The notes beneath the pieces are model-generated. The model saw only the letters and a list, made by a program, of their open reading frames with translations. It made no database searches and was not told where the DNA came from. A DNA stretch of 64,000 nt, taken from contig DATLVI010000013.1 in assembly GCA_035577545.1 (NCBI GenBank), positions 67,778 through 131,777 on the forward strand, given 5' to 3'. Within the stretch, counting starts at the first letter, position 1. Each line of letters starts with the position of its first letter. Positions 1-64,000 of this stretch are shown here, piece after piece. This DNA is from Verrucomicrobiia bacterium (GTDB taxonomy: Bacteria > Verrucomicrobiota > Verrucomicrobiia > Palsa-1439). A program made the position numbers and the translations under genes.

Positions 1-2920
1 CCGTGCGGTCCCCGCGCACAACAACCGTGTAGTTGGAACTGGTGATCGTTTCGTTGCTGCCGGGGAACAGGATTTCACCCTGGGGTGTCGCCGTGTCGTA
101 GTAGAATGTCTGGACGTTGAGGTTGTAGATCGACGCTCGCCCGGTCCGCTGCAGGAATGTCTTGGTGCGCAGGACGTGGAAACCCTGATCAAGCCCCGTT
201 TGTGTGACACCATAGTCATCGTGCGGATAGAAGAAGACGGTTTGCGCATTGAAATTCGTGATCTGATAGATCGATTCCATCCGCTTCTTCAGCGTGATAT
301 CTGACGCGCTGAAGGGGAACCAAGGGCCCGCATCCGTGCGATACACACCGACCTTGTATCGAATTACCGTGCCCGATGGCATCGCCGGCAACGTGGTCTT
401 CCACCACACCGGGGTGCCCGCGCCATCGGCGGGCCCGTTGCTATCAAAGGCCAGCGTCGCGACCTGTGTTGTACCCTTGCCAACGCCGGCGCTGCCCTCG
501 GGATAGGGCATTCCATTGGTCGTGGAGCTTATCGTGTAATAGAGAACCGCATGCTGCGGTTGGTTGGTGTAGCCGATCTTCACCCAAACGGTAATCGGTT
601 GGTTGGCGGCGCTCTGTGGGGCAGGGAAAAACTGGAGCGTCGGTGACCCTAATTGATTGTTGGCCGCGGGATCATGGTAGACCCAGGTGACCGTGCCCAC
701 GGAGGTATTCGGGCCGCTCCCGTTATTGACGATGAATCCGTTGGTGCCAATCGTTGCCTGATACGTTTCGCAACCGGGCGAACCAATAATGTTGCGTGAT
801 ATGTCGCGGGCGGCGAACTTCTCGGCGACACGCTGCACAAAACCCATCTGTTCATAACCGAGAAACACGTCGGTAGCCACGGCTGGCGCGTTGTCCCGCT
901 TCCCACCGGTTTGCGGGCCGAGGCCCATTTGCGAATTGATGTCGATGCCGCCATCGAGTTTCATCAGGATGTTCGCGCAGGAACCGTCCGTGTGTGCGAT
1001 GAACGTGAGGTTCGACGGGTTGGTAACGAGCGGCACGGTCATCGTGTACTGGTAATCGTTGGTGGGTTGGTTGGGGATACCGTACGGGTTGAAGTTCGGA
1101 TCGCCGTTTCGGCCGTCCTTGCGCGGGTAACTCACCGTGCCAACCTGTTGCCCGTTCTGCAGGATGGTGATCGGCGTCACCTGGCCGAACATCCCGTCAT
1201 CCCACACCGCCGGCATTTCGGGGTTGCGCCACGAGAACGCCCAGTAACCGCCGGCGGGAGCGATAATCAGGTTGTTGCTGTCGTCGCGCAAGATGCCGTT
1301 GGTTGCGACGGTGGCCCCAAATCCTTGGGCATTGTTGAAAGTCGAATAGTTTACAAGCCGCGCGCCCACGGGGAACGTCGTCGTGTAACTGCGCGAGGCG
1401 CCGCCCGACCCGTTCTGGGCCATCATGAAAAGCAGTACGGTGCCGTCCGCGTCGGACATGCCGGTATTCTCGCGTTTATCGCGGCGCTCGTAGGCACAGT
1501 ACGTTTGGTCGCTCCATTTGCCTATCTGGTCGCCACGAGCAAACAGTTGATTGATGTACAGCAGATTGGGCAGATGTTTATCACCGAATTGCCCAAGGAA
1601 CGCGTTGTTGCCAATCGCCGGGAAGTACTTCCCATTCGACTGAATGGTCTGTTCTTCGTTATAGCCGTCCGTGTAAACACTCGGCAGGCCAGCGCGGGTC
1701 AGCAACGTCGCGTGCGCCGAGGTACGGTCGAAAAGGGAGATATCATTGTAGTCGTGTGTCCCGACGTGAATGAGGCTGGTGCCCACGCCGCCGAACGAGT
1801 ACGCACCGGGCTGGTCGAGACCCCAGAGTCCGTTGCACCCGCCGCAGACGGACTGGAACATCTGGCTGTAAAATTCGTTGTCGTCAACGCGCATCCCGGC
1901 ATCGACATATCCCTGCTGACACGTAAACGTGCAGGGATTTGGCTGGCCAAGGTCTTCGCCGAAAATCATAGCGTCGTCGCGCGGCGTCTCTGTGTTAAAC
2001 AACGAGTCCCGGTGGTTGCTCCAATCGCTGTAGCCATGCGTGATATTGAATTGTTCCTGGATGCCGCCGCAGTAACCGTTATTCAGAACGTCCTTGTTGG
2101 TGGCGTATTGTTCGCCAAAGAAATAACTCGGCACGCCTTTCACATCGTCGAGACGAAACCCGTCACATTTGGATTGGTCCAGGAACCACCGCGCGGCGCG
2201 GATGAGCATCGCATTAACATCTTCGGAGACGGGCTGCCCCGCGCCGGTGAACGGATGGACGGGCTGGCCGATGCCATTGACGGCGGCGGTGATGTTCGTA
2301 TCGGGATAGAATTCCGGATGGGTAGGCTGGCGGATGCCGTGAAACTTGGGATACGTGTCGCCTTCCTGGGGGCCAAAGCTGGTATTCGGGTCTTCCTGGG
2401 CGATATCGAGTCCAAAATCACTGCGATTCAATACCTGCCACTCGTTGCCATTGTAATCGATGGAATTTGGCGGCGTAGCATAGGTGCCATTGGTTTGCTG
2501 GATCAGATGGAAGTCTTCCGGCACGAAGTAGGGTTGCGTGGTGGACAGCGTACTGACCGGAGTGTCAGGAAGCGGCCCCCCATTGTGGGCCATGACGTTG
2601 TCGAAATAGACGCGGATGCCGAAACGGTGCGCTGTGAGCACCAGATTGAGCACATCATCTGACGTGCCGTAGCGAGTGACAACGTTTCCGCTGCCATAAT
2701 TGAATCGGTCGAAGATGTCATAGCCGACAGAGTTCTGGCTGCCCGCTTGGAAGGGTGGCGGCAGCCACAGCGCTGTGTACCCAGCCTCCGCCAGTTCCGG
2801 CATGCGCGTGGCGATCTCGTTCCAGCTGGTGTTGAAGTACTGGAGAATGACCTCCGCGCGGGTGTGGGCCGTCCACATCAGGCCAAAGAGAAGCACGATT
2901 GTGATTTTCTTTCGATTCAT
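1..2920 (-). CDS. Glycoside hydrolase family 13 (alpha-amylase-like) secreted protein, partial; C-terminus lies beyond window start
   Basis: Minus-strand ATG at ~2920. Translation starts MNRKKITIVLLFGLMWTAHTRA (signal peptide), then GH13-like conserved regions (DNVMAHNG, GFRLDDVKG, FGEDLGQ, VGTHDYND). The frame stays open down to position 1, which I checked by hand for the first 60 nt. The long + ORF 911..2662 is its antisense shadow. Confidence 0.55.
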   Translation of the reverse strand, partial: MNRKKITIVLLFGLMWTAHTRAEVILQYFNTSWNEIATRMPELAEAGYTALWLPPPFQAGSQNSVGYDIFDRFNYGSGNVVTRYGTSDDVLNLVLTAHRFGIRVYFDNVMAHNGGPLPDTPVSTLSTTQPYFVPEDFHLIQQTNGTYATPPNSIDYNGNEWQVLNRSDFGLDIAQEDPNTSFGPQEGDTYPKFHGIRQPTHPEFYPDTNITAAVNGIGQPVHPFTGAGQPVSEDVNAMLIRAARWFLDQSKCDGFRLDDVKGVPSYFFGEQYATNKDVLNNGYCGGIQEQFNITHGYSDWSNHRDSLFNTETPRDDAMIFGEDLGQPNPCTFTCQQGYVDAGMRVDDNEFYSQMFQSVCGGCNGLWGLDQPGAYSFGGVGTSLIHVGTHDYNDISLFDRTSAHATLLTRAGLPSVYTDGYNEEQTIQSNGKYFPAIGNNAFLGQFGDKHLPNLLYINQLFARGDQIGKWSDQTYCAYERRDKRENTGMSDADGTVLLFMMAQNGSGGASRSYTTTFPVGARLVNYSTFNNAQGFGATVATNGILRDDSNNLIIAPAGGYWAFSWRNPEMPAVWDDGMFGQVTPITILQNGQQVGTVSYPRKDGRNGDPNFNPYGIPNQPTNDYQYTMTVPLVTNPSNLTFIAHTDGSCANILMKLDGGIDINSQMGLGPQTGGKRDNAPAVATDVFLGYEQMGFVQRVAEKFAARDISRNIIGSPGCETYQATIGTNGFIVNNGSGPNTSVGTVTWVYHDPAANNQLGSPTLQFFPAPQSAANQPITVWVKIGYTNQPQHAVLYYTISSTTNGMPYPEGSAGVGKGTTQVATLAFDSNGPADGAGTPVWWKTTLPAMPSGTVIRYKVGVYRTDAGPWFPFSASDITLKKRMESIYQITNFNAQTVFFYPHDDYGVTQTGLDQGFHVLRTKTFLQRTGRASIYNLNVQTFYYDTATPQGEILFPGSNETITSSNYTVVVRGDRT

Positions 2921-2927
2921 GCTCGGA

Positions 2928-5900
2928 TTAATAGCTGGCGTGGATCTTATAAAAGCGCTGAATCCCGTTCGTTGCCGACGTGTCCGTGAAGGACAGCGAC
3001 GTCTGGCCGCTGGCGGTGGTGACCTGTGCATTTGGCAAATTACTCCACGTACCAGAGGGCGAGTCGCTGTACATCACTTGATACGATTTCCCGGGGACGG
3101 CCACCCACGCGATCGTGAGCCCGCCGCCGGATGGTTGAGCGTTCTGGACGCGAAATCCAATGTTCGGGTCGAGATTATCCAGGACGCCGTCGCCGGTGCT
3201 GTCGCGAATGGAAGCGACGGGAACGGCCAGGAATTCGTTGGATTCGATATTGCCGTTTCCATTACCGGATGGGGCTTGCGCCGCGAGCGCGCCGCCGTTG
3301 GTCGTGGTATAGGCGGCCGCGCACAAGTAGAGCGTCGACGGCATCGAGCCGAACGCCTGGACTAGATCGATCGTCCCCTGCATTTGGCCGGCGCTTGTCG
3401 ACGCTTTGACCGCTTGGTTCGATATGGACACGGATGACCCGGTGATCGTTTGCCAACCGACGAAAGTGCCCTGGCTTTCCCCGGCCAGCATGACCTTGGT
3501 TGATGGAATGGCAATGAGTCCCGCTTTCGCCCACTGCGCGGCAGTCGTGGGTGAACCCAGGATTTGATCGGATACCAAAACGAAATGATCGTTGTTGCTG
3601 TTGCTGCCGGAAGAATTCCCCGGTGACCACGTCGCGACATACAAAACCGTGCCACGGATGGCGGCATAGAGGGTCATACCCGGCGCAGTCAGCAAGTATC
3701 CAGGATAATTGCTCGCGCTACCGTTCAGGACAAAGGCCGGTAGGGGCCCGGCCAACGTCGTCGCGCAACTGGAAGATGAAAAAGTTGATCCACCCGCGCT
3801 GTTGGTCGCGGCGATCGTGTAGCAGTAGGTTGTGTTCGGCGCCAGACCGCTGCTCACGTAGGAGGTTCCCGAAACAGTCGCAATTGGATTGCCTCCCCGG
3901 GCAACGATGTAGGACGTAGCACCCGCCGATGAGGACCAAGCCACGCTGATCTGGTTCGTGGCCAGGGCAGTGGTCGTTACGTTGATTGGGGTAGGCGGCG
4001 GGTTGGGCAGCGAATTGGTGGAGGTTGTTGCGCACACGGGAAAACTTTGCGCCGAGAGGCCCGCTGAATTCGAGGACGCGACGGTGTAGCAGTACAGCGT
4101 GTTTGCCGACAGTCCGAGATCGTTGAACGCGGTGATGACTGTTGTTCCGATCTGCGTGCCGCTCCGGTACACCACATAACCGACGGTGTTGGAGGTCGCT
4201 GGCCAGGTGAGATCGATTTCAGACGAACTGACAGCGGTCGCCGTAACATTCGTTGGCGTGGGAGGAGGCGGTGGTGGCGGACCGCTCGTGACCGTGAACT
4301 TATAATCCTGGCCACCGTTGTTGTCCCAGGTACCGGCCCCATTATTGGCATCGCAATCGAGTTGGGTCGCGGTGCTCGGAACGGTCGTGGTGTAAACCCA
4401 ATTGTTGGAGGCAGCATTAAATGTCAAAGCCGCATCCGGCGAGACCACTGTGGCCCAGTTGTTCCAGCCGAGATGGATGTAAACCTGGCTCGCGCTGGCA
4501 ATCGGCCCGCCAACGGCACTGTAGGTGATCGTGACCGGGCTGCCCGCCACGGGAGTTGTCGGCGAAACGCAGAAACGGCCGATACAGCCGGATCCGCCTC
4601 CGCCACCGCCGCCCGCACTATTCGTTGGCGTCGGGGAAACGTAGACGTGTTGAATCGGCGAGTTGTACGAGTTCCCCTGGCTGTCCGTCGCACTCACGTA
4701 GTAATCGACGTACGTGTCGGCCAACCCGGTGACCTTGGCGTAATAGTAGTCGGCGATGTATTTCGGCGGCAAAAGGGTATTCTGCGGCGCCACCGAACGC
4801 ATCGTCATGGGAAGCGGGACCCACGCGGCTGTGTCCGCACCGCCCGCGTACGTCTTGAACTCGTCCTGCACTGGCGGACTGTTGCTGCCATTCGAGCGGT
4901 AGAGCAGCGTCACATTGGTGATTCCCGAGACGTCATAGGCGTACGTCCAGACCCAAAAATCCGTGTTGGTCGGAGTAAATTGCTTGTAGGAATACTGGAC
5001 CCCAAAATTGACCGTGCCGGGGTTCCAAGGATGCCGCTGGGGGATGAAAACTGTCGGCGGCGTTGTGTCCAGTGCCGGGTTCGCCGCAAGGATGGAATCG
5101 ACGTTTCGGCAGGCGTTCGACTGGGCGATCACCGGTCGCCAGCATTCGTCCGCGTGGCAGCCGTAGTACACGAACCCGCTATCGAGCCCGCCGAGATAGT
5201 AGTGCCAGCCAAGTTCCACGGCTGCGGGCGTCTGGCCGAAACTACCCGGATCGCGAATTTGATCGATACGATTGGTGTAACCCGTGAGCGCGTTCTGGAT
5301 CTGTTGCGCCGTCTTCACGCGGTTTTCAGTTGCGGTGTGGACGCGCCAGACATCCGCCTTGTCGCTGACACCAATGCTGGGGTCAACGACGTTGATGCTG
5401 TTCGCCGTATAACTGGGCGGCCAGTGCCAGTTGATCATGATCGGTGAACCAAAATCACTGTCGGCAAACTCCCACCCGCCATCCTCAACGTGAACAACGT
5501 CGGTCGCGCTTGGTGGGAACTCCGAGAGGAATTGTTCGACCGTGGTGGGCTCGTACCCATCCGCTGCTGCCTGATTGGCGTATTGGGGAACCCACTCATT
5601 GTAATACGAGTAGCCGCCGCTCCAGGCGTTGTCGCCGTCATGAGAGAAGAGGAAGAAGCAGGGTTGGCTGGGATTGTTGCGGGCCGCAATGGGGCTGATA
5701 AGACCCACGTCCCACGTGCTGTAACTGTCCTTCCAGCTGAGCGCCTGGTCGGCCGGGATGACCATGATGGTCGAGGCCGCGCCGGTGTTGGGGTCTACGT
5801 AGCGCGCATAATGCACCTGGTACGCAAACGGCATCGCCGCCGCCGGCGAGACGCCGCGGTCAATCGAGAGGCGTTGGTAGTTACTACCGCCCGCGGCCGG

Positions 5901-6671
5901 GTTCAGTTGGTCCGCTTTGTTGGGAACATCGCAATTCTCGCCGCCGGAACCGGCCACGTATGGAAAATCGGCGCAGGAACGCGAGAGATGGCTGTTGGCA
6001 ACCACGCTCCAGGCGATGCCCAGCTTGTTCAGCACCGGAATGATGCGTTCGCTGAAGCATGTTTCCGCGGGGAAGAATCCCCGTGAAACCTGACTGTTGG
6101 GCGAGTTCCAGATAATCTGCTGATGGCGTTGATGGATTCGGATATCCATCTCCAGCGTTTCGTCGCTCACGAACGGCGCGATGCAATGGTGGTAGGTGAA
6201 GTTGGTCAGATCCAAGCGGGTCTTGCCCCCCGTGGTCGTCGAGGTACGCGCGGTCGAGTTGTACGAGTTCCAGTTCGACGCGTACCACATGTTGTGCGCC
6301 GCCAGGCTCTGCACGTTTTCCATCAACGCGCCCGAGTAATTCACCTGAACTCCCGCTTTCCCGAGATTGCTGATATCGCCAATCGTGACACCGGGCTGTT
6401 CCTGATACGCATGGAGCCGATCTGAAAGACTGAATACGCCCGTCAAGTCGGTGTCGCTGGGGTGTCCATTGCCAAACTGCAAGGTGTCATAGGCGTTTTG
6501 GTAATGGTCGGTTGAGTGGTCGCCGGGTGACTGGTCGGGCCAGTAGATTGGCTGATGCAGATGCCACAGCCAGCTGGTGTGAACGCTGGTATTTGCCGAA
6601 GCCAACAGGCAGGTGAGTTGTAAGGCGACACCGAACCAGATTAGGGCGCGACACTTTAAGATCTTCATCAA
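2928..6671 (-). CDS. Secreted multi-domain alpha-glucan-active glycoside hydrolase: GH57/GH119-like N-terminal catalytic region, CBM-like beta-sandwich, poly-Gly and poly-Pro linkers, two fibronectin type III domains, conserved ~70-aa C-terminal domain
   Basis: 1247-aa ORF with an N-terminal signal peptide. Motifs recall GH57 regions: LWHLHQP (HQP region I) and FSHDGDNAWSGG (region IV-like). GGGGGGGSG and PPPPPPP linkers are followed by two FN3-like modules (TATAVSSSEIDLTWPAT.. and TTTALATNQISVAWSSS..). The C-terminus ends ..GIQRFYKIHASY and is related to the C-termini of the proteins at 28264..28887 and 37995..39710. Confidence 0.6.
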   Translation of the reverse strand: MMKILKCRALIWFGVALQLTCLLASANTSVHTSWLWHLHQPIYWPDQSPGDHSTDHYQNAYDTLQFGNGHPSDTDLTGVFSLSDRLHAYQEQPGVTIGDISNLGKAGVQVNYSGALMENVQSLAAHNMWYASNWNSYNSTARTSTTTGGKTRLDLTNFTYHHCIAPFVSDETLEMDIRIHQRHQQIIWNSPNSQVSRGFFPAETCFSERIIPVLNKLGIAWSVVANSHLSRSCADFPYVAGSGGENCDVPNKADQLNPAAGGSNYQRLSIDRGVSPAAAMPFAYQVHYARYVDPNTGAASTIMVIPADQALSWKDSYSTWDVGLISPIAARNNPSQPCFFLFSHDGDNAWSGGYSYYNEWVPQYANQAAADGYEPTTVEQFLSEFPPSATDVVHVEDGGWEFADSDFGSPIMINWHWPPSYTANSINVVDPSIGVSDKADVWRVHTATENRVKTAQQIQNALTGYTNRIDQIRDPGSFGQTPAAVELGWHYYLGGLDSGFVYYGCHADECWRPVIAQSNACRNVDSILAANPALDTTPPTVFIPQRHPWNPGTVNFGVQYSYKQFTPTNTDFWVWTYAYDVSGITNVTLLYRSNGSNSPPVQDEFKTYAGGADTAAWVPLPMTMRSVAPQNTLLPPKYIADYYYAKVTGLADTYVDYYVSATDSQGNSYNSPIQHVYVSPTPTNSAGGGGGGGSGCIGRFCVSPTTPVAGSPVTITYSAVGGPIASASQVYIHLGWNNWATVVSPDAALTFNAASNNWVYTTTVPSTATQLDCDANNGAGTWDNNGGQDYKFTVTSGPPPPPPPTPTNVTATAVSSSEIDLTWPATSNTVGYVVYRSGTQIGTTVITAFNDLGLSANTLYCYTVASSNSAGLSAQSFPVCATTSTNSLPNPPPTPINVTTTALATNQISVAWSSSAGATSYIVARGGNPIATVSGTSYVSSGLAPNTTYCYTIAATNSAGGSTFSSSSCATTLAGPLPAFVLNGSASNYPGYLLTAPGMTLYAAIRGTVLYVATWSPGNSSGSNSNNDHFVLVSDQILGSPTTAAQWAKAGLIAIPSTKVMLAGESQGTFVGWQTITGSSVSISNQAVKASTSAGQMQGTIDLVQAFGSMPSTLYLCAAAYTTTNGGALAAQAPSGNGNGNIESNEFLAVPVASIRDSTGDGVLDNLDPNIGFRVQNAQPSGGGLTIAWVAVPGKSYQVMYSDSPSGTWSNLPNAQVTTASGQTSLSFTDTSATNGIQRFYKIHASY

Positions 6672-6829
6672 TATCCCGTCGTGAGGTTCAGGCCGCAGAA
6701 AACCGCTTTACTAGGAGTAATTAATACATTTTTGACGTCCAAATTGCAAGCTGAATCGCCGAAGACGGTCTTAACACCTATTGCCAGCGCCATTGCTGAT
6801 ACTGGGTTCGTTTGATAGGTTGACCTACA

Positions 6830-7504
6830 ATGATATTTCGAAAGCACGCCCCTAGTTTTTGGAGTTTGGCATTCGTCTGCCTCACCGCATTCACGGCCAG
6901 CGCGCAAACGAATTCCACCCCCAAGCCGATCATCACGGAAGACACCAAATTCGCCGCGCTTGCCACAAAATTGCAGACAAAAAGCGTGGATTTCGATCAC
7001 ATCTTTCAGGATCTCTGCCAGATGGTCATTACCAATGTTAATGCCAACGCCAAGACACGATTGGATGATCAGGTCCGAGCGATGTTTGGCGGACTATGGT
7101 TGTGGTGCCGCAACGGCGGCACGCCGGAATTCCAAGGACAGAACGACAAAGCCATGCACTTTATCGGTGGCGGCGCGTTCGAAGGTTACTTTGACGTCGG
7201 TCGCTCGGCGGCAATCATCAAAGAAGAAGTTGATCGCCAGGACCCCAATAACTATTTCGACCTCGACGATATGGCGGCCACGATGATGGGGGCGCGCTGG
7301 GTGGATATCGCCACAACCGAGAATGCCAAGCAGGCGCGGGCGTGGGTCGAGCTTTGGGCTTCGGGCAAGAGCACGCTGTCGCGCTCATTGCCCAAACTGC
7401 GTTGGGGACACATCGAACCTGGCAAGGACGCACCGCCGGAAAAGGTGAAGGCGGTGCTAGAGGCCGTCACGAAGGCGATTGTGCCGCCGGAAGTTCCGCA
7501 ATAG
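6830..7504 (+). CDS. Secreted hypothetical protein (signal peptide)
   Basis: 224-aa ORF with N-terminal hydrophobic signal (SFWSLAFVCLTAFTASAQT). Divergent from the GH gene. No recognisable catalytic motif. Confidence 0.45.
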   Translation: MIFRKHAPSFWSLAFVCLTAFTASAQTNSTPKPIITEDTKFAALATKLQTKSVDFDHIFQDLCQMVITNVNANAKTRLDDQVRAMFGGLWLWCRNGGTPEFQGQNDKAMHFIGGGAFEGYFDVGRSAAIIKEEVDRQDPNNYFDLDDMAATMMGARWVDIATTENAKQARAWVELWASGKSTLSRSLPKLRWGHIEPGKDAPPEKVKAVLEAVTKAIVPPEVPQ

Positions 7505-8684
7505 CGGTCAGCAGCGCCGCCAATTTCTCAGCTGCCGATGAGGATTCGCGCACGGCCGCGCCGGTCTTCGCCGTCCGCCCCTGCGTGATCAACTTGCCAA
7601 GAGCATTTGCCAACGCTCTGGAATTGGCGCAATCCACGACTTCTCCCTCGGCGCCGTAATGGTGGTGCGAGATCACCCGACATTCCGCTCCCAACGCCTC
7701 CGCAATTGTCAGCCCGTAACTTTCATGCTTGGAAGGTGAAACAAAGATGTCCGCGCGTTGTAGCAGCGCCGCCTTCTGCGCACCGGTCACGTGCCCGGTA
7801 AACTCCACGCGCGCGGTCGTGACCCGCGCCGCGAGCCGTCGCAGCTTCTGTTCATACGCGCGCCCTTTCATGTATGCCGGCCCGCCACAGATGAACACCC
7901 GCGCCTTCTTGTCCGTGGAACCGAGATAGGGCAGGGCGGCCAGCAAACGCTCGATTCCTTTCTCCGGTGACAATCGACTGAGCGTGATGATGACGATCTC
8001 GTCGTCCGAAACATCGAGTTGGTAGGGCGCGACCGCCGGGCGCGCCGAATCCTGCGCCGCAATATTCCCCCATGGCAACACCGCAATCTTCTCCGGCGCG
8101 CACCACGGGTAACACCGCAAGATCACATCTCGCATCGGCGCCGAGGGCACGACGATCCGTGCGCTGTACCGCACGCACTGATACTGCTTCTCAAACACCA
8201 ACTTCAACACGTCCGGCATAACGCCAAACCAACGAAACCGCGCCGCCGTTTCCGGTCGGATCAACCCCCGCAAATAGAACCGCGTGAAGTATTCAACCAC
8301 ATCCACATGAAAGATCGTCACGAGGCGATACCCGTGCTCGCCCAGCACCGTGAAGTCCGGCCCTTCGCTAATGTCATTGCAAAGGACCACGCATTGCTGC
8401 GGGTCACGCTTTAGGATCTCGCTCGTCGTCGCCCGCTCGAACTCCCGACAGAACCGCGCATATTGGAATTCGCTCATCTCCGCGAGACGGTAGGGCGCGA
8501 CCGCCGGGCGCGCTGCTTCCCGGTGACCGAGGCCCACCGACTTCGGACTCAGCACCGCAAGCGGAAACGAACTCAGTTTGTGCCACTCACGAATCAAATA
8601 ATCCGCAACCGCTTTCCCACCACCGAGCGGTTCCGAATCTGGAAATTGCGCATGGGCGGCGGAGTAGAGAATCTCAACATTCAC
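7467..8684 (-). CDS. Glycosyltransferase family 4 (GT-B fold)
   Basis: 405-aa ORF. C-terminal GT4 signature: ITLSRLSPEKGIERLL ... FVSPSKHESYGLTIAEALGAG-like EX7E region. Contains a perfect 25-nt internal direct repeat (8021..8045 and 8488..8512). Confidence 0.7.
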   Translation of the reverse strand: MNVEILYSAAHAQFPDSEPLGGGKAVADYLIREWHKLSSFPLAVLSPKSVGLGHREAARPAVAPYRLAEMSEFQYARFCREFERATTSEILKRDPQQCVVLCNDISEGPDFTVLGEHGYRLVTIFHVDVVEYFTRFYLRGLIRPETAARFRWFGVMPDVLKLVFEKQYQCVRYSARIVVPSAPMRDVILRCYPWCAPEKIAVLPWGNIAAQDSARPAVAPYQLDVSDDEIVIITLSRLSPEKGIERLLAALPYLGSTDKKARVFICGGPAYMKGRAYEQKLRRLAARVTTARVEFTGHVTGAQKAALLQRADIFVSPSKHESYGLTIAEALGAECRVISHHHYGAEGEVVDCANSRALANALGKLITQGRTAKTGAAVRESSSAAEKLAALLTAIAELPAAQSPS

Positions 8685-8823
8685 AAAGAATGTTTTCTCC
8701 GGTCATTCCGAGCTTGTCGAGGAATCTCTGCCTTTTTCTCGGAACGGAACGACAGAGACCCTTCGACAAGTCCCGCACGGGCGGGATCCCGAGAACGGGA
8801 CTCAGGGTGACACGTTCGGACGT

Positions 8824-9366
8824 TTGACCTTGTTGCAGCGCAGACCACACGCTAGCATGTTCACCATCATGAGCGCCGAGCACGATAAGTCGCACCGAGG
8901 GAACGCCAGTCAGTTCTTCGTTGCCGGAGAGCTTTGTCGTCGTGGCTATGCTGCCGTGGTTACGATGGGGAACACGCCAAATACCGACGTCTTGTGTAGC
9001 AATCGCGCGGGGACAAAATTCGTCCACATCCAGGTCAAGACATTCGTTCCCGGCTCTATGACGTGCAGCGTCGGCCGCAAGGCCGAGCGAGATTTTGGCC
9101 CACACTTTTTTTGGATTCTCGGAGGTATTCCATTGCCCAGTTCCAGCGGGGCTTTTGAGTATTTCATCATTCCGGCGTCAGATATGGCGCGCAATGTTAG
9201 TGAGTTTCACGCACGATGGCTCAGCGGTGTCGGAAAAAACGGTCAGGTGCGCCGAGACAGTGCGGTGCGCGCCGTTGGCGTCGGATCGAAGCGTTATGCC
9301 TACTTTTGGAATGTCGCATCATATCATGATAGATGGGATTTCATTTCACAACAGCTTGATAGCTAA
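8824..9366 (+). CDS. Hypothetical protein with a possible PD-(D/E)XK nuclease-like core, in a lower-GC patch
   Basis: 180-aa ORF; the start may be at an internal Met (MFTIM..). The pattern GELCRRGYAAVV..NTDVLCSN..KFVHIQVKT fits a D..(E/Q)xK restriction-endonuclease-fold core. Local GC is visibly lower than the surrounding genes. Confidence 0.3.
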   Translation: MTLLQRRPHASMFTIMSAEHDKSHRGNASQFFVAGELCRRGYAAVVTMGNTPNTDVLCSNRAGTKFVHIQVKTFVPGSMTCSVGRKAERDFGPHFFWILGGIPLPSSSGAFEYFIIPASDMARNVSEFHARWLSGVGKNGQVRRDSAVRAVGVGSKRYAYFWNVASYHDRWDFISQQLDS

Positions 9367-9453
9367 CAAATCGGTGCAGGCGACGCGGGATAGCGCTCTC
9401 AGTTCCGCTTCACGGTTCAGGCTGGTTGGTCCCGCGTGCCTGAACTCTGGACG

Positions 9454-10575
9454 TTACGGCTGCGGGAACTTCTTGTTGAGAAACCGGCCGTTCTTCTGAA
9501 TCAATTCACCATCGACGTAGAGCTCGCCGCCTTTTCGGAGGTCACAGACCATGTCCCAGTGCAGGCCGCTGCGGTTCTTGTTGCCGGTCTCGGTGTAACC
9601 CGCGCCGAGTGCGAGGTGGATCGTGCCGCCGATCTTTTCGTCGAATAATGTGTTCTTGGTGTAGCGCGTCACGTTGTAATTCGTCCCGATGGCGCCCTCG
9701 CCGAGGTAACATGAGCCGCTGTCCATATTGATCATCGCTCGCAAGAAATCCTGCCCTTTTTCGGCCTCGGCTTTCACGACCTTGCCGCGCTCAAAGGTCA
9801 GTCGCGCGCCGTGCACTTCGCGTCCACCGTGGACCGCCGGGAAACTGAACTTCACGTGGCCTTCGACGCTGTTCTCGACCGGCCCGGTAAAGACCTCGCC
9901 GTCGGGGAAATTGTAGTGACCGTCACAGTTGATCCACTTGCGGCCTTTGCAGGAGTAACGGATGTCCGTGTCTTCCGCGACGATGCGGACCTCATGCGAT
10001 TTGTTGAGAAAATTGGTGAGGGCTTGCTGGTCCTTCGAGATGCGCTTCCATGCGGCGATCGGATCGCGGTCGTCGAGATGACCCGCGCCGAACACGAACT
10101 CCTCGTATTCCGTCAACGACATCTCCGCGTCCTGCGCGCTGGCGTTGCACGGCCACTGCGTGCCGACCCAGCGCAACGCGCCGCTCGCGCTGCGGTCCAT
10201 GTATATCTTATTGATCGGTTTGCGCGCGGAAGACGCCGCCGCTAGCAACTTCGGGTCAACATTGGTGAGCGCCTTCGTGTTCTCCTCGGCCCAGAAGCTG
10301 ATGAGGGCGTCGATCTTCTGAAACTTGAACTTCGCGAAGGGCGACACCCACTTGAGCTGATCCCGGTTCGCTTCGGCGTAGAAGATCTCGGCCATGCCGT
10401 CAATGCGCACATCGGTCGTCACAAACGCGCCACGGCGCAGTGCTGCCCGGTAGCATTCGCGCATGAGCGGGGCAGTGGACGCATCGCCCTGGATGGCGAC
10501 GACGTCGCCGGGTTTCAACGCGACGGAGTATTCCGTCAGCAAGCGGGCAAGTTTTTCGTGACGTGGATCTTTCAT
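9454..10575 (-). CDS. Aminopeptidase, M29 family (AmpS/PepS/aminopeptidase T-like)
   Basis: The ORF extends to 10794, but the Met at ~10575 (MKDPRHEKLARLLTEYSV..) gives a typical ~373-aa M29 protein. This start also removes the overlap with the upstream lipoprotein gene. Conserved M29-like segments are FERGKVV and HLALG. Confidence 0.7.
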   Translation of the reverse strand: MKDPRHEKLARLLTEYSVALKPGDVVAIQGDASTAPLMRECYRAALRRGAFVTTDVRIDGMAEIFYAEANRDQLKWVSPFAKFKFQKIDALISFWAEENTKALTNVDPKLLAAASSARKPINKIYMDRSASGALRWVGTQWPCNASAQDAEMSLTEYEEFVFGAGHLDDRDPIAAWKRISKDQQALTNFLNKSHEVRIVAEDTDIRYSCKGRKWINCDGHYNFPDGEVFTGPVENSVEGHVKFSFPAVHGGREVHGARLTFERGKVVKAEAEKGQDFLRAMINMDSGSCYLGEGAIGTNYNVTRYTKNTLFDEKIGGTIHLALGAGYTETGNKNRSGLHWDMVCDLRKGGELYVDGELIQKNGRFLNKKFPQP

Positions 10576-10592
10576 GGTGTCATTTCGATTAG

Positions 10593-11204
10593 TTAGTGAC
10601 TCGACGGTTCTTTGCCGGGAGCGGACACATGGCGTTTGAGAAGATAAAGATGATTGATGGGAAACGCTTTGGCGTCGCTTCCGTAAGTAGTGAGGAAATT
10701 CTCCCAATCCGCCGGCGTTGCGGTGAAGAGCATCCAGTTCTTTTCCTCGGCCCGGGTCAAGTACGGCAGCAATGCCTTTCCCTCGCCGAGGCAAACGGTA
10801 AGCCAGTCATAATCAAGGGGCAGGAACGCAAGTGTATCTTCGTTTGTCTCGATTTTGGTGATCACATGGACGCCGCGCAGGTGCTGCGCCAGGTACGAAG
10901 GCAATTTTGGGCCATCGCCCACATCATCGGCGGCCGAGTCGCAGAACAGGCGTTCTCCGACCTTGAAGAAAGTTACCCGGATCTTGGAGGACGGGGTCGC
11001 GGAATCGTAGGCCACAAGCTCGTTGCCTGAGATGCGCCAAGGTGGGAGATTAGTGGCCGCCTTGTCACCCCAGATCGTGACCGCATCCCACTCTCCGTTT
11101 AGCCCGGGTAGCGCGACTTTGGATTTGTCTGTGTAGAACGGATGGAAAGATTGCACGAGGCAGCCGGATAGGAAGACGAGAAGAACTGGAAGCGCTCGTT
11201 TCAT
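10593..11204 (-). CDS. Lipoprotein, hypothetical
   Basis: 203 aa. Signal peptide with a lipobox-like LSGC: MKRALPVLLVFLSGCLVQS. Confidence 0.5.
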   Translation of the reverse strand: MKRALPVLLVFLSGCLVQSFHPFYTDKSKVALPGLNGEWDAVTIWGDKAATNLPPWRISGNELVAYDSATPSSKIRVTFFKVGERLFCDSAADDVGDGPKLPSYLAQHLRGVHVITKIETNEDTLAFLPLDYDWLTVCLGEGKALLPYLTRAEEKNWMLFTATPADWENFLTTYGSDAKAFPINHLYLLKRHVSAPGKEPSSH

Positions 11205-11364
11205 GACTGTTCAACCTCCTTCGTTGATTCCCCTTCAACTTAGGCACGCCGCGGTGTTATCGCAACACAAAAGACGCGTGGCTGCAAGTTGTTAGGCATG
11301 TCGTGGCGGCATAGGGAATGCTTGTTGTTAATGAGAACGAGCAGCGAAATGGAGGCCGACGACT

Positions 11365-12177
11365 GTGTATTTGGAGTACTACAATCTGCGGGAAGCGCCG
11401 TTTAATATCACTCCGGACCCGCGTTTTCTTTTCTTCAGCGCGAAGCACCAGGAGGCGTTCAACCACCTCCTGTTCGGCATTCGCGAGCGGAAAGGCTTCA
11501 TCGAGCTGACCGGCGAAGTCGGCGCGGGCAAGACAACGATTTGCCGGAAGCTGCTCGAAGAACTCGGCCCGACCTACAAAACCGCGCTCATCCTCAATCC
11601 GTGCCTGAGCAGTCATCAGTTGATCAAGACCGTCGCAATGGAGTTCGGCCTCAAGGCGCGGGGGATCGACCGCGTGGCTTATCTGCAGGCAATCAATGAC
11701 TTTGTGCTCGTCGAGGTCAACCAGGGCCACGATGTGGTCCTGATCATCGACGAAGCACAGAATCTGACGGATGAATTACTCGAACAGGTCCGGCTCCTCT
11801 CCAACCTCGAGACCGATCGCCAAAAGCTGATGCAAATCGTCCTGATGGGGCAACCCGAGCTTCGCGAGAAATTGCAGCAGCCAAAACTGCGGCAACTCCG
11901 CCAGCGCATCACCGTGCGCTATCACCTCCGACCGCTCGACGCGACGGAGACAGCCAGTTACATCAATCATCGCCTCACACTCGCCGGCGCCAACGGCACA
12001 CCGCGTTTCGATGAAGGCGCAGCCCGATTGGTCTTCAAGTATTCGGAAGGCATCCCGCGGCTGATCAATGCCGTCTGTGACAAGACCCTGCTGGCGGGCT
12101 TTGTGATGCAGACTGGCTTGATGACCCGGAAACTCGTGGACCTGGCGATCGATGAACTTCAAGGAGTAGCGGCGTGA
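11365..12177 (+). CDS. exeA: ExeA/GspA-like AAA+ ATPase (type II secretion/MSHA-associated family)
   Basis: 270 aa. Walker A GEVGAGKTT and Walker B VLIIDEAQNL. Typical ExeA N-terminus: FGLREAPFNITPDPRFLF. Confidence 0.7.
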   Translation: MYLEYYNLREAPFNITPDPRFLFFSAKHQEAFNHLLFGIRERKGFIELTGEVGAGKTTICRKLLEELGPTYKTALILNPCLSSHQLIKTVAMEFGLKARGIDRVAYLQAINDFVLVEVNQGHDVVLIIDEAQNLTDELLEQVRLLSNLETDRQKLMQIVLMGQPELREKLQQPKLRQLRQRITVRYHLRPLDATETASYINHRLTLAGANGTPRFDEGAARLVFKYSEGIPRLINAVCDKTLLAGFVMQTGLMTRKLVDLAIDELQGVAA

Positions 12178-12806
12178 GCTTGATCAACGAAGCCCTGAAG
12201 CGAACCCGCGACGCGGCGTCCACCGCGGCTGCGCTGTCCCCTGTCCCCGCGAGTTATCGCATCGAGAGTAAAGTTGAGTCGAGCGGCGCGAAAGGCAATT
12301 TTCTGGTTACGATCCTGGTCTCTGGCGTGATCCTTGTGACTGTCATTGTACTGGGGTCCCGCATTGCCGAACACGTACAAAATGTACAGGATGGTTTCGC
12401 TTCGAATTCGGATGCTCCCGTGGTGGAAAGGAAACCGACCCTGCGCGCGATCAAGCCGGCGACAGAGCCCGCGCCCATGCCGGAAGTATCACCAAGAGCT
12501 GAGATGACTCCGCCGTCCGCGCTCGCAACGACGACCGACACGAAGACTGCTGAGGACCAAATCGTCAACAAGCTCATGGAGCGGATCAAGGCTGAGCAAG
12601 TGGTGGCCTCCAAGAGCGGGCCTGCTGATCTGCCGAAGCTTGTTCTTCAGGGAATCACCTACGCGAAAGATGGCAGCGAGGCGATGATCAACAACCAGAC
12701 CGTTCGTGAAGGCGACGACATCGAGGGCGCCCGCGTGGTCACGATTGAAAACCGCCGCGTGAAACTCGACCTCAACGGACGCGAAATCACGCTACGCCTG
12801 CCGTAG
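12174..12806 (+). CDS. GspB/ExeB-like bitopic membrane partner of ExeA
   Basis: GTG start overlaps the exeA TGA stop (GTGA), implying translational coupling. Single TM helix (FLVTILVSGVILVTVIVLG). C-terminal domain with GITYAKDGSEAMINNQTVREGDDIEGARVVTIE, similar to the GspB C-terminal domain. Confidence 0.5.
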   Translation: MSLINEALKRTRDAASTAAALSPVPASYRIESKVESSGAKGNFLVTILVSGVILVTVIVLGSRIAEHVQNVQDGFASNSDAPVVERKPTLRAIKPATEPAPMPEVSPRAEMTPPSALATTTDTKTAEDQIVNKLMERIKAEQVVASKSGPADLPKLVLQGITYAKDGSEAMINNQTVREGDDIEGARVVTIENRRVKLDLNGREITLRLP

Positions 12807-12889
12807 TCACTCTTCCGGCCGTCTCCCAAGTATCTCTCTCGCGGTTTCTCTGGCAAACGCCGCACCGCCTCCCTATATTCGCTGCGAAG

Positions 12890-13084
12890 ATGAAACTTTT
12901 CCAATGGGGCTTGTTGCTACGCTATATGGTGTATGGCGTCTTGCCCCTCGTCATCGGCTTCATTTTCGTGGAGCGGCGGGTCGGCGAAGGCGCGGCGGGA
13001 TATTTTTTCGTAGTGCTGGCGCTGGCGCTGCCGTTCGTCGCCGTTGGCTGGCTTGGCTGGCAGCATTTTCGTCATCGAAGGTAA
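12890..13084 (+). CDS. Small membrane protein (2 TM), hypothetical
   Basis: 64-aa ORF with two hydrophobic helices, in the gap before the malic enzyme gene. Weak evidence. Confidence 0.2.
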   Translation: MKLFQWGLLLRYMVYGVLPLVIGFIFVERRVGEGAAGYFFVVLALALPFVAVGWLGWQHFRHRR

Positions 13085-13096
13085 AAGTAGGTTGCG

Positions 13097-14533
13097 GTGA
13101 AAGGACAGGGACCCATGGCCCGGATTGCTACGAGTGTCAGCTACAGTTTTACGATGCGCCTGCGCATCGTGAATAACCTGGGGATGTTCGCGAAGCTCTT
13201 GCACGTGATCGCGCGGCTGCAAGGCGATCCCGGCGCAGTGGACGTGGTGCGCGCGGACCGCAAATTCAAGGTGCGCGATCTCACGGTCAACGCCCGCGAT
13301 GACGAACACGCCCAGGCCATCATCGAGGCGGTCAAACGCATCAAGGGCATCACGGTCATCAACGTCTCCGACCGCGTGTTCCTGATGCATCTTGGCGGCA
13401 AGATCCGCATCCAGAACAAAATCCCGCTGACCACGCGTGACGCGCTCTCGATGGCCTACACGCCCGGCGTTGCGCGCGTGTGCCTGGCCATCGCCGAAGA
13501 TAAACGCAAAGCCAGCACACTCACGATTAAACATAATTCCGTCGCCGTCGTCAGCGATGGTTCCGCCGTCCTCGGCCTCGGCAACATCGGGCCGGAAGGC
13601 GCCATGCCCGTCATGGAGGGCAAGGCGATGCTCTTCAAGGAATTCGGCGATATCGATGCCTATCCGATCTGTCTTCAAACGCAGGACACGGAGGAAATCA
13701 TCAGCGCCGTGAAATGGATTTCCACTGGGTTCGGCGGGATCAACCTCGAAGACATCAGCGCGCCGCGCTGTTTCGAGATCGAGGACCGCCTCAAGGAAGA
13801 ACTCGATATCCCCGTGTTCCACGACGACCAGCACGGTACCGCCGTGGTTGTTCTCGCCGCCGCGCTGAACGCGCTGAAGGTGATCAAGAAGAAGATGAGC
13901 GAGATCAAAATCCTCATCGTTGGCGCGGGTGCCGCGGGCGTCGCCGTCACCAAAATGCTCCAGGCCGCCGGCGCTCGTCATATTATCTGTTGTGACCGCA
14001 AAGGCATCATCTGCCGCAAACGGCTTCCCGACCTTGATTTCAGCAAGACGTGGCTCGCGGAGCACACCAACGCGCGCAATGTCAGCGGTTCCGTTGAGGA
14101 TGCGGCGCGCGGGGCGCATATGTTCATCGGCGTCAGCGGTCCCGGCGTTTTCACCGTCAAGGCGCTTAAGAAGATGGCGAAGGACGCCATTGTGTTCGCG
14201 CTCGCCAACCCAACGCCCGAAATCATGCCCGAGGATGCCGAGCCGTACGCGCGAATCATCGCTACGGGCCGTAGTGACTACTCAAACCAGATCAACAATG
14301 TTCTCGCGTTCCCCGGCATCTTCCGCGGCGCGCTTGATGCCCGCGCAACCGCCATCACCGAACCGATGAAGCTTGCCGCAGCCAAGGCCATCGCCGGGTG
14401 CATTACTTCGGACGAACTCAGCGAGGAATACATCATCCCCAGCGTGTTCAACAAACAGGTCGTGCGACGCGTCGCCCGCGCCGTTGAGCAGGCCGCCTAC
14501 GCCAGCAACGTCGGGAAGAGGCCGAGGGCCTAG
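13097..14533 (+). CDS. NAD(P)-dependent malic enzyme with N-terminal ACT domain
   Basis: 478 aa. Malic enzyme signatures: YTPGVARVC, SDGSAVLGLGNIGP, VFHDDQHGTA, NAD-binding IVGAGAAGVA. The first 75 aa are ACT-like. The minus ORF 12917..14119 is its antisense shadow. Confidence 0.8.
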   Translation: MKGQGPMARIATSVSYSFTMRLRIVNNLGMFAKLLHVIARLQGDPGAVDVVRADRKFKVRDLTVNARDDEHAQAIIEAVKRIKGITVINVSDRVFLMHLGGKIRIQNKIPLTTRDALSMAYTPGVARVCLAIAEDKRKASTLTIKHNSVAVVSDGSAVLGLGNIGPEGAMPVMEGKAMLFKEFGDIDAYPICLQTQDTEEIISAVKWISTGFGGINLEDISAPRCFEIEDRLKEELDIPVFHDDQHGTAVVVLAAALNALKVIKKKMSEIKILIVGAGAAGVAVTKMLQAAGARHIICCDRKGIICRKRLPDLDFSKTWLAEHTNARNVSGSVEDAARGAHMFIGVSGPGVFTVKALKKMAKDAIVFALANPTPEIMPEDAEPYARIIATGRSDYSNQINNVLAFPGIFRGALDARATAITEPMKLAAAKAIAGCITSDELSEEYIIPSVFNKQVVRRVARAVEQAAYASNVGKRPRA

Positions 14534-16015
14534 TCAGTCCGGCTGTTGGGACTTCGCCAGATGGCGCGCTTGTCGCGGCGGCGCATGGGGTACCGCGACG
14601 CCGCGTGTGCGGTCGCTGTCACGTTGCAGTGTGCTCTGGATATCCTCCTGCGGTAGGTCGATTTTTTCTATGAGATAGCGTGCGACCAGGTCGCGAAGCC
14701 GTTGCAACGCGATGCTGTGTGTCTGCCTGGTCTGCGCATAAAGCCAATCTGAGAAACGGATGAACCCTTGAAACGGTGAGCCTTCACGCCAGAGCAGGGG
14801 AGTCGTTTCCACGAAATTGCCGCTGTTGCCAATGAGATCCCAGTAGCGGGCGAAGCGGCGCAGGCGTTGCATCGTGAAAAAATCGATCAGCTTGGTTTGT
14901 AGAATCTCGTAGGGTGGTTCGGGACTGTACACCATGCCCCATTCGCGGTCGTGGCGCACGATCGGCGTACCGCGCAGTCGTTTCAGTAGCCCGACTTGAA
15001 TCTCCTGCGGGCCGAGCGCAACCAGCCGGTCAAATCCCGCGGTAAAACTATTTACATCCTCGCCGGGCAGGCCGACGATCAGGTCCGCATGGACGTGTAC
15101 GCCGGTCTCGTCCCGAAGCCAGCGTAAATTCTCTTCGACTTTCGCGTTGTCCTGACGTCGACTGATGAGCTTGGCGACTTGTTCATTGAATGTCTGGATG
15201 CCAACCTCGAACTGCAGCGCTCCGGGCCGAAACTTTCGGATGGGCTCGCGCAACGCCTCCGGCAATCGGTCGGGAATCATCTCGAAGTGCACGAACAATC
15301 CCGGCTGATAGCGTTCGAGAAAGAACTCCAGGATGGCCGAACTGATCTTCAGGTTGAGGTTGAAGGTGCGATCCACGAATTTGAACTGTCGCACACCGCG
15401 GTCGAGCAGGCGCTGCATCGCCGCCAAAAAACTGTCGAGCGCCGCATTGCGCACCGGGATGTCGAGCGACGACAGGCAAAACTCGCACTCAAACGGGCAG
15501 CCACGCGACGCTTCCACATAAATGACGCGGTGAGCGATGTCGGTGTCCGTGTACAATTCATACGGCAACGCCAGCCGATCGAAATCGGGCAGGGGAGCGG
15601 GACGGATTTTCGACTGCGGTGCGTTCCCGGCCAGTGTTTGCCCGCACAGTTCGGCGAACGCCAGATCGGCCTCACCGGTGATGACGTGATCGGCCAGCCG
15701 GACGATTTCCTGCCGGTCGCATTCGTAGCTGACCTCAGGCCCGCCGAGAATGATTATTAACTCCGGCCGCAACCGCTTCAGATCCGCCACCACCTGCAGC
15801 GACTGGGTTGCGTTCCAGATGTACACACCGACGCCGACGATCTTCGGCTTATTCTGGAGAATCGCCTCAACGACGTCGATGGGTCGCTGATTGATGTCGA
15901 ACTCAAGAATCTGCGCCTGCGCTTGCAGTTCGCCCAGGTTCGCCATCAAATACCGCAACCCGAACGAGCAATGCGCGTACTTCGCGTTCAGCGTGGTGAG
16001 AATGATGTCCGGCAT
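14534..16015 (-). CDS. B12-binding domain radical SAM protein (DUF4080-type)
   Basis: 493 aa. N-terminal cobalamin-binding-like domain, then radical-SAM CxxxCxxC ([11 protein letters not shown]). Convergent with and abutting the malic enzyme gene. Confidence 0.7.
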
Positions 16016-16103
16016 GCTGGCGGCGAATTATGTACACACCAAGCCCTCGGAGCAACGCCCGAATCATTCTCTCACGGCAGAGAAACCCGCGCGAGCCCTT
16101 GCG

Positions 16104-16639
16104 CTATTTCTTCTCGAGGGGCGTGAATTTGAATTTCTGTCCGCCCACGCTGGCCTCAAACATCAACCCGCCCTTGGCGACGGTGAACACCACCACGCCC
16201 TGCTTGTACTTCGCATCGGCGGACGCGCTCTCGGCGGCGGCCACAGCGCTGACCCCGGCGCTCATAGCCCATTCGCTGCCCTTGAAGCTGTCCAGCGAGG
16301 GCTTGTCTTCAAAGAAGATCACCTCGGCGAATTTCTGGCCGCCCAATTGCGCGCCGATGGTAATTTGCGTCATCCGCGCGGTCCCGACCAGCGTTCCTTT
16401 CTCGAAAACCTGGCCGTTGCCGGCGGCGCCCCCGATGCCGACCGCACCCTTGCCGATGCCTGGAAATACCACGTAGCCATACGCCGTATCGAAGAGCTTC
16501 CCGATCGTCGAGTCGGTTTTCTTGAAGAGTTGGATGGCATCCTTGACTTCAGTATCCAGCGTGGGTTGTTGTTGATCATCTGCCGACGCCGCCATGGCGC
16601 CCGCGAGTACAACCACTGCAATCAGACCAGTCAATCGTA
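16104..16639 (-). CDS. SYLF (Ysc84-like, DUF500) lipid-binding domain protein, secreted
   Basis: Start at the internal Met MRKLRLTGLIAVVVLAGAMAASA (~16639), preceded by a strong RBS GGAGGGGGAACC. SYLF signature: GIGKGAVGIGGAAGNGQVF. Confidence 0.6.
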
Positions 16640-16913
16640 ACTTTCTCATGGTTCCCCCTCCATTGTGTTGGCCGCCGTTGATGGCGACCAATGATTGGGA
16701 GTGTAGCATAAAGGGCCGTCGGAAATCAAAGATTCCGATTGACCTTCTGGTTGCCGAGTTGCGCATGAAGGACGAATGGACACGAAACATTGTCGGTAGT
16801 GCTGCACGAGAATTGACGGATATGAGCTTGCGCATTTCGCTGCATACGTCTAATACTTCTGGCACACTGATTACACATGCACATCCGGAATTCACGAATC
16901 GGAGGATAGGCTC

Positions 16914-17870
16914 ATGAAAGTCAAGAATTTGAAATGTATTGCGGTCGCTTCACTGATGGCGATCGCCACGGCGTTCAACGCCAGCGCCTGGGACGGCATG
17001 GGGCATATGCTCGTCGCCCAGGTCGCCTACGACCGTCTCAATGACAAGGCCCGCGCCCGCGTGGACGAATTGGCCGCCAAGCTTCACAAAGGGGACGCGC
17101 CGTACAACGCCGTCAACATTGCCTGCTGGGCGGACGACATCAAAGGGCCGGCGGGCGACCCGCAGTTCCGCGGCCTGTACAAGCCATGGCACTACATCGA
17201 CATCGGCTGTTCGACAAATGATCCCGATGTGCTCTCGCATCCTCCCGCCTTGACCCCGACCAACGGTGACGTCCTCGTGGCGCTAACGCATTGCGTCGAT
17301 CTCATCCGCAACAAGCAGGCCGATGTGCTGGTGACGAACGAGTCCGTCGCACTCGCGATGGTCATCCACTTCGTGGGCGACATTCACCAGCCACTGCACA
17401 CGACCGCGCGCTACAATCCGGACGCGAAACCCGGCGATAGATTCAAGGATGATGCCGGCGGCAACGGCGTAACGGTGGCCAACCTCGGCGACGAGGCTTA
17501 TGGGAAGAATCTGCACTCGTTCTGGGACGAAGCCTATCGGCGTTACTACGAGAACGGCGAGGTCAAGACCCAGGATCCGCTGGACCATGCGCTGGCCCCG
17601 GACAGTCCGCCAATGAAGGAATGGCTCAAGAAGCTCCCCCTCGACATGCCCGAGAAGCCGGATACGAGCTATGACGTGAAGAAGTGGATCATGGAATCGC
17701 ACGAAATCGCCTGCACACAGGTCTATGGCACGCTTGGCGAACCGTACGGCGCCAAGAATATCAACTTGAAGGAAGAATACGTCAAGCAAGCCACGAAGAC
17801 CGCCCGCCAACGGATCGTTGTCGCGGGCTACCGTCTGGCTGCCCTGCTCAACGATCTCTACGGGAAATAG
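16914..17870 (+). CDS. S1/P1-family zinc nuclease, secreted
   Basis: 318 aa. Signal peptide, then the S1/P1 N-terminal signature WDGMGHMLVAQVAY and CWADDIKG. RBS GGAGGATAGG sits upstream. Confidence 0.7.
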   Translation: MKVKNLKCIAVASLMAIATAFNASAWDGMGHMLVAQVAYDRLNDKARARVDELAAKLHKGDAPYNAVNIACWADDIKGPAGDPQFRGLYKPWHYIDIGCSTNDPDVLSHPPALTPTNGDVLVALTHCVDLIRNKQADVLVTNESVALAMVIHFVGDIHQPLHTTARYNPDAKPGDRFKDDAGGNGVTVANLGDEAYGKNLHSFWDEAYRRYYENGEVKTQDPLDHALAPDSPPMKEWLKKLPLDMPEKPDTSYDVKKWIMESHEIACTQVYGTLGEPYGAKNINLKEEYVKQATKTARQRIVVAGYRLAALLNDLYGK

Positions 17871-17885
17871 GCCGAACGAGAACGT

Positions 17886-19340
17886 CTAGGGATGCGTGGG
17901 GATCAGAGTCACCGTGAAGATGTACGGTGACGCGGCGCTGTCCGCACTGGTGTTGGTATTGGGCACCGTGCTTTGGATTCCCCCGACGATGTAGCCGACC
18001 ACGATGGGGTCGCTTCCCAGCGTATCGTATCGCAATACGCCGTTACTGTATGTGGGCAACCCATCCGCGGGAATCAGTGTGGCCTCGGCCCCAAAGAGAA
18101 GCGGGTTGCCCGGATTGGACCCGGTGGACGGAATTACGGGATACTCGGAGTTTATCAAGCACTGCGAGAACACCCCGTCTCGATCGCCTTTGATGGCCGT
18201 TACCTGGTTGATGAATGGCAATTCGGGGTCCGTCTGAAATGCGCTGCCAACGAAAAAGCCGAAGCTGATACCGCCCATCAACACCGTGTACGAGTTGTGC
18301 TCTTTGCGCGAATAGAGTTCCAGTGTGGGACAGGTCCAATTGTTCATTCCTTGCTTGAACGTGTCGGCAGCCGATGGATTGGCCATCGTTGCAGTACCAT
18401 TCCGCTTGATTTCAACCGGAACCGTCCAAATCCCAAAGCTCTCGGTAAACGCGCCGGAAAAGGCCACAAAACCCTTGCGACCACGTTCAATGATCGGGAC
18501 GACATTGAGGTTTGCGCGGCGATAGTTCGAATCCGGGGGTCGGGGCACTGGCTTCTGGGCGACAAAGGAAAGGCTCGTCCCATTGTCGAGGATGCGGAAA
18601 CGGCGGACCTGCATGGTGTAGGTGCCGTCGGAGGTGATGTTGGCCCCTTCGAAGTCCTGCCCAAACACGAGAAGCGCATGGTGCGGGCGGGCCTCGATCA
18701 TGACCCCGCCGGTGACCTGAAAGATCGGGTCGAAGATTTGCCGGATATGTTGCGCGGCCGTTTCGTTGGTGGAAGGACCCGTTACCCAGTGCATCAGCCC
18801 GGGAACGTCAATGGCTGTCAGGGCCGCCTTGGTGGTGAAGTTGCTCGTGGAACTTTCAATGCCAAAACCGCCCGACATATAAAGGGTGTTTCCCGACTGG
18901 TACGACTGTGCGGCGGTCACGGACAAGAGATCGATTTGCGCCTGCGTCAGCCCGGAACCAGAGTTGGTGAGTGAACGAGTCGAAACCGTTTGGAGATTGG
19001 GATCGACGACAAAGATGGTCGTGTTCTGGGTGTTTGCCGGAAAGTTGCTCGAATTATTACTGAAATCGTGCAAGCCATTGATTCGTCCCGCCAGCAGGAG
19101 CCACTTACCGCCGTGCGTTCCCAGGACATAGGATTGCAAGGCGCTTGGCAAAGAGAAACCGGCCTGATCGATCTGGATGCGAAACGGCACGGCATTGCTG
19201 GAAAGGATTGGACTGACGGAAGCGGTTTGATTCTGGGCAATGACCAACGAGGTCCATCCCCATGCAATTCCTAAAACGAAATACCTGAGCCGCCCCGATA
19301 ATCTCTTCATAAGTCCTCCTTGATTAAGCGCTCGTGACAT
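17886..19340 (-). CDS. Secreted hypothetical protein (probable start at MKRLSG.., ~19310)
   Basis: 484-aa ORF. N-terminal signal/TM segment LRYFVLGIAWGWTSLVIAQN. Ser/Thr/Asn-rich, no recognisable catalytic motif. Confidence 0.45.
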   Translation of the reverse strand: MSRALNQGGLMKRLSGRLRYFVLGIAWGWTSLVIAQNQTASVSPILSSNAVPFRIQIDQAGFSLPSALQSYVLGTHGGKWLLLAGRINGLHDFSNNSSNFPANTQNTTIFVVDPNLQTVSTRSLTNSGSGLTQAQIDLLSVTAAQSYQSGNTLYMSGGFGIESSTSNFTTKAALTAIDVPGLMHWVTGPSTNETAAQHIRQIFDPIFQVTGGVMIEARPHHALLVFGQDFEGANITSDGTYTMQVRRFRILDNGTSLSFVAQKPVPRPPDSNYRRANLNVVPIIERGRKGFVAFSGAFTESFGIWTVPVEIKRNGTATMANPSAADTFKQGMNNWTCPTLELYSRKEHNSYTVLMGGISFGFFVGSAFQTDPELPFINQVTAIKGDRDGVFSQCLINSEYPVIPSTGSNPGNPLLFGAEATLIPADGLPTYSNGVLRYDTLGSDPIVVGYIVGGIQSTVPNTNTSADSAASPYIFTVTLIPTHP

Positions 19341-19399
19341 TAAATTGACAGTTGGCAGCGTGTCAACGTGGTTTCCACGCTTCTCAAGATGGAATGACG

Positions 19400-19431
19400 A
19401 AGACGCGCCCCGTTTGTCCGAGGCGCGTCTT
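19400..19431. terminator. GC-rich hairpin (10-bp stem AAGACGCGCC/GGCGCGTCTT, 12-nt loop), a candidate terminator or attenuator
   Basis: Perfect inverted repeat in the intergenic gap, downstream of the minus-strand gene ending at 19476. No clean U-tract follows, so confidence is low. Confidence 0.2.
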
Positions 19432-19475
19432 TGTTCCTGAAAATGGGCTGATCGGCGAAGCGCAACCCGGCTGCG

Positions 19476-19850
19476 TCACACTGTCTTCAACCGCTGACCG
19501 TGCCCGGTGATCTCCTCCAGCGCCTTGACAAGGACGATGACCGCTGGAGCAAGGGCGCACAGGATGTACATGATTCCGCCATCGAGCGCCGAGAGCACTG
19601 CCAGCGACACATTACAGAAGACAGCTTCACCCGCGAACGATAGCGGTAGGATTCCCAGCACGCTCAGCACCAGGTCGATCATCACCGCCACAATCCACGC
19701 GGCGAACATCGCCACGAACCAGGACGCCGCGATTCCTCCACTGCCCGCCGCTGCGAAAGCCGGAGCGGTCCAGGGCGATAACGTCACGAACAGGTGCGCG
19801 CAAGCCAGCACCATCACGAACAGCAAATAACCGAGCCGTACAATTCTCAT
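19476..19850 (-). CDS. Small integral membrane protein (3-4 TM), hypothetical
   Basis: 124 aa, strongly hydrophobic throughout. Distal to the kinase on the same strand. Confidence 0.4.
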   Translation of the reverse strand: MRIVRLGYLLFVMVLACAHLFVTLSPWTAPAFAAAGSGGIAASWFVAMFAAWIVAVMIDLVLSVLGILPLSFAGEAVFCNVSLAVLSALDGGIMYILCALAPAVIVLVKALEEITGHGQRLKTV

Positions 19851-20102
19851 GGCTTACCTCCACCAAAACGTAATCCAAATTGTCAATATGGCAAGGGCGT
19901 TGGTAGTGTCCTAATTTGGTGTTCGCCTGAGGAGCCAGCAGATGGCATGGACTAGTGCCCCAAGCAAGATGCCCCACAGAACTCTGGCCATTGGGATTCC
20001 AAAAGATTTTAACTGGTATCTCATACCAAACCGGCCAGAGCACGAAAACTAATGCAACAATTGTAAAACACAGAACCGGAATGGTTAGGGACTTCGATGG
20101 CT

Positions 20103-22487
20103 TCATTTCTGTGGAAGCGATTGCAAGAGATTGGAATTATCCAAAGTGCGATCCTGGAAGATTGCCGCACGATTTTTTCCAGTCATCGGCGCATGGGCGA
20201 TAATCTTTTGCTGGCCGGTCTGCGGGTCAACAAGGGTCAAGCTCACGGTATTGTCTGAACCGACCGGATGCTTCATCTCGGACAAGACAATCACCAAATC
20301 TTCGGCAAATCGTTTTTGGGCCCAGCCTTCTCCAAACGGCGGTTGTCCGTATTGATGGCGACAAAAATCAAGTATCTCGGTGACCGACAAATCATCTATT
20401 GCCGCCAATTCGTATTCGGAGTCGTTGTAAGCAACAACAACTTTATTGATGTCGTTTGTATCGAAATGCACCATGGTAAATGGAGAAAGGTATTTCGCCG
20501 TGTCCCTGAATGGATTGGTTTTCGTCTGTGTCGTGGTAGCGTCTTTCAACATCCAGCTTAGTTCGCCCGTCAATCCTTCGTCGACTGGTTTCCCCTTGGC
20601 ATCTTCGCCTACGCGACGGTGCAGCAAGAATAAGAGGAACTGGCTCCATTGTTCGGTCAGTCCTCTGGGCTTGCCGAGATGCGTCTGGCGCACTTGTTCG
20701 ACGACCTTGGCTGCGGTCGCCTCATCCGGCAACACGAAGCCAATCAGGTGGGCCGATGCGTCTTGCAAGTGACTTGAGCCCGCCAATACCTTGCCGCCGA
20801 CGGTCATAAGCGCGGGTGATATCAGGCAGTCAAGATTCGTCACTTCTGCGGCAATGTCAGCGCGGTAATCGAAAACCGGGCCGGTGAATCGCACAAGCAG
20901 TTCGTGGTTGTCGGCGGAGCGCCCGGTTTCACAAGCGAGTTTCACTAGGACGACTTGTCCGCGATTGGTAACGTCGGTCACGCGAATCGCGGCTTCGCCA
21001 TATGGCTCTCTAATCGAGTTGTTAATGCGGTCTGGAAACCAGACGCCGACAGGCTCACGGCGGCTCAGCAACCGCGGGCCGAGAGCCATGAGCATGATGG
21101 TAGCGTAAAATACGAGCGCCTTCCCGATATTCTGCCTGGTGAATGAGAATTTCCGCAAGGATTCAGGTTTGATTCCACGCGCCCTGGCCCATTCGGTGGA
21201 ACAGTGCAGTTCCCACAGCATCTTGTACCAGACCGGATAGAACGCGAAGCCTACACCGCACACCGCCAACGCCAGCTTCCAGTTATTAAATGGTGCCGGG
21301 GCAAAGAACAGGATGAAGACCGGGGCAAAACACGTTGCGGCGTTCCAGATACCGAACAATGCGCCGCGAGTCGCCACGTCTCGCTTTTCTGTCTTGGTCA
21401 TGTGCGCGACAATTTCCCGCACCTCGGGCGAAGCGAAGGGCGACCACGTTGCCCAATTCCAACACGCGGATGGAGCCCGCCTTTCATTAAGAGCGGTCGG
21501 TTGGGAGTCAGGTTGGACCGGTTCCGTACCGGCAATTGTCTCTAGCTGCGTCTTCATTGCACTGGCTTGCTGGTACCGCAGTTCTGGTTTCTTTTCCAAA
21601 GCACGCAGCACCACTTCGTCGAGACGTACATCGATGTGAACTTTCTTGGACGGTGCTTCAATTTTCTTCTCGGGAAGTTCGCCGGTGAGCATCTGGTAGA
21701 ACACGACGCCCAGCGCGTAAATGTCCGCGCGATGATCTACTTCGGCGGGATGCGCGATCTGCTCGGGGGACATGTATTGCGGCGTGCCGATGATTTTGCC
21801 CGTCTCGGTCAGCAAAGGCGCGCCAGTTCCGTAGGCATGGGGAACCGGTTCATTTGCACCACCGATGATTTTGGCCAGCCCGAAGTCCGCAACCTTCACG
21901 CGCCCGCGACGATCGAGGAGGATATTTTCCGGCTTGATGTCGCGATGAACGATGCCCTGGTCGTGGGCAAACTGGAGCGCATCGCAGATCTGCGGCACAA
22001 TGGCCAACGCTTCGCGTGGGGCGATGCGGCCATTGACGAGCAACTGCCGCAGATTTACGCCGTCCACATATTCCATCATGAAGAAGTGCAGGCCGCCCGC
22101 CTGGCCGAACTCGTAGAGGATGACGATGCCGGGGTGGTTGAGTCGCGCGAGCGCCTGGGCTTCGCGAGCAAAACGTTCGGCAAAGGCTGGGTCGCTGCCG
22201 ATGCTGGGCGGAAGGATCTTGAGCGCCACGAAGCGATTCAGTCGTGGTTGCCGGGCTTTATAAACGGCGCCCATGCCACCCTTGCCGATGAGTTCGAGGA
22301 TTTCCAGTTGCGGAAAGAGTTTGGCCAACTCCTCCACCGGGGGCGGAATGAAGGGGGGTTGCTTGGCTCCGGCCGATTCCACGCCGGTGGGAAAACCGGA
22401 TTTGATGAGACATTCCGGGCACAAGCCCAATGGCACATCCGGGGCGAGCGGTTTCTGGCAACTTGGGCAAATGCGTTCGGTATCCAT
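20103..22487 (-). CDS. Hanks-type Ser/Thr protein kinase with N-terminal zinc ribbon, TM segments and a large C-terminal extracytoplasmic domain
   Basis: 794 aa. CPSCQ..CPEC zinc ribbon. Kinase motifs: GKGGMGAVYKA, VALK, HRDIKPENILL, DFGLAK, GTPQYMSPE. Hydrophobic helices around residues 370-450. Confidence 0.8.
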   Translation of the reverse strand: MDTERICPSCQKPLAPDVPLGLCPECLIKSGFPTGVESAGAKQPPFIPPPVEELAKLFPQLEILELIGKGGMGAVYKARQPRLNRFVALKILPPSIGSDPAFAERFAREAQALARLNHPGIVILYEFGQAGGLHFFMMEYVDGVNLRQLLVNGRIAPREALAIVPQICDALQFAHDQGIVHRDIKPENILLDRRGRVKVADFGLAKIIGGANEPVPHAYGTGAPLLTETGKIIGTPQYMSPEQIAHPAEVDHRADIYALGVVFYQMLTGELPEKKIEAPSKKVHIDVRLDEVVLRALEKKPELRYQQASAMKTQLETIAGTEPVQPDSQPTALNERRAPSACWNWATWSPFASPEVREIVAHMTKTEKRDVATRGALFGIWNAATCFAPVFILFFAPAPFNNWKLALAVCGVGFAFYPVWYKMLWELHCSTEWARARGIKPESLRKFSFTRQNIGKALVFYATIMLMALGPRLLSRREPVGVWFPDRINNSIREPYGEAAIRVTDVTNRGQVVLVKLACETGRSADNHELLVRFTGPVFDYRADIAAEVTNLDCLISPALMTVGGKVLAGSSHLQDASAHLIGFVLPDEATAAKVVEQVRQTHLGKPRGLTEQWSQFLLFLLHRRVGEDAKGKPVDEGLTGELSWMLKDATTTQTKTNPFRDTAKYLSPFTMVHFDTNDINKVVVAYNDSEYELAAIDDLSVTEILDFCRHQYGQPPFGEGWAQKRFAEDLVIVLSEMKHPVGSDNTVSLTLVDPQTGQQKIIAHAPMTGKNRAAIFQDRTLDNSNLLQSLPQK

Positions 22488-22549
22488 ATGATCGTCGCTT
22501 CTACCCAGTTCTTAGGAATTGCGGGAGAAAGGTTACAGGCCGATGCAAA

Positions 22550-23323
22550 TTAATTTCCGGCCAGCACAGCAAAGAGGTGGCGCAATTCCTCATCAATGTC
22601 CTCCGACTCGGCCATCGTCCCGCCAATCTCCTCGCGGAGTAATTGCCGGTAGCGTTTACGCAGACGATGCACCGCCACCTTGACGGCACCTTCCTGCATG
22701 TCCAAGCCGGCGGCCAGTTTCGCATAGGGCTGTAGTTCGCGATCGCCGACCAAGGTTGGGTGCAACGCGGCAAATAAGACACGCTTTCCCTCGCGTTCGT
22801 ATTCATTTCGCAGGCGGTGCAGTACCGTGTCGAGCAAGGTCAAGGCCCAGCGTCGCTCGAAGTATTGCTCCGGGGTGCTGTTGTCCGCTGGCTCATTCCC
22901 ATACCGGGTTTCTCCGGTATCGAGTTGCAACGGCAGCGGCGGAATCCCGCCTCCACGTTTTTGGGCGCGCAGCTTGTCCCATTCGTCAGACAAAAATCGG
23001 CTCATGGCCGTGAGGAGAAATGTCCGGAAGCGTCCGCGCTCTTGTTTTGCGTCACCTACCCAGTGACGTTCGAGCAATCGCGCAAAGAAAGCCTGGGTAA
23101 GATCCTGGGCATCGTGCACCGAATGACCTCGCCGGCGCACGTAAGCGTACAAGGGATACCAGTAAGTCTGGCAAAGCTTCGCCAGGGCATCCCGCGCCTG
23201 GGTTGTGTCACTCTGTCCGGCTTTCAAGACCACCGACCAATGCGTCGTGGTGAAAACAGGATCTTGATATGCACCCGCCGCAGATTTGTTCAACCCGGGT
23301 GCGCCGTTGGTCGACGTGCTCAC
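22550..23323 (-). CDS. ECF-type RNA polymerase sigma factor (Ser/Thr-kinase-associated PVC-type ECF)
   Basis: 257 aa. N-terminal motif typical of PVC ECF sigma factors: THWSVVLKAGQSDTTQARDALAKLCQTYWYPLYAYVRRRG. Region-4-like C-terminus. Lies immediately upstream of the kinase. Confidence 0.7.
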   Translation of the reverse strand: MSTSTNGAPGLNKSAAGAYQDPVFTTTHWSVVLKAGQSDTTQARDALAKLCQTYWYPLYAYVRRRGHSVHDAQDLTQAFFARLLERHWVGDAKQERGRFRTFLLTAMSRFLSDEWDKLRAQKRGGGIPPLPLQLDTGETRYGNEPADNSTPEQYFERRWALTLLDTVLHRLRNEYEREGKRVLFAALHPTLVGDRELQPYAKLAAGLDMQEGAVKVAVHRLRKRYRQLLREEIGGTMAESEDIDEELRHLFAVLAGN

Positions 23324-23397
23324 GGTGTTTCAGAGTAAAGAGGGACGAACGTCAAAGCAAGCCCTTGCCACCCGGTTTCCAGCGGATCGCTGCACAC

Positions 23398-24381
23398 TCA
23401 CGGTCCGACCGTGACGGATATCAACTCCAGCCTTTCAGCGGTGGCCAGATCGATGACCAACACGTTGCCGACACCCGAGGCGTAGTACTTATTCTCCATG
23501 GCATCGGGTTCGAGGGGCGAGGTCTCCAGGGTCTTCAAGCAGTTCGTGAACGTGCCGGAGGCGACGATGACAGTGTTGGTCAAGCTGATGACTTCCGCGA
23601 AGTCCTCGGCGTTGCCGAGATCGAACTCCTGCCGGTAGAAATCGCCGACTGTGGGATTGGCTTTCATGATGATGCCGGGTTGGGCGCCGTTGGTGCCGCC
23701 CTTGAACGAGCCGTCGATGCTGGTGATTTCGTTACCGTCCAGTTCATGGGTGTTTTCGCCGAAGTACCAGACGTTACCGTCCTTGTCCTGCGCGAACCAA
23801 TCGAGCGTGTCCTCTGTCAACACACCATCCGCATACACGACGTCGTGAACTTCGACGCAGGTGACACCGAAGATCACTTTCGTGTTATGGGTCACGGAAA
23901 CGACGTTACTTTCGATCGGGCTGACGTACGTGAACGTCGTGCCGGGGATGAGAGGCATGAATGAATTGGTGATCGTGCCGACAAAGTTCGACGCAACAAT
24001 CGACGGTTCGTAAGTAGCTTTGCCCAGGCGGGCGCAGCCCGCAAGCCGGGCAGCCGTCTGGGCCTTACACGTGTCCAGGGCATCTTTCAGATCGGATTTG
24101 GCTTGGGCCTGACACGCCTTCTGGGCGACGGGATCGGCGATATTGGCGCACTTGCCCAAGGCCAGGTTGTAATCGCTCTTGGCCCCCTCCACGCAGGCCT
24201 TCGCCGCCGCCAGCGAGGTCGTCTTACAGGGATCACCGCCGGCAGTCGCGGTGGTGCTGCCGATACCGAGACTGAGAACAGTCCCCGCCGCCAGGACAGC
24301 CGCGATGGACAAACTTCTCGAGCCGATTCTGCCAGATGCTCTTTGTGACGATGTCTTCACAAGCTTCGGGTGCTGCTTCAT
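23398..24381 (-). CDS. Secreted Cys-rich hypothetical protein (start at MKQHPKLV.., ~24381)
   Basis: Signal peptide, then a low-complexity KAC/KAQ-rich segment with 6 Cys, then a globular C-terminal domain. Lies upstream of the ECF sigma gene on the same strand. Confidence 0.4.
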   Translation of the reverse strand: MKQHPKLVKTSSQRASGRIGSRSLSIAAVLAAGTVLSLGIGSTTATAGGDPCKTTSLAAAKACVEGAKSDYNLALGKCANIADPVAQKACQAQAKSDLKDALDTCKAQTAARLAGCARLGKATYEPSIVASNFVGTITNSFMPLIPGTTFTYVSPIESNVVSVTHNTKVIFGVTCVEVHDVVYADGVLTEDTLDWFAQDKDGNVWYFGENTHELDGNEITSIDGSFKGGTNGAQPGIIMKANPTVGDFYRQEFDLGNAEDFAEVISLTNTVIVASGTFTNCLKTLETSPLEPDAMENKYYASGVGNVLVIDLATAERLELISVTVGP

Positions 24382-24554
24382 GAATTCCTCCTTGAAAGTT
24401 AAATGGCCCATTTCAATTTACCTGGATTCTACCAGAAGCAACGTTACCGGGAGGTGATGACAGGATGATTTCAACCTTGCACTTTGAGATGCGCGGGAGT
24501 ATTTAGCGGGCCAAGCTTGGAGATGGAGAGGCCCAGTCTGGGAGGTGATGGTAC

Positions 24555-26078
24555 GTGGCTACTTTCAATGCAGTTCCGCCCCGGCATGAGGACACCGGCG
24601 GGGCGCGCTATGGGTTTGACCCGATGCGGTTTGGTCTTATTGGCGCGGTGATTCTCGCCGTCGCGATTGTCTGCGGGTTCGTGTTTGCCTGGTTTTTCTG
24701 CCGCATCGAACCACCCACCGGAACCTGCGCGATCCTGACCCGGCTGGATGGCAAGGACATTCCCGCCAACGAAATTATCGCCACCTCACCGGAGCAAAAG
24801 GGCATCCAGTTGGATCCACTGAGCGAGGGCCGCTATTTTCGCAACCCGGTTTATTGGCACTGGGAAATTATGCCGTTGGTGCAGATCCAGCAGAGCGAAG
24901 TCGGCGTGCTGGTACGACAGTTTGGCAAGGCCGCGCCGCCGAGCCAGTTCATTGTGAAGAACAAGGAGGCGGACGGCACGCAGTACCGGGGCGTGATTGA
25001 CGAACCGTTGCGGCCGGGCACATACCGGATCAATCCCAACGCCTATCACGTCGAGAAACGGCCCGCGGTGAAGATCGAGCCCGGCGAGGTCGGTGTGGTC
25101 ACGCTCCGTTACGGACGCGACCCGGCCGAGGCGAACACAATTCTTGTGAAAGAAGGCGAGCGTGGTGTGCAGGAGACGCCGTTGCGGCCGGGCACGTACT
25201 ACCTCAACCCGTACATCTGTCGCGTGGACGTGGTCGGCGTGCAGAGCCATAAGACGGAATTCGAGATCAATTTCCTCTCGAAGGACGGGTTCCGCTTCCC
25301 GGTCAAGGGCGCGGTCGAGTGGGCGGTGGAGGAGGCGAAAGCGCCCGAGGTGTTCGTGAAGATCGGCGATGAAGAGGACATCGTCAATAAAGTGATCCTG
25401 CGCTCGGCGCTCTCGATGAGCCGTATCCAGGGATCGAAATACAGTTCCGCCGATGTCATCAGTGGCACGGTGCGCAAGGCGTTTCAGGACGAATTTAACA
25501 AGCACATCACCACCGAGTCAGCGAAGAAGAACATTTTGGTGAAGGCAGCGTTGATTAGTGAAATTGAGCCGTCGCAAAAAATCGCCGAGCCGATTCGCGA
25601 GCGGGAGATTGCCATCCAGACCCGCGCGAAGTACCAAAGCGAAATCGAGCGCGCCAAGTCGGATGCGAATGTTGCCGCTCAACGGAAGATGCAAGACCAA
25701 CGGGTCCGGTTCGTGACGGCGGAGACCACGCGCACCAACGAAATTCAAAAAGCCACCAAGGAACAACAGGTGCAGGTCATCGCCGCGCAGCGCGACCTCG
25801 ATGTCACCCGGAAGGACCTGGAAACAGCGGAGAACCAATCGCAGGCGATCATTTCCACGGGACAGGGCGATGCGGACGTGATTACCTACACGCGGACGGC
25901 CGAGGCGAACGCGCTGCGATCGATCATTCTGCCATTCGGCAGTGGGGAGGCGTACGCGCGGTATCTGTATTTGAAGAAGATCGCGCCGAACATTGATTCG
26001 ATTCTCGCCAATTCGGACGGGCCGCTTGCGGAACCGTTTCGAGACCTTTCCAGATCGTCGAAAGGGGGTGCCAAGTGA
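24555..26078 (+). CDS. SPFH/band-7 domain membrane protein with a triplicated N-terminal SPFH-hairpin motif and a coiled-coil tail
   Basis: 507 aa. N-terminal TM helix. Three ~55-aa repeats of G(E)VGV(L/V)..G..P..PGTY.(L/I)NPY, resembling the HflK/C N-terminal ERGVV..PGLHF.PF hairpin. A complete SPFH-like region and a KR/E-rich coiled coil follow. Confidence 0.6.
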   Translation: MATFNAVPPRHEDTGGARYGFDPMRFGLIGAVILAVAIVCGFVFAWFFCRIEPPTGTCAILTRLDGKDIPANEIIATSPEQKGIQLDPLSEGRYFRNPVYWHWEIMPLVQIQQSEVGVLVRQFGKAAPPSQFIVKNKEADGTQYRGVIDEPLRPGTYRINPNAYHVEKRPAVKIEPGEVGVVTLRYGRDPAEANTILVKEGERGVQETPLRPGTYYLNPYICRVDVVGVQSHKTEFEINFLSKDGFRFPVKGAVEWAVEEAKAPEVFVKIGDEEDIVNKVILRSALSMSRIQGSKYSSADVISGTVRKAFQDEFNKHITTESAKKNILVKAALISEIEPSQKIAEPIREREIAIQTRAKYQSEIERAKSDANVAAQRKMQDQRVRFVTAETTRTNEIQKATKEQQVQVIAAQRDLDVTRKDLETAENQSQAIISTGQGDADVITYTRTAEANALRSIILPFGSGEAYARYLYLKKIAPNIDSILANSDGPLAEPFRDLSRSSKGGAK

Positions 26079-27697
26079 TGAAGAACCGCACTCTCACCAT
26101 GGCACTTGGCGCGGCGCTGGTGCTGCTGCTTGCGTTCGTGTTCGTCTATGAAGGTTTCTGGGTTTGGGTGGTGGAGAATACGGTCGTGCCATCCAACAGG
26201 ATGCTGGTGTTGATTGCCAAGACGGGCAAGGAAATGCCGGCTGGCCAGATCATCGCCGAGCCCGGACAAAAAGGCGTGCTCCTCGAACCGCTCGGCCCGG
26301 GCCGTCACTTCGTCAATCCGTTCCTGTACGAGCGACAACTGAAAGATCAGGTGATCGTGTCCGGCGGCGAAGTCGGCGTGGTGATCACCAAGTTTGGCAA
26401 GGAACTTCCCGCGGGCGAATTCCTGGCCGGCCCCGGCGAGCGTGGCATCCAGCGCGAGGTCCTCTTGCCCGGCACCTATCGCCTCAATCCGTACGCCTAC
26501 GAGATTCGCGTGGTAAAAATGATCGAGATCGATCCCGGTTACGTGGGCGTCGTCACGGCGCGTTCGGGCAAACCCGCGCAGACGCAACTCGCCGGTCCGG
26601 GTGAACGCGGCGTGCAAAAAGTTGTCCTGCAGCCCGGCCTGTACCCGCTCAACCCCGAGGCGTTTTCGGTCGAGCGCATTGAGATCGGCTACAACCAGAT
26701 CACGATGGCCCACGCGGGCAAGCTCCCGCTGTCAAATACTTCGGGCCAGTTTGCCGGTAAGGAGAAACAGGCGCAAGCGATTGGTGAGGCGGCGGAACGG
26801 GCCCGGGTCCCCTCAGGTCAATACGGTATTCCTGTCCTGCCCGCGGTCACGTTTCCGTCGAGCGATGGGTTTGAGATCACTATCGACGTGACATTGCTCT
26901 GGCAATTGCTGCCGGAGGACGCCCCGTCGGTCGTAGCACGGTACGGCAACATCAAGAAGATCGAGGAGAACATCCTGATCCCCCAGATCAACTCCACGGC
27001 CCGCATCAAGGGATCCACATTCGGTGCGGTGGACTTCATCGTCGGCGACAAACGCGAGGAGTTCCAGCGGGCGTTCCAGGAAACCATCGAGACCACGCTC
27101 CAGGAGAAGAAGCTGCAGGTGGACCTTGCGCTTGTGCAAGACACGCTGGTGCCCGACAACATTTCGGGGCCGATCCAGGATGCGCGGATCGCCGCCGAAT
27201 GGAACATCACGAACGTGGAGAAGACGAAGACGGAAGCCAACAAGGCTCAGCTCGACGAGAACGTCGGCAAGATTCGCCAGATCGAACAGGTTGTCGAGTA
27301 CGAGACCCAGCGGTTGGAAGGGAACATTCACGCGGAACAGGAGAAACAGGTGAACGAGACCGCCGCGCAGACGCGGTTGCTCGTCGCCGAGTTGGCGCGG
27401 CAAACCGCAGCGATTCGCGCGGACATCAAACGCAAACTCGGCGGCGCGGAGGCGAAAGTGGTGGAGTTGAAGGGCAGGGCGGAAGGCGACGGTTACGCGT
27501 TACAGGTGAAAGCGGTCGGCACACCAGCGGACTACGCATTCTATCAATTCGCGCAACAATTGCCCGACCAGATGAAGCTCATGTTGATCTATGCCGGTGC
27601 CGGCACACTGTGGACGGACCTGGATAAGGCCATGAAGATCGCGCCGCTCGGCGTGCTGCAGGAGCTGCAACAAGGTCCGGCGCCCGCGAACAAATGA
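26075..27697 (+). CDS. SPFH/band-7 domain membrane protein, paralog of the upstream gene (same triplicated motif)
   Basis: GTG/ATG start overlaps the upstream TGA. 540 aa with TM helix, three GEVGVV..PGTYRLNPYAYE-type repeats, an SPFH region and a long coiled coil. Confidence 0.6.
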   Translation: MMKNRTLTMALGAALVLLLAFVFVYEGFWVWVVENTVVPSNRMLVLIAKTGKEMPAGQIIAEPGQKGVLLEPLGPGRHFVNPFLYERQLKDQVIVSGGEVGVVITKFGKELPAGEFLAGPGERGIQREVLLPGTYRLNPYAYEIRVVKMIEIDPGYVGVVTARSGKPAQTQLAGPGERGVQKVVLQPGLYPLNPEAFSVERIEIGYNQITMAHAGKLPLSNTSGQFAGKEKQAQAIGEAAERARVPSGQYGIPVLPAVTFPSSDGFEITIDVTLLWQLLPEDAPSVVARYGNIKKIEENILIPQINSTARIKGSTFGAVDFIVGDKREEFQRAFQETIETTLQEKKLQVDLALVQDTLVPDNISGPIQDARIAAEWNITNVEKTKTEANKAQLDENVGKIRQIEQVVEYETQRLEGNIHAEQEKQVNETAAQTRLLVAELARQTAAIRADIKRKLGGAEAKVVELKGRAEGDGYALQVKAVGTPADYAFYQFAQQLPDQMKLMLIYAGAGTLWTDLDKAMKIAPLGVLQELQQGPAPANK

Positions 27698-28110
27698 GGC
27701 CAGCGCTTATGTCCGCGAACTTCGACCACCGCATCTTCCACCGGCGCCGCAAATTGTTCAAGGTGATCGGCCTCGCGCTGGTGCTGGCGGGAGCGTTCGT
27801 GCTCCTGAATATGATGGGCGAATTGCCCGAGGAACCGCTCAAAGGCACCGGTGCGATCTTCGGGGGGACCGTGTTGATCCTGTTCGGGATTCTTTTCCTG
27901 TATCAGGGCTACAAGCTCCCGCTCGAAGAAGCCCTGGAACTCATCCACGAACGCGGCCGCGGCGTCACCGAGTCCGAAATCGTCCACGCCATGCGCGTGG
28001 ACCAGCCCACCGCCGGTCGCATCCTCCGTGCCTTGATTGCCAAGGGTTTCCTCCGCCGCGCCACCGAGCAACCCAGCCATACCGAGGAAGTCTTCGAGCC
28101 CGTGAGATAG
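27694..28110 (+). CDS. Small membrane protein with a C-terminal winged-helix (MarR/PadR-like) domain
   Basis: ATGA overlap with the upstream SPFH gene. Two TM helices, then LELIHERGRGVTESEIVHAMRVDQPTAGRILRALIAKGFLRR (wHTH-like). Confidence 0.4.
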   Translation: MRPALMSANFDHRIFHRRRKLFKVIGLALVLAGAFVLLNMMGELPEEPLKGTGAIFGGTVLILFGILFLYQGYKLPLEEALELIHERGRGVTESEIVHAMRVDQPTAGRILRALIAKGFLRRATEQPSHTEEVFEPVR

Positions 28111-28263
28111 GCAGCCTCGGTGGCTGCCGCCGGGCCGTGACTGTCACCGTCCGGTAGAAAAGTATGACCCTTCTGGAACAAAACCCCAGTTCGCGTATCT
28201 TATCTCCGGGTTATAGTAGGCGTGTGTTCACCAATAAATCTGTTGCCATGGGGGATCAAGAGA

Positions 28264-28887
28264 ATGAAGACCGCGGCGAAATCACTACTTGTTTTGGCAT
28301 GTTTACTGTCCAGCCATTTGGCGGCCGCTCTGGCCGCGACGAACACGATCCAGATTTTCAACTTCGATTTCGGTGCACTTCCGTCAACCCACATCAATCC
28401 AATCATCACGCTCGGCGACACGGTTACCTGGGTCTGGACGAATGGGTTTCACAGCACCACGGCGGCGCCGGGCCAGCTCGATAGTTGGGATTCCGGCGTC
28501 CACAGTCCGCCGTTTTCCTTCAGCCATACATTTGGCCAACTGGGTACTTTCAATTATTACTGCACGGTTCACGGTTTCAGTGCGGGCTGTCGGGGTGTTG
28601 GTGCGATGTCAGGAATTGTCACCGTGGTGCTCACCGGCTCGCCACCGTACCAGGTGACAGGGATTATGATGCAAGGCAGTGACATTCTTGTCACCTGGGT
28701 AACCGGCGGGATTTGCCAGACCAATATCCTGCAGCGGGCAACGGGTGCCGCTGACGGCAGCTACACCAACAATTTCACGGACATTTTCACCGTGGTCGGC
28801 GCTACGGGCAATACCACCAATTTTCTCGACGTCGGTGCGGCCACCAACTTTCCGTTCTGCTATTACCGCGTCAACGTTCCGCAGTAG
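28264..28887 (+). CDS. Secreted cupredoxin (type 1 blue copper, plastocyanin/azurin-like) fused to a conserved ~80-aa C-terminal domain
   Basis: Start at MKTAAKSLLVLACLLSSHLAAALAA. A Cu-ligand-like spacing: H in TNGFHST, then YYCTVHG..GAMSG (Cys, His, Met). The C-terminal 80 aa are ~55% identical to the C-terminus of the protein at 37995..39710, ending ..CYYRVNVPQ. Confidence 0.5.
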   Translation: MKTAAKSLLVLACLLSSHLAAALAATNTIQIFNFDFGALPSTHINPIITLGDTVTWVWTNGFHSTTAAPGQLDSWDSGVHSPPFSFSHTFGQLGTFNYYCTVHGFSAGCRGVGAMSGIVTVVLTGSPPYQVTGIMMQGSDILVTWVTGGICQTNILQRATGAADGSYTNNFTDIFTVVGATGNTTNFLDVGAATNFPFCYYRVNVPQ

Positions 28888-28891
28888 CAAG

Positions 28892-30475
28892 CTAGACCGC
28901 CGGTTCGTCTTTGCGGTAACTGGAGACGACCCAGTTACTGAGGAATTTGTCGGGGTCGGCCAGGGCGGATTTGGGGATGACGAATTCGGACTGGCCGGCG
29001 TTGTTCTTCACGAGATTCAGCCCGAACTGGTAGTCCTTGAAGAGTTCACAGCAGAGATCGGTGACGGATTTGTTGGCGTGCTGGGCGCGCTCGATAATCT
29101 CTTCGACCGCGTCGGGTTCCAGGCGCATTCGCAGCTTGTGTTTCTCCTCGAACCTCCGCTCGAAATCGTGGACAAGTTGGCGCATCAGTTCGCGCTGCTC
29201 GTAGGCCGGTTCCTTGAGGATGCGTTGCAATTCCGCCTCGGGGTTCTCCACGAGCGATCGCGTGACAACGAACTGCCGCACCGTCGATGAGGGCAGTTCA
29301 AACTTGAACTCGCGCAGTCCCCGTTCGCATACGGTGAGCAATCCGCGCGCCCCGGTATTTTCGAGCGCTGCTTTCTCCGCGACGGCGTGCAAGCCGTCGT
29401 CCGAAAACATCACGTCGATGCCGAACGCGTGGAAGCTCGATTCGTATTGCTTGATGACCGAACCTTCGCTCTGTTTGAGGATATGGTACAGGTCGGCGAC
29501 AGTCAGCTTGTCGAGGACGACGCGGACGGGCAGGCGACCGATGAACTCGGGTTCAAAACCGTACTTCACGAAGTCCTCCGTCTGCGCGCGGCGCTGGAGT
29601 TCCGCTTCGCTCACGGATTCCGCCAGGTGACCGCCGAACCCAATGTCTGCCTGGCGCACGCGCTTGCGGATGATTTCCAACATTTGGTCAAAGGCGCCAC
29701 TGACGATGAAAAGGATGTGCCTGGTGTTGATTGTCTCGCGCTTGACCTTGCCGCGCCGCTGGTATTCGAAAGCGGCCTGTAATTGCGCCTGAATATCCGT
29801 GGGCGAGCGGAGGGGGACTTCCGTTTCCTCCATGAGCTTCAAGAGATTGGTCTGCACGCCGCGACCGCTGACGTCGCGTCCCAGGACGTGGGCAGGCGTG
29901 GCAATCTTGTCGATCTCGTCGAGATAAACGATGCCGTAACTCGCGAGGCTTACGTCACCGTCCGCGCGGTGGATCAACTCGCGCACGAGGTCCTCCACGT
30001 CGCCTCCCACGTAACCGGTTTCGCTGAATTTGGTGGCGTCGGCCTTCACGAACGGCACGCCGATGAGGTCGGCGATCGTCTTGATGAGATATGTCTTGCC
30101 CACGCCCGTGGGGCCGATGAGCAGTACGTTTTGCTTCACGTAATCGCGAAGCTCCTCGCCGCGCTCGGCGGCTTTAACGTGGTTGTAATGGTCACACACC
30201 GCGATCGCGAGGGCCTTCTTGGCGTCCTCCTGCTGGATGACGAAACGGTCGAGGTGCGCTTTGACTTCCTTCGGCTTGAGATGGAAATTGAACTCGATCT
30301 CCTTGCGCTTCGGTTCCTCCACCGGCGGCGTGGTCTCCACCGTCTCGGTGTGGGGTGAGGAGAAGACGACCCGGTCGCCAAACTCCTGTTTCATGAATTC
30401 AGAGAGTTTCTTCTGGATCTCTTCCGGCGATGGCAATGGTTGATCAGAGCTCATGGTTGAAACACTGTAGCTCAC
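28892..30475 (-). CDS. HslU/ClpX-family AAA+ unfoldase-like ATPase (orphan; no HslV/ClpP gene nearby)
   Basis: 527 aa. Walker A LLIGPTGVGKT. HslU-like KADATKFSETGYVGGDVEDLVRELI. Walker B/sensor region VYLDEIDKI. An ~80-aa N-terminal extension lacks a zinc-binding domain. Confidence 0.65.
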   Translation of the reverse strand: MSYSVSTMSSDQPLPSPEEIQKKLSEFMKQEFGDRVVFSSPHTETVETTPPVEEPKRKEIEFNFHLKPKEVKAHLDRFVIQQEDAKKALAIAVCDHYNHVKAAERGEELRDYVKQNVLLIGPTGVGKTYLIKTIADLIGVPFVKADATKFSETGYVGGDVEDLVRELIHRADGDVSLASYGIVYLDEIDKIATPAHVLGRDVSGRGVQTNLLKLMEETEVPLRSPTDIQAQLQAAFEYQRRGKVKRETINTRHILFIVSGAFDQMLEIIRKRVRQADIGFGGHLAESVSEAELQRRAQTEDFVKYGFEPEFIGRLPVRVVLDKLTVADLYHILKQSEGSVIKQYESSFHAFGIDVMFSDDGLHAVAEKAALENTGARGLLTVCERGLREFKFELPSSTVRQFVVTRSLVENPEAELQRILKEPAYEQRELMRQLVHDFERRFEEKHKLRMRLEPDAVEEIIERAQHANKSVTDLCCELFKDYQFGLNLVKNNAGQSEFVIPKSALADPDKFLSNWVVSSYRKDEPAV

Positions 30476-32646
30476 TCTGCGGCGTTTTCAACGGCCGGCA
30501 CGAGCGCAGCCATGAATTGCGCGAGGCTTTCGGCCTTGCCGATGACCACCAGGTCGTCGCCCGTTGCCAGGCGTGTAGCGGGTTCGGGCATTTCCGTGAG
30601 ACTGCGACCCGTGGTGGGATCGCGTCGCTTGATGGCGAGGATGTGGATGCCGTAACTGGCGCGCGGCGCCAACTCGGCCAGCGTGCGGCCGTTCAAGTGC
30701 GCAGGCAGCTCGAAGGTGCGCAGTTCGAAGCCTTCAGGCAGCTCCACGAATACGTCGCGTTTCTCACCATCTTCCCGGACAATGAAGTGGCCGAGGAGTT
30801 GTCGCTTGTGCATGATCTCCTGGCTGTACACGCCCAGCAGGTCGCGCTTGGAAATCCAACCGATCAGCTTGCGGTCCGCGGGGCTGTCGATGACGGGCAG
30901 GCGCTCCGCGTTTTCGCGCCAGAAAATGTCCATGACATCGGCGAGGTTCTGGCGCGGGGTCACAAACTGGAACGAGTCATCCACAAGATCATCGGCGATG
31001 ACGGACGACAGAGACTCACCCTGATGAAGCATTTCTTTCAATGAATGGAGCCGAATCGCGCCGAGGAATTTGCCTTCATTGTTCACCACGTACAGATTGC
31101 TATACGGTTCCTTCAAGAATTGCTCGACGACCATGGAGAAAGGGACCGACTGGCTGACCGCGGGGACGTCATCGTGCATGATGTCTTCCACGCGCAGCGA
31201 CTGCATGACGCCGGCCTCGAGTCCCGTGGGCAGCACCACGCCGCGACGGCGCAACGATTCCTCGTCCAAGGAGCGTCCCTTGAACAGACGCGTCGTAAAA
31301 TGGCTGACGATGCACACGAACATCAGGGGCAGCACAATCTGGTAGTTGTTGGTCTGTTCAAAAATCATCATGATGGCGGTGAGCGGCGCGTGCGTTATGC
31401 CCGCGAGAACACCACCCATGCCCACCAGCGCGTACGCGCCCTGCTCGGCTGTCGCATGGGGAAATAATCGATGGACTTCGAAGCCGAACGCGCCGCCAAG
31501 CAGCGACCCCAGCATCAATGACGGGGTGAACAGCCCGCCCGCGCCGCCTGATCCAAACGTCAGCGATGAGGCCAGGATTTTCATTGGGATCAATATGAGC
31601 AGCAGAGCGAGCGTCAGCTCTTTCGCCCCCTGGAGTGTCAAGTTGACTGTCTCGAAGCCGTTGCCGTACACGTGGGGAAACCAGACGCCGATGACTCCCA
31701 CCAGCGTCATCCCGAGCGCCGGTTTCAACCAGGTCGGCAGGGGCAGCTTCTCAAATGCGTCCTGCGAACCAAACAGCGTGCGCATGAACAACAAGGAAAT
31801 CATACCCGAGAGCAATCCCAGGATGAGATAGGGCAGCAGTTCCCACGCGGACACCAGTTCGTAATGCGGGACCACGAAGCGCGGCAGGTTACCCATGCAA
31901 CTGCGAAAGACCAGCGTGGAAATCACCGACACCACGACGACGGGCCCGAGCACTTCGAGAGCGAAGTTGCCCATAAGGATTTCCAGCGCGAACAGGGAAC
32001 CGCCAATCGGCGCGTTGTAGACGGCGGCCAATGCCGCTGCCGCCGAGGCGCAGACCAGAACGCGAAGTTGCTGTGACGAAAGCTTGAAGCGACGTCCCGT
32101 GTAGGAGCCGATGGCGCTGGCCAGCAACGCCATCGCGCCTTCGCGACCCAGGGAACCGCCCGTGGAGATCGTCACGATCGCCGCCCAGTCGCGCGGTACG
32201 GTCTGCCGCAATGAGATGACGCCGCCCTTGAGGGAGACGGCCTGCATGATGGTGGTAATGCCCCCGCCGCGGGTCTGGACGCGAAAGAACCAGCCAATCA
32301 CGCCCACCAGCAGGCCGCCGACAAGAGGAATGATGATATGGAACGGCCAGGGATTATCGGCGGCGGTGGAAAGCAGATTTTGGCCGCTGCCCCAAAACTG
32401 GTTCTGGAGAAAGGAGATGATATGCGCGGTCACCACGGAGGTGAACCCGACGGCCAACCCGACCAACGGCAGAAGCAGCAGGAACGCATTTTCGCCCGGA
32501 GACCGTTTGGCCAGTTGCGGCCAGATGAGTCTCCGGAGTTTGTTGCCGATTGACCGAACCCGTGGCAGCCATGAATGCATCTGAGACACTGTACTAACAA
32601 ATCGGGCGGGGCGGGTCAAACCATGCGCTGCACGAAAACCTTGCAA
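30472..32646 (-). CDS. ClC-family chloride channel/transporter with C-terminal tandem CBS domains
   Basis: 724 aa. About 10 TM helices, ClC selectivity-filter-like GREGAMA and GGLFTPS, then two CBS-like modules. Its stop overlaps the start of the AAA+ gene by 4 nt. Confidence 0.7.
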   Translation of the reverse strand: MQGFRAAHGLTRPARFVSTVSQMHSWLPRVRSIGNKLRRLIWPQLAKRSPGENAFLLLLPLVGLAVGFTSVVTAHIISFLQNQFWGSGQNLLSTAADNPWPFHIIIPLVGGLLVGVIGWFFRVQTRGGGITTIMQAVSLKGGVISLRQTVPRDWAAIVTISTGGSLGREGAMALLASAIGSYTGRRFKLSSQQLRVLVCASAAAALAAVYNAPIGGSLFALEILMGNFALEVLGPVVVVSVISTLVFRSCMGNLPRFVVPHYELVSAWELLPYLILGLLSGMISLLFMRTLFGSQDAFEKLPLPTWLKPALGMTLVGVIGVWFPHVYGNGFETVNLTLQGAKELTLALLLILIPMKILASSLTFGSGGAGGLFTPSLMLGSLLGGAFGFEVHRLFPHATAEQGAYALVGMGGVLAGITHAPLTAIMMIFEQTNNYQIVLPLMFVCIVSHFTTRLFKGRSLDEESLRRRGVVLPTGLEAGVMQSLRVEDIMHDDVPAVSQSVPFSMVVEQFLKEPYSNLYVVNNEGKFLGAIRLHSLKEMLHQGESLSSVIADDLVDDSFQFVTPRQNLADVMDIFWRENAERLPVIDSPADRKLIGWISKRDLLGVYSQEIMHKRQLLGHFIVREDGEKRDVFVELPEGFELRTFELPAHLNGRTLAELAPRASYGIHILAIKRRDPTTGRSLTEMPEPATRLATGDDLVVIGKAESLAQFMAALVPAVENAAE

Positions 32647-32772
32647 TTGGGAAAAAATGAGCGATTATGCAACGCGGCGTGTCTGACATGAAAGAGGAGG
32701 TCTGAAGCGCCGCATGGCCGAAAGATGGCTGGCCACGACGTTCAGCAACAAGAAAGGGGGACAGCAGGCAAG

Positions 32773-33000
32773 ATGACGCAACAACACTTGACGCGTGAGC
32801 AAATTGCCGCTCGCGCCTACCAACTTTATCTCGAACGGGGACGCACCGGTGGACATGATGTCGACGATTGGCTCCAGGCGGAGTACGAGTTGATGCAACT
32901 GCCGGTCCGCAAACTCGCCGAATTGGAGCCCCCGGTGGTTCCGAAGGGCAAGGCCCGGTCAAAGTCGATTATCGACCTCGTTCGCACCGCGATGTACTAG
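32773..33000 (+). CDS. DUF2934-family small protein
   Basis: Signature REQIAARAYQLYLERGRTGGHDVDDWLQAEYEL. Start taken at the internal Met MTQQHL. Confidence 0.45.
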   Translation: MTQQHLTREQIAARAYQLYLERGRTGGHDVDDWLQAEYELMQLPVRKLAELEPPVVPKGKARSKSIIDLVRTAMY

Positions 33001-33007
33001 CGCCGCG

Positions 33008-33310
33008 ATGGAAGAAAAACAGCCGACGGAACTGCACCGACGCCGTTTGACCGCCGAGGAAGTCCGGAGCAAATACGGGAGTGGCGCCCTTCTGTTGCTG
33101 GCCTGGGAAATCTGGTGTATCCGGGACGGCTGGTTCCATCCCGATCCCCACTACGAATACATCGGGTTCTCACGGTTCATGGCCTACGTCAGTTTCCCGA
33201 TACTTCTGTTTTGCGTCGTCATGACCTTGAGCGCACACCGGGCCATCCAGCAGAACCGACGAACAGGTGACCCTGACCACACCGTGGTTCCGCCGGGCGA
33301 TCAGAAGTAA
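33008..33310 (+). CDS. Small membrane protein, hypothetical
   Basis: 100 aa with two hydrophobic segments. Weak evidence. Confidence 0.25.
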   Translation: MEEKQPTELHRRRLTAEEVRSKYGSGALLLLAWEIWCIRDGWFHPDPHYEYIGFSRFMAYVSFPILLFCVVMTLSAHRAIQQNRRTGDPDHTVVPPGDQK

Positions 33311-33313
33311 TCG

Positions 33314-34123
33314 CTACCTTTCGAGTTGGCCATGCCCTTTCATAAAATGGGCAATACGCTTCGCATCCACCGCGTTCGACCAGCGGCCGTCGATTTTGAA
33401 GTGTGACCCGACAATGAAGCCGTCCGCGAGAGCATAGTACTTCGCCAGGTTCTGCGCCGTCACGCCGGAGCCGAGATAAATGGGCAAGTGGCTGTGTTTC
33501 TTCGCCGCCCGGATATCTGTGAGCTGGGGCGGATCGCCGGTGACTGAACCGGTGATGATTACCGCGTCGCCGCGCATGAACTCCACCGCTTCCGCCGTCT
33601 CGCCGATGCCGATGTCAGCGGTGATGGCGTGCGAACTGTGCTTCTTTTTCACATCCGCCCAGACCTGCACGTGGTCGGCGCCGATCTGCTTGCGGTAACG
33701 GAGCAGGGGAGCCGCCGATGCCTGGATGAGGCCTTCGTCCGCCACGTGGGCGAAGGCGAATCCTTCGACGCGGATGAAATCCAGCCCCGCCGCGTGCGCA
33801 ACGGCCATCGCTTCCGTGTTTGCGCCGGCCAGGACCTGGACGCCGCAGGGCAATTTGACCGCTCCCTTTACGGCCGACGCCACGATGGCCATGGTGGCTA
33901 CGATCTCCGGGCCGACATGGCTGCGCAGATACGGCGTATCGTGCATATTCTCGATCATGATGCCGTGCACGCCTTCCTCGCGGTAAAGTTTGGCCTCGCG
34001 TAACGCCAATGACTCGATTTCGCGGACGCTTCGCCGACTGGCAGGCGTGCCGGGCAGAGCTTCCAGGTGAATCATGCCGATGACCGGTTTGGATGACGAA
34101 AAGAACTGATTCTTTGCGGGCAT
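33314..34123 (-). CDS. BtpA/SgcQ-family TIM-barrel protein
   Basis: Start at the internal Met (~34123; the ORF extends to 34435). MPAKNQFFSSSKPVIGMIHLEALPGTP.. and the ~270-aa length are typical of BtpA/SgcQ. Confidence 0.6.
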   Translation of the reverse strand: MPAKNQFFSSSKPVIGMIHLEALPGTPASRRSVREIESLALREAKLYREEGVHGIMIENMHDTPYLRSHVGPEIVATMAIVASAVKGAVKLPCGVQVLAGANTEAMAVAHAAGLDFIRVEGFAFAHVADEGLIQASAAPLLRYRKQIGADHVQVWADVKKKHSSHAITADIGIGETAEAVEFMRGDAVIITGSVTGDPPQLTDIRAAKKHSHLPIYLGSGVTAQNLAKYYALADGFIVGSHFKIDGRWSNAVDAKRIAHFMKGHGQLER

Positions 34124-34204
34124 AGTGCATTGATTATAGCGACCCGCTCCGCCAAACCAAGCGTGTTGATGAACGAGGCAAAACACTTGTAAGCGAGTTC
34201 TCTC

Positions 34205-36076
34205 TTGTTCGCGCCGCTGCAACGTGGTTTGCTTTTCGGGATGCCAGCTCCCGCGACCATGCAAGCGAATACGCAATCTGACTGGACAGTGATCCGCCGT
34301 CTCCTGGGGTTGAGTTGGCGCTATCGAGCGGGTTGCATCAAGGTGTTCATCTACCAATTGATCCTGCTCGCGATGGGTTTGGCGGGGCTGGGGCTGACGG
34401 GCCTGGGGATTGATTTTGTTCGATGGCACATCCAATCAACGGCGACACCACCGCACTGGCCGTTCGGGCTGGCGCCGCCGACGTCCTGGGCGCCCATGAA
34501 GGTTATGATGGTCATTGCGGCCATCATGTTTACTTTCGCGATCCTGCGGGCAGCGCTGAATTACGTTTACAGCATTGCGGTCGCGGTATTGGTGGAGCGG
34601 TACATCGTCGTCGAGATGCGGGCGCAAGTTTACGAGAAACTCCAACGGCTCAGCTTTCGGTTCTACGACGCCAATGAGACCGGCTCGATCATCAACCGCG
34701 TCACTGGCGACTCGCGTGCGGTAGCGAACTTCGTCAACAACGTATTGATTCAAAGCATCATCATGTTGCTATCGCTGTTCGTGTATCTGGCGTACATGCT
34801 GACGATCCATGCGAAGCTGACGCTGGCGTGCCTGGCGGTGATCCCACTGTTGTGGGTGATTGCGGCGGTGTTCTCGCGCGTCGTGCAACCCGAATATGTC
34901 CGCAATCGCGAGTTGGTGGATCGGATGGTCCTTCACATTGCCGAAACCGCGCAGGGAATCCAGACGATCAAGGGCTTCGCCCGCGAGCGGGAGCGGTTCG
35001 CCATCTTCGAAGCCAGCAACGAAGCCGTGCGAGCGCAACAGCAGACCATCTTCTGGCGCGTGAGCCTGTTTGTACCATCGATCGGGATGCTGACGCAGAT
35101 AAGTTTGTTTGTGTTGCTGATCTACGGCGGGCACCTGGTCATCGCGGGCGAATTGCCGCTGGGCACCGGCATGGTCGTGTTTGCGGGACTCTTGCAGCAG
35201 TTCGCGGCGCAGATCGCAAATGTCGCACAGGTTGCCAACACCATCCAGCAGAGCCTCACGGGGGCGCGGCGCGTGTTCGAGGTGCTTGACGCGCCCATCG
35301 AAATTGTTAATCCGCCGAACGCGACCCGGCTGGCTCGTGCCAAGGGTGAGGTGCGATTCGAAGGAGTGAGTTTTGGGTACAACGCCGGGGACGATCCCGA
35401 GTTGCAGGAGGTCACCTTCGAGGCGCGACCCGGGGAGAGCATCGCCATTCTCGGCCCGACCGGGTCAGGCAAGACGACGTTATTGAGCTTGATCACGCGT
35501 TTCTACGACCCCCAGCGTGGGCGCGTGCTGGTTGACGGCACGGACGTGCGGAAGCTCGACCTCGACGATCTCCGTCGCAACGTGGGGCTGGTGTTCCAGG
35601 AGAGTTTTCTTTTTAGCAACACCGTCGCGGCCAACATCGCGTTCGGGCATCCGGATGCGACGCGCGAGGAGGTCGAGAAGGCGGCGAAAATCGCCGCGGC
35701 GCACGAGTTTATTGTGAACCTGCCCAAAGGGTACGACACGCTGCTCGGTGAAGGCGGCAAGGATTTGTCGGGCGGCCAGCGCCAGCGGCTGGCCATCGCG
35801 CGCGCGCTGTTGCTTGATCCCGCGATCCTGTTGCTCGACGACCCGACGGCGGCAGTCGATCCCGAGACGGAGAAGGAGATTTTGGAGGCGATTGAGAATG
35901 CCATGCGCGGGCGCACGACGTTCATGGTGGCCAACCGGATCAGCTCGTTGCGGCGCGCCGACCGCATCATTGTTTTGGAAGATGGGCGGATCGTACAGGT
36001 CGGCACGCATGAGGAACTGGTTCGCACCGACGGGCCGTACCGACGCACGGCGGAATTGCAGTTTGCCACCACATGA
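34205..36076 (+). CDS. ABC exporter, fused permease/ATPase (MsbA-like), subunit 1 of a heterodimeric pair
   Basis: 6-TM region followed by Walker A GPTGSGKTT, signature LSGGQRQRLAIARAL and Walker B ILLLDDPTAAVD. Confidence 0.8.
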   Translation: MFAPLQRGLLFGMPAPATMQANTQSDWTVIRRLLGLSWRYRAGCIKVFIYQLILLAMGLAGLGLTGLGIDFVRWHIQSTATPPHWPFGLAPPTSWAPMKVMMVIAAIMFTFAILRAALNYVYSIAVAVLVERYIVVEMRAQVYEKLQRLSFRFYDANETGSIINRVTGDSRAVANFVNNVLIQSIIMLLSLFVYLAYMLTIHAKLTLACLAVIPLLWVIAAVFSRVVQPEYVRNRELVDRMVLHIAETAQGIQTIKGFARERERFAIFEASNEAVRAQQQTIFWRVSLFVPSIGMLTQISLFVLLIYGGHLVIAGELPLGTGMVVFAGLLQQFAAQIANVAQVANTIQQSLTGARRVFEVLDAPIEIVNPPNATRLARAKGEVRFEGVSFGYNAGDDPELQEVTFEARPGESIAILGPTGSGKTTLLSLITRFYDPQRGRVLVDGTDVRKLDLDDLRRNVGLVFQESFLFSNTVAANIAFGHPDATREEVEKAAKIAAAHEFIVNLPKGYDTLLGEGGKDLSGGQRQRLAIARALLLDPAILLLDDPTAAVDPETEKEILEAIENAMRGRTTFMVANRISSLRRADRIIVLEDGRIVQVGTHEELVRTDGPYRRTAELQFATT

Positions 36077-37896
36077 AAGCGGCCCTGACACAAGTACGGC
36101 AGGAAGACCTGGACGAGCTGAACCTGCGTCCGCTGGAGATGCGGTTGATCTGGCGGATGTTGCGGTATACGCAGAAGCATAAGCGCAAACGCGATTGGCT
36201 GTTCGCGCTGGTGATTCTCCGGTCCATCCAATTGCCCGTGTTGGCGTGGCTGATTGGCGTGATCATCAACGGCCCGATTGCTCGACATGACGCGCGCGGC
36301 GTGGTGTGGGGTGCGGTGGGATTCTTGGCGTTCGCGGCGGTGACGCAGTTCTGCTTCCACTTTCGTCAACGGTTGGCGCTGGAGATGGGCGAATCGGTCC
36401 TGCAGGATTTGCGCCGCGATATTTTCCAACACCTGCTGAAGATGCCGATGAGTTTTTACAACCGGACGAAGATCGGGCGCATCATTAGCCGGTACACGTC
36501 CGATGCCGAGGCGATGCGTGTCGGCTGGCAGGACGTGTTTTTTGTGACGGCGGTGCAGGGCGGGCAGATGATTTGCGCCGCGCTGCTGATGTTGTGGTAT
36601 GACCGGGTCTTGTTTCTGGTCGTGCTGGCGATGGCGCCGATTTTGGGGGCGATGAATTACCGATTTCGCCGCACGCTCAGCAACGCGAACCGCAAGGTGC
36701 AGGAGAGTTGGAGCCGCGTCACGGCGACCATCGCGGAATCAGTCACGGGAATTCGCGTGACGCAGGGGTTCGTGCGGCAGGACGTGAATGCGGGGCTGTT
36801 TACCGACCTGCTGATGGACCACTCGGTGTACAATCTCGGTGTTGCACGGGCCACGGGCGTGTTTCTGCCGATGCTGGAATTGAACAGCCAGACGTTTACC
36901 GCGGTGTTGCTGATGGTGGGCGGGTATCGCGTGTTGAGCCCGGCCATTCACATGGACGTCGGCAACCTGATTCAGTTTTTCTTCCTCGCGAACCTGTTTT
37001 TCAGTTCCATTCAGCCGCTCGGCAATATGTACAACCAGGCGCTGGCGGCGATGGCGGGGGCGGAACGCGTTTTTCGTCTGCTCGACGCGAAGCCTGATTG
37101 GGAGGAACCGCCAACGGTGCGCGAGCTGCCGCGCATCCGGGGACGGGTCGAGTTCCGCGATGTCAGTTTCGGTTACGTGCCCGATCGGCTGGCGCTCAAT
37201 GATATGAATTTCGTGGCCGAACCCGGCCAGACCGTTGCGCTTGTCGGCCACACGGGTAGTGGCAAGAGTTCCATCGTTAATCTCATTACAAAGTTCTACC
37301 TGCCGGGGCATGGGGCGGTGCTGATCGATGGGTTCGACACGCGGGATATCCAGGGCGACTCGCTGCATCGCCAGATGGGCATCGTCAGCCAGCAGAACTT
37401 CCTCTTTAGCGGCACGGTGATGGATAACATCCGCTTTGGCCGGCCCGCGGCGACCGACGAAGAAGTCGTGGATGCCGTCCGCAAGCTGGATTTCCTCGAC
37501 GTGATCGGTTCGCTCTCGGCAGGGTTCGCGACGGCGGTGGGTGAACGCGGCGCGAATCTGTCGCTCGGCCAGCGCCAGCTGATTTGTTTTGCCCGCGCGA
37601 TGCTGGCCGACCCGCGCATCCTGATTCTCGACGAGGCGACCAGTTCCGTGGACGCCATGACCGAAGCGCGCATCCAGAAGGCGCTCGTGACGCTGTTGCA
37701 AGGCCGCACCAGTTTCGTCGTCGCCCACCGCCTCAGCACGATACGCCACGCCGACCTGGTTCTCGTGTTAAGGCAGGGCAAGATCGTGGAGCGGGGGACA
37801 CACACGCAATTGCTGGAAGCCAACGGCACGTATGCGGAGTTGTACCGGCAGTTCATCCGCGCGACGGGAGTGGCCCCGCGACAGGCGGCGGTTTAA
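36073..37896 (+). CDS. ABC exporter, fused permease/ATPase, subunit 2
   Basis: ATGA overlap with subunit 1. GHTGSGKSS, LSLGQRQLICFARAM and ILILDEATSSVD. Confidence 0.8.
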   Translation: MKAALTQVRQEDLDELNLRPLEMRLIWRMLRYTQKHKRKRDWLFALVILRSIQLPVLAWLIGVIINGPIARHDARGVVWGAVGFLAFAAVTQFCFHFRQRLALEMGESVLQDLRRDIFQHLLKMPMSFYNRTKIGRIISRYTSDAEAMRVGWQDVFFVTAVQGGQMICAALLMLWYDRVLFLVVLAMAPILGAMNYRFRRTLSNANRKVQESWSRVTATIAESVTGIRVTQGFVRQDVNAGLFTDLLMDHSVYNLGVARATGVFLPMLELNSQTFTAVLLMVGGYRVLSPAIHMDVGNLIQFFFLANLFFSSIQPLGNMYNQALAAMAGAERVFRLLDAKPDWEEPPTVRELPRIRGRVEFRDVSFGYVPDRLALNDMNFVAEPGQTVALVGHTGSGKSSIVNLITKFYLPGHGAVLIDGFDTRDIQGDSLHRQMGIVSQQNFLFSGTVMDNIRFGRPAATDEEVVDAVRKLDFLDVIGSLSAGFATAVGERGANLSLGQRQLICFARAMLADPRILILDEATSSVDAMTEARIQKALVTLLQGRTSFVVAHRLSTIRHADLVLVLRQGKIVERGTHTQLLEANGTYAELYRQFIRATGVAPRQAAV

Positions 37897-37994
37897 GCTA
37901 CTATTCATCCGGGGGAAGGAGGTGTTGTTCCTCGACAAACCCTGCATTTTGTGGGCTAATATGGCCGCTGGGAAGCCCGGTAGTCTGCGAACCG

Positions 37995-39710
37995 ATGAGG
38001 ACACGTGTAATAACCTTGGTTTGTGGTATTTGTTCGTTCATCACCTTTGCAATTTCGTCGGCGAGTCAGGCGCAGACCAATAGTTGGATTCAGTCCAGCG
38101 GCGCGTGGCAGGCTCCAGCGAATTGGTCCCTGGCCCAGGCACCCACCAACACGCAGTCACTGATCATCAGTAACGACCTAACCAAGATCATCACGATTGA
38201 TTCCACCACTTCTGGCAGTTTCTCCAATACATTGACCGTTACGGATGTGATTCTTTCCGCTCCTAATGGGGCCACAAACACTTTGGATTTGTCGAATGCC
38301 GGCACAAGCGCGCCGTTGTCGGTGCTAAACGACTTTATCGTTTCCAGTGGTGGGCTGTTGCGGCTGGCTGGCTCGGGCTTGTTGATGGAAACCAATGCAG
38401 CCGCTGCCGCGACGAATTCTGCCTCCGCCGTCCTGAGTAACGGAGTGTTGACCGTGGATGGGACACTGCTGATTAGCAGTAGCGGTGTCATAGCAGCCAA
38501 CACCGGAATTTACGTGGGGCTGGACACTAATGCGAACGGGCAGGTTGTCTGCGCGGGCGGACAGTTGCTTTTGACAAACACGCCGCCGTCAGCCATCGGG
38601 GTCAACGGCACCGGCCAGATGATTATCTCCAACGGTCAGGTGCAAACCGCGGCGAATTTCCTGTTCGTGGGTTCCGGTATAGGTTCGCAAGGGACACTGT
38701 CGGTGGCGGGAGGGAATTTCATTGGCTCGCCAAACGCGCGGTTGGTGATCGGCATGGAAACCGGGGCGGTGGGCGTGGTGACGGTGACCGGTGGAAGCAT
38801 AGTCATAACCAATTCCTTGATGACGCTGGTGGGCGGAGATGGCTCCGGGCAGCTTAATTTATTGGCCGGCACGAATATCTTCGGAGCGATGGAAGTCGGC
38901 GGTGATTCCGGCTCACAGGGCACGTTGACCGTGGCGGGGGGCGTTAACACGTTGCAGAGCGGGCTTTGCGTTGGCTCCAGTCAGGGCGCGACGGGTGTGG
39001 TGTGGCTGACCGGCGGGCAACTTGTGGCGACGAACTTAACGACTTCCATTGCATCGTGGGGTTACGGAGTCGCCACGGTGTCCAACGGTAGCTGGGTCGG
39101 AAGCACGATGTTGGTAGGCGTGCATGGCTTCGCAAACATTACGAATTACTATGGTTTTATTACTACAACAGGCCAGACGAGCTATGGCGCCGTCAATCTG
39201 GATGGTGGTTCGATGACGTTGTACTCGAAACTGGTGATTGGCAATTGCGGTACCGGCGGTGTCGGCGTGGTGGATGTTGCGGGCGGGAGTTTGTATGTGA
39301 CCAATGCGGCCCACAACGCCGTTATCGACGTACGCAATGGCCAATTGATACTCACGGGAGGAGCATCGCAGGTCGACAAGCTGGTGTTGACGAATAGTTG
39401 CAGCAGCTTCCTTCACACCGGGGGCACGCTTGTCGTTGGGAACGTGGTCCTCGACCCCAATGCTTTTCGTATTGTCTCGGTCACGCCGCAAGGAAACGAC
39501 ATCCTCATCACATGGTTGATGGCCCCGGGACAGACCAACACCTTGCAGGCTTCCACTGGGGACAGCAACGGCGGTTACGTCACCAATGGTTTCACCGACA
39601 TCTTCGTTGTGACGAATAACAGTACTATTGGCTCGTTGACGAACTACCTCGACGTCGGGGCAGCCACGAATTCGCCGGCGCGCTATTACCGCGCGCGCCT
39701 GGTACCCTGA
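37995..39710 (+). CDS. Secreted beta-helix repeat protein (autotransporter-associated beta-strand repeat type) with the shared C-terminal domain
   Basis: Start at MRTRVITLVCGICSFITFAISSASQAQT; the track ORF begins earlier, inside the ABC gene. Repetitive G/T/S-rich beta-strand repeats (GGSIVITNSLMTLVGGDGSG, GGVNTLQSGLCVGSSQGATG). The C-terminal 80 aa match the cupredoxin C-terminus (ends ..ARYYRARLVP). Confidence 0.55.
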   Translation: MRTRVITLVCGICSFITFAISSASQAQTNSWIQSSGAWQAPANWSLAQAPTNTQSLIISNDLTKIITIDSTTSGSFSNTLTVTDVILSAPNGATNTLDLSNAGTSAPLSVLNDFIVSSGGLLRLAGSGLLMETNAAAAATNSASAVLSNGVLTVDGTLLISSSGVIAANTGIYVGLDTNANGQVVCAGGQLLLTNTPPSAIGVNGTGQMIISNGQVQTAANFLFVGSGIGSQGTLSVAGGNFIGSPNARLVIGMETGAVGVVTVTGGSIVITNSLMTLVGGDGSGQLNLLAGTNIFGAMEVGGDSGSQGTLTVAGGVNTLQSGLCVGSSQGATGVVWLTGGQLVATNLTTSIASWGYGVATVSNGSWVGSTMLVGVHGFANITNYYGFITTTGQTSYGAVNLDGGSMTLYSKLVIGNCGTGGVGVVDVAGGSLYVTNAAHNAVIDVRNGQLILTGGASQVDKLVLTNSCSSFLHTGGTLVVGNVVLDPNAFRIVSVTPQGNDILITWLMAPGQTNTLQASTGDSNGGYVTNGFTDIFVVTNNSTIGSLTNYLDVGAATNSPARYYRARLVP

Positions 39711-39725
39711 GGAGCGAGAAACACA

Positions 39726-40466
39726 ATGCGCAACACTATTGAAAAGCGAGTACCGCGACACAGTCTGAACTCAGGAAAAGGTTTCACCCTGACGGAACTG
39801 TCAGTGCTGATGATGGTGGGGGCGATTTTGGCGAGCGTGCTCGTGGCCGATTTGAGCCAGACCCGGATGAAGCTTCTTCAGCAAGCGTGCGCGGCCAACA
39901 TGAAACACTGGGGGATGGCGATCGGGATGTATATGGACGACTACAACGGCGTGATTTTCTACGATGTAGGCGGGCTGCATTTTAGTGATAATAATTCTCC
40001 TCTTCAGCGCTATTTTGGGAATGGCTCTAACTCTTTTGCGACACTGCAGATGGTCCGTGCCTGTCCAGCGCGCGTAGGCATAGCCCCTTTCGGTCCGCAG
40101 AAAGGCTACGAGATACCGGTCGGCCAATTTCGCCACGGCCTTGTATACAAAGATGCGGATATAGCGGGCAGTCCATATTTTCGCGGCGGCAACTACTGGC
40201 CCGACCTGAAATCCGTGCCCGTTCCCGCGCAGTATCTCCTGATGACCGAATGCTATAATACAGTGCTATGCAATTCGTTATTGGTACGTGTCTCGTCGCC
40301 GGCCTCCGGATTTAATTCAGATCCATTACCGCCACTTGCCCGGCATAATAACGCGGTGAATTGCCTGTTCGGCGATTTTCATGTGGAACTGGTTTCGTCG
40401 AACAAGATTGCTCAGCAAGACATCGGCTGCGGCACGACCGGGAACCCATGGTTTAACTTGGATTAG
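39726..40466 (+). CDS. Prepilin-type N-terminal cleavage/methylation domain protein with a DUF1559/H-X9-DG-like C-terminus (pseudopilin-like)
   Basis: Class III signal GFTLTELSVLMMVGAILASV, then a globular domain ending HNNAVNCLFGDFHVE. Confidence 0.6.
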   Translation: MRNTIEKRVPRHSLNSGKGFTLTELSVLMMVGAILASVLVADLSQTRMKLLQQACAANMKHWGMAIGMYMDDYNGVIFYDVGGLHFSDNNSPLQRYFGNGSNSFATLQMVRACPARVGIAPFGPQKGYEIPVGQFRHGLVYKDADIAGSPYFRGGNYWPDLKSVPVPAQYLLMTECYNTVLCNSLLVRVSSPASGFNSDPLPPLARHNNAVNCLFGDFHVELVSSNKIAQQDIGCGTTGNPWFNLD

Positions 40467-40471
40467 CCGAC

Positions 40472-41194
40472 GTGGATAACGATCGGAAACATCGAGACGG
40501 TTTCACGCTGGCAGAACTGTCGGTACTGATGACGGTGGGGGCGCTATTGGCGAGCGTGGTCGTGGCTGATCTGAACCAGACCCGTACAAAACTCTTGCAG
40601 CAAGCGTGCGCGGCCAACATGAAGCACTGGGGAATGGCCTTCAGCATGTACGCGGATGATTACAACGGGACATTTTACTATAGCGTGAACGGGGCGTTTT
40701 TTAATGACGTCGGTACTCCGCTGCAACGGTATCTTGGGAATTCTTCCAACCCCGCGACAACAATACGCACGATAAGAGCCTGTCCAGCACGCATAGCGCA
40801 ATACCCTCTGCTGCCGGGCTACCAGATGCCGGTCGGCCAGTACCATAAGGGTCTTGTCTATAAGGATGCAGATGTGTTCGGTAGCCCTTTTTACGGAAAC
40901 GCAAACGCCCCCTATTGGCCCAATCTGAAGTCGGTGCCGCAGCCAGCTCAATATCTGCTGATGTTTGAATGCTATAACACGCTGCATTGCGGGCAGTTGG
41001 TAAGTAAGATGTCAAACCCAGGCGTATCCGCTGGACCCGTCGATCCGGTACCGCCGATTGCTCGTCATGGTGGTGGAGCGGTGAATTGCCTGTTCGGGGA
41101 TTTCCACGTGGAGTTTGTCTCCGCTACGACAATTACAAACCATGACGTGGGCTGTGGCACCGCGACCGGGAACGTGTGGTTTAATTTGGATTAG
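40472..41194 (+). CDS. Prepilin-type N-terminal cleavage/methylation domain protein, tandem paralog
   Basis: GFTLAELSVLMTVGALLASVVVADLNQTR.. and C-terminal RHGGGAVNCLFGDFHVE. About 60% identical to the upstream gene. Confidence 0.6.
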   Translation: MDNDRKHRDGFTLAELSVLMTVGALLASVVVADLNQTRTKLLQQACAANMKHWGMAFSMYADDYNGTFYYSVNGAFFNDVGTPLQRYLGNSSNPATTIRTIRACPARIAQYPLLPGYQMPVGQYHKGLVYKDADVFGSPFYGNANAPYWPNLKSVPQPAQYLLMFECYNTLHCGQLVSKMSNPGVSAGPVDPVPPIARHGGGAVNCLFGDFHVEFVSATTITNHDVGCGTATGNVWFNLD

Positions 41195-41464
41195 CGTGTC
41201 CGTGACAGGCTGCCGATCCCCGGTACAAGTATTCCAAGAGTGAGCCTGCTTTTCTCTGGACATCGATTACCGATAATTGTATAGTTCCCGGCATGTTATT
41301 CGGCAAACTACTTTCCATGGGTCGTCTCCTTGTTTGTGACGGCGCGACGATGGAGGGAAGAGTCCCATATGCGTTTCTGCGAAACGAACCCATTTCATTT
41401 TATCGTAGTTTTCGATGGATCAGCACTATTTGCAGGAACTTGTGTTGTTTGCAGAGCGATTTGC

Positions 41465-41496
41465 AAATGGGTTCGTTCTCGAAAACGAACCCATTT
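41465..41496. promoter_or_regulatory. Perfect 13-bp inverted repeat (AAATGGGTTCGTT-N6-AACGAACCCATTT) with a T-rich 3-prime flank, plus a separate copy of the 13-mer at 41383..41395; candidate operator and/or terminator hairpin
   Basis: Seen directly in the AT-richer intergenic region between the pseudopilin pair and tRNA-Ser. Followed by TTTATAGGTGTCTTTT. Confidence 0.3.
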
Positions 41497-41642
41497 TATA
41501 GGTGTCTTTTGAGCCCTTTCTGTCTTGGATGAACACAAATGTAGGAGAATTGTACGGCAGTCCGTCGTCGCTTGGGCTTCCGCCTACGCGAAACCGCTAC
41601 GGCGGACGAGACGATGCGGCATTTTTCGGCTTCGGCGAAAAA

Positions 41643-41734
41643 TGGCGGAGGGGGCGAGATTCGAACTCGCGAGGGCCTTTGCAGACCCCACACGCTTTCC
41701 AGGCGTGCGCATTAGACCACTCTGCCACCCCTCC
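41643..41734 (-). tRNA. tRNA-Ser (anticodon GGA)
   Basis: Hand-folded. Acceptor GGAGGGG/CCCCTCC, 3-bp D stem, anticodon stem CACGC/GCGTG with loop CTGGAAA, long variable arm, T arm GCGAG-TTCGAAT-CTCGC, discriminator G plus encoded CCA. Confidence 0.75.
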
Positions 41735-41756
41735 CGATGTGGAAAGCAGATGAACT

Positions 41757-41939
41757 TTACTCCGAGGGTGGCGTTAGCGTCAACTGCTGCAACAACCACT
41801 CTTCCTCGAGCGGGTTGAGGTCGAAATGGAGTGCGGTTTGTTCGATGGCGTCGAGCTTGGTGATGCCGGGGTTTTCCTTGAGCAGGTTGCTCAACCACTC
41901 CAGCGCGTGGACGCGTTTTTCGGCCTGGCCTTTGTTCAT
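41757..41939 (-). CDS. Small hypothetical protein (60 aa) translationally coupled to sua5
   Basis: ATG overlaps the sua5 stop (ATGA). MNKGQAEKRVHALEWLSNLLKENPGITKLDAIEQ... The longer track ORF upstream is Arg-rich junk. Confidence 0.3.
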   Translation of the reverse strand: MNKGQAEKRVHALEWLSNLLKENPGITKLDAIEQTALHFDLNPLEEEWLLQQLTLTPPSE

Positions 41940-42913
41940 GTTTGACTTCCTTTGCCTGCGGCGCGCAGCAATCGGTCGCGGACGGCGAGTCCGAGCCCCT
42001 GCGGTGCCGGCAACTGACACAATATCGTCTCCACACCCTGTGCGTCCAAATCACGCAACTGGGCGAAGACAGTTTGCGCCAGTCGTTCGATGGTGGTGGC
42101 GCTGTCCAGCACACCAACCCGCTTCCCTTCGTCGCGCAATTTGGCCGCTCGTGTCTGAAGTTCTTCCATATTCTCAAATAATTCAACCAGCGCGCGAGGC
42201 GCGTAATGTTTAAGCGTCATGCCGGGGGCGGCGAGGCCCGCTCGCGCCGCTTCGTCGGCGACTCCCGTTGCGAGCCGCACGGCTCCGAGCACCTTCTCGA
42301 GTTGCTCACGGCTCACGCCACCAGGCCGCAGGATCGCCGGCGGCGATTGCGTCAGGTCGAGCACGGTGGATTCCACGCCCATCGGTGTTGGGCCGGCATC
42401 CAGAATCAGGTCCACGCGATCACCCAGATCCTCGGCGACGTGCTCGACGCGGGTTGGGCTGGGTCGACCAAAGCGATTGGCACTCGGGGCGGCGATAGGC
42501 GCGTCCGTGACTTCCAGCAGCGCGGCGGCCACGGGATGCCAGGGCATCCGCAGCGCCACTGTGGCGCGGCGCGCGGTCACTTCATTAGGAATTTGCGCGT
42601 TCTTCTCGACGACGAGCGTCAAAGGCCCGGGCCAGAAGCGGCTGGCGAGCAGTTCGAATTGCGGCAACAAGCGTTTCATGAGTGTATGCGCCATCGCCAA
42701 ATCACGAACGTGGACGATCAACGGATCCCAATCGGGGCGATCCTTCGCGGTGAAAATCTTGCGGATCGCTTGCGGGTCGAGGGCGAGCGCGCCGAGTCCA
42801 TAAACGGTTTCGGTCGGAAAGGCGACGAGTCCCCCTGCGCGAAGTGTCTCTGCGGCGCGCTTGATGGCGCGGCGGTCCGGCGACTTGGGATCGACTTTAA
42901 GAATATTATTCAT
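41936..42913 (-). CDS. tsaC: L-threonylcarbamoyladenylate synthase (Sua5/YrdC/YwlC family, long form)
   Basis: 325 aa. YrdC-domain motifs VAFPTETVYGLGA and SANRFGRPSPT, then a Sua5-type C-terminal domain. Confidence 0.75.
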   Translation of the reverse strand: MNNILKVDPKSPDRRAIKRAAETLRAGGLVAFPTETVYGLGALALDPQAIRKIFTAKDRPDWDPLIVHVRDLAMAHTLMKRLLPQFELLASRFWPGPLTLVVEKNAQIPNEVTARRATVALRMPWHPVAAALLEVTDAPIAAPSANRFGRPSPTRVEHVAEDLGDRVDLILDAGPTPMGVESTVLDLTQSPPAILRPGGVSREQLEKVLGAVRLATGVADEAARAGLAAPGMTLKHYAPRALVELFENMEELQTRAAKLRDEGKRVGVLDSATTIERLAQTVFAQLRDLDAQGVETILCQLPAPQGLGLAVRDRLLRAAGKGSQT

Positions 42914-43011
42914 TTCGCGACCGACCGCGAGTGTGACATACGCCTGAAATGGTTAGAAGAAGGATTTTCTTGCGAGGAATGTCCGGGCGTGAAAGAGTCC
43001 TGTCAAGGTAG

Positions 43012-43866
43012 ATGAAAAACACCGCTACTTTACTTGTCGATTGTCCCGACCAGAAGGGGATCGTGGCGGCCATTTCGGAGTTTCTCTACCATCACAGCGC
43101 CAATATCCTGCACGCCGATCAACATCAGGACGGCGACCTGGGGCTTTTTCTCACGCGCGTGGAGTGGGACCTGGGCGATTTTACGTTGCCGACGGCGGAT
43201 TTCGGAAAGGCGTTCGCTTCGATCGCGGAGCGGTTCCAGATGCGGTGGCGATTGGAGCTTTCATCACGGCGACAGCGAGTCGCGATCTTTGTATCCCAGT
43301 ATGATCACTGCCTGGCGGATTTATTGTACCGGCATGAGAGCGGTGAGTTGGCGTGCGAGGTTCCGATCATCATCAGTAACCATCGCGGAGCCGAACGGTT
43401 GGCGGAATTCCATAAAATCCCGTTTCATTTTATTCCGATTGAGGATGGACGCAAGGCAGAGGCGGAGAGGCAGCAACTCGCGCTGTTGAAGGAGCACTCC
43501 GTTGACCTCGTGGTGCTCGCCCGTTACATGCAGATCCTGTCGCCCGGGTTCGTGGCGCAATATCCGCAACGAATCGTGAATGTGCATCATTCCTTTCTGC
43601 CCGCGTTCAGCGGGGCCCGACCCTATCACCGGGCGTTCGAGCGGGGCGTGAAGCTGATTGGCGCCACGAGCCATTACGTGACGGACGTGCTGGATGAGGG
43701 GCCCATCATCGAGCAGGATGTGGTGCGTGTTTCGCATCGCGATCAACTCGAGGATTTGATTCAGCGAGGGAGAGACTTGGAGAAGGTCGTGCTGTCGCGC
43801 GCCGTGCGGTGGCATATTGAGCACCGCATCCTGGTGTACACGAAAAAGACGGTGGTCTTTGACTAG
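43012..43866 (+). CDS. purU: Formyltetrahydrofolate deformylase
   Basis: 284 aa. N-terminal ACT domain, then formyltransferase core (ISNHRG.., HHSFLPAF, GATSHYVTDVLDEGPII). Confidence 0.8.
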   Translation: MKNTATLLVDCPDQKGIVAAISEFLYHHSANILHADQHQDGDLGLFLTRVEWDLGDFTLPTADFGKAFASIAERFQMRWRLELSSRRQRVAIFVSQYDHCLADLLYRHESGELACEVPIIISNHRGAERLAEFHKIPFHFIPIEDGRKAEAERQQLALLKEHSVDLVVLARYMQILSPGFVAQYPQRIVNVHHSFLPAFSGARPYHRAFERGVKLIGATSHYVTDVLDEGPIIEQDVVRVSHRDQLEDLIQRGRDLEKVVLSRAVRWHIEHRILVYTKKTVVFD

Positions 43867-43977
43867 TCGGGCATCCGCGCCACATTAATGGACGTAACCG
43901 ACGGCCGAGCACATTGCTATCACGCGAGTTATATCCCTTTGCGGTGGCACGTGGAGTGCTATGAATTGGCGTAGATT

Positions 43978-44421
43978 ATGAGATCTAAAACTACGTCCTC
44001 AAAGAAGAAGTTTCTACTGGTGGCCGAAGACGACGAGAAGATTGGCGCGCTGGTTTGCGAAGCCCTGCAAGGCGCGGGCTTCAAGACGCATTGGGTCAAG
44101 GACGGGATCGAAACGCTTAATTACGTTCTCGAATCGCGGCCCGATGGCATTGTTTTGGATCTTGTTCTCCCGCGACTCACTGGCTTTGAAATCTGCGGCA
44201 TGGTGCGGAAGAGCCGCGCGGTCCAGTGGACGCCGATTATCGTGATGTCCGGCCGCGCCGAACACTGCGACAAGATGCAGGCGTTTGAACTCGGCGCCGA
44301 CGACTATGTGATCAAGCCGTTCCGCATCGAGGAACTGGTGGCGCGCATTGACGCCGTACTGCATCGCAACTCCGAGCGGGCTTACCCCACGCCGTTCCTT
44401 ACGTCCTCCTATAACGCGTAG
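43978..44421 (+). CDS. Single-domain response regulator (CheY-like receiver)
   Basis: 147 aa. LLVAEDDEK .. phospho-acceptor context DLVLP .. conserved K in DDYVIKPF. Confidence 0.65.
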   Translation: MRSKTTSSKKKFLLVAEDDEKIGALVCEALQGAGFKTHWVKDGIETLNYVLESRPDGIVLDLVLPRLTGFEICGMVRKSRAVQWTPIIVMSGRAEHCDKMQAFELGADDYVIKPFRIEELVARIDAVLHRNSERAYPTPFLTSSYNA

Positions 44422-44627
44422 AGCCTGGCTGCTTTGCGCGCTTTCGGGAAACAGCCGGATCCCTGAATTGGTACGCCAAGGGTGAGAACGTTAGAACTTT
44501 GGACGCAATAATTGACTGGCTCCGGGAACTCTGGAACCTGCGTGAAGTGCTCGCAGCAGACCCAGCCACGGCGGGACTGTTGACAGCATAACCCCACCAT
44601 GGCCAAGCAAGGTTGGAGCTATCCAGC

Positions 44628-45287
44628 TTATCCTTCAGCCACCCAGTACACGACGTAATCCTTGGATTTTTTCCTCCGGTACCAGGCCTTCATCGTTCGG
44701 CTGTGGATGTAGGTAGATTTCTTCCTAGGCATCAACCGATGCTCCCTTATTTTCTGGCAGGTGGCGCACAACCCATGGGCCTTCCGCTTCCTGGTCCTCC
44801 CACAGCCATTGCAGCAAATCAGGTGCTTTTCCCTGTCCACCCAGTGAATGGGATACCTCTTGAAGATCTCGTGCTTCTCGTACTTCTGGCGCTGGTAATT
44901 TCGCCAACAACGGAGGCGACAGAACTTCCGACGAGCCTTGGGAAAGACATAAAAAGGGGAATTGCAGTTCGGACAGATTTTGCTGTGCCCCTTGTGCTTA
45001 CCCCAGGGCCGGCCCCGCCGATAGCTTGCGAAGCATTTTACCGTGCAAAAGCGGGGTGGGGGATCCTTGGGACGGAGGTACCGGTAGAAAAGTCTTTGGC
45101 ATTGTTTGCATGTCCACGGATGTGGATTCGGACGTGATGTTATCCTAAGAACCCCCACGTTCGGTACGGTTCCGGCATCATCAGGGGGACGCGAGACGTT
45201 GTTGTTTATGATTACGCCACCTTCCTCTTTCTGGGCTTTCTCTCTCGCATGAATAAAATGGGGGAAGTCATAGAAGGGCCAAGCCAC
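44628..45287 (-). CDS. Highly basic protein with three tandem CxxC..CxxxC zinc-ribbon repeats, in a lower-GC patch
   Basis: 219 aa. Repeats CKQC-x15-CTVKC, CPNC-x13-CRLRC and CNGC-x10-CATC, each with FY..PK..RKFC-like spacing. Lys/Arg-rich. The overlapping + ORF 44613..45137 is Pro-rich junk. Confidence 0.4.
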   Translation of the reverse strand: MAWPFYDFPHFIHAREKAQKEEGGVIINNNVSRPPDDAGTVPNVGVLRITSRPNPHPWTCKQCQRLFYRYLRPKDPPPRFCTVKCFASYRRGRPWGKHKGHSKICPNCNSPFYVFPKARRKFCRLRCWRNYQRQKYEKHEIFKRYPIHWVDREKHLICCNGCGRTRKRKAHGLCATCQKIREHRLMPRKKSTYIHSRTMKAWYRRKKSKDYVVYWVAEG

Positions 45288-45412
45288 TAGTCCTTGGAAC
45301 TGTGGCGCATCCAGATGATGGGATGTCCGAGTTGGCCGCGAAGTGGCTGCCTATTCCGAATTAACCGTGACACCTACGAGCCTGAAAAGATGCAAAAATT
45401 CGATAGGTACAT

Positions 45413-45443
45413 GCATGACCGGTGGGCATTACACAAATAGGAG
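45413..45443. repeat. 31-nt element CATGACCGGTGGGCATTACACAAATAGGAGC; second copy (28/31 identical) at 63620..63650
   Basis: Direct comparison of the two intergenic sequences. Copy A abuts a tRNA-Cys-like 3-prime half. Confidence 0.45.
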
Positions 45444-45487
45444 CCTGCAAACCTCCTATCGTGAGTTCGATTCTCACACCTGCCTCC
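45439..45487 (+). other. tRNA-Cys(GCA)-like 3-prime half (anticodon arm through CCA) lacking a canonical 5-prime half; pseudo-tRNA or att-site remnant
   Basis: Anticodon stem-loop GGAGC-CTGCAAA-CCTCC, T arm GTGAG-TTCGATT-CTCAC, acceptor 3-prime strand ACCTGCC, then T-CCA. No complementary GGCAGGT acceptor 5-prime strand or D arm upstream. The region 45420..45487 is only 68 nt. Confidence 0.35.
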
Positions 45488-45763
45488 AATTCTAATCCCT
45501 GCAAATATAGGGATCTGTGGGGGGGGTTCCTTCTTGGTGCTAATTGCGTAAGCAGGCACTGGGTACCATACGTGGGCACCATCGGTGCTGGAACGCCAAT
45601 GCAGAAGTGTTGATTGACCGCGATTTCGAGGCCAAAGACCCTGCGTAATCAGTCGATAGACACCAGAACGACTACCAATTGAGTCGGACTTACGGCTTGT
45701 GTATTATTGAACTACTTGACCGACGAGGTTCTAATCGGGGCTCACAATTATCCAATCTTTGTT

Positions 45764-46678
45764 TCATCCCCCCGGAGATTTATCGGCCAAATGATCAATG
45801 CGATCCAGATTACGATCGACAGCCTCAAGATAAAGATTGCGTCCATTGCCGAAGTGGTGCGGTAAAACCTGGTGAACCTGCCCCCATTGTTTCTCGAGCA
45901 ACTGCCCTACACGACCTTCATAGAATGCCCGGGTCTGGCGCATCAGGTCTGTGGCGCCGCTGTAAGTCGTGATGCCGGCTTCCGCGAACTCGCGGTACAA
46001 CGCGGGCAACCGTTCGGGGTAATCATCAGCAGCCATTTGACCAAGCATGTCGCCGGCGCCGAGTGCGCTCCCGAGGAACCGTTCACGCTGGTCCCGAAAC
46101 TCAAGCTTTGAAGTGTCAACTTCGATGCCAGTGCAGTTAATGGCCAACTGCACGACGCGCACTTCGTCAGCGGTGACCCCCAGTGGCGGCAGAAACGTGG
46201 CGGCAAACTCGGCGCTGCGCTTCACATGAATCAGTGTGTACTTGGCCCCAGTGCCTTTGACATCACCAATCTGCTTAATGTAGCCCGTGTCATGCAATAA
46301 GATGGCGGCAACAGCGAGTTCAAAATCCCGGGCGCTGACCGTCGGCAATTGACCGCTTTTGATTTGTCCATCCAGGATTCGCAGCGTCGTAACGGTCGCC
46401 TGGCAAGTGTGTGCCAGGTCGTGGAATTTCGTGTCACAAGCCTGATATCCCGGAAAGCGACCGGCGAAAAGCTCGCCTACTTTGTTGAACACCGCGACCA
46501 GGAACTCCGTGCTGCGACCAGGGAAATCCTCGCTGAAAAGACTGCAGACGAATTGCAACGTCTCCGGTGCGCCTCGAAAATCAAGCAAATGGCCAATCGG
46601 CTTTTGGTCGGACATGAGTATCACAGGCTCGCCAATCCAGTGTTCCGATGCAACTCTAAAATCTCCCGCAATCGTCAC
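45764..46678 (-). CDS. HD-domain metal-dependent phosphohydrolase
   Basis: 304 aa. HD motif context ..FHDLAH.. and ILLHDTGY. Confidence 0.55.
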   Translation of the reverse strand: MTIAGDFRVASEHWIGEPVILMSDQKPIGHLLDFRGAPETLQFVCSLFSEDFPGRSTEFLVAVFNKVGELFAGRFPGYQACDTKFHDLAHTCQATVTTLRILDGQIKSGQLPTVSARDFELAVAAILLHDTGYIKQIGDVKGTGAKYTLIHVKRSAEFAATFLPPLGVTADEVRVVQLAINCTGIEVDTSKLEFRDQRERFLGSALGAGDMLGQMAADDYPERLPALYREFAEAGITTYSGATDLMRQTRAFYEGRVGQLLEKQWGQVHQVLPHHFGNGRNLYLEAVDRNLDRIDHLADKSPGG

Positions 46679-48180
46679 AGGCGAAAGAGCGCCTGGAGTT
46701 GGTTGCGGAAACCAGCCGTATATTGCCGTTGCTCCTCGATGGCAAGCGGCGTGGTCCCCCGGGCTGCCAGCTTCCCCTCAGTTTCCAATTTGCGTTTTGC
46801 CAGCAACTCGCTGATTTCCTGCAACACCCGGGGTTGTTGCCGGAAGACCTCCGCCAGCATTGCGCGATCGAGTTCCGCGACTTCGCAATCGGCGGTGGCC
46901 GTAACGGTGGCCGACCGTTTCTCGCCGGTAAGCAATGACATCTCGCCAAAACAGGCGCCGGAATGGAGCGCGGCCAGGTGCGTGCGGGCGCCGTTGTTTG
47001 TGACCGACACATCCGCCGTGCCAGTCATCAACACAAACATCGAGTCTCCGTTCGCATCTTGTTGGAGCATTTTTTCACCACGTCCAAATCGGTGAATCCG
47101 CACGCCAGCCAGTAGCGTCTGCAGTTGCGGATCTTCCACGGAGCGGAACAGCGAATGTTGTCGGAGCGCGGTGCGCACCGCTTCGAGGTGCGGCTCGGTC
47201 GTTAGAGCGGGAGGCGCTTGCATGTAGATCGTGCGCGTGGGATACGGGATCTTGATGTGGTGGCGCTGCAACTCATACCAGATGTTGGTGCGCACGGCAT
47301 CTTCCACCTCGTTGTACACGGTGTGATCGTCCATCCAGTACCGGAGTTCATACACGTTGGCAAAATCTCCAAAGTTTTTGAGGTAGACCTGCGGAGGAGG
47401 ATTCGCGAGCACATGCTCGACGGTAGCGGCTGCATGCGCCAGAACGTCCTTTACGCGGTTGGGAGGCTCTGCCTGGTCAATTCCCAACTCCAACCGCATG
47501 GCGTGCTTGCGAACCGGGTAATAGAGATTGGCAATGGTCTGACGGGCAATCTGGCTGTTGGGCACGTCCAGCCACAAGTCGTCGTTCGTCCGCACGCGGG
47601 TGGATCGCCAGCTCATCTCCATGACTTCGACGTGCCGATGCTCAAAGAGCAGCCAATCCCCGACCTTGAATGGCTTCTCGAAATGGAGCACACAGCCCGC
47701 AATCACATTGGCCAGGAGATCCTGGGCCGCCAAACCAACCGCCAGCGCAAGAATGCCGGAGCCCGCGAGCAGGCCGGGGATTTGGATGTGAAAACCAACG
47801 CTGAGGATCAACAGAACGGCTGTGCTCAGAATCGCCAGTGCGACCACGTCGCGCACCACGCGAGGAACTACAATCTTGCGTTTCTGCTCGAAGTAGAGTT
47901 CCCACACCATCCGCCGGGTCAACGAAACCGCCAGCAGGGCAGACAGCAAAACCGTGGCGGCTCCGAGGGCGTCCCGCCACCACATGGTGGGCGCGGTGAG
48001 GCTCGTTGCGATATAGAGGGCCAACGCGCCACTGAACATTTCATAGAGCACACCCCAACGCATCCCCACACGCTGCTTCAACCACCGTCCCCCGGCCAGG
48101 AGCACAAGGTACGCCACCAGCGCGGTCACCGGCAGCAACACGCCTACTTCGCCAGCCGTTCTCCAATTCAAGACAGCCAT
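46675..48180 (-). CDS. Mechanosensitive channel (MscS family) fused to a C-terminal cyclic-nucleotide-binding domain (bCNG-type)
   Basis: Start at the internal Met MAVLNWRTAGE (~48180; the ORF upstream is Arg/Ser-rich junk). TM helices, then an MscS core (GDWLLFEHRHVEVMEMSWRSTRVRTNDDLWLDVPNS). C-terminal CNB domain (FGRGEKMLQQDANGDSMFVLMTG..FGEMSLLTGEKRSATVTA). Confidence 0.7.
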   Translation of the reverse strand: MAVLNWRTAGEVGVLLPVTALVAYLVLLAGGRWLKQRVGMRWGVLYEMFSGALALYIATSLTAPTMWWRDALGAATVLLSALLAVSLTRRMVWELYFEQKRKIVVPRVVRDVVALAILSTAVLLILSVGFHIQIPGLLAGSGILALAVGLAAQDLLANVIAGCVLHFEKPFKVGDWLLFEHRHVEVMEMSWRSTRVRTNDDLWLDVPNSQIARQTIANLYYPVRKHAMRLELGIDQAEPPNRVKDVLAHAAATVEHVLANPPPQVYLKNFGDFANVYELRYWMDDHTVYNEVEDAVRTNIWYELQRHHIKIPYPTRTIYMQAPPALTTEPHLEAVRTALRQHSLFRSVEDPQLQTLLAGVRIHRFGRGEKMLQQDANGDSMFVLMTGTADVSVTNNGARTHLAALHSGACFGEMSLLTGEKRSATVTATADCEVAELDRAMLAEVFRQQPRVLQEISELLAKRKLETEGKLAARGTTPLAIEEQRQYTAGFRNQLQALFRL

Positions 48181-48253
48181 CACGGGGCCGCATACTAGCC
48201 GCGGCTCGTACCGGTGGCAAAGCTTTACTCTGCGCGTCAGGGCCAGTATAAAC

Positions 48254-50458
48254 ATGCGCGAGCGGGGGCTCGTGATGACAAAGTGCATTGGTGACGGACG
48301 ATGTCGATTATTAATCCGGTTGGTTGCCTTGCTTTGGCTGGGCACCGCATCGTTATTTGCGGATCCCGCGACCGCTGGCAACACCAATGGCCAGATTGCG
48401 GCCTTGATCAAGTTGTCCGCAGCCTGCCAATCGTCCGGACAGCATCCGCGCGCGGAACAGCTTCTCCAGGAAGCGGTCGATCTCGCCAAATCATCAGGCG
48501 ATCGCAATGCGTTGATTTTGGCGATGAGTAAACTGGGCGCCGCTTGCACGATGACGCGGCAGTTGAACCGCGCAGAGACATTGTTGCGCGAGAGCCTGGA
48601 GATGGCGCGTGCCGATGGAAACCTGCAAATGACAGGCGCCATCCTGAACGATCTCGGCAATGTGTTGGGATTGCGCCAGAAGTATGCGGAGGCACTCGAT
48701 GTATTTCAGCAAAGCGTTGCCGAGGCTCGCAAAGGCGGCAATAAACTGCTCATCGCCCAGGCCCTGTGCAACGCAGCCTCAACAGCCGCGCGGGCTGGCA
48801 TGATACAGCAAGTCGACACATTGAACGCAGAGGCGCTCGATCAGATCGCGCAACTCGACGCATCGCACGAGAAAGCATACTTATTCATCACCGCCGGTGA
48901 GACTGATGCTGCCCAACAGCATTCGCAGCGCGCGCAACAATCTTATCAACATGCGCTGGACGTTGCCGAAGCGATTGGCGACCACGGCGCTGCCAGTTAC
49001 GCTCTCGGGTATTCCGGCGAACTTTACGAGCGCGACAAGCAGCTTGATCAAGCATCGTCCTTTACCCGCCGGGCGATTTTTGAGGCGCAACAAGCCCGGA
49101 TGCCGGAAGCATTGTACCGCTGGGAATGGCAATCCGGCCGGCTCCTGAAAAGGCAAGGTGAGACGGAGCAAGCAATGGCAGCATACCGGCGTGCGATCCA
49201 AACCCTGCAACCGATTCGGCACGACATTTCTCTCGGCAATGGCAACGCGACGACCCACGTTTCGTTTCGCGAGGCGGAAGGACCATTGTACTTCGAAATG
49301 GCTGACCTGCTACTCCAACAAGCCGGTCATTCGAAAGATCCACAGCCGCTGCTGCTGGAAGCGCGTGATACGGTGGAGCAACTTAAGGCGGTTGAGCTGG
49401 AGGATTATTTTCAGGATGAGTGTGTCAATGTTGCGCGCGCACGGACCAGGTCACTCGAGGCCGTGGACGGCCACACGGCAATCGTGTACCTGATCCCGCT
49501 TGGCACGCGCACGGAAGTGTTGGTGGGCCTGGCATCCGGCCTGCACGACTTCACGGTGGACGTTGGAGTGGACACGCTGGCGGCGGAAGTCCGGGAGTTT
49601 CGGCGCAACCTGGAAACACGCACGTCATATGGCTACCTCGCTGAAGCGCGACAGCTTTACGACTGGATCATCCGCCCGATACACGGCCTATTGATTGAGA
49701 ACCGCATCGACACGCTGGTGTTCGTGCCGGACGGCGCGCTACGCACAATCCCATTCGCCACCTTGCATGATGGAAAGAAGTTTTTGATCGAAGAATACGC
49801 AGTAGCGGTGGCACCGGGTCTTTCGCTGATTGAACCGCGCCCGATCCAACGGGCGAACGCGCGTCTGCTATTGGGCGGATTATCGGCATCCGTGCAGGGG
49901 TATCCGTCCTTGAATTTTGTGCCTGCTGAACTGCATGATATCGAACCGATGTATCCCAGTGAGACGTTGTTGAACAAAGACTTCGTGTTGCCGTCGATCA
50001 CCGGGAAACTTACCAAGGAACAATACAGCATCGTCCACATTGCCTCGCATGGTCAGTTCAATAGCGATGCGCACAAAACGTTTGTACTGACCTACGATGG
50101 GAAATTGACATTGGATGATCTGGAAGCGTTGATTCGTCCCAGCCAGTATCGCGGCAAACCGGTGGAACTCCTGGTGTTGAGCGCGTGCCAGACCGCGTCC
50201 GGCGACGATCGCGCCGCGCTGGGGTTGGCCGGCGTGGCGATCAAGGCCGGCGCGCGCAGTGCGCTGGCCTCGCTGTGGTTCGTGAACGACCAATCTACCT
50301 CTGCATTGATTTCCGAATTCTATCACCAGTTGCGCGAATCGCCATCCGTCTCAAAAGCCCGGGCGTTGCAAGCGGCCCAAATCAAGATGCTGAACGACCC
50401 ACGCTACCGGCATCCGTGCTATTGGGCACCGTACTTGATCATCGGGAATTGGCTGTGA
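48254..50458 (+). CDS. TPR-repeat + CHAT-domain (caspase-like protease) protein, secreted or periplasmic
   Basis: 734 aa. N-terminal hydrophobic signal. TPR-like repeats (ALILAMSKLGAACTM.., ALDVFQQSVAEARK..). C-terminal CHAT domain with His/Cys dyad context IVHIASHGQF and LLVLSACQTASGDD. Confidence 0.7.
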   Translation: MRERGLVMTKCIGDGRCRLLIRLVALLWLGTASLFADPATAGNTNGQIAALIKLSAACQSSGQHPRAEQLLQEAVDLAKSSGDRNALILAMSKLGAACTMTRQLNRAETLLRESLEMARADGNLQMTGAILNDLGNVLGLRQKYAEALDVFQQSVAEARKGGNKLLIAQALCNAASTAARAGMIQQVDTLNAEALDQIAQLDASHEKAYLFITAGETDAAQQHSQRAQQSYQHALDVAEAIGDHGAASYALGYSGELYERDKQLDQASSFTRRAIFEAQQARMPEALYRWEWQSGRLLKRQGETEQAMAAYRRAIQTLQPIRHDISLGNGNATTHVSFREAEGPLYFEMADLLLQQAGHSKDPQPLLLEARDTVEQLKAVELEDYFQDECVNVARARTRSLEAVDGHTAIVYLIPLGTRTEVLVGLASGLHDFTVDVGVDTLAAEVREFRRNLETRTSYGYLAEARQLYDWIIRPIHGLLIENRIDTLVFVPDGALRTIPFATLHDGKKFLIEEYAVAVAPGLSLIEPRPIQRANARLLLGGLSASVQGYPSLNFVPAELHDIEPMYPSETLLNKDFVLPSITGKLTKEQYSIVHIASHGQFNSDAHKTFVLTYDGKLTLDDLEALIRPSQYRGKPVELLVLSACQTASGDDRAALGLAGVAIKAGARSALASLWFVNDQSTSALISEFYHQLRESPSVSKARALQAAQIKMLNDPRYRHPCYWAPYLIIGNWL

Positions 50459-52377
50459 AGTTGTCTCCGCGGTTGGTGGGTTTGTTGATCGTCCTCGCGG
50501 TGTTCTTCTCCGCACTTTTGGTCCGACGGCTGGGGTGGTTACAATTCCTCGAGTTTCGCGCCTACGATTTCTTCATCCAACAGCAACCGAAGGCCGTAAC
50601 AAGTGACCCGATCGTGTTGGTGGAGATGACCGAGAAGGACATTCAAAGCCCGACGCTGGATTATCCGATTACCGACGATAAGCTGGCGGAATTGCTGAGC
50701 ATTTTGGAGGCGCAACAACCCGCAGTGATCGGACTGGACATCTGGCGCGACATCCCGGTGCCGAAAAACGGCGTGCACTTTCGCCAGCTCAACGAGACGT
50801 TGCTCGCGCACACCAATATCGTTGCCATTTTCACCCTGGGAGGGATCGGGCCGCCGCAGGCGCTGGCAGCGAATCCCGAACGACTGGGGTTCAATGACAA
50901 TCTGCCCGTCGACGACCGGGTGGATAAAACGACACCGAAAGTCCGGCGCGGCCTGCTGATTGGCGATTCGAAATCCGGGCAGAGCTTCGATTCGATCGCG
51001 TTTCGTGTGGCAGAAGTCTATTTGGAGCGGCAGGGCATTGTGCCACGATTCGATCCTGCCGATCCTGACTCGTTTCAACTGGGCAAGACGCGACTGCGGG
51101 CATTCGAGGCAAACGACGGCGCGTACGTGGGCGCCGACGCTCGCGGCTGGCAAATACTGCTCGACTTCAAGTGTCCGGACGAGTTCGCCCGACATTCGGT
51201 CGGCGAGGCGCTCGCTGGCGGAATCCCACCTGGCAGCCTGCGCGGCAAAATTGTGTTGGTGGGGATGAATGCGCCAAGCGTCTCTGACGAGCGCGTCACG
51301 CCGATTCGTTCCAATCATCATGGTATCGAGGTGCAGGCGCAGATTATTCATCAATTGTTGCGCGCGGCACTCAACGGCGAGAGACCGCTCCGGTTCTGGA
51401 AGGACTGGGAAGAGGATGCCTGGATGTTGTTGTGGTGCCTGGTCGGCGGGGCGATCGGTTACTGGATCCGGTCTCCGTGGCGGTTCCTTGCGGCCATTGG
51501 GCTGGTACTGCTCGCGCTGGGCTGGATCGCGTGGCGATCATTTCTCGCGGGTTGGTGGATTCCGTTGATGGCCCCGGTGGCAGCCTGCCTGCCGGCAGCG
51601 GCATTGATGACGTCATACATTTCCTTTGAAGAACGAAAACAGCGCGGCCAACTCATGCAGTTGTTTTCCAATCAGGTGTCACCCGACATCGCGCAGGCGC
51701 TTTGGGAACAGCGGCATGAGTTCCTGGCCGGCAATCGCCCGCGTTCACAAAAGCTAATCGCTACCGTTCTCTTCACCGATCTCAAAGGCTTTTCGGGCAC
51801 CTCGGAAGGACTGGAGCCTGCGCAGTTAATGGACTGGCTTAATGAATACATGGAAGCGATGGCCAACGCCGTGATGGCTGAACAAGGCGTGGTCGAGAAA
51901 TACATCGGCGACTCGATCATGGCCGTTTTTGGCGTCCCGATCGCGCGCGTGTCGCAGGAGCAGATTACGCAGGACGCCCGCAACGCCATTTGCTGCGCCC
52001 TGGCCATGCGCAAAGAAATGGAGCGGCTCAATGCGGAGTGGAAACAGCGAAATATGCCGGTCTGTAGTATGCGCATCGGCATTCACACCGGGCCGCTGGT
52101 GGCCGGTAGCCTCGGCAGCGTCGAGCGACAGGAGTACACGGTCATCGGCGATGCGGTGAACACGGCATCACGGTTGGAAAGCTTCGATAAGGACACCGGC
52201 TCCAATGACAGCGTCTGCCGCATCCTCATCAGTGAAGCAACGAAACTGTTATTAGGTGAAGAGTTTGAGCTGAGCCCATTGGGTACAATGAGCTTGAAAA
52301 ACAAGAGTGAGAAAGTCATCATCCATCGCGTGGTTGGGCGAGCCAGCCGCGAACCCGGAGGTCAGCGTGAGAATTAA
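50455..52377 (+). CDS. CHASE2 extracytoplasmic sensor domain fused to a class III adenylate/guanylate cyclase
   Basis: GTG start overlaps the CHAT gene stop (GTGA). N-terminal TM + CHASE2 region, 3 TM helices, then a cyclase domain (ATVLFTDLKGFSGTSE, IGDSIMAVFG, IGIHTGPLVAGSLGS..YTVIGDAVNTASRLES). Confidence 0.7.
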   Translation: MKLSPRLVGLLIVLAVFFSALLVRRLGWLQFLEFRAYDFFIQQQPKAVTSDPIVLVEMTEKDIQSPTLDYPITDDKLAELLSILEAQQPAVIGLDIWRDIPVPKNGVHFRQLNETLLAHTNIVAIFTLGGIGPPQALAANPERLGFNDNLPVDDRVDKTTPKVRRGLLIGDSKSGQSFDSIAFRVAEVYLERQGIVPRFDPADPDSFQLGKTRLRAFEANDGAYVGADARGWQILLDFKCPDEFARHSVGEALAGGIPPGSLRGKIVLVGMNAPSVSDERVTPIRSNHHGIEVQAQIIHQLLRAALNGERPLRFWKDWEEDAWMLLWCLVGGAIGYWIRSPWRFLAAIGLVLLALGWIAWRSFLAGWWIPLMAPVAACLPAAALMTSYISFEERKQRGQLMQLFSNQVSPDIAQALWEQRHEFLAGNRPRSQKLIATVLFTDLKGFSGTSEGLEPAQLMDWLNEYMEAMANAVMAEQGVVEKYIGDSIMAVFGVPIARVSQEQITQDARNAICCALAMRKEMERLNAEWKQRNMPVCSMRIGIHTGPLVAGSLGSVERQEYTVIGDAVNTASRLESFDKDTGSNDSVCRILISEATKLLLGEEFELSPLGTMSLKNKSEKVIIHRVVGRASREPGGQREN

Positions 52378-53095
52378 TTTGTGGCGTTGTGGCGCGTTGC
52401 TTGTCGGTCTGTGCGTGATGCTACCGGTCGCGGCCCGGTCGGAGGACAAGCCGTCTCCGCCGGCCGGGGAAACTGTCCCACCGGTGAAGTTTCGACCGCC
52501 CTCGCGCGGCGCACCGGCCACGCGCCTGACCGGCGGATCGCGCGGCAGTGGGGACGCGACAATCACTTTGGACGTACTGGCTCCCGACGAGACCGGCTTG
52601 ACAACTCAGGAACAACCCTCGCTGTTCTGGTATCAATCCAAACCCGCCGCGGCAAAGTTCGAGTTGACGCTGTTGGAAGAGAACAAGCTCAAGCCCTTAC
52701 TCCAGGTCAAATTCGAGCGTTCCAGCAAGGCCGGCATTCAACGAATCAAACTCTCCGAGCACGGCGTGAAGCTTGCGCCCAATGTTGAATACCAGTGGGT
52801 CGTCGCGCTGGTCACCGATCCTGACAACCGTTCGAGCGACTTGGTGGCCAGTGGAGCGATCAAACGCATCGAGCCGTCCGCCGAGTTGCGAGCCAGGATT
52901 GCCGGGGCTGGCCCGGCGGCCCTGCCCGGTATCTACGCCGAGGCCGGTATCTGGCATGACGCGCTGGAAACTCTTTCGGATATGGTCGATGCCCGGCCCA
53001 ACGACAAAGCATTGCGCCAGGCGCGCGCCGATTTATTGACCCAAGTGGGCCTGAAGGCCGCCGCAAGTTCCGAAGGCGCGCTCGCCAGGAAATAA
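52367..53095 (+). CDS. Secreted DUF928-like protein
   Basis: Probable GTG start overlapping the cyclase stop. Signal peptide LVGLCVMLPVAARS. The DUF928 assignment rests on my recollection of the family (PSLFWY.. region) and its known co-occurrence with CHAT/CHASE2/TPS genes in cyanobacteria; it needs an HMM check. Confidence 0.4.
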   Translation: MRINLWRCGALLVGLCVMLPVAARSEDKPSPPAGETVPPVKFRPPSRGAPATRLTGGSRGSGDATITLDVLAPDETGLTTQEQPSLFWYQSKPAAAKFELTLLEENKLKPLLQVKFERSSKAGIQRIKLSEHGVKLAPNVEYQWVVALVTDPDNRSSDLVASGAIKRIEPSAELRARIAGAGPAALPGIYAEAGIWHDALETLSDMVDARPNDKALRQARADLLTQVGLKAAASSEGALARK

Positions 53096-54700
53096 TCAGA
53101 ACGCCACGAGGTTCGCCTGAAAATGCAGCCCGAGGTCCTGGGCGTTGTCATTCGGGATGGAGATGCGGTTCAGCCGGTAGCCCCAGTAAAGCTGGGCGTT
53201 GAAGCGCTTGTTGGGAGTAATCAACACTCCCAAGCCGACACTGTAGATCGTGCTTGGACTTTGTGAATCATTGACGTTCCACGCACCGCCGTAATCAAAG
53301 AAGGGCGCCAACTGGACGATCCCGTTGCCAGCTTTGTCGAAAAGCACCGGCACCCGAAACTCCGCCGACGACACCAGGCCGCGGTCGCGCACCAGTTGAT
53401 TTTCCACATAGCCCCGCACGGTGTCCGCCCCACCAACGCTGATTTGTTCGAGCGCCAGCAATTTGTCGTCGGTCCATTGCCCGGCGACGCGCAAGATAAG
53501 TTGGTTCGGCGTGTTGAAGAGGCGTTGGATGTACTGCGCCTGACCCAGCCAGGCAAAAAACTTCCCGTTCGGATCGCCAGCCACCCTGTCGTCCGTTGCG
53601 CCAAGCACATCCAAACCAACATTGAAGGTGGATCGCAACGCGAGCACATGATTCTGGCCGCGGTCGATGAACTCTTGCGACAATCCCAAAACCGCTGCTG
53701 TCATCTGGCCGTTCGTAGCTCCCGGCGAGATATCGAACGGCTGGCCGAAGAGCGTGGAATTGTTCTGACGCCGGTCGAATGCGACCGATAGCGCCACTTC
53801 ACGATTCGCCGTCTGATACACCGGTTGGCGCAACGTGACGCCCAAGTCAACGGTTTCGCTACTGATGTTCAGTGTAGTGAACGGATTTTCGACGATGCTG
53901 GTGTCCTGCCGGCTGGCGCGGACGCCGAGAGTGGTGTTGTAACGGTTCAGTGGCAACGCATAGTTGCCGCCGATATTGTGCCACCCGGAAAGTCCCCAGC
54001 CATCATTCTCGCCGGCATTCGCGATTCCATACGTCACATCCAGCGGGTCGCTGTGTCCGGTCAGATTCAGATCTGCCGCCAGTAGAGAGATCTCTTCCGC
54101 GCCGACGCTGGGCGGCCGGTGATTGTCGATCTGGAGGCCGACCCGAAACGGTTGCTGATCCACAACGCGTAAATCCAGAATACTCTGGCCGGGAGCGGTG
54201 CCCGGCTCCAATTCGGCGTTGATCTGTTTGATATTTGGATTCTGCCGGAGAACTTGCAAACCCTCTTTCAGCTTGTTCATGTCGAGCGGCGGGCCGCTCC
54301 GAAGCTGTAATCGGCTGGTGATGTAGTCGTCGCGCAACCATTTATTTCCGTGCAACTCAATCCTGGATAAAATGCCCTCGACGATGCGAATCGTAATGAC
54401 ACCGTTTTCGGGGGTTTGATCCGGGATGAGGGCACCGGAGTTGAGATACCCGTGGTTGATGTAGTAGACAGTGACGGCACGACGCGCGTCTTCCAGTTCT
54501 TCGGTGGTGATCTCACGGTTCGCATAGGGCGCGGTGATTTTCGCCAGGACTTCCGACGAAAAGGCGGTATTACCCTCAAATCGAAATCCATGGACGAACA
54601 GCCGCGCGCTAGTGGACAGCCTCTGCGCACCGGCGGTTTGCGCAAGTAATACCAGTCCAAATAACGCCAGGACGTGGCGGACTCTCCTACTCGCCATCAT
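53096..54700 (-). CDS. TpsB (ShlB/FhaC/HecB family) two-partner-secretion outer-membrane transporter
   Basis: Start at MMASRRVRHVLALFGLVLLAQTAGA (signal). POTRA-like N-terminal region (FRFEGNTAFSSEVL), then a beta-barrel ending in aromatic-rich ..FQANLVAF. Confidence 0.75.
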   Translation of the reverse strand: MMASRRVRHVLALFGLVLLAQTAGAQRLSTSARLFVHGFRFEGNTAFSSEVLAKITAPYANREITTEELEDARRAVTVYYINHGYLNSGALIPDQTPENGVITIRIVEGILSRIELHGNKWLRDDYITSRLQLRSGPPLDMNKLKEGLQVLRQNPNIKQINAELEPGTAPGQSILDLRVVDQQPFRVGLQIDNHRPPSVGAEEISLLAADLNLTGHSDPLDVTYGIANAGENDGWGLSGWHNIGGNYALPLNRYNTTLGVRASRQDTSIVENPFTTLNISSETVDLGVTLRQPVYQTANREVALSVAFDRRQNNSTLFGQPFDISPGATNGQMTAAVLGLSQEFIDRGQNHVLALRSTFNVGLDVLGATDDRVAGDPNGKFFAWLGQAQYIQRLFNTPNQLILRVAGQWTDDKLLALEQISVGGADTVRGYVENQLVRDRGLVSSAEFRVPVLFDKAGNGIVQLAPFFDYGGAWNVNDSQSPSTIYSVGLGVLITPNKRFNAQLYWGYRLNRISIPNDNAQDLGLHFQANLVAF

Positions 54701-57131
54701 CCGCACCCATCGGCACTGAACTTGGCACGAACCCGCCTGGCTCGATGGGCAATCCTCCGGGCCCAAGCACGATGAAACTGCTGACATTACCGGCCAATCG
54801 CACTCCGCAATCGGGACGCAACAAGGATTCCGCGTCCAGAAGATCCGCCGGCAAGGCCACGAGGCTTCCGCTTAGATCCACATTCGGGGCGGTAACGACC
54901 ACAGTGCCGGGAATCCCGGACGGCGTCGATACGTCAAACGGACTTTCGGAGGCGAAGAAGAAGTCAGAGTTGACCGTGACCTTGCCCCCATTGCCCTGGA
55001 CATCCACCTTGGCGGTAATTGGGCTCTCATTCAATATTACGAAGGTCGGATCGAACGTGATATTCCCACCATTACCCTGATGCGCGTTGGCGCTGAGGGG
55101 ACTGTGTAACAAATAGATGCGGCGTCCAGCCGTCAATTCGATGTTGCCGCCATTCAGCGCGGCTTCGGCAGTGATCTGGCTGTGCTTGAGTTGAATGTCC
55201 CTGCCGGCCATCACGGAGATATCGCCGCCGTCGTTGTTCGCCGCCGAAACCTGCAGCGCACTGTGATCGGTCATTGTCAACGAGCCGTCCACCTGCAATG
55301 AGACTCCACCGGCCGCTCCGTCTGCCTCGCCGGCCGCTTTTATTGTGGAACTGCCCGCCAGCGTCACGTTCCCGGCTTGAATCTCGACGTTGCCGCTCGG
55401 ACCGGCGCCGGAGCTGTCGGTAAAAATCGAGCTCATGTTCCGCAGTTCGAGCATGCCGGCGGAGATGTGAATGTCACCGCCGGGCGCTGGCGCGTCGGAG
55501 CTGGTGGTGACTGCCTGGATGAACGATGAGTCGAGTAGAATGGAGTTGGCCGTGATTTCGACACTGCCACCCTTCCCAGAACCAAAAGTGGCCGCCGCTA
55601 CAGTCCCAAAAGCGGACATGTTGACAGACTTGGCGGTGATGCCGATGAAACCCGCATCCCCAGAGCCAAACGTGGCCGCGAGGAGCGTGGCACCGTTAAG
55701 TATTTCGAGAGAATCCGTCTGGATAATTATATCGCCGGCGTTACCGCCGCCATTGATCTGCTGACTGTTCGCAGTGATCTGCGTGGGCGTGGTGAGCATC
55801 GCGTCAAGTCGCACGGACGAAGCCGTGATGTCGATGCGCCCGGCATTTCCGGCGCCGAAGGTAGCGGAAGAGATTTGGGCACTGTTTACCAATTCGAGGC
55901 TGCCGGCTTGAATCGTGATGTCGCCGCCCTTGCCAGCACCACCGCCAAGAAGTGGATCCCCGGTTGCGGCGGAGATTTGCGTCGTCGGGTTAAAATTATT
56001 GTCCGTCAAGCCGCCGCCATCCAACCGGATCGAGCCGGCCGTGATGCTGATATTTCCGCCCGCGCCAAGGCCCATGGTCGACAGGCTGTCGATTTGGCCA
56101 CCATTGACGAGATTCAAATCGTTGACAACGGAGATGTCGATTCCCTGACCGTCGCCCGCGCCGGTGGTATTGGCCTGGATAAAGGAACCGTCCACCATCA
56201 GGCCACCGCCGCGGATGACAATCCGGCCGCCACCGTCACCATTCGCGTCGAGTTGCGCACCGTTTAGCAAACTGATCTGGCCTTGTTGCGGAAACGCCGC
56301 GTTGAATGCCGCGACGCTCAGTGTCGTCGGATCCACAGGCACTTCCCCGGCGGATTGGACGCTGACCATGTTGATTTGCCCGGCAGGCGCCTGCACCAAA
56401 CCGCCATCGACGGAAATGTCACCGCCGACGAGCGAGATTGATTTGCCGGCTGGCACAGCAAGGACACCCTGCTGCACCGCAATACTGCCGGGACTTCCTC
56501 CGAGAAATCCAAAAGCGCTAACCGGAGCCGAACTCAAAAGGGAATCGTCCGCACCCACCGCGGCCACGAATCGCGCACCATCGGCTAATTTCAGATAATC
56601 GGCGGTGCTGGCGGCGAAGGAACCGCTGACGTCGATCCTGGCGTTGGGACCGAAGATGATGCCCTTGGGATTGATAAAGAAAACGTTGGCTCCTGAGATC
56701 GTGGAGCGGATTAGTCCATCAATCGAAGAGGGACTGCCACCGGTGACTCGGGATAAAATGTTCTGGATCGTGTTCGGGCCAGAAAAGGTCGCGATGTCCC
56801 CGCTGGACAAGTCAAACTGTGAGAAGCTGAAGAAAAGATTGTGCCCGACTGTTTTGCCGTCGCCGGAGGTGATGTTGAAAGCCGGCCCGGAGAGCGATTG
56901 GCCGGTTTGACCCAACGAGTGATCGAATGTGACCTGGCCGGCCTCAGACGAAAGTCCCCCCGAGCCTGCCATTAGACAGGCTATCGCAAAAGCGCGAATG
57001 GTCTTTGCCAATTCCAAGTCGCTATCGGACTTTTTCTCACACCCGGCAGTTCGGTCAGGGTTTGAGATCGATGTAAACGTAGTGCTGGCTGCCGTCAGAC
57101 AAAGTGGCAATGATCTTCCAAGTGCCCGCAC
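54687..57131 (-). CDS. TpsA exoprotein with N-terminal hemagglutination-activity (TPS) domain and beta-helix repeats
   Basis: 814 aa. TPS domain motifs NITSGDGKTVGHNLFFSFSQFDLSSGDIATFSGP and NILSRVTGGSPSSIDG, then G/N/T-rich beta-helical repeats. Lies immediately upstream of tpsB on the same strand, overlapping it by ~14 nt. Confidence 0.7.
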   Translation of the reverse strand: MRALGRSLPLCLTAASTTFTSISNPDRTAGCEKKSDSDLELAKTIRAFAIACLMAGSGGLSSEAGQVTFDHSLGQTGQSLSGPAFNITSGDGKTVGHNLFFSFSQFDLSSGDIATFSGPNTIQNILSRVTGGSPSSIDGLIRSTISGANVFFINPKGIIFGPNARIDVSGSFAASTADYLKLADGARFVAAVGADDSLLSSAPVSAFGFLGGSPGSIAVQQGVLAVPAGKSISLVGGDISVDGGLVQAPAGQINMVSVQSAGEVPVDPTTLSVAAFNAAFPQQGQISLLNGAQLDANGDGGGRIVIRGGGLMVDGSFIQANTTGAGDGQGIDISVVNDLNLVNGGQIDSLSTMGLGAGGNISITAGSIRLDGGGLTDNNFNPTTQISAATGDPLLGGGAGKGGDITIQAGSLELVNSAQISSATFGAGNAGRIDITASSVRLDAMLTTPTQITANSQQINGGGNAGDIIIQTDSLEILNGATLLAATFGSGDAGFIGITAKSVNMSAFGTVAAATFGSGKGGSVEITANSILLDSSFIQAVTTSSDAPAPGGDIHISAGMLELRNMSSIFTDSSGAGPSGNVEIQAGNVTLAGSSTIKAAGEADGAAGGVSLQVDGSLTMTDHSALQVSAANNDGGDISVMAGRDIQLKHSQITAEAALNGGNIELTAGRRIYLLHSPLSANAHQGNGGNITFDPTFVILNESPITAKVDVQGNGGKVTVNSDFFFASESPFDVSTPSGIPGTVVVTAPNVDLSGSLVALPADLLDAESLLRPDCGVRLAGNVSSFIVLGPGGLPIEPGGFVPSSVPMGADDGE

Positions 57132-58203
57132 TCAAACCTTTCGTGGCAAGGTTGAAATGCCACGTACCAGAACCATCCGGTTGGAACAGATTGCCAGTGG
57201 TGGCACCACCCGTAGGCGACGCGTCGACGGCTGATTCCCCGCCTACCGTGCCATCACACTTGGACAACTGAATCGTGTGACTGCCAGTCAGGACAGGCGA
57301 CCCATCGCAGTTCAGAAGAGTCATCTTAATCGGGATGGTACTGCCCAGCTTGAACCCTCGTACGGCCGAAGCGCAGGTGCCGCCAGTGACATCCCCGCCG
57401 CCGATGGGAGGCAGGAAACCAGTGAATGACAGCGGACACGGAAGCGAGACGGCAATTCCGTCCGTGACCATATAAACCAAATTGGGGTCATTGGTTGCGC
57501 AGAAACTGTAATTGATCACTTCATCAAAGTTCGTTGGGCATGGCCCCTCGCAGCATGTAGGGCATTCGGGGATGAAAACGTAGGCACGGACCGGGAAAGG
57601 AAAGTCTGTCGGCAATTGCACGGCACCGGGCAGGGAACCTACGTCTCCGGTGAAGTTCGTAGGAAGCGCAGCATCGAACTCATAGAATTTGATCTGTTGT
57701 GCCGCTCCGGCGTCGGATCCCGACCAGTGCCAGGAGAATGAATATAGGGCTTGGCCGTCGGAGCACCCATTGGTCTCGATGGTAGACGAAAGGACTTCCA
57801 GAGTCGTGGATGACACCCGCGACGTCGCGGTCACGTAACCTGTCAATTCGCTGTTATCGGTCTTGTCACCATTGCTTGCCGTGGTGGTGGACTTCCAAAC
57901 GTAGCCCGGTTGCCCCAGGATGCGGGCCAGTGTTTTAGTGGACGCCCCGCTGGGAAGGGGGCCGCCAGCGACAAAACCCGGGGTGTTAGTCATGGCCGCA
58001 CTCGGGCTGGTCATGAGGGCTGTGGCTACCGTGTTAGATTTGAGCGTTGATGAGGTGACATTGACGGAAGCCTTTCCAAAGCCCGAGCCGTTCATCGAAC
58101 CCGTCCAGCCCGCCAGCGCCGATGGCCCATGGCCAATGACTACTCCAAGTGCTACCGCGCATCCGAACCGCATATAATGACCAATGCCCTGCTTCATATT
58201 CAT
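57055..58203 (-). CDS. Secreted Cys-rich hypothetical protein upstream of tpsA
   Basis: Start at MNMKQGIGHYMRFGCAVALGVVIGHGPSALA. Ser/Thr-rich N-terminal half. C-terminal half has CPTCCEGPCP and 10+ Cys. Confidence 0.4.
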   Translation of the reverse strand: MNMKQGIGHYMRFGCAVALGVVIGHGPSALAGWTGSMNGSGFGKASVNVTSSTLKSNTVATALMTSPSAAMTNTPGFVAGGPLPSGASTKTLARILGQPGYVWKSTTTASNGDKTDNSELTGYVTATSRVSSTTLEVLSSTIETNGCSDGQALYSFSWHWSGSDAGAAQQIKFYEFDAALPTNFTGDVGSLPGAVQLPTDFPFPVRAYVFIPECPTCCEGPCPTNFDEVINYSFCATNDPNLVYMVTDGIAVSLPCPLSFTGFLPPIGGGDVTGGTCASAVRGFKLGSTIPIKMTLLNCDGSPVLTGSHTIQLSKCDGTVGGESAVDASPTGGATTGNLFQPDGSGTWHFNLATKGLSAGTWKIIATLSDGSQHYVYIDLKP

Positions 58204-58671
58204 CGTTCTCCCTTTGCTACTCCCAAGGTAACCGGAACACACGTCCTACCGAATTCGTCACTCTGAGTTATACAACCCGCGACCCTTTTCTCACTTGGGT
58301 TTGGTGGATTTGGCGGCCCATCGCAGGTATACAGAAAACCAACCACCCTGTCAAGCTTGCAGGATAAGCCCTCCAGCAACAAGTGAAGTTTGACAGAGCT
58401 TCCTTCGTGTCCCGTTCTGCAGCGTAGCAGTAAGCTTACAGGCGTCTGCGGTCAGACCGGTGTGATTGGGTTGTTCTGCTGTTACATGAGCAGGATGTCC
58501 AAAACACGAGAGATCATGCCGGCTGTGTAGTGATCGGGTTGGTTTAGCTGAGCAGGCTTCTGCATAACTGCTTTCAGAGGCGCGAAGGTGGACGATGGTC
58601 CGCGATTACGGCACGCTTGGCAGGTGTGCCACGGCGTGGTAGAAGTTCAGCTTCAATCGCCGTCGCCCGGT

Positions 58672-59454
58672 ATGCGTGATTCCGTCACATTTCTCGGTAC
58701 ATCAGATGGTTTGCCGTCTCCCGGCCGGCATCATGCGTCCTTGCTGCTAGAATTTGCCGCGCGGACCATCCTCCTGGACTGTGGCGAACCATGCAGCCAT
58801 ACTCTCAAGAGGATGGGGAAGGATTTCAGCGCCATTGACATGGTCGTCATCAGCCACACCCACGCGGACCACATCGGTGGCTTCCTAATGCTCATGCAGT
58901 CCATGTCGCTGGAAGGGCGACGACGGCCGCTGACCGTTTGGATGCCCGGGCATGCGATACGATTGATGCGGGAGTGCTTGGATGCTTGTTACCTGTTTGA
59001 ACCACAGCTGGGTTTTTCGGTGAAATGGATCGCGTTTGATAAACATTCGGCGATGCGATGCGGGCCGATACAACTGCGTGCGTTTCGGACCACGCACCTC
59101 GATAATCTGCGCAAACAGTACGGCGTGCCGCGTCCGGCAGTACAGTTCGACGCGTTTTCCCTGCTGGCGACAGGAGGCGGCAAGCGGCTGGCATACTCGG
59201 GCGATATGGGTATGCCCGAGGATTTGCGGCCACTGTGCACGAAATCTCTCGACTTACTGGTGGTCGAGTTGGCACACTTTCAACCGAGGGAGCTGGTTGA
59301 ATTCCTGCAACCGAAGGATGTGCGGCGCGTAGCAATTACGCACATTGGGCGACCAGCGTGGGCACGACTCGCCGAGGTCAAGGCCCTGGCGGGGAACGTA
59401 TTGGGTCCACGAAAAACGCTGTTTGCGATGGATGGAGACGTCGTAAAATTCTAA
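58672..59454 (+). CDS. MBL-fold metallo-hydrolase (HxHxDH; RNase Z / class II cNMP phosphodiesterase-like)
   Basis: Start at the internal Met MRDSVTFLGTSDG... Motif VISHTHADHIGG. Confidence 0.55.
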   Translation: MRDSVTFLGTSDGLPSPGRHHASLLLEFAARTILLDCGEPCSHTLKRMGKDFSAIDMVVISHTHADHIGGFLMLMQSMSLEGRRRPLTVWMPGHAIRLMRECLDACYLFEPQLGFSVKWIAFDKHSAMRCGPIQLRAFRTTHLDNLRKQYGVPRPAVQFDAFSLLATGGGKRLAYSGDMGMPEDLRPLCTKSLDLLVVELAHFQPRELVEFLQPKDVRRVAITHIGRPAWARLAEVKALAGNVLGPRKTLFAMDGDVVKF

Positions 59455-59471
59455 TTTGGAGGAGGCGAGAC

Positions 59472-59978
59472 ATGGCTGCCAACCTGGTTCCTGATAGCGG
59501 GGCGCAATTCACATCGAGCGAATTGCGTCGCATCAAGCTTTTTGCGGACATGACAGATGAGGACATTTCCATTCTTAACGCAGTTATTGAGCCGGTCACC
59601 TGTCGCCCCAACCAGATCATCGTGAGCGCTGGTGATGTCGGTGACTGCATGTTTCTGGTCATGCAAGGTGAATTCCGTGTTAGCCTTGTTTCACAGGGGC
59701 GGGAAGCATTACTGGCCAAGCTTGAGACGGGCGATTTCTTCGGCGAACTGTGCCTGCTCGACGAGAACAATCGGTCGGCGGACGTGGTGGCGACGGTGCC
59801 GGGACGGCTGTTGCGGTTTTCGCGCGCGGCGTTTCAGCAGTTGGTGGAGACACGCCCGCAGGTGGCGGCGCGTTTGATGATGGGAATCTTGCGGACGGTC
59901 GGTAGCCGCTTGCGGAAGATGGACAAGCAACACTCGGACTCGATGTTGCTCAGTCGCTCGTGGAAAACGATCCGTTGA
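59472..59978 (+). CDS. Standalone cyclic-nucleotide-binding (CAP effector-type) domain protein
   Basis: Start at MAANLV with RBS GGAGGAGG upstream. CNB signature GDFFGELCLL..RSADVVA. No obvious DNA-binding HTH follows. Confidence 0.6.
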   Translation: MAANLVPDSGAQFTSSELRRIKLFADMTDEDISILNAVIEPVTCRPNQIIVSAGDVGDCMFLVMQGEFRVSLVSQGREALLAKLETGDFFGELCLLDENNRSADVVATVPGRLLRFSRAAFQQLVETRPQVAARLMMGILRTVGSRLRKMDKQHSDSMLLSRSWKTIR

Positions 59979-60271
59979 GCGGTGGTTGGCCACACCCCGT
60001 CGCAGTTGCCGCACTACGTCCAAGTCCCTGCAACCGAACACAGCAGACGGCTTGATTACCGTTCCCGCCCCCGTCGTTCCACGCCACAACCTGCACGCCG
60101 AGTGGGCCACTGCGCGGCGCCCAGGCTGCCAAGGTTCGGCCGCCTTGTCCAATACGCCGCACGAACCCGCACGGACCCTAGCTTGTTCCTAAATGTCAAA
60201 AAATCCAGGGGACTTCCAGGCATAGGTCCCTAGGTTTGCGAGCGACCAAGACACTGTCAACTTAGTCAACA

Positions 60272-60285
60272 TTTGTGTACACAAA
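60272..60285. promoter_or_regulatory. Perfect 14-bp palindrome TTTGTGTACACAAA flanked by direct repeats ACTTAGTCA (60260..60268 and 60290..60298); candidate enhancer/operator
   Basis: Seen directly in a lower-GC intergenic region, ~135 bp upstream of a sigma-54-like -24/-12 element. Confidence 0.3.
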
Positions 60286-60417
60286 GTGTACTTAGTCACG
60301 GCTGTTACGGCCGGGGATCTTGGACGGTAATCCCGATTTCTGAAATCGATGTATCATATTGTATATGAATTATTTGCGATATAACTATTTGTGCTGGATT
60401 GCTTGGTAAAATCGGGT

Positions 60418-60433
60418 GTGGCATGGCCTCTGC
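60418..60433 (+). promoter_or_regulatory. Candidate sigma-54 promoter (TGGCAT-N5-CTGCG; GG-N10-GC spacing)
   Basis: Matches the TGGCAC-N5-TTGC consensus at 5/6 and 3/4 positions with exact spacing. About 60 nt upstream of the NHL gene ATG. A sigma-54 activator gene lies 1.1 kb downstream. Confidence 0.3.
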
Positions 60434-60492
60434 GATAGGACTCCTCAGTCATGAAAGTGAAACCCGGCGCCAATCGAAAAGAGGAGGAGCAA

Positions 60493-61599
60493 ATGACACA
60501 GGTAAAGTCCATCGAGCAAAACCAGGAACAAACGATCAACCGTCCGCAGGTGACCACGCTCCGGGCGCTGGCCGTGTGTCTGGCCATTTCGGTTGCCGCA
60601 GCGGCCACGAGCAAAGCTATGAACCTGAAGTCGGGCGACATTGTCATGGCGGATTCTTCGTCCGCCGTCCTGCGAGTCGACCCCAAAACGGGAGCGGCCA
60701 CGGTCATTTCCTCAGGCGGAAATCTTGTGCGCCCCTTCGGAGTCGTCGTTGAGGCGGACAGTAATATCCTCGTGGCCGACTCCGGCGCTCTGGCGATCAT
60801 CCGCATTGATTCGCAGACCGGTTCGAATCGCGTCGTTTCCTCAGGAGGCGTTCTCGGAACGCCTTACGGGATTACTCTTGATCATCAGGGAAACATCCTC
60901 GTCGCGAATGCCCAGGCCGTTGTCCGGGTCGATCCTCAGAGCGGCGCGCAAACCGTGGTGTCCGCAAACGGGATGTTCCGAGCACCGGTCGGCGTCGCGG
61001 TTGCTGGCGATGGCGGCATTTTCGTGGCGGACATGACCGGGACCATCGTCCGCGTCGACCCGGCGAGCGGAACGCAAACCAATATCAGCGCAGGGACATA
61101 CCTGGTAAATCCAGTGGGGATCACGATTGACGACGACGGCAGTCTCCTTGTAGCCGACGAAGGTTCCCACGCTCTCGTCCGCCTGGATGCCGCCAGCGGA
61201 GCACAACAAGTGGTCTCCGTCGGAAATGATCTGGTAACGCCGGTCAGCGTCGTAATCGGGGCCCAGCACGACGTCCTCGTGGGCGACCCGGATGCATTCA
61301 GCTTGAATGGAGCCGTGATTCAGATTGACCCCGCGTCGGACACCCAGACCAACGTATACATGGGCAGCGGGGAATTGGTCAACCCCCGCGGCATCGCGCT
61401 GGTGCCAACGGTCCGTGGCCGGATCGACCAACTCTGCCCCTGCCAGGGACCCTCTTCCGGCACGATGTGGAAGAATCACGGAAAGTACGTCGGCGCCGTG
61501 TCCAAAGTAGCCCGCCAGTTTGTGAAGTCGGGATCGATCACGAAGGACGAGCAGCGCACCATCATCCACGAAGCCCTGTTGTCCCAATGCGGCCGATAA
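60493..61599 (+). CDS. Secreted six-bladed beta-propeller (NHL/YVTN-like repeat) protein
   Basis: Start at MTQVKS with RBS GAGGAGG. Signal/TM LRALAVCLAISVAAAA. Six ~43-aa repeats of the form V.RVDP.SG....V.S.G.L..P.GV. Confidence 0.55.
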   Translation: MTQVKSIEQNQEQTINRPQVTTLRALAVCLAISVAAAATSKAMNLKSGDIVMADSSSAVLRVDPKTGAATVISSGGNLVRPFGVVVEADSNILVADSGALAIIRIDSQTGSNRVVSSGGVLGTPYGITLDHQGNILVANAQAVVRVDPQSGAQTVVSANGMFRAPVGVAVAGDGGIFVADMTGTIVRVDPASGTQTNISAGTYLVNPVGITIDDDGSLLVADEGSHALVRLDAASGAQQVVSVGNDLVTPVSVVIGAQHDVLVGDPDAFSLNGAVIQIDPASDTQTNVYMGSGELVNPRGIALVPTVRGRIDQLCPCQGPSSGTMWKNHGKYVGAVSKVARQFVKSGSITKDEQRTIIHEALLSQCGR

Positions 61600-61691
61600 G
61601 GGAAACGTCCACGGAAGCGCGACGGAAGGAACGCAAAGGTCTCAATCAGCCGACAGACGAACGACAACCAGCGCGCAAAGGTCCAGCGAAC

Positions 61692-63224
61692 TCAAGTCAC
61701 GCCGTAGCGCTTCATCTTTTTGATCAGCCCCTGGCGGCTGAGCCCGAGGGCGCGAGCCGCCTGCTGTTGATTGTGATGACTGGCATTCAATGCTTCCCGG
61801 ATCAAACGCGTCTCGAGTTGCGCCACGATTTCCTTAAGCGACCGGCCGGAACTGTCCCGGATGATTCCGCCGGCGGTGCCGCTGGTTCGGACCGCTTCGG
61901 ACATGTCATCCTCCGTGATGGTAGAGCGGCGAGTGGCTATCACGGCCCGCTTGATTTCATTCTGTAATTCTCGAATATTCCCGGGCCAGGGATGGCTCCT
62001 CAGGCACCGAGACGCACCCGGGGACAGCTTCATGGGTTCCTTCCTTATTTCGCGACAAAATCTCGAAAGAAAGTAATTCGCCAGCAGGGTAATATCTTCC
62101 GGTATCTCCCGCAGAGGGGGTAGATGAATGTGGATGACATTGAGCCGATAATACAGATCTTCGCGAAACGCGCGTTGTTTTATCTCAACCCCGAGGTCCT
62201 TGTTGGTTGCGGCGAGCACACGGGCATCAACGGGGATCGGTTTCTTGCCTCCGACACGCTCGACTATTTTTTCCTGTAACACCCGCAATATCTTGGCTTG
62301 CGCCACCAAATTTAGATCGCCGATTTCGTCCAGCAACAATGTCCCGCCGTTGGCTGCCTCAAACTTTCCAATGCGTGCCTCGACGCCCGTGGCCACCCCT
62401 TTCTCAATCCCAAACAACTCACTTTCCACCAAGCTGTCCGGCAGCGCGGCGCAGTTCAGAGAAATCAACGGGCGGCGGGCGCGGGAGCTGTTCAGATGAA
62501 TCGCGCGGGCCACCATTTCCTTGCCGGTACCGCTTTCGCCGGTGATCAGGACGTTGACATCGATATCGCTGATCTGCTGGATCCGCCGTACAACCAGCTG
62601 GATGGGATCGCTGGTGCCGATTATCTGTTGCGTGGCGGATTGGCCTTCCATCTCTTTCCGCAAGTGCGATGTGTCTTCCCGCAATTGGTCCCGTTGTTCC
62701 TGCAGCTGCCTGACGAACTGCGCCGTTTCCAGCGCGTTGCCCGCTTGCGAAGCCAAAGTTTGCAGGAGAATTTCATCTTCGGTGGTAAATCCGCCCCTTT
62801 TCTTGTTCAGCGCCTGCACGGCGCCGATGATTTCTCCCTTGTCGTTGCGTAACGGCATGGCCAGGACGTTGCGCGTGCGATAGCCCGTGCGTGCATCGAC
62901 ACCCGGGTAAAAGCGTGGATCACGGCGGGCGTCATCCACGTTGATAGTTTGGCCTGAAAGGGCCGCAGCGCCCGCAAGACCCAGGCGGGCATCCAATCGA
63001 ATCCGCTTTTCACCGACCGCAGCCAGTGACCACAATTCGCTCTTCTCGCGATCCAGGAGAAAAATGCTTGCCCGGTCTGCTCCCAGGAGTTTGGTAGCCT
63101 CAGCGGCGATGAGATCAAAGAGGACTCCGAGATCATGTTGCGCGCCGATTTTGCGGCAACTCGCTAGAGCTTCTAGTAGTCGATCGGCAGGCGGGTTCTG
63201 CTCGACTGGAACGGGGGTAGACAT
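61692..63224 (-). CDS. Sigma-54-dependent transcriptional activator with N-terminal GAF domain and C-terminal Fis-type HTH
   Basis: 510 aa. GAF region, then an AAA+ sigma-54 interaction domain (ITGESGTGKE, ELFGIEKGVATGV, LLLDEIGDL) and a C-terminal HTH QAARALGLSRQGLIKKMKRYG. Confidence 0.8.
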   Translation of the reverse strand: MSTPVPVEQNPPADRLLEALASCRKIGAQHDLGVLFDLIAAEATKLLGADRASIFLLDREKSELWSLAAVGEKRIRLDARLGLAGAAALSGQTINVDDARRDPRFYPGVDARTGYRTRNVLAMPLRNDKGEIIGAVQALNKKRGGFTTEDEILLQTLASQAGNALETAQFVRQLQEQRDQLREDTSHLRKEMEGQSATQQIIGTSDPIQLVVRRIQQISDIDVNVLITGESGTGKEMVARAIHLNSSRARRPLISLNCAALPDSLVESELFGIEKGVATGVEARIGKFEAANGGTLLLDEIGDLNLVAQAKILRVLQEKIVERVGGKKPIPVDARVLAATNKDLGVEIKQRAFREDLYYRLNVIHIHLPPLREIPEDITLLANYFLSRFCREIRKEPMKLSPGASRCLRSHPWPGNIRELQNEIKRAVIATRRSTITEDDMSEAVRTSGTAGGIIRDSSGRSLKEIVAQLETRLIREALNASHHNQQQAARALGLSRQGLIKKMKRYGVT

Positions 63225-63360
63225 TACCTCGCGCAGGATACCAACTGGTTTCGTAGGTTGTCAACAATGTGGACAATGCGAAACATTGTTACGAATGCGA
63301 GTTTGGCCAAATCACCCGATCGGGGCCTTTGCCTTTACTCTGGCGATACATTTACAAAAT

Positions 63361-63390
63361 TGGTGGGAGTGACGGGGCTCGAACCCGCCA
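63361..63390 (-). other. tRNA-like 3-prime terminus (T arm GCGGG-TTCGAGC-CCCGT, 7-nt acceptor strand, A-CCA) without a recognisable 5-prime half
   Basis: The + strand reads TGGTGGGAGTGACGGGGCTCGAACCCGCC, the mirror of a tRNA 3-prime end. No matching GGGAGTG acceptor 5-prime strand or anticodon arm could be folded upstream. Confidence 0.2.
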
Positions 63391-63619
63391 CGAAACCAAT
63401 ACCGGCTTGATCGGAAACGAGGCGGTTACACAGACACCAGCCACACTGTCCGAACTTCAGGGAATTATCTTGGCTCTACTGTCAATCCCTCAGCCGAGTT
63501 GTCAAAACCAACCGCAGACCATTTTCACCATGATGCGCTCTCGGCCATCGATTCACCCGCTGGTAGTCCTCTGACTTCTCTATAATCGGGTTAGAATTCC
63601 GTAAGCACAACGGTCATCC

Positions 63620-63650
63620 ACATGAGCGGTGGGCCTTACACAAATAGGCG
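63620..63650. repeat. Second copy of the 31-nt element (CATGAGCGGTGGGCCTTACACAAATAGGCGC), 28/31 identical to 45413..45443
   Basis: Direct comparison. Followed by a GGTATAC-ATTTT-GGTATAC motif. Confidence 0.45.
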
Positions 63651-63787
63651 CAAATCTTGGAAAAATCTTACCGTCAGATACGCAGCGTTACCGGTTGTTG
63701 CTGGTGGTATACATTTTGGTATACCCGACGGCATAGTGGTAGGGGAGCGCCACGATATTCTTCAAGGCTGAAGGATGGTCTGACTCA

Positions 63788-64000
63788 TCATTTCTCTAGT
63801 GTCTTGCCGAGGTTTTCGAAGAGCGTTTTGGGTTCGCCGATCATCTGGCCATGGCCAATGCTACGCTTAAGGCCGCTTATCGTGACGGCACTTTCTCCAT
63901 CCATTTGGAACATCGTCATATCGACCCGGTAATCAACCGCCCAGTGCTCGGCGTGATGACCGCGCGCTGTTTGTCTCCTCCGCCCTCCTCTGGAGCATGA
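63788..64000 (-). CDS. Partial CDS (C-terminal end only; N-terminus beyond window end), hypothetical
   Basis: The minus-strand frame is open from the window edge and ends ..HWAVDYRVDMTMFQMDGESAVTISGLKRSIGHGQMIGEPKTLFENLGKTLEK-stop at ~63788. The + ORF 63657..63932 is its antisense shadow. Confidence 0.35.
   Translation of the reverse strand, partial: SCSRGGRRRQTARGHHAEHWAVDYRVDMTMFQMDGESAVTISGLKRSIGHGQMIGEPKTLFENLGKTLEK

Follow-up and report, generated by a model that had tools for sequence, protein, structure and literature searches.

The window (the whole 64,000-nt stretch of DNA that was analysed, from a Verrucomicrobia genome) was read for open reading frames, and three coupled ORFs, named here A, B and C, were found. 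Their features are collected in Table 1; all coordinates, there and in the text, are window positions on the + strand. The ORF positions and the start-stop overlap of A and B given by the initial annotation were confirmed by the sequence, and the two proteins are 28% identical across their full length (BLASTP). At the B/C junction an ATGA is present (27694-27697). The C protein measures 138 aa from ATG 27694 and 133 aa from ATG 27709; the second Met is the called start in most C homologues (133 aa) and has a GAGG 9-10 nt on its 5′ side, and ATG 27694 is without an SD-like site. Judged by the sequence, ATG 27709 is the more likely start and, because C may begin at either codon, genes B and C would either overlap by 4 nt or be separated by 11 nt. 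The tight coupling of the genes, noted in the same annotation, is supported.

Table 1. Features of the A-B-C locus (window positions; residues refer to the encoded protein)
Feature	Position	Strand	Basis
Shine-Dalgarno-like GGAGG, 9 nt 5′ of the gene A GTG	24541..24545	+	direct sequence reading
Gene A, SPFH paralog 1, 507 aa, GTG start	24555..26078	+	ORF; Band_7 E 8.5e-24; AF2 model of the full-length protein, pLDDT 81.7
A N-terminal TM anchor, ~residues 26-48	24630..24698	+	hydropathy windows; helix 23-48 in model; conservation
A repeat 1 (SPFH1-like beta-domain), residues 51-109	24705..24881	+	repeat HMM E 5.9e-25; shuffle z; repeats-only model
A repeat 2, residues 111-172	24885..25070	+	repeat HMM E 3.1e-22
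A repeat 3, residues 174-230	25074..25244	+	repeat HMM E 3e-26
A SPFH2 alpha/beta core, residues 231-340	25245..25574	+	Band_7 match; model strands/helices; Foldseek matches to prohibitin, erlin, HflK/C
A long helical region (coiled-coil/cap-helix type), residues 341-479	25575..25991	+	AF2 model
A stop/B start overlap, GTGA (alternative: TGATG, B from ATG 26078)	26075..26078	+	sequence
Gene B, SPFH paralog 2, 540 aa	26075..27697	+	ORF; Band_7 E 1.4e-22; BLASTP vs A
B N-terminal TM anchor, ~residues 7-30	26093..26164	+	hydropathy, charge bias
B repeat 1, residues 38-93	26186..26353	+	repeat HMM E 3.9e-25
B repeat 2, residues 95-150	26357..26524	+	repeat HMM E 9.9e-29
B repeat 3, residues 152-205	26528..26689	+	repeat HMM E 1.3e-22
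Gene C, 2-TM protein with C-terminal minimal wHTH	27694..28110	+	ORF; MarR PF01047; homologue alignment
C transmembrane hairpin: TM1 ~24-41, acidic loop, TM2 ~54-70	27763..27903	+	hydropathy; conservation
C winged helix-turn-helix, residues 76-138	27919..28107	+	Pfam; weak 3BPX/SlyA alignments; conservation

A and B are members of the SPFH/Band 7 superfamily. Band_7 (PF01145) matches residues 173-371 of A with 85 bits and residues 151-388 of B with 81 bits, well above the Pfam cut-off of 23.6, which bears out the earlier reading of two SPFH/band-7 paralogs with a full SPFH core; the span is ~40 residues longer in B owing to an insert after its repeat 3. In the AF2 model of full-length A an SPFH1+SPFH2 fold is followed by long coiled-coil helices (341-384, 388-461 and 464-479), in agreement with the long coiled coil described before, and the helical region takes up ~140 aa in each of A and B. 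Foldseek aligned the A model with structures of prohibitin, erlin, HflK/C, stomatin, flotillin and QmcA at E-values from 1e-12 to 1e-8, the first five with a probability of 1.0, and also with MVP, over ~550 columns.

In homologues of A, the TM anchor is closed by a nearly invariant WFFCRIEP motif; in B it is preceded by K3 and R5. Across 83 A proteins the net charge is +1.5 on the N-terminal side of the TM helix and 0 on the other; across 75 B proteins the values are +1.7 and -0.6. The bias is weak in the window's own A, whose N-terminal tail has 3 K/R vs 3 D/E. In C, the invariant FHRRRK lies before TM1 and the loop between the TM helices is acidic. By this charge bias, the single basis of the topology (positive-inside rule), A and B are predicted to be N-in with a periplasmic SPFH bulk, whereas the wHTH of C is predicted to be cytoplasmic.

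Tandem SPFH1 domains in A and B

Between the TM helix and the Band_7 core, A and B carry three tandem repeats of ~57 aa each. When the six segments were compared in pairs (15 comparisons), the similarity beat that of all 300 shuffles each time (z 6-22). Repeat 3 of A corresponds to the start of the Band_7 profile and, taken alone, matches its positions 3-39 (E 0.013); repeat 3 of B matches positions 3-33 (E 0.008) and repeats 1+2 of B match positions 2-38 (E 6e-4), isolated-repeat scores that lie under the Pfam cut-off yet are consistent. The repeats-only model (pLDDT 91.7) had as its 16 best PDB matches only MVP repeat regions, including the R1-R7 crystal structures, with all three repeats aligned over ~190 columns at a query-normalised TM-score of 0.40-0.50; these were followed by the single SPFH1 of prohibitin, erlin and stomatin (rmsd 1.0-3.3 Å over 58-64 columns). 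As modelled, each repeat has four or five strands and makes up an entire SPFH1 beta-domain. The triplication and the SPFH identity of the repeats, as initially annotated, therefore stand, but the unit is the whole SPFH1 and not just its hairpin.

Tandem SPFH1-type modules build the barrel wall of MVP, in which R1-R9 are homologous to SPFH1 and the shoulder is an SPFH2 (PMC12915596). A and B share, in miniature, the building plan of this eukaryotic vault protein (PDB 4V60, 9BW5, 3GF5), namely a tandem SPFH1-type array, then SPFH2 (the 'shoulder') and a long cap helix. There are, however, three repeats in A/B and nine in MVP; A and B are membrane-anchored, with the TM helix directly before repeat 1, whereas MVP is soluble and its halves are joined at the N-termini; and A/B would be a heteromeric pair, MVP being a homomer. 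No sequence-level link to MVP was found: the Pfam Vault and MVP_shoulder models did not match the whole proteins at E up to 1 or the isolated repeats at E up to 10, the repeat profile retrieved no MVP and nothing relevant from PDB sequences, and multi-repeat relatives match HflC or QmcA, not MVP.

The best overall structural matches are prohibitin 1/2 and erlin 1/2 (PDB 9O9Z, 8RRH, 9O9U; E 1.5e-12), and prohibitin is the only PDB match by sequence (E 0.011). Like A and B, these are two-paralog systems with an N-terminal TM anchor; they form heteromeric cages, as is proposed for A/B, and single A/B repeats superpose on their SPFH1 at 1-3 Å; they differ in being eukaryotic and organellar, in having a single SPFH1 and in lacking an associated wHTH protein. 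HflK/HflC of E. coli (PDB 7VHQ, 7WI3, 9CZ2) are likewise encoded by two adjacent paralogous SPFH genes, share the N-terminal TM anchor, the periplasmic bulk (predicted for A/B) and the order SPFH1-SPFH2-long helices-C-terminal tail, and are matched by the A model at E ~1e-10. They carry one SPFH1 domain where A and B carry three, and A/B are without FtsH gene linkage and have a wHTH membrane protein as lineage-specific third gene. An NCBIfam scan of A and B (E up to 1) gave only irrelevant weak matches and left the HflK/HflC models unmatched.

Several N-terminal MVP/SPFH1-type repeats before Band 7 are also found in prokaryotic MVP-like and multi-repeat Band 7 proteins (Daly et al., 2013; PMC3762200) and in the Asgard 5-repeat MVP homologues (PMC12962969). 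Those proteins are MVP-length and were studied as single genes, whereas A and B are short, TM-anchored and paired; no description of such a family (short, three repeats, TM-anchored, coupled pair) was found in the literature searched.

Conservation of the A-B pair and of gene C

We found 898 homologues of A and, in a collection with one genome per species, 449 related A-B stretches, the records of the pair being titled as at least seven phyla. B follows A wherever the sequence extends (449 stretches; 86 loci examined), and, of 81 related loci, 65 have a start codon placed at a 4-nt A/B overlap. The A-B family is thus widespread, unnamed and always paired. All 158 full-length copies from the 86 loci have exactly three repeats, and this constancy across several phyla argues for selection on repeat number; the triplication, initially taken as an unusual architecture, is therefore the rule within the family. 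A search with the window's repeat profile retrieved Band_7 relatives with 2-17 repeats, among them proteins of Geomonas (~835 aa) and Microseira (840 aa) with 8 matched repeats each. Neither FtsH nor any other gene family recurs next to the pair in the loci examined.

The product of gene C is, as had been annotated, a small membrane protein with a MarR-like wHTH, with two TM segments and a MarR (PF01047) match above the cut-off (29.2 vs 24.6 bits; residues 80-122; profile positions 8-49, that is 42 of 59). Matches to the Pfam models MarR, HTH_IclR and TrmB all lie within residues 80-127, and residues 80-131 align weakly with the wHTH of MarR-family PDB sequences (3BPX, E 0.35; SlyA 1LJ9, E 0.95). 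MarR proteins are soluble homodimers with dimerisation helices on both the N- and the C-terminal side of the wHTH; C, in contrast, holds the wHTH only, with an N-terminal 2-TM hairpin in place of those helices, and ends at the wing. In the homologue alignment an invariant FHRRRK motif precedes TM1, and the wHTH ends in an invariant EEVFEPV motif.

Homologues of C form 103 clusters, and each cluster with a source organism name is from Verrucomicrobia. Gene C is present only in a Verrucomicrobiia clade in which A is at least ~66% identical to the window's A, where 21 of 22 loci have it behind B at a spacing of -4 to +14 nt; the remaining locus has no in-frame ATG at -4 to +14 nt after B. C follows B with a 4-nt overlap at locus L089 and with a 41-nt gap at L087, and a decayed locus (L088) has lost A and keeps a fragmented B and a C with an internal deletion. 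In the clade of ~40% identity, with titles such as Kiritimatiellota, Lentisphaerota, Planctomycetota, Desulfobacterota and Gammaproteobacteria among others, C is absent from all loci and no other partner gene recurs beside the pair. A search for the three-gene arrangement elsewhere thus found it kept in one Verrucomicrobiia clade but absent from the ~40%-identity clade; the wHTH gene is outside the conserved core of the A-B family, and in the latter clade the pair functions in the absence of C.

A proposed tall-walled cage and its alternatives

The reading that we hold to be probable is that A and B form a heteromeric cage in the periplasm, similar to that of HflK/C but with a wall extended as in the vault, to which a membrane wHTH protein has been added as a lineage-specific partner. 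Co-translated A and B would most likely co-assemble into a large hetero-oligomeric ring or cage that sits on the inner membrane from the periplasmic side, the two subunits alternating as in HflK/HflC or prohibitin 1/2. Each subunit would be anchored by its N-terminal TM helix; the three stacked SPFH1 domains, in place of the one of ordinary SPFH proteins, would raise the cage wall as the R-repeats do in the vault, and the SPFH2 core and long helices would close the dome. Such a cage would fence off a membrane patch together with a volume of periplasm. The one Verrucomicrobiia clade that includes this genome would have gained C as a third co-transcribed gene; its TM hairpin could sit in or at the fenced patch with the minimal MarR-type wHTH facing the cytoplasm, which would make C a candidate client or adaptor through which the cytoplasm, and possibly DNA, is linked to the cage's state. 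If the SPFH bulk is periplasmic it would make no contact with the wHTH, and the functional link between A/B and C would come down to gene adjacency in one clade.

A more specific role for C is conceivable, although we give it a rather low probability: the A/B scaffold may sequester C as a membrane-tethered transcription factor, whose release, proteolysis or altered clustering would change transcription, perhaps of the operon. The soluble part of C is a complete minimal wHTH (H1-H2-H3 and a beta wing) whose score exceeds the Pfam cut-off for MarR, the recognition-helix pattern VDRxTAxRI..L..KGFLRR is conserved, the predicted cytoplasmic site fits a contact with DNA, and C is strictly linked to B within its clade and decayed jointly with A and B at L088. 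However, the dimerisation helices that flank the soluble MarR wHTH are absent, leaving only ~63 soluble residues; no conserved operator-like element was found, as the regions upstream of A fail to align between loci and the only palindrome spans the start of the divergent neighbouring gene; and, with the SPFH bulk and the wHTH predicted on opposite sides of the membrane, sequestration could act only via the TM hairpin or through the membrane. Moreover, C is missing from most of the range of the A-B family and so cannot explain what the pair does.

It is unlikely, too, that C is a structural partner in the position of NfeD, with its TM hairpin inside or under the cage and a wHTH that binds protein and has no DNA role. 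Short NfeD proteins consist of a few TM helices and a small soluble domain, a layout resembling that of C, which is also encoded right beside SPFH genes, and the QmcA-YbbJ complex (8Z5G) is among the structural matches of the A model. The invariant FHRRRK, YxGYKLPLEEA and C-terminal EEVFEPV motifs lie outside the recognition helix, which suggests conserved protein contacts. The analogy is nevertheless one of position only, since C has no match (E up to 1) to the NfeD domain PF01957, which is an OB-fold and so of another fold class than the wHTH; the problem of opposite membrane sides applies here as well.

That A and B are this lineage's HflK/HflC, modulators of FtsH with the extra repeats as neutral elaboration and C as an unrelated neighbour, is improbable: adjacent coupled paralogs with an N-terminal TM and predicted periplasmic bulk, good structural matches to HflK/C and the JGI automatic annotation of many members as 'regulator of protease activity HflC' speak for it, but no NCBIfam model is reached, prohibitin (E 0.011 only) is the solved structure that matches best by sequence, copies from several phyla all keep three repeats and no FtsH gene recurs beside the pair.

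Only recently has it been recognised that the vault belongs to a single architectural family with the SPFH cages (HflK/C, prohibitin, erlin, flotillin, stomatin), and the prokaryotic roots of the vault are debated (PMC12962969, PMC13607799, PMC12915596). On the preferred reading of a cage with an extended wall, a bolder and doubtful extension would be that prokaryotes hold a graded range of SPFH cages in which the number of SPFH1 domains (2 to 17 seen) determines how high the wall is, with A/B as a conserved membrane-anchored heteromeric periplasmic 'half-vault', a living intermediate between the HflK/C-type cage and the eukaryotic vault, wired to the cytoplasm in Verrucomicrobiia by a wHTH protein that spans the membrane and signals the cage's state to DNA. 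A/B and their relatives with up to 17 repeats are a natural series in which to test how repeat number sets cage geometry, and the same series could show whether an expanding SPFH1 array gave rise to the vault barrel. C, being neither a protease nor an NfeD protein, is a concrete candidate client or partner of a bacterial SPFH cage and, if its link with A/B is real, it would represent a new way to couple a periplasmic scaffold to the cytoplasm.

Organization of the operon and its triplicated repeat

The SPFH/Band_7 paralogs A and B, each with an N-terminal transmembrane (TM) helix and three SPFH1-type repeats (R1-R3), are followed by C, a 2-TM membrane protein with a MarR-type winged helix-turn-helix (wHTH).

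Genes of the SPFH operon (window positions)
Gene	Position	Strand	Features
A	24555-26078	+	ORF, 507 aa, GTG start, GGAGG 9 nt upstream
B	26075-27697	+	ORF, 540 aa
C	27694-28110	+	ORF, 138 aa

At the A/B junction the GTG of B is overlapped by the TGA of A (GTGA) or, alternatively, this TGA touches ATG 26078. Two start codons were considered for C: ATG 27694, which lies in an ATGA overlap with B and has no Shine-Dalgarno-like GAGG before it, and ATG 27709, which has GAGG 9-10 nt upstream and gives 133 aa, the called length (from the equivalent Met) in most of the 103 homologue clusters of C. Given these start calls and the GAGG at 27709 only, B and C either overlap by 4 nt or are 11 nt apart, a tight spacing both ways.

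Pfam Band_7 was matched by A at residues 173-371 (E 8.5e-24) and by B at residues 151-388 (E 1.4e-22), the two proteins being 28% identical end to end. C matched MarR at residues 80-122 with 29.2 bits (cut-off 24.6) and, more weakly, the IclR and TrmB wHTH in the same stretch; none of the three proteins belongs to a named NCBIfam family. A reading as a defence system was dropped, as the PADLOC models gave no match for A and B and a weak and irrelevant one for C. The minus-strand ORFs overlapping A and B (e.g., 24786-25505 and 25886-26713) are unsupported and were taken to arise by chance in DNA of 59% G+C.

The repeat was analyzed on the six segments of about 57 aa from A and B. Every mutual alignment beat all 300 shuffles (z 6-22), and an HMM built from the six segments returned three non-overlapping copies per protein, with E from 1e-22 to 1e-29. 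In both proteins the Band_7 profile begins at R3. In scans of isolated segments, R3 of A and of B matched Band_7 positions 3-39 (E about 0.01) and R1+R2 of B matched positions 2-38 twice (E 6e-4), values below the Pfam cut-off but consistent, while R1 and R2 of A are tied to Band_7 only through their likeness to R3. The isolated-repeat matches and the position of R3 show that the initial annotation was right in assigning the unit to the N-terminal element of SPFH domains; its description of a coupled operon of two SPFH proteins with a tripled repeat and a membrane wHTH protein is likewise borne out by the ORFs, Pfam, shuffles and HMM.

Two further features of A and B were recorded. B carries an insert between R3 and the SPFH2 core (residues ~206-262, window 26690-26860) that is not found in A; Band_7 spans about 40 more residues in B than in A, and B of the distant clade is longer still (~570 aa). 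In an alignment of 56 homologues reaching down to 38% identity, residue C49 of A (window 24699-24701, in WFFCRIEP at the membrane-periplasm boundary) is kept in at least 90%.

Vault likeness and relatives with other repeat numbers

The AF2 model of full-length A (pLDDT 81.7) places a TM helix at residues 23-48, followed by three beta modules of 4-5 strands each, an alpha/beta core and about 140 residues of long helices. Compared with the PDB by Foldseek, this model matched prohibitin, erlin, HflK/C, stomatin, flotillin and QmcA (E 1e-12 to 1e-8), and interleaved among them was the major vault protein (MVP), with ~550 aligned columns, beyond any canonical SPFH protein. For a model of the repeats only (residues 49-232 of A, pLDDT 91.7, pTM 0.79), the best 16 PDB matches were all MVP, R1-R7 crystal structures among them, and these aligned over all three repeats (~190 columns) with a query-normalised TM-score of 0.40-0.50 and E from 2e-3 to 0.5. 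The next matches were to the single SPFH1 of prohibitin, erlin and stomatin, over 58-64 columns (rmsd 1.0-3.3 Å). This model-based likeness agrees with published work, in which MVP R1-R9 are homologous to SPFH1 and the MVP shoulder corresponds to SPFH2 (PMC12915596), and the N-terminal domain of an ordinary archaeal SPFH protein is classified as a single MVP repeat (PMC13607799). Neither A and B nor the isolated repeats matched Pfam Vault or MVP_shoulder, and a profile of 111 repeats searched against PDB sequences gave only chance-level matches to ribosomal protein L18, with no bridge to MVP or canonical SPFH1. As judged from the models, the resemblance of A and B to MVP is restricted to fold and architecture.

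Among 1.84 billion representative proteins, a profile built on the six window repeats matched 1386 at an E threshold of 1e-3 and 666 at 1e-10, with 2-17 matched repeats in each. Among ten multi-repeat relatives that were scanned, nine have Band_7 after the repeats, one has no Pfam match and none matches Vault. The relatives (P0224, of 1793 aa, P0228, P0231, P0233, P0240, P0256, P0258 and P0370 included) have generic annotations and overlap with the "bacterial MVP-like/band 7" proteins of Daly et al. (PMC3762200). Cultured organisms are represented by Geomonas proteins of ~835 aa in P0256, an 837-aa cluster with 8 matched repeats, and by an 840-aa protein of Microseira wollei with 8 repeats and a C-terminal zinc ribbon. 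At least one relative, P0259 (836 aa, prokaryotic metagenome), has a repeat at its very start, with no N-terminal TM helix, then Band_7 and long helices, and is like MVP in this soluble layout and in length; against PDB sequences, P0259 and P0256 matched HflC and QmcA only, and not MVP.

Distribution of the pair and linkage of gene C

A one-genome-per-species collection contained 449 related stretches, of which 80 were retrieved, labelled as MAGs of Verrucomicrobiota, Kiritimatiellota, Lentisphaerota, Planctomycetota, Omnitrophota, Auribacterota, Desulfobacterota and Gammaproteobacteria; the closest homologues of A are from Verrucomicrobiia. A few labels probably reflect faulty binning or naming and not the true hosts, among them "uncultured Bifidobacterium sp." and "Akkermansia muciniphila" on MAG contigs with operon copies of ~73% identity (L024, L027). 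B directly follows A in every locus where the sequence extends; of 81 loci, 65 have a start codon at a 4-nt overlap and 6 more have one at a 1-nt overlap. Exactly three repeats were found in all 158 full-length copies of A or B; the triplication is therefore older than the A/B duplication, and the number has stayed constant since. Source annotations are generic ("SPFH domain-containing protein", "HflC", "hypothetical") and the literature searched contained no description of the family. We conclude that A and B belong to the SPFH cage family as a widespread, unnamed variant whose triplicated wall domain is vault-like.

The range of C is narrower. All clusters of its homologues (53-100% identity) that carry an organism name are from Verrucomicrobia, and NCBI assigns a 100%-identical copy (P0121) to a metagenome-assembled genome of Verrucomicrobiae. 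The proposed three-gene arrangement recurs in one clade, where A shares about 66% identity or more with that of the window (L003-L034), but it does not extend to the ~40%-identity clade, in which C is absent from all loci, unrelated and often convergent genes come after B, and no alternative partner recurs beside A-B. Within its clade C always lies behind B, and 21 of 22 loci have an in-frame ATG between -4 and +14 nt; C also lies behind B in L089 (4-nt overlap) and L087 (41-nt gap). In one decayed operon (L088:3961-5324) A is missing, residues 2-105 and 355-540 of B remain as separate fragments, and C has lost an internal stretch that covers the end of TM2 and helix 1. This decay and the linkage give modest support to joint retention or loss of the three genes.

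Apart from C, neighbours recurring across 86 loci reflect only local synteny among close relatives. In the search for an operator, the regions upstream of A could not be aligned across 28 loci, and a scan of 24200-28400 for sigma-70 promoters and terminators gave none above shuffle expectation. The sole inverted repeat in 24380-24620 is a 12-nt imperfect palindrome (AAAGTTAAATGG / CCATTTCAATTT, 24395-24419) straddling the start of the divergent neighbour gene 23398-24411.

Several neighbours in the window were noted in their own right. A ClpX-like AAA ATPase gene (AAA_2, ClpB_D2-small; 28892-30475, minus strand) and a ClC chloride-channel gene with CBS and TrkA_C domains (30472-32646, minus strand) form an unusual coupled pair, the former overlapping the end of the latter by 4 nt; synteny of the AAA gene extends to at least 6 related loci, and a similar gene lies near the decayed operon. 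On the other side, a 794-aa Ser/Thr kinase having a long C-terminal extension with hydrophobic segments (20103-22487, minus strand) is encoded just downstream of an ECF-type sigma factor gene (Sigma70_r2; 22550-23323, minus strand), and the two may be a signalling pair. The 221-aa product of 28222-28887 (plus strand) has a signal-peptide-like N-terminus, no Pfam match and a YYCTVHG...M motif, which by eye we take to resemble a type-1 copper (cupredoxin) site.

Predicted membrane topology and a proposed model for the A/B/C system

Net charge was compared family-wide over the 15 residues before and after the TM helix. The values (+1.5 before and 0 after for A, +1.7 and -0.6 for B) indicate a predicted N-in orientation with the bulk of both proteins outside, as in HflK/C; in the window's own A the bias is weak. 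In C the N-tail is strongly basic and the loop between its two TM helices acidic, a pattern by which both ends of the protein, hence the wHTH, are expected in the cytoplasm. This would put the wHTH and the SPFH bulk on opposite faces of the membrane, so that contact between A/B and C could occur only through the TM helices or the short periplasmic loop of C (~12 residues).

C as a whole is strongly conserved. Near-invariant or invariant motifs precede TM1 (FHRRRK), follow TM2 (YxGYKLPLEEA), make up the recognition helix and wing (VDRxTAxRI..L..KGFLRR) and close the protein (EEVFEPV). Unlike canonical MarR, C has the wHTH alone, and a 2-TM hairpin replaces the dimerisation helices.

The best explanation, which we consider fairly probable as a whole, is a cage of A and B with C as an added partner. 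The anatomy and conservation of the genes are shown by the data above; the assembly, the orientation, the interaction with C and DNA binding are inferred. A and B would together build a heteromeric ring or cage like that of HflK/C or prohibitin, with the N-terminal helices as anchors, three stacked SPFH1 layers would lengthen its wall in the manner of the vault, and the cage would surround a membrane patch and a periplasmic volume. C would be a lineage-specific addition, its TM hairpin a candidate client or partner and its cytoplasmic wHTH a candidate output through putative DNA binding. The interpretation in the initial annotation is supported in part; its model, in which C is a tethered transcription factor sequestered by A and B, would have to act across the predicted membrane separation, and we regard it as possible at best. 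Somewhat less likely, C could be an NfeD-like adaptor with no DNA role. Less likely still, A and B could be divergent HflK/C acting on FtsH.

The A/B family is of moderate value, mainly for understanding how SPFH cages and the vault evolved and what sets their geometry; the putative coupling to the wHTH of C is a secondary, testable lead.

Follow-up and report, generated by a model that had tools for sequence, protein, structure and literature searches.

The stretch of DNA analysed here (from here: the window) covers 64,000 nucleotides of a contig from a Verrucomicrobiia bacterium and encodes three secreted proteins of unrelated function that share a C-terminal domain: a beta-helix repeat protein, a blue-copper protein (cupredoxin) and a multidomain glycoside hydrolase with a GH57 domain (Table 1). 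Each of the three carriers begins with a plausible signal peptide. In soil and peat, Verrucomicrobiia are abundant degraders of polysaccharides. To our knowledge, little is understood of how their many secreted enzymes and adhesin-like proteins come to lie on the outer membrane or beyond it.

Table 1. Carrier genes, tail domains and adjacent exporter genes in the window
Feature	Position	Strand	Length	Basis and remarks
Carrier 1, secreted beta-helix repeat protein	37995..39710	+	571 aa	signal peptide MRTRVITLVCGICSFITFAISSASQAQ
Tail domain of the beta-helix protein, C-terminal	39453..39707	+	85 aa	translation; DPNAFRIVSV...ARYYRARLVP
Stop codon of the beta-helix gene	39708..39710	+		translation
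Carrier 2, secreted blue-copper (cupredoxin) protein	28264..28887	+	207 aa	signal peptide MKTAAKSLLVLACLLSSHLAAALAA
Tail domain of the cupredoxin	28636..28884	+	83 aa	translation; end ...FCYYRVNVPQ-stop
Carrier 3, secreted multidomain glycoside hydrolase	2928..6668	-	1246 aa	Pfam; signal-peptide-like N-terminus MKILKCRALIWFGVALQLTCLLASA
Tail of the GH57 enzyme, divergent	2931..3170	-	80 aa	translation, HMM and AlphaFold2; end ...IQRFYKIHASY-stop, without RLVP
Two ABC exporter genes	34205..37896			directly 5′ of the beta-helix gene

Three carriers and their related tails

The first-pass annotation had proposed, from the letters alone, that three unrelated secreted proteins share a C-terminal domain. 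We confirm this: the tails lie where they had been placed and each ends at a stop codon. No fourth copy was found in the 64 kb window with an HMM of the three tails. The beta-helix tail scored 133 bits with the A1 HMM, the match ending 1 aa before the stop codon, and the HMM score of the cupredoxin tail was 112.7 bits. These two tails are closely related as claimed, but their identity was measured at 49% over 80 aa (E=4e-22) instead of the suggested ~55%. The motifs listed at the time (I.W, a conserved Trp, FTD, LD..AT.. and a terminal RYYR) proved correct, and across 14 tails the columns W21, N45, D67, T72, N73 and Y79 were invariant.

A more divergent copy had been assigned to the end of the glycoside hydrolase, and this assignment holds. 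Its tail shares 30% identity over 82 aa with the beta-helix tail (E=2e-7); the comparison with the cupredoxin tail alone was below significance (E=0.34). An independent HMM, built from 143 terminal copies in the databases, retrieved this tail as the sole further match in the six-frame translation of the window (19.1 bits, E=5.5e-5), and an HMM seeded from GH-type copies only reached the RLVP-type copies within two iterations. In its AlphaFold2 model the same six strands follow in the same order as in the beta-helix tail. Together, these results place the GH tail as a distant relative in the same superfamily, where it is a member of a divergent subfamily lacking the RLVP end.

Iteration of the A1 HMM on the collected loci did not widen the family; this took a separately seeded HMM of the GH type. 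Word-index searches, run for each tail in turn, yielded 44, 4 and 2 short proteins. The possibility that these are free-standing small proteins was rejected; they are truncated gene calls or orthologue fragments and were used solely as alignment seeds.

The beta-helix carrier matches the T5SS/PEP-CTERM-associated repeat TIGR04393 of NCBIfam with 23.9 bits at a cut-off of 23, and its orthologues are present in loci L001, L006 and others. The mechanically called ORF starts at 37584; the part of it that lies 5′ of carrier 1 overlaps an ABC transporter gene, and its translation is improbable. The cupredoxin has the copper-site region YYCTVHG...M and matched amicyanin, halocyanin and plastocyanin in a profile scan, all weakly. 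An orthologue with the same tail occurs in locus L075, and two database proteins (P0171, P0180) are cupredoxin fragments bearing the tail. A Pfam scan of the third carrier detected GH57, CBM53/CBM25 and two canonical FN3 domains, followed by the tail as the last domain; the fn3 matches lie at residues 892-967, outside the tail.

Fold of the domain and its relation to FN3

AlphaFold2 (two models) predicts a six-strand beta-sandwich, with a pLDDT of 86.9 for the beta-helix tail. Among 14 tails scanned, none was matched by any model of Pfam (2025 copy), including fn3 (PF00041), or of NCBIfam (release 20), even at E ≤ 10; the domain is new to both collections. A relationship to solved FN3 domains was found in the PDB, where bacterial Fn3-like domains, such as those of carbohydrate-active enzymes, are the sole sequence relatives of the tail. 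The alignments to the Fn3-like protein of Clostridium thermocellum (PDB 3mpc) and to the Fn3 domain of CtXyl5A (PDB 5g56) end at the F strand. For 3mpc the alignment reaches residue 74 of 103; the tail has 4-5 further residues (RLVP-COOH). A Foldseek search against the PDB found nothing significant; the best match had E=0.039 and a TM of about 0.5.

As the F strand is the last to be aligned, the tail appears to be FN3-like without a G strand. Six strands are predicted, compared with the seven (A, B, C, C', E, F, G) of a complete FN3 domain, and the tandem units, ~71-77 aa long, are too short to accommodate a G strand. The alignment and the strand count point strongly to a missing G strand. Classical bacterial Fn3 domains of glycoside hydrolases have the same E-F hairpin motif, TNY.D.G..T...YY.V. 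The tail is a divergent FN3-like module, and the family to which it belongs, six-stranded FN3-like beta-sandwiches of ~80 aa, is uncatalogued.

Both the fold and the hairpin motif would suit an ordinary FN3-like accessory module, that is, a spacer, a stabiliser or a binder of ligands or substrates, which in this lineage would have become C-terminal via domain shuffling and would be recognised by no sorting or anchoring machinery. However, the GH57 enzyme already possesses two FN3 spacers that Pfam recognises, and its tail is not recognised.

Position, end motif and cargo across the family

The first-pass annotation had made its reading depend on whether the domain is confined to these three proteins and whether it lacks a C-terminal bias. 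Neither turned out to be so: carriers are numerous, and the C-terminal bias is extreme. An exhaustive profile search covering 1.84 billion proteins recovered 2,555 cluster representatives, and at least 20 carriers were present in a single related MAG (palsa_1439). The domain was C-terminal in 145 of the best 149 of these 2,555 representatives. In 79 loci of 6-12 kb each from Verrucomicrobiia MAGs, which were gathered with a narrower alignment (A2), 114 of 119 copies ended 0-7 aa before the stop codon. Up to five carrier ORFs were located within one 12 kb locus (L052).

Terminal copies typically end with ...R(Y/F)YRVRLVP-stop. Following the YR of the last strand, their conservation is V73 R97 L90 V78 P92, then a stop in 96%, versus R42 L50 V25 P33 at the same positions of the internal copies (n=12). 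The RLVP end is hence a feature conserved in terminal copies only. The profile behind the top-150 list itself holds RLVP-like ends, giving a slight bias toward such ends; this bias is mitigated by the locus sample, which was picked via internal motifs only and in which 98 of 110 distinct carriers were Pro-final and 67 of 110 RLVP-final. Divergent subfamilies are Pro-final as well (FYRIQISAP, FYRVDISLP, FYRLRISLP). Within the window, the GH57 copy without RLVP and the cupredoxin copy ending in NVPQ are exceptions.

Strong copies were internal in 12 and terminal in 143 cases. A few tandem arrays exist (four units in P0125, six in P0077), and there are weak cross-matches to ordinary FN3/Ig arrays (P0064, P0082, P0088). 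Internal and tandem copies would be expected of an FN3-type accessory module, and the cross-matches also favour this explanation. However, a passive unit would not be expected to lie 1-2 residues from the stop codon in ~96% of the cases, and it would be equally unexpected for it to keep RLVP-COOH only when terminal.

Downstream of the stop codons, 26 of 6,105 sequence pairs were similar, and the printed examples came from loci of different, related MAGs, consistent with orthology. That conservation ends at the stop codon points to selection at the protein level and speaks against DNA that spreads as a cassette. As the origin of the shared ends, a mobile DNA cassette or a 3′ repeat was therefore rejected.

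The cargo is diverse. Among 83 carriers, 54 Pfam families were detected, including apiosidase/GH5, GH16, PKD, LamG, RCC1, malectin and NHL, to which the window adds GH57 and cupredoxin. A single substrate-binding role, as an accessory module might have, is difficult to square with cupredoxin, GH57, GH16, RCC1, NHL and beta-helix cargo. The TIGR04393 repeat was found in 28 of the 83 carriers, and the choice-of-anchor families GloVer, Q and C in one carrier each; some of the cargo families elsewhere carry PEP-CTERM or autotransporter ends. A signal-peptide-like N-terminus was present in at least 76 of 100 5′-complete carriers according to a crude hydrophobicity test. In several of the carriers failing this test, a signal peptide was obvious by eye. 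A DGDG-type motif is located just upstream of 71 of 137 terminal copies, and the bacterial TSP3 repeat of Pfam (TSP3_bac) matches 25 of the 83 carriers. All three window copies lack the full TSP3 linker.

A co-occurring gene set for secretion or processing had also been suggested as something to look for, but the local neighbourhoods of the 79 loci show none. Clustering of 652 ORFs from these loci and the window returned nothing recurrent apart from the cargo class of beta-helix proteins, small groups of syntenic genes and prepilin-like genes, the last in 6 loci; no conserved non-carrier neighbour family was found in the 79 loci beyond syntenic orthologues and the prepilin-like genes. In the 79 loci and the window, no gene for secretion, processing or a receptor was found to co-occur with the tail, which favours the accessory module. 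In the window, the neighbours of the three carriers are housekeeping genes or unrelated ones, and genes of the T9SS (PorU, PorV, SprA/Sov, PorK-N) are absent from the annotated window ORFs and from the recurrent neighbours. A regex search detected PEP-CTERM ends on seven ORFs within the carrier loci, all of them other than the carriers; five of these ORFs adjoin carrier genes. Literature searches returned nothing relevant on the end motif of the tail or on C-terminal sorting in Verrucomicrobia.

Possible roles of the tail and known sorting systems

A sorting or anchoring role is the reading that we infer as the best supported. The proposal of a sorting domain gains from the C-terminal bias, the RLVP end and the diverse cargo, while the FN3-like character of the module, the internal copies, the divergent GH57 copy and the negative search for a partner or co-occurring gene keep it at the level of inference. 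We assign a probability of about 50% to the tail being a shared C-terminal targeting or retention tag, an FN3-like domain that would be recognised by a component of the cell envelope. This explanation is favoured by the RLVP motif being restricted to terminal copies, by the diversity of the cargo and by cargo families that elsewhere have PEP-CTERM or autotransporter ends. The strict C-terminal position, the selection at the protein level, the PEP-CTERM genes in the carrier loci, the signal peptides of the carriers and their number per genome, often in tandem, also speak for it.

In a clade of uncultured Verrucomicrobiia from soil and peat, many Sec-exported proteins that are unrelated to each other have the domain appended to their extreme C-terminus, and a calcium-binding linker of the bacterial TSP3 type often joins the two. 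According to this explanation, the cargo would be exported by Sec and would then fold, before the tail is recognised. A lineage-specific envelope component would recognise the domain together with the free ...R-Y-Y-R-V-R-L-V-P-COOH end, and would either retain the cargo on the surface of the cell or guide it through the outer membrane. In function the tail might resemble a T9SS CTD or a dockerin, being homologous to neither.

If the tail is such a tag, candidates for the surface or secreted proteome can be read straight from sequence, it could serve as bait for the recognising component and it could be tried as a portable display or secretion tag in Verrucomicrobiota. Even if it is a structural module only, a domain model would annotate thousands of "hypothetical" proteins and would help to flag gene calls truncated by frameshifts.

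The accessory module, with the evidence on both sides given above, appears rather unlikely to us. A more specific form of the tag hypothesis, which we consider doubtful, is that Verrucomicrobiia possess a hitherto undescribed pathway that targets proteins to the envelope and uses the tail as its cargo signal: an incomplete FN3 domain, lacking the G strand and with the invariant free end -YRVRLVP-COOH, would be captured by an outer-membrane or surface receptor. Such capture could use donor-strand or edge-strand complementation. If this were true, each cell would translocate dozens of its enzymes, redox proteins and adhesins across the outer membrane or attach them covalently or non-covalently to its surface, and the PVC superphylum would possess a functional counterpart of the CTD system of the Bacteroidota T9SS.

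The tail could also be a self-association domain by which the secreted proteins form homo- or hetero-oligomers or a surface layer, the exposed F strand pairing edge to edge and the TSP3 linker adding calcium-dependent rigidity. The apparent lack of a G strand would leave the edge of the sheet open, and the conserved last strand is amphipathic: Y, V and L occupy one of its faces and Arg residues the other. The frequency of upstream DGDG-type motifs and TSP3_bac matches and the clustering of carrier genes in tandem agree with this idea as well. However, the tandem arrays within single chains, such as that in P0125, argue that the unit is stable alone, and none of these features separates self-association from docking to a dedicated receptor. 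We regard it as improbable.

A true secretion signal of a known system, be it a T9SS-type CTD, a T1SS C-terminal signal or two-partner secretion, is already disfavoured and very improbable: the ABC exporter genes next to the beta-helix gene, a TpsB/TpsA pair in the window and the size and beta-sandwich nature of the tail would speak for it, but T9SS CTDs were missing from the model matches at E ≤ 10 and from the structural matches, the 79 loci do not share the ABC neighbourhood, T1SS substrates lack the Sec signal peptides that the carriers have, and the TpsA of the window has an N-terminal TPS domain, as is the rule for TPS substrates, and no tail. The adjacent ABC exporters were rejected as a T1SS for the beta-helix protein on the same grounds.

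Among known systems, sorting tags as a class are restricted to the extreme C-terminus and occur on unrelated cargo with signal peptides, many per genome, and both features were found here, as were cargo families that in other settings bear alternative sorting signals. The T9SS CTDs of Bacteroidota (TIGR04183/Por_Secre_tail; TIGR04131) are likewise ~80 aa beta-sandwiches at the extreme C-terminus, present on many unrelated Sec-exported carriers per genome in one lineage, with genes scattered from the machinery. Solved T9SS CTDs are seven-strand Ig-like sandwiches, compared with the six strands predicted for the tail, and there is no sequence similarity: the models for type A (TIGR04183/PF18962) and type B (TIGR04131/PF13585) matched neither the 14 tails at E ≤ 10 nor the full-length window proteins, and T9SS CTDs are absent from the top structural matches. 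We know of no T9SS in the phylum Verrucomicrobiota.

The first-pass annotation had not recognised the tail as PEP-CTERM, LPXTG or a T9SS CTD, rightly so, as no corresponding model matched at E ≤ 10 and the three tails have neither a hydrophobic helix nor a basic tail at their ends. PEP-CTERM shares genomes and cargo classes with the tail (TIGR04393 repeat, GloVer, NHL), and its genes adjoin carrier genes. PEP-CTERM combines a motif of ~25 aa with a transmembrane helix and a basic cluster, whereas the tail is a folded soluble domain. The sortase motif LPXTG is absent from all three tails, as are the hydrophobic segment and basic tail belonging to it.

The Amuc_1099 family of a pilus-like system (NF042425) gave partial matches in 34 of the 83 carriers, spanning the TSP3 linker and the first ~25 tail residues (A-B strands) at profile positions ~96-177 of 321. 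In ten carriers scanned singly, all but one scored below the 50-bit cut-off, and the three window proteins had no match. Membership in this family was rejected; the partial, mostly sub-threshold matches reflect a shared linker and strand architecture. The canonical Fn3 modules of bacteria are internal spacers, whereas the tail is terminal in about 96%.

The dockerins of cellulosomal enzymes are also C-terminal modules on diverse secreted enzymes. Dockerins are EF-hand-like helical pairs, whereas the tail is a beta-sandwich, with the calcium-binding D.DGDG repeat often located upstream of it in the carriers. We know of no cohesin-like partner for the tail. By analogy with dockerins, it is possible that the tail acts by docking to a scaffold.

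The tail domain in the window and its fold

The first-pass annotation had proposed that a beta-helix repeat protein, a cupredoxin (blue-copper protein) and a GH57 enzyme share a C-terminal sorting or anchoring tag. The ORF listing and translation agree that in all three genes the stop codon directly follows a related segment of ~80 residues (from here: tail; proteins bearing it: carriers). The beta-helix and cupredoxin tails are clearly alike (BLASTP, E=4e-22), at 49% identity over 80 aa instead of the ~55% initially given. The GH57 copy is more divergent, as had been stated, with 30% identity over 82 aa to the beta-helix tail (E=2e-7) and no significant BLASTP similarity to the cupredoxin tail. 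As judged from two HMM results and an AlphaFold2 model, it is a distant member of the same family. It was the sole additional window match of an HMM from 143 terminal database copies (E=5.5e-5), an HMM seeded only from its own divergent subfamily (GH-type) and tandem-type copies reached the main type within two rounds, and its model (pLDDT 79.7) and that of the beta-helix tail (pLDDT 86.9) agree in their six strands and in the order of these. Searching the six-frame translation with a three-tail HMM yielded no fourth copy in the window.

The 14 aligned tails that were scanned matched no Pfam-A or NCBIfam model at a threshold as loose as E≤10, in agreement with the initial view that the tail is not recognisable as PEP-CTERM, LPXTG or a Bacteroidetes T9SS CTD. 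Among PDB sequences, a profile search matched a single Fn3-like module, present in 3mpc (Clostridium thermocellum Fn3-like domain, E=0.0014) and in CtXyl5A (5g56). In the 3mpc alignment, the conserved tail motifs TW..PG, the C strand, TNY(L/T)D.GaaT and YY.V correspond to the classical bacterial Fn3 signature. This alignment ends at the F strand (residue 74 of 103), 4–5 residues before the tail terminates, and tandem tail units span only about 71–77 aa. Because of this stop point, the unit length and the six predicted strands, the tail, a new FN3-like domain family, would adopt an FN3-like fold without the G strand, as read from alignment and strand prediction. The FN3 fold class and the concept of C-terminal sorting domains are already known; the tail family, its apparent G-strand-less architecture and the RLVP terminus are in neither Pfam nor NCBIfam, and searches of the accessible literature did not bring them up.

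Distribution and the conserved C-terminus

An exhaustive profile search of 1.84 billion protein representatives returned 2,555 matching proteins at E≤1e-3, with 1,236 at E≤1e-10. Among the best 150 of the 2,555, positions were counted for the 149 newly returned proteins, the remaining one being the seed match P0031. The tail lies ≤8 residues from the C-terminus in 145 of these, the final residue is Pro in 132 and the exact end RLVP occurs in 94. A pattern scan with one genome per species, selecting by internal motifs only, gave 79 loci, nearly all from Verrucomicrobiia MAGs of peat, bog and soil, with 87% tail identity in the closest (L001). In their six-frame translations a stop codon follows within 0–7 residues in 114 of 119 domain matches; the rest comprise additional tandem copies lying upstream and a protein that continues 24 residues past the domain. 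Pro ends 98 of the 110 distinct carriers in this sample, and RLVP 67. In many exported proteins that are otherwise unrelated, the tail forms the very C-terminus; the suspected C-terminal bias is borne out by both counts, and carriers extend beyond the three of the window, with at least 20 in MAG palsa_1439.

As far as sampled, the family is confined to Verrucomicrobiia. One contig with two carriers (L021, CAWIWK010000058.1) belongs, as deposited, to a MAG with the label Acidimicrobiales. Past the stop codon its DNA is ~90–94% identical to that of the Verrucomicrobiia loci L044 and L066, and the label is probably a binning error.

The last four positions are R in 97%, L in 90%, V in 78% and P in 92% of terminal copies, followed by a stop in 96%, versus 42, 50, 25 and 33% in internal copies (n=12). 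The divergence between the two sets falls precisely at the end of the domain, and the last residues are kept only in terminal copies. Divergent subfamilies missed by the main HMM still end in ...FYR(I/V/L)x(I)S(L/A)P. Beyond the stop codons the carrier downstream sequences share no general nucleotide similarity (26 of 6,105 pairs alike); conservation therefore acts on the protein rather than on a DNA cassette. In 111 carrier genes of the loci and the window, TAG follows the tail in 61, TGA in 28 and TAA in 22 (raw counts).

Cargo, linker and neighbouring genes

The 83 full-length carriers contain 54 distinct Pfam families, including apiosidase/GH5, GH16, PKD, LamG, RCC1, malectin, NHL and F5/8-C, to which the window adds GH57 and the blue-copper protein. 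Beta-helix repeat proteins are the commonest cargo (60 carriers, 50 loci), a class in which TIGR04393 ("T5SS/PEP-CTERM-associated repeat") was matched in 28/83 carriers; the "choice-of-anchor" families GloVer, Q and C of NCBIfam are likewise found as cargo. By a crude hydrophobicity test, 76 of 100 5'-complete carriers possess a signal-peptide-like N-terminus, and several of the remaining 24 have clear signal peptides by eye or non-ATG starts. Repeat-rich carrier genes are frequently frameshifted or mis-called in MAGs: several are split over two frames, and many database matches of 63–149 aa (P0001–P0044) represent long beta-helix carriers that were called too short, in some cases on contigs >100 kb.

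A bacterial TSP3-type linker, D.DGDG...GTDP, precedes about half of the terminal copies (71/137), and Pfam TSP3_bac was found in 25/83 carriers. Partial matches to the NCBIfam Amuc_1099 family (NF042425; pilus-like system protein of Akkermansia) occurred in 34 of 83 scanned carriers (from P0050–P0157), and MtsD was partially matched as well, both with mostly sub-threshold scores in individually scanned carriers. These matches stem from the TSP3 linker plus strands one and two of the tail, the segment spanned by those to NF042425; a related unit of linker plus sandwich may therefore be present in Amuc_1099.

The loci also encode seven PEP-CTERM proteins, of which five adjoin carrier genes, and tandem carrier genes are common, with five carrier ORFs in L052 (two cut by locus ends) and three each in L033, L054, L056, L044 and L012, which suggests islands of secreted-protein genes. 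An NHL/SMP-30-like repeat protein of the window lacks a C-terminal tag; its kin in two loci have a PEP-CTERM end, and such a repeat also lies inside a 5'-truncated tail carrier of 2,081 aa (L028).

Genes neighbouring the three window carriers indicate no dedicated machinery. The GH57 gene adjoins a GT4 glycosyltransferase, the cupredoxin gene is surrounded by paired SPFH proteins, a Clp-like AAA ATPase and a CLC channel, and the beta-helix gene has two ABC exporter half-transporters upstream and two prepilin-like genes downstream. Both prepilin-like paralogues share the N-terminus GFTL(T/A)ELSVLM and a C-terminal ...H(x9)DFHVE motif, lack Pfam matches at E≤1e-4 and have similar genes in 6 loci. 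Neither TpsB nor the TpsA-like protein of the window bears the tail. Clustering of 652 ORFs of all loci revealed no recurrent non-carrier neighbour as partner candidate, and the co-occurring secretion or processing gene set envisaged in the first pass was not found near carriers.

Coordinates of carriers and other features (window positions unless a locus, L, or database protein, P, is named)
Feature	Position	Strand	Remarks
Beta-helix repeat protein	37584..39710 (mechanical ORF)	+	Likely start 37995; 571 aa; tail 39453..39707
Cupredoxin	28264..28887	+	207 aa; tail 28636..28884
GH57/CBM53/FN3x2 enzyme	2928..6668	-	1246 aa; tail 2931..3170
Two consecutive SPFH/Band-7 genes	24555..27697	+	~510-540 aa; immediately upstream of cupredoxin gene
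Prepilin-like tandem paralogues	39726..40466, 40472..41194	+	Directly 3' of beta-helix gene
TpsB transporter (ShlB/FhaC with POTRA)	53096..54787	-	Two-partner secretion pair 53096..57131
TpsA-like protein	54687..57131	-	N-terminal TPS domain; adjoins TpsB
CHAT protease-like protein with TPR repeats	48254..50458	+	Overlaps start of CHASE2 cyclase
CHASE2 sensor adenylate/guanylate cyclase	50185..52377	+	Overlaps CHAT-TPR gene
cNMP-binding MscS-type channel	46675..48660	opposite	Just upstream of CHAT-TPR gene
NHL/SMP-30-like repeat protein	60451..61599	+
Its kin with PEP-CTERM end	L024 432..1424; L020 3389..3817
PEP-CTERM genes adjoining carriers	L007 1701..2558; L022 424..1299; L023 3404..4294; L024 336..1421; L073 6277..7281
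Carriers split over two frames	L010 4755..6255; L011 4326..6255; L044 6280..7723
Partial NF042425 matches, examples	P0051 176..252; P0162 7..55

Proposed recognition of the tail and comparison with known systems

We favour, with a probability of about 0.5, the reading that an envelope component would recognise the folded tail together with its free ...YRVRLVP-COOH end and that this recognition would retain or sort the tail-bearing cargo. The main rival, an ordinary FN3 module without a recognition role, appears unlikely and still deserves weight: the fold is generic, a minority of copies are internal or tandem, and no partner gene was identified; an end kept only in terminal copies speaks against it. 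Self-association of tails via an open sheet edge is improbable compared with either, and use of the tail by a known secretion system is the least credible of all. If recognised by an envelope component, the tail would correspond in function to T9SS CTDs or dockerins. It opens envelope targeting in Verrucomicrobiia to direct tests. The proposed likeness to these systems is one of function, as the tail belongs to neither family.

Follow-up and report, generated by a model that had tools for sequence, protein, structure and literature searches.

A TPR-CHAT, CHASE2-cyclase and DUF928 cluster with a two-partner secretion pair: a candidate envelope-spanning signalling system in a Verrucomicrobiia bacterium

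Introduction

In Pseudomonas aeruginosa, LapD-LapG controls the TpsA adhesin CdrA/CdrB from the inside out, with c-di-GMP as the messenger; LapG is a DUF920/C93 protease, LapD is a degenerate GGDEF-EAL receptor, and CdrA has a periplasmic anchor and cleavage region. A TPR-CHAT architecture with a His/Cys dyad is found in Csx29 of the type III-E CRISPR "Craspase"; this enzyme and those of the separase type (clan CD) act in the cytoplasm, under RNA or cell-cycle control. Pycsar, encoded by two genes and likewise cytoplasmic, pairs a pyrimidine-type class III cyclase with a CNB-domain effector of the TIR or TM kind. In Sinorhizobium meliloti, the NsrA-CyaD1/CyaD2/CyaK-Clr pathway uses CHASE2 class III adenylate cyclases, which an external protein signal can activate only with the help of an outer-membrane beta-barrel protein, and a CNB-family regulator reads the cAMP (PMC7529298, PMC13001267, PMC5498481). 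The Bordetella FhaB/FhaC proteins form a two-partner secretion (TPS) pair; the C-terminal part of the substrate is reported to stay periplasmic and to be proteolytically processed, for which a regulatory meaning has been proposed (PMC4542190).

The locus analysed here, in a 64,000-nucleotide stretch of a Verrucomicrobiia genome (the window), shares parts with each of these systems. As in LapD-LapG/CdrA, a TPS substrate whose C-terminal region is probably periplasmic occurs together with a cysteine protease predicted to reach the periplasm, a protein of the inner membrane that bears a periplasmic domain, and a second messenger of the cyclic-nucleotide kind. There is no homology between the parts, however, the membrane protein of the window would itself make the messenger, and scans with Pfam, NCBIfam and PADLOC found no GGDEF, EAL or LapG-type family in the window proteins. 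The TPR-CHAT protein differs from the Csx29 and separase type in its predicted signal peptide and its linkage to secretion genes. The likeness to Pycsar lies at the level of domains (PADLOC matches), whereas the window has a periplasmic CHASE2 sensor, Lys/Thr purine-type specificity residues, a candidate phosphodiesterase (PDE) and secretion genes. With the S. meliloti pathway it has in common a CHASE2-cyclase, an outer-membrane beta-barrel and a candidate CNB reader of cAMP, but in an S. meliloti CHASE2-cyclase region (L093, which may or may not be cyaD1) the neighbour is a FecR-domain gene, and CHAT, DUF928 and TPS genes are absent by annotation (PMC5498481). FhaB/FhaC resembles the window's TPS pair, whose substrate C-terminus would likewise be periplasmic and may be processed; FhaB, at ~370 kDa, has a large prodomain and is processed by unrelated proteases, and the system has no CHASE2 receptor, DUF928 or cyclase.

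Results

A preliminary description had placed a nucleotide cyclase, cyclic-nucleotide (cNMP) receptors, candidate phosphodiesterases, a CHAT protease, a DUF928-like protein, a TpsA/TpsB pair and an NHL propeller within 45764-61599. Pfam and NCBIfam profile searches recovered all of them with significant matches, except for the HD protein. The conserved core is TPR-CHAT, CHASE2-cyclase and DUF928 in that order, together with TpsB and TpsA. We identified at least 462 DUF928-anchored loci in species-representative genomes and kept the 80 closest relatives of the window's DUF928 subfamily, so that the frequencies may not hold family-wide. Among the 40 full loci (DUF928-anchored, from different species, with ≥7 kb on both sides), CHAT was present in 38, CHASE2 in 36, a cyclase in 37, TpsB in 34, TpsA in 36 and CNB in 16, and none had MBL, NHL or MscS; the core genes occur together far more often than by chance. 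The hosts were Verrucomicrobiota, Proteobacteria, Nitrospirota, Rokubacteria and Acidobacteria. The same parts were carried by cyanobacterial plasmids, but with CHASE2 joined to a His kinase (L086), with CHAT-CHASE2 (L085, L095, L096), or with CHASE2 and no recognised output (L094, L097). Gene identities, conservation of linkage and catalytic residues, and output swapping are the established part of the analysis, and the physical tie of the cNMP set to the CHAT protease and TpsA/TpsB proposed earlier is also an evolutionary one. A literature search found no paper describing the ensemble or giving it a function, as had been supposed.

The plus-strand operon begins with the TPR-CHAT gene (48254..50458; Pfam CHAT, E 1e-58, and TPR_12), which encodes a caspase-like, clan CD protease and whose stop codon overlaps the start of the CHASE2-cyclase gene (4 nt). 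Its dyad His (HIASHG) and Cys (LSACQ) were kept in 61 of 61 orthologues, and we therefore count it as an active enzyme, as predicted from sequence. The N-terminus, RCRLLIRLVALLWLGTASLFA/DP, resembles a signal peptide. A start-agnostic heuristic with ~30% false positives found signal-like N-termini in 48/58 CHAT orthologues, 69/74 DUF928 proteins and 75-86% of TpsA/TpsB, compared with 25-35% of cytoplasmic controls; both CHAT and DUF928 are predicted to be exported. CHAT also occurs in clusters without any cyclase, namely L037, L038, L040, L042 and L046 and the cyanobacterial loci. On these two grounds we rejected the proposal that CHAT is a cNMP output.

The second gene (50455..52377, plus strand; CHASE2, E 5e-50; Guanylate_cyc, E 9e-26) encodes an inner-membrane receptor laid out as a transmembrane (TM) segment, a periplasmic CHASE2 domain, three TM segments and a cytoplasmic, adenylate-type class III cyclase; a gene call of 640 aa was likewise made in L001. 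Because both metal-binding Asp residues, the Asn and the Arg were conserved in 66/66 cyclases, it too is counted as active. The window cyclase carries the Lys/Thr substrate pair and appears to be a class IIIb-type adenylate cyclase whose product is probably cAMP rather than cGMP. The substrate Lys was conserved in only 39/66, so the nucleotide product may vary among members.

The cyclase frame overlaps by 11 nt that of DUF928 (52367..53095, plus strand; E 5e-41), an adaptor-like protein predicted to consist of a disordered N-terminal motif, an Ig-like sandwich and TPR-like helices, the TPR half being of the peptide-binding type in the model. The linear motif in the N-terminal tail, VKFRPPSRGAPATRLTGGSRGSG (52484..52552, plus strand; family consensus PPxRGAPxxRxGGGxRG), has low pLDDT, and columns P44, P45, G48, R53, G56 and R59 were invariant or nearly so in 51 aligned representatives, most of which share 35-46% identity with the window protein and the nearest few up to 62%. 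A PG_binding-DUF928 fusion was also found. MtxA of Magnetospirillum (PDB 4z29) has no detectable sequence relationship to DUF928, possesses an additional N-terminal domain and lacks the motif.

Convergent with DUF928, with zero intergenic space, is tpsB (53096..54697, minus strand; ShlB, E 5e-33; POTRA_2, E 2e-20), the last gene of the minus-strand operon, encoding an outer-membrane transporter with POTRA and a 16-strand Omp85-type barrel. It overlaps by 11 nt tpsA (54687..57131, minus strand; TPS domain, Pfam E 4e-42; TIGR01901, 77 bits; start codon uncertain), whose short exoprotein of ~800 aa has a TPS domain and beta-helix repeats. A family-specific motif at its C-terminal tail, C-x(6-10)-SSF-x-V-x-G-[R/K/P/S]-G-G-x-P-x-x-P (54717..54809, minus strand), was found at the C-terminus of nearly every TpsA from the 80 loci, among them those of CHASE2-less clusters and cyanobacterial plasmids; like the DUF928 motif, it is conserved from Verrucomicrobiota to Cyanobacteria. 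The majority form is GRGG, but the window has GPGG and L004 has Ser in place of Arg, so simple Arg-specific cleavage at this site is unlikely. The operon begins with a gene for a Cys-rich secreted protein of 395 aa with a C-terminal PxKF domain (57055..58242, minus strand; NF038114, 51.7 bits, cutoff 35), for which a PDB search returned no relative. In 10/80 loci, which are among those nearest the window and mostly labelled Verrucomicrobiota, an orthologue directly precedes tpsA; the protein is a lineage-specific accessory.

Divergent from the CHAT gene, across a gap of 73 bp, is a gene for an MscS-family channel with a C-terminal CNB domain (46675..48180, minus strand, ATG at 48180 as read from the sequence; MscS, E 1e-17, with MS_channel_2nd and MS_channel_3rd; cNMP_binding, E 9e-15), a candidate cAMP-gated output by its domains. 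L001-L003 have the same gene at this position, and other loci fill the slot with a different CNB effector. CNB genes were directly beside the core in 30/80 loci (29 of 35 CNB ORFs within 500 bp of a core gene) and were joined to highly varied effectors: glutaminase-STAS in 12, Ser/Thr kinase in 4, CRP-type in 3, and a DASS transporter, His kinase, sigma54 activator and MBL in one each, besides small standalone forms. The HD protein is encoded 60 nt downstream of the channel gene (45764..46615, minus strand). It gave no Pfam match at E≤0.01 and only a weak one to the HD-family Npun_R2479 profile (51 bits, cutoff 400), but its model has, with high confidence, the fold of a class I cyclic-nucleotide phosphodiesterase. 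PF28239 was present in all of its homologues. Unlike the eukaryote-type class I enzymes (PDE4/7/9, RhoPDE), with which it shares only 10-17% identity, it is ~280 aa long, without regulatory domains or a Pfam class I PDE match. On the model, it is a candidate cAMP eraser.

Discussion

In our judgement there is an even chance that the cluster belongs to a widespread, uncharacterised envelope-spanning signalling system whose output here is cAMP. The data are compatible with the surface-sensing role suggested in the preliminary description. On our reading, the exported parts form an input module in the envelope, to which different cytoplasmic outputs can be coupled. TpsB would export or hold the short beta-helical TpsA, whose tail probably remains accessible from the periplasm, where the exported CHAT protease and the DUF928 adaptor would bind or act on it; we infer that the CHAT substrate is TpsA or DUF928. 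The periplasmic CHASE2 domain would read the state of this complex, and the cluster may thus reveal what CHASE2 sensors detect. The cytoplasmic output would differ by lineage; because it is here a class IIIb-type adenylate cyclase, the signal would become cAMP, to be read by the local CNB proteins (the channel and a small CNB protein) and removed by the class-I-like HD phosphodiesterase. An adjoining MBL hydrolase-CNB pair may supply a second eraser and reader. From domain logic only, we infer an outside-in direction: as transmitter modules, cyclases and kinases would be expected to pass information inward from CHASE2.

The opposite direction is unlikely, though several observations speak for it. 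The main job would be TpsA secretion, with periplasmic CHAT trimming the tail to release or activate TpsA, while the CHASE2-cyclase and cAMP sense an unrelated cue and tune expression or release, in the way that c-di-GMP acts on CdrA by means of LapD/LapG. The five clusters without CHASE2 (the five cyclase-less ones named above) retain CHAT, DUF928, TpsB and TpsA with its tail motif, so the set can occur where no receptor is encoded nearby, in keeping with a mainly secretory role. The tail motif and its conserved Cys seem to resemble the anchor and cleavage region of CdrA, and CRP-type and sigma54 CNB regulators adjoining some clusters could control the operons. However, a LapD-type, periplasm-facing cNMP receptor is absent, CHASE2 bears transmitter outputs (cyclase, kinase) rather than receiver domains, CNB partners are mostly enzymes, channels and transporters and not secretion regulators, and TpsA is short for an adhesin.

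We consider a conflict or defence function quite improbable, in which an envelope sensor would detect phage, predator or toxin and, much as in Pycsar/CBASS, trigger a second-messenger or caspase-type response, with the channel or other CNB proteins as effectors. PADLOC Pycsar cyclase and PycTIR models do match the cyclase and CNB domains, but no known system architecture fits. The effector slot varies and many copies are plasmid-borne, yet the window, an ordinary stretch of chromosome, shows no signs of mobile elements. The usual partners (glutaminase-STAS, CRP, sigma54 activator, His kinase) have regulatory or metabolic roles and not toxic ones, and abortive-infection modules have no dedicated PDE or secretion pair. 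Cyanobacterial relatives, in turn, join CHASE2-DUF928 with cytoplasmic CHAT domains, WD40-TPR-CHAT and Trypco2 proteins, architectures discussed as apoptosis-like systems (PMC8195603).

Signalling between kin or contacting cells, with TpsA or a CHAT-released TpsA or DUF928 fragment as the neighbours' signal and CHASE2 as its receptor, is very doubtful as well. TpsA and DUF928 do bear short, strongly conserved linear motifs beside a protease, and paralogous cluster pairs within a single genome, one member with the CHASE2 receptor and the other lacking it, are frequent (L033/L038, L039/L040, L030/L042). But cleavage or release is putative, the motifs are too conserved across phyla for strain specificity, and the idea is a sub-variant of our main model, not independent of it.

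Chance juxtaposition of unrelated genes is hardly credible, and for the core we reject it, since the core genes recur in 34-38 of 40 loci from several phyla and reading frames overlap; it does hold for part of the interval. Of the 16-kb "supercluster" first described, a conserved core of ~12.5 kb stands. The NHL beta-propeller gene (60451..61599, plus strand; Pfam NHL), absent from all 80 related loci and from L090, is an unrelated neighbour. The MBL-fold hydrolase of the RNase Z/ElaC/Apyc1-like kind (58672..59454, plus strand; Lactamase_B_2, E 6e-20; ISHTHADH) and the small standalone CNB protein (59469..59978, plus strand; cNMP_binding, E 5e-22), which starts 15 nt past the MBL stop, form a two-gene unit that travels on its own. 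The MBL gene is in none of the 80 related loci, and the orthologous pair (79% and, for CNB, 88% identity) adjoins a dCache-type cyclase in L090. The pair is a separate mobile cNMP unit and not, as had been proposed, attached specifically to the cluster. The hydrolase, a candidate second PDE, scored only 24 bits against the Apyc1 profile (cutoff 50) and matched RNase Z, ELAC and Apyc1 in the PDB over its N-terminal part only; the CNB protein is 48% identical to the one that accompanies HDp next to the L039 core. Beyond NHL, a GAF-sigma54 enhancer-binding protein gene (61692..63224, minus strand; GAF, Sigma54_activat, HTH_8) is possibly linked to the cluster. A search for a sigma54 promoter signal found none; 7/40 loci have a sigma54 activator within 10 kb, and in L065 a CNB-sigma54 fusion comes straight after DUF928.

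Gene organization of the interval

The preliminary description had read positions 45764-61599 as a write-read-erase module for cyclic nucleotides (cNMP) joined to a CHAT protease and a two-partner secretion (TPS) pair. We listed ORFs in all six frames, searched them with Pfam and NCBIfam profiles, and adjusted start codons using orthologous gene calls and direct reading of the sequence. Every component named in that description was present, arranged in four predicted transcription units (U1-U4) with two neighbouring genes. U1, on the reverse strand, encodes a channel that profile searches predict to be of the MscS family, with a cNMP-binding (CNB) domain at its C-terminus (46675-48180), and, 60 nt downstream of that gene, an HD-superfamily protein (45764-46615). 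U2 diverges from U1 with 73 bp between them and encodes on the forward strand a TPR-CHAT protein (48254-50458), a CHASE2-class III cyclase (50455-52377) and a DUF928 protein (52367-53095); the cyclase gene overlaps the TPR-CHAT gene by 4 nt, and the DUF928 gene overlaps the cyclase gene by 11 nt. Convergent with U2, and with zero intergenic bases, is U3 on the reverse strand, which encodes a Cys-rich PxKF-domain protein (57055-58242), TpsA (54687-57131) and TpsB (53096-54697), the last two genes overlapping by 11 nt. U4 on the forward strand consists of an MBL-fold hydrolase gene (58672-59454) and a small CNB protein gene (59469-59978) that begins 15 nt past it. The neighbours encode an NHL propeller (60451-61599, forward) and a GAF-sigma54 activator (61692-63224, reverse). 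The rest of the window carries ordinary chromosomal functions with a flat base composition, and the nearest relatives are genomes of Verrucomicrobiota assembled from metagenomes, of the subdivision 3 / Pedosphaera / Limisphaerales type. Promoter and terminator scans across 45-64 kb gave counts no higher than the shuffle expectation.

Conservation of the core

Because DUF928 (PF06051) is the smallest and most system-specific gene, we used it as the anchor for comparison between genomes. The protein library held 5,037 DUF928 representatives at 50% identity. A 51-sequence alignment was too diverse for search patterns, which were built from a closer set, and a pattern scan using one genome per species confirmed at least 462 DUF928 loci. 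The best 80 of these 462 loci were taken with 10-kb flanks, and their stop-to-stop ORFs were searched with the individual domains of the window. Among the 40 loci having at least 7 kb on each side, CHAT was found in 38, the cyclase in 37, CHASE2 and TpsA in 36 each, and TpsB in 34. A CNB domain gene was found in 16, a sigma54 activator in 7 and the HD protein in 5, while MBL, NHL and MscS were each found in 0 of 40. The co-localised ensemble proposed earlier is thus real, its core being kept in 34-38 of 40 loci, and, as proposed, no function for it was found in the literature. The core is co-localised across phyla, and parts of it also occur on cyanobacterial plasmids. The source taxa are Verrucomicrobiota, Gamma-, Beta- and Deltaproteobacteria, Nitrospirota, Nitrospinota, Rokubacteria, Acidobacteria and a Scalindua planctomycete.

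Across loci, CHAT, CHASE2-cyclase and DUF928 almost always follow one another in this order. The TPS pair switches sides and orientation from locus to locus, a pattern that speaks for selection to keep the genes close rather than for inheritance of a single ancestral arrangement. Five loci (L037, L038, L040, L042 and L046) lack CHASE2 and keep CHAT, DUF928, TpsB and TpsA. We also observed pairs of paralogous clusters within single metagenome-assembled genomes (L033/L038, L039/L040, L030/L042 and L036/L048), often with a CHASE2-cyclase in only one of the two; L036 and L048 lie on the same contig with 20 kb between them. One entry of the protein library (P0140, 932 aa) carries CHASE2, cyclase and DUF928 in one polypeptide, and is either a true fusion, in which the DUF928 signal peptide would serve as an extra transmembrane helix, or a read-through of overlapping genes.

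One extracytoplasmic cassette with different outputs

Relatives on cyanobacterial plasmids were found by tblastn. Pseudanabaena ABRG5-3 encodes in a row a ShlB-type TpsB, a CHASE2 protein, TpsA, CHAT and DUF928, and its CHASE2 protein ends C-terminally in a histidine kinase. On the plasmids pNFSY07 of Nostoc flagelliforme, pCC7120alpha of Nostoc PCC 7120 and pNPUN01 of N. punctiforme, the gene directly upstream of DUF928 encodes a CHASE2 protein whose N-terminal part is a cytoplasmic CHAT domain. Two further cyanobacterial loci have CHASE2 without a recognised output, and one of them adjoins a response regulator. These data show a conserved extracytoplasmic cassette, made up of CHASE2 with DUF928 and mostly accompanied by a secreted TPR-CHAT and a TPS pair. 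Differing cytoplasmic transmitters are attached to this cassette, which is our main argument for reading the cassette as an input device and cAMP as the output of the present lineage.

The predicted cAMP branch

The window cyclase and 66 of 66 orthologues keep the two metal-binding Asp residues together with the Asn and Arg of the transition state. The specificity residues in the window are Lys (EKYIGD) and Thr (EYTVIGD), the combination usual in class IIIb adenylate cyclases, and the orthologues have Lys in 39 and Thr in 45 of 66. From these adenine-specifying residues, the predicted product is cAMP. The sensor matched CHASE2 with 170.8 bits, and the hydrophobic segments read from the sequence give the layout of a CHASE2 receptor: an N-terminal transmembrane segment, CHASE2, a transmembrane bundle and a cytoplasmic output.

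The two CNB domains of the window scored 64 and 78 bits, and both contain a phosphate-binding cassette of the form G-E...R-S-A (FGEMSLLTGEKRSA and FGELCLLDENNRSA), whose G, E, R and A hardly vary among 36 neighbouring CNB ORFs. Such ORFs numbered 35-36 in 30 of the 80 loci, 29 of them within 500 bp of a core gene. Their partners included 12 glutaminase-STAS-CNB proteins, 4 Ser/Thr kinase-CNB proteins, 3 CRP-type proteins, and single fusions to a DASS transporter, a histidine kinase, a sigma54 activator and Lactamase_B_2; the others were small standalone proteins related to the small CNB protein of the window. In the MscS-CNB protein of the window, MS_channel_2nd and MS_channel_3rd exceeded their cutoffs, and the TM2/3 model scored 18.3 bits, below its cutoff of 23.1. 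MscS-CNB was found in the nearest relatives only, and the same slot holds glutaminase-CNB in many relatives. A glutaminase-STAS-CNB of about 640 aa is encoded just upstream of CHAT in L008, L010, L011, L013, L016, L021, L022, L027, L029 and other loci, suggesting that cAMP-regulated glutaminase activity is tied to the system in many loci, most of them with a Verrucomicrobiota label. The loci thus show cAMP wired to very different local effectors, ranging from a channel and glutaminase to kinases and transcription factors.

The HD protein, of the Npun_R2479 family, is predicted from its modelled structure to have the fold of a class I cNMP phosphodiesterase (PDE) catalytic domain with a His/Asp metal site, suggesting a bacterial family with a eukaryote-type class I PDE fold. 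Its sequence had no Pfam match at E<=0.01 and no PDE match in the PDB; thus, it possibly works like a class I PDE, yet we do not class it as a member. For this protein and for DUF928, useful structural comparison came only from the fold and not from PDB sequence searches. Outside the cluster, a CNB neighbour was found in one of three contexts of the HD family, indicating that the family is not confined to the present cluster type. Literature searches found no description of the Npun_R2479 family.

Components predicted to be exported

TpsA has an N-terminal TPS domain (Pfam TPS 145 bits, cutoff 33.5; TIGR01901 77 bits), and the adjoining gene encodes a type Vb TpsB (POTRA_2 72.9 bits, ShlB 115 bits); TpsA is predicted to be exported in a TpsB-dependent manner. 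Nearly all TpsA proteins of the family, including those of CHASE2-less clusters and of cyanobacteria, share the C-terminal tail C-x(6-10)-SSF-x-V-x-G-R-G-G-x-P-x-x-P. The window TpsA has GPGG instead of GRGG, so the Arg is dispensable, and we set aside Arg-specific cleavage at this motif. CHAT scored 199.6 bits, and the catalytic His and Cys of a clan CD protease are present in 61 of 61 orthologues. The N-terminus of the window CHAT resembles a signal sequence. A crude, start-agnostic signal-peptide heuristic applied to ORFs was positive for CHAT in 48 of 58, DUF928 in 69 of 74, TpsA in 42 of 49 and TpsB in 43 of 57, against 25-35% for cytoplasmic controls. DUF928 scored 141 bits against a gathering cutoff of 26; a PG_binding_1-DUF928 fusion exists, which also puts DUF928 in the periplasm. 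Its disordered segment bears the near-invariant motif PPxRGAPxxRxGGGxRG. PDB sequence searches gave no meaningful match for the DUF928 profile or for the 395-aa Cys-rich protein. The TPRs of the protease, the TPR-like build of the adaptor and the two conserved linear motifs together suggest that the exported parts may act in peptide recognition and regulated proteolysis.

A possible trans-envelope pathway and its alternatives

The system is real, conserved and uncharacterised, and builds on known TPS systems and receptor-cyclase signalling. We put at about even the chance that it works as an outside-in trans-envelope pathway. TpsB would hold TpsA at the outer membrane, and a signal from TpsA would pass to periplasmic CHAT and DUF928, whose state would be relayed to CHASE2 and so to cAMP; CNB effectors would read the cAMP, and the class-I-like PDE, the HD protein, would reset it. 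CHAT had been proposed as an output of cNMP; it would instead act upstream or in parallel.

To our knowledge, no ligand of a CHASE2 sensor has been known since the domain was defined. The only case studied is that of S. meliloti, in which an outer-membrane protein and a protein signal are implicated. It is also the nearest functional precedent: published work (PMC7529298, PMC13001267, PMC5498481) describes that its CHASE2 cyclases require the outer-membrane protein NsrA for sensing a protein signal. The S. meliloti region matched by the window CHASE2-cyclase probably contains one of the CHASE2 cyclase genes, with a FecR-domain gene alongside. The annotation of this region includes no TPS, CHAT or DUF928 genes, and we thus regard the likeness as an analogy with a different system. 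It is possible, though less likely than not, that TpsA/TpsB, exported TPR-CHAT and DUF928 make up the upstream machinery still missing for CHASE2, which would then read a protease-controlled protein ligand tethered to the outer membrane (the TpsA tail and/or the DUF928 motif) and not a small environmental molecule. The cluster supplies compact, conserved candidate partners of CHASE2 (TpsA tail, DUF928 and periplasmic CHAT) in hundreds of species, which makes the question testable. There is a substantial chance that the system stands for a new class of signalling across the envelope. If so, this class would rest on type Vb secretion and have interchangeable outputs (cAMP, phosphorelay, caspase-like effectors), two-partner secretion would have a signalling role instead of that of an adhesin or toxin, and a caspase-like protease would be located in the bacterial periplasm. 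Literature searches pairing CHAT or CHASE2 with two-partner secretion, or for the DUF928/CHAT/CHASE2/TPS ensemble, found no description; the single paper found to mention DUF928 does no more than list its neighbourhood with WD40 and CHASE2 in N. punctiforme.

In its logic the system comes closest to LapD/LapG/CdrAB, whose parts are non-homologous and whose information flow is opposite. Scans with Pfam and NCBIfam found neither a LapG-type protease nor a LapD GGDEF-EAL receptor in any window protein. Control of TpsA release from the inside in this manner would fit the CHASE2-less clusters, but the CHASE2 outputs are of the transmitter type and there is no periplasm-facing cNMP receptor, and we consider it unlikely. 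A conflict or defence system is a rather improbable reading: cyanobacterial CHAT-CHASE2 and Trypco2 contexts (PMC8195603) and domain-level Pycsar matches speak for it, but most CNB partners are regulatory or metabolic. PADLOC gave domain-level matches only and no defence-system architecture. Pycsar membership was rejected, the architecture of a two-gene cytoplasmic pyrimidine cyclase with CNB-TIR or CNB-TM being absent; the cyclase here, unlike that of Pycsar, has purine-type residues and forms part of a membrane receptor. A variant in which the system signals from cell to cell seems improbable to us, and chance juxtaposition is very improbable and would concern the periphery only. Separately, N. 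punctiforme pNPUN01 (L096, 2221-9654) encodes WD40-TPR-CHAT, Trypco2, CHAT-CHASE2 and DUF928 consecutively, which connects CHASE2-DUF928 with architectures that figure in discussions of apoptosis-like or conflict systems.

Genes at the periphery

The likeness of the MBL hydrolase to RNase Z, ElaC and Apyc1 is confined to its N-terminal metal-binding part. The Apyc1 profile scored 24.1 bits (cutoff 50) and covered residues 57-99 only, short of a full-length match, and the Apyc1 match in the PDB spans residues 51-115. In the genome holding the orthologous pair (L090, 10001-15152), the MBL and CNB genes, 79% and 88% identical to those of the window, lie with genes for a Pyr_redox_2 (NDH2-like)-CNB protein and a dCache-cyclase. 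Because the pair sits elsewhere with other cNMP genes, it is an independent unit that merely abuts the core here, plausibly combining a putative PDE with a receptor. The CNB partner accompanies MBL only in the close orthologue, and more distant MBL orthologues are without it; a Lactamase_B_2-CNB fusion near one cluster (L052) indicates that the theme of MBL plus CNB recurs. Membership of NHL is unsupported. The supercluster as first drawn was thus too wide: its conserved core stands, within narrower boundaries that leave out MBL-CNB and NHL.

The GAF-sigma54 activator is a possible member, with orthologues no more than 10 kb from the cluster in two or three of the loci, including L028 and L077. 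The sigma54 promoter pattern gave 72 matches where 82 were expected, with none of them in the relevant intergenic regions, and thus lends no support to control by the adjacent activator. The best -24/-12-like match in the window, TGGCACGTGGAGTGC at 43945-43959 (forward, 1 mismatch), lies just upstream of a response-regulator gene at 43978-44421. The GAF domain of the activator contains NK-x4-F-x3-DE, resembling the NKFDE signature of cNMP-binding GAF domains. At 44628-45287 (reverse), in a stretch of lower G+C (0.54), a putative 219-aa ORF has many CxxC pairs and no Pfam match. Two neighbouring long SPFH/Band 7 proteins (507 and 540 aa) with overlapping start and stop codons are encoded at 24555-27697 (forward) and are unrelated to the cluster.
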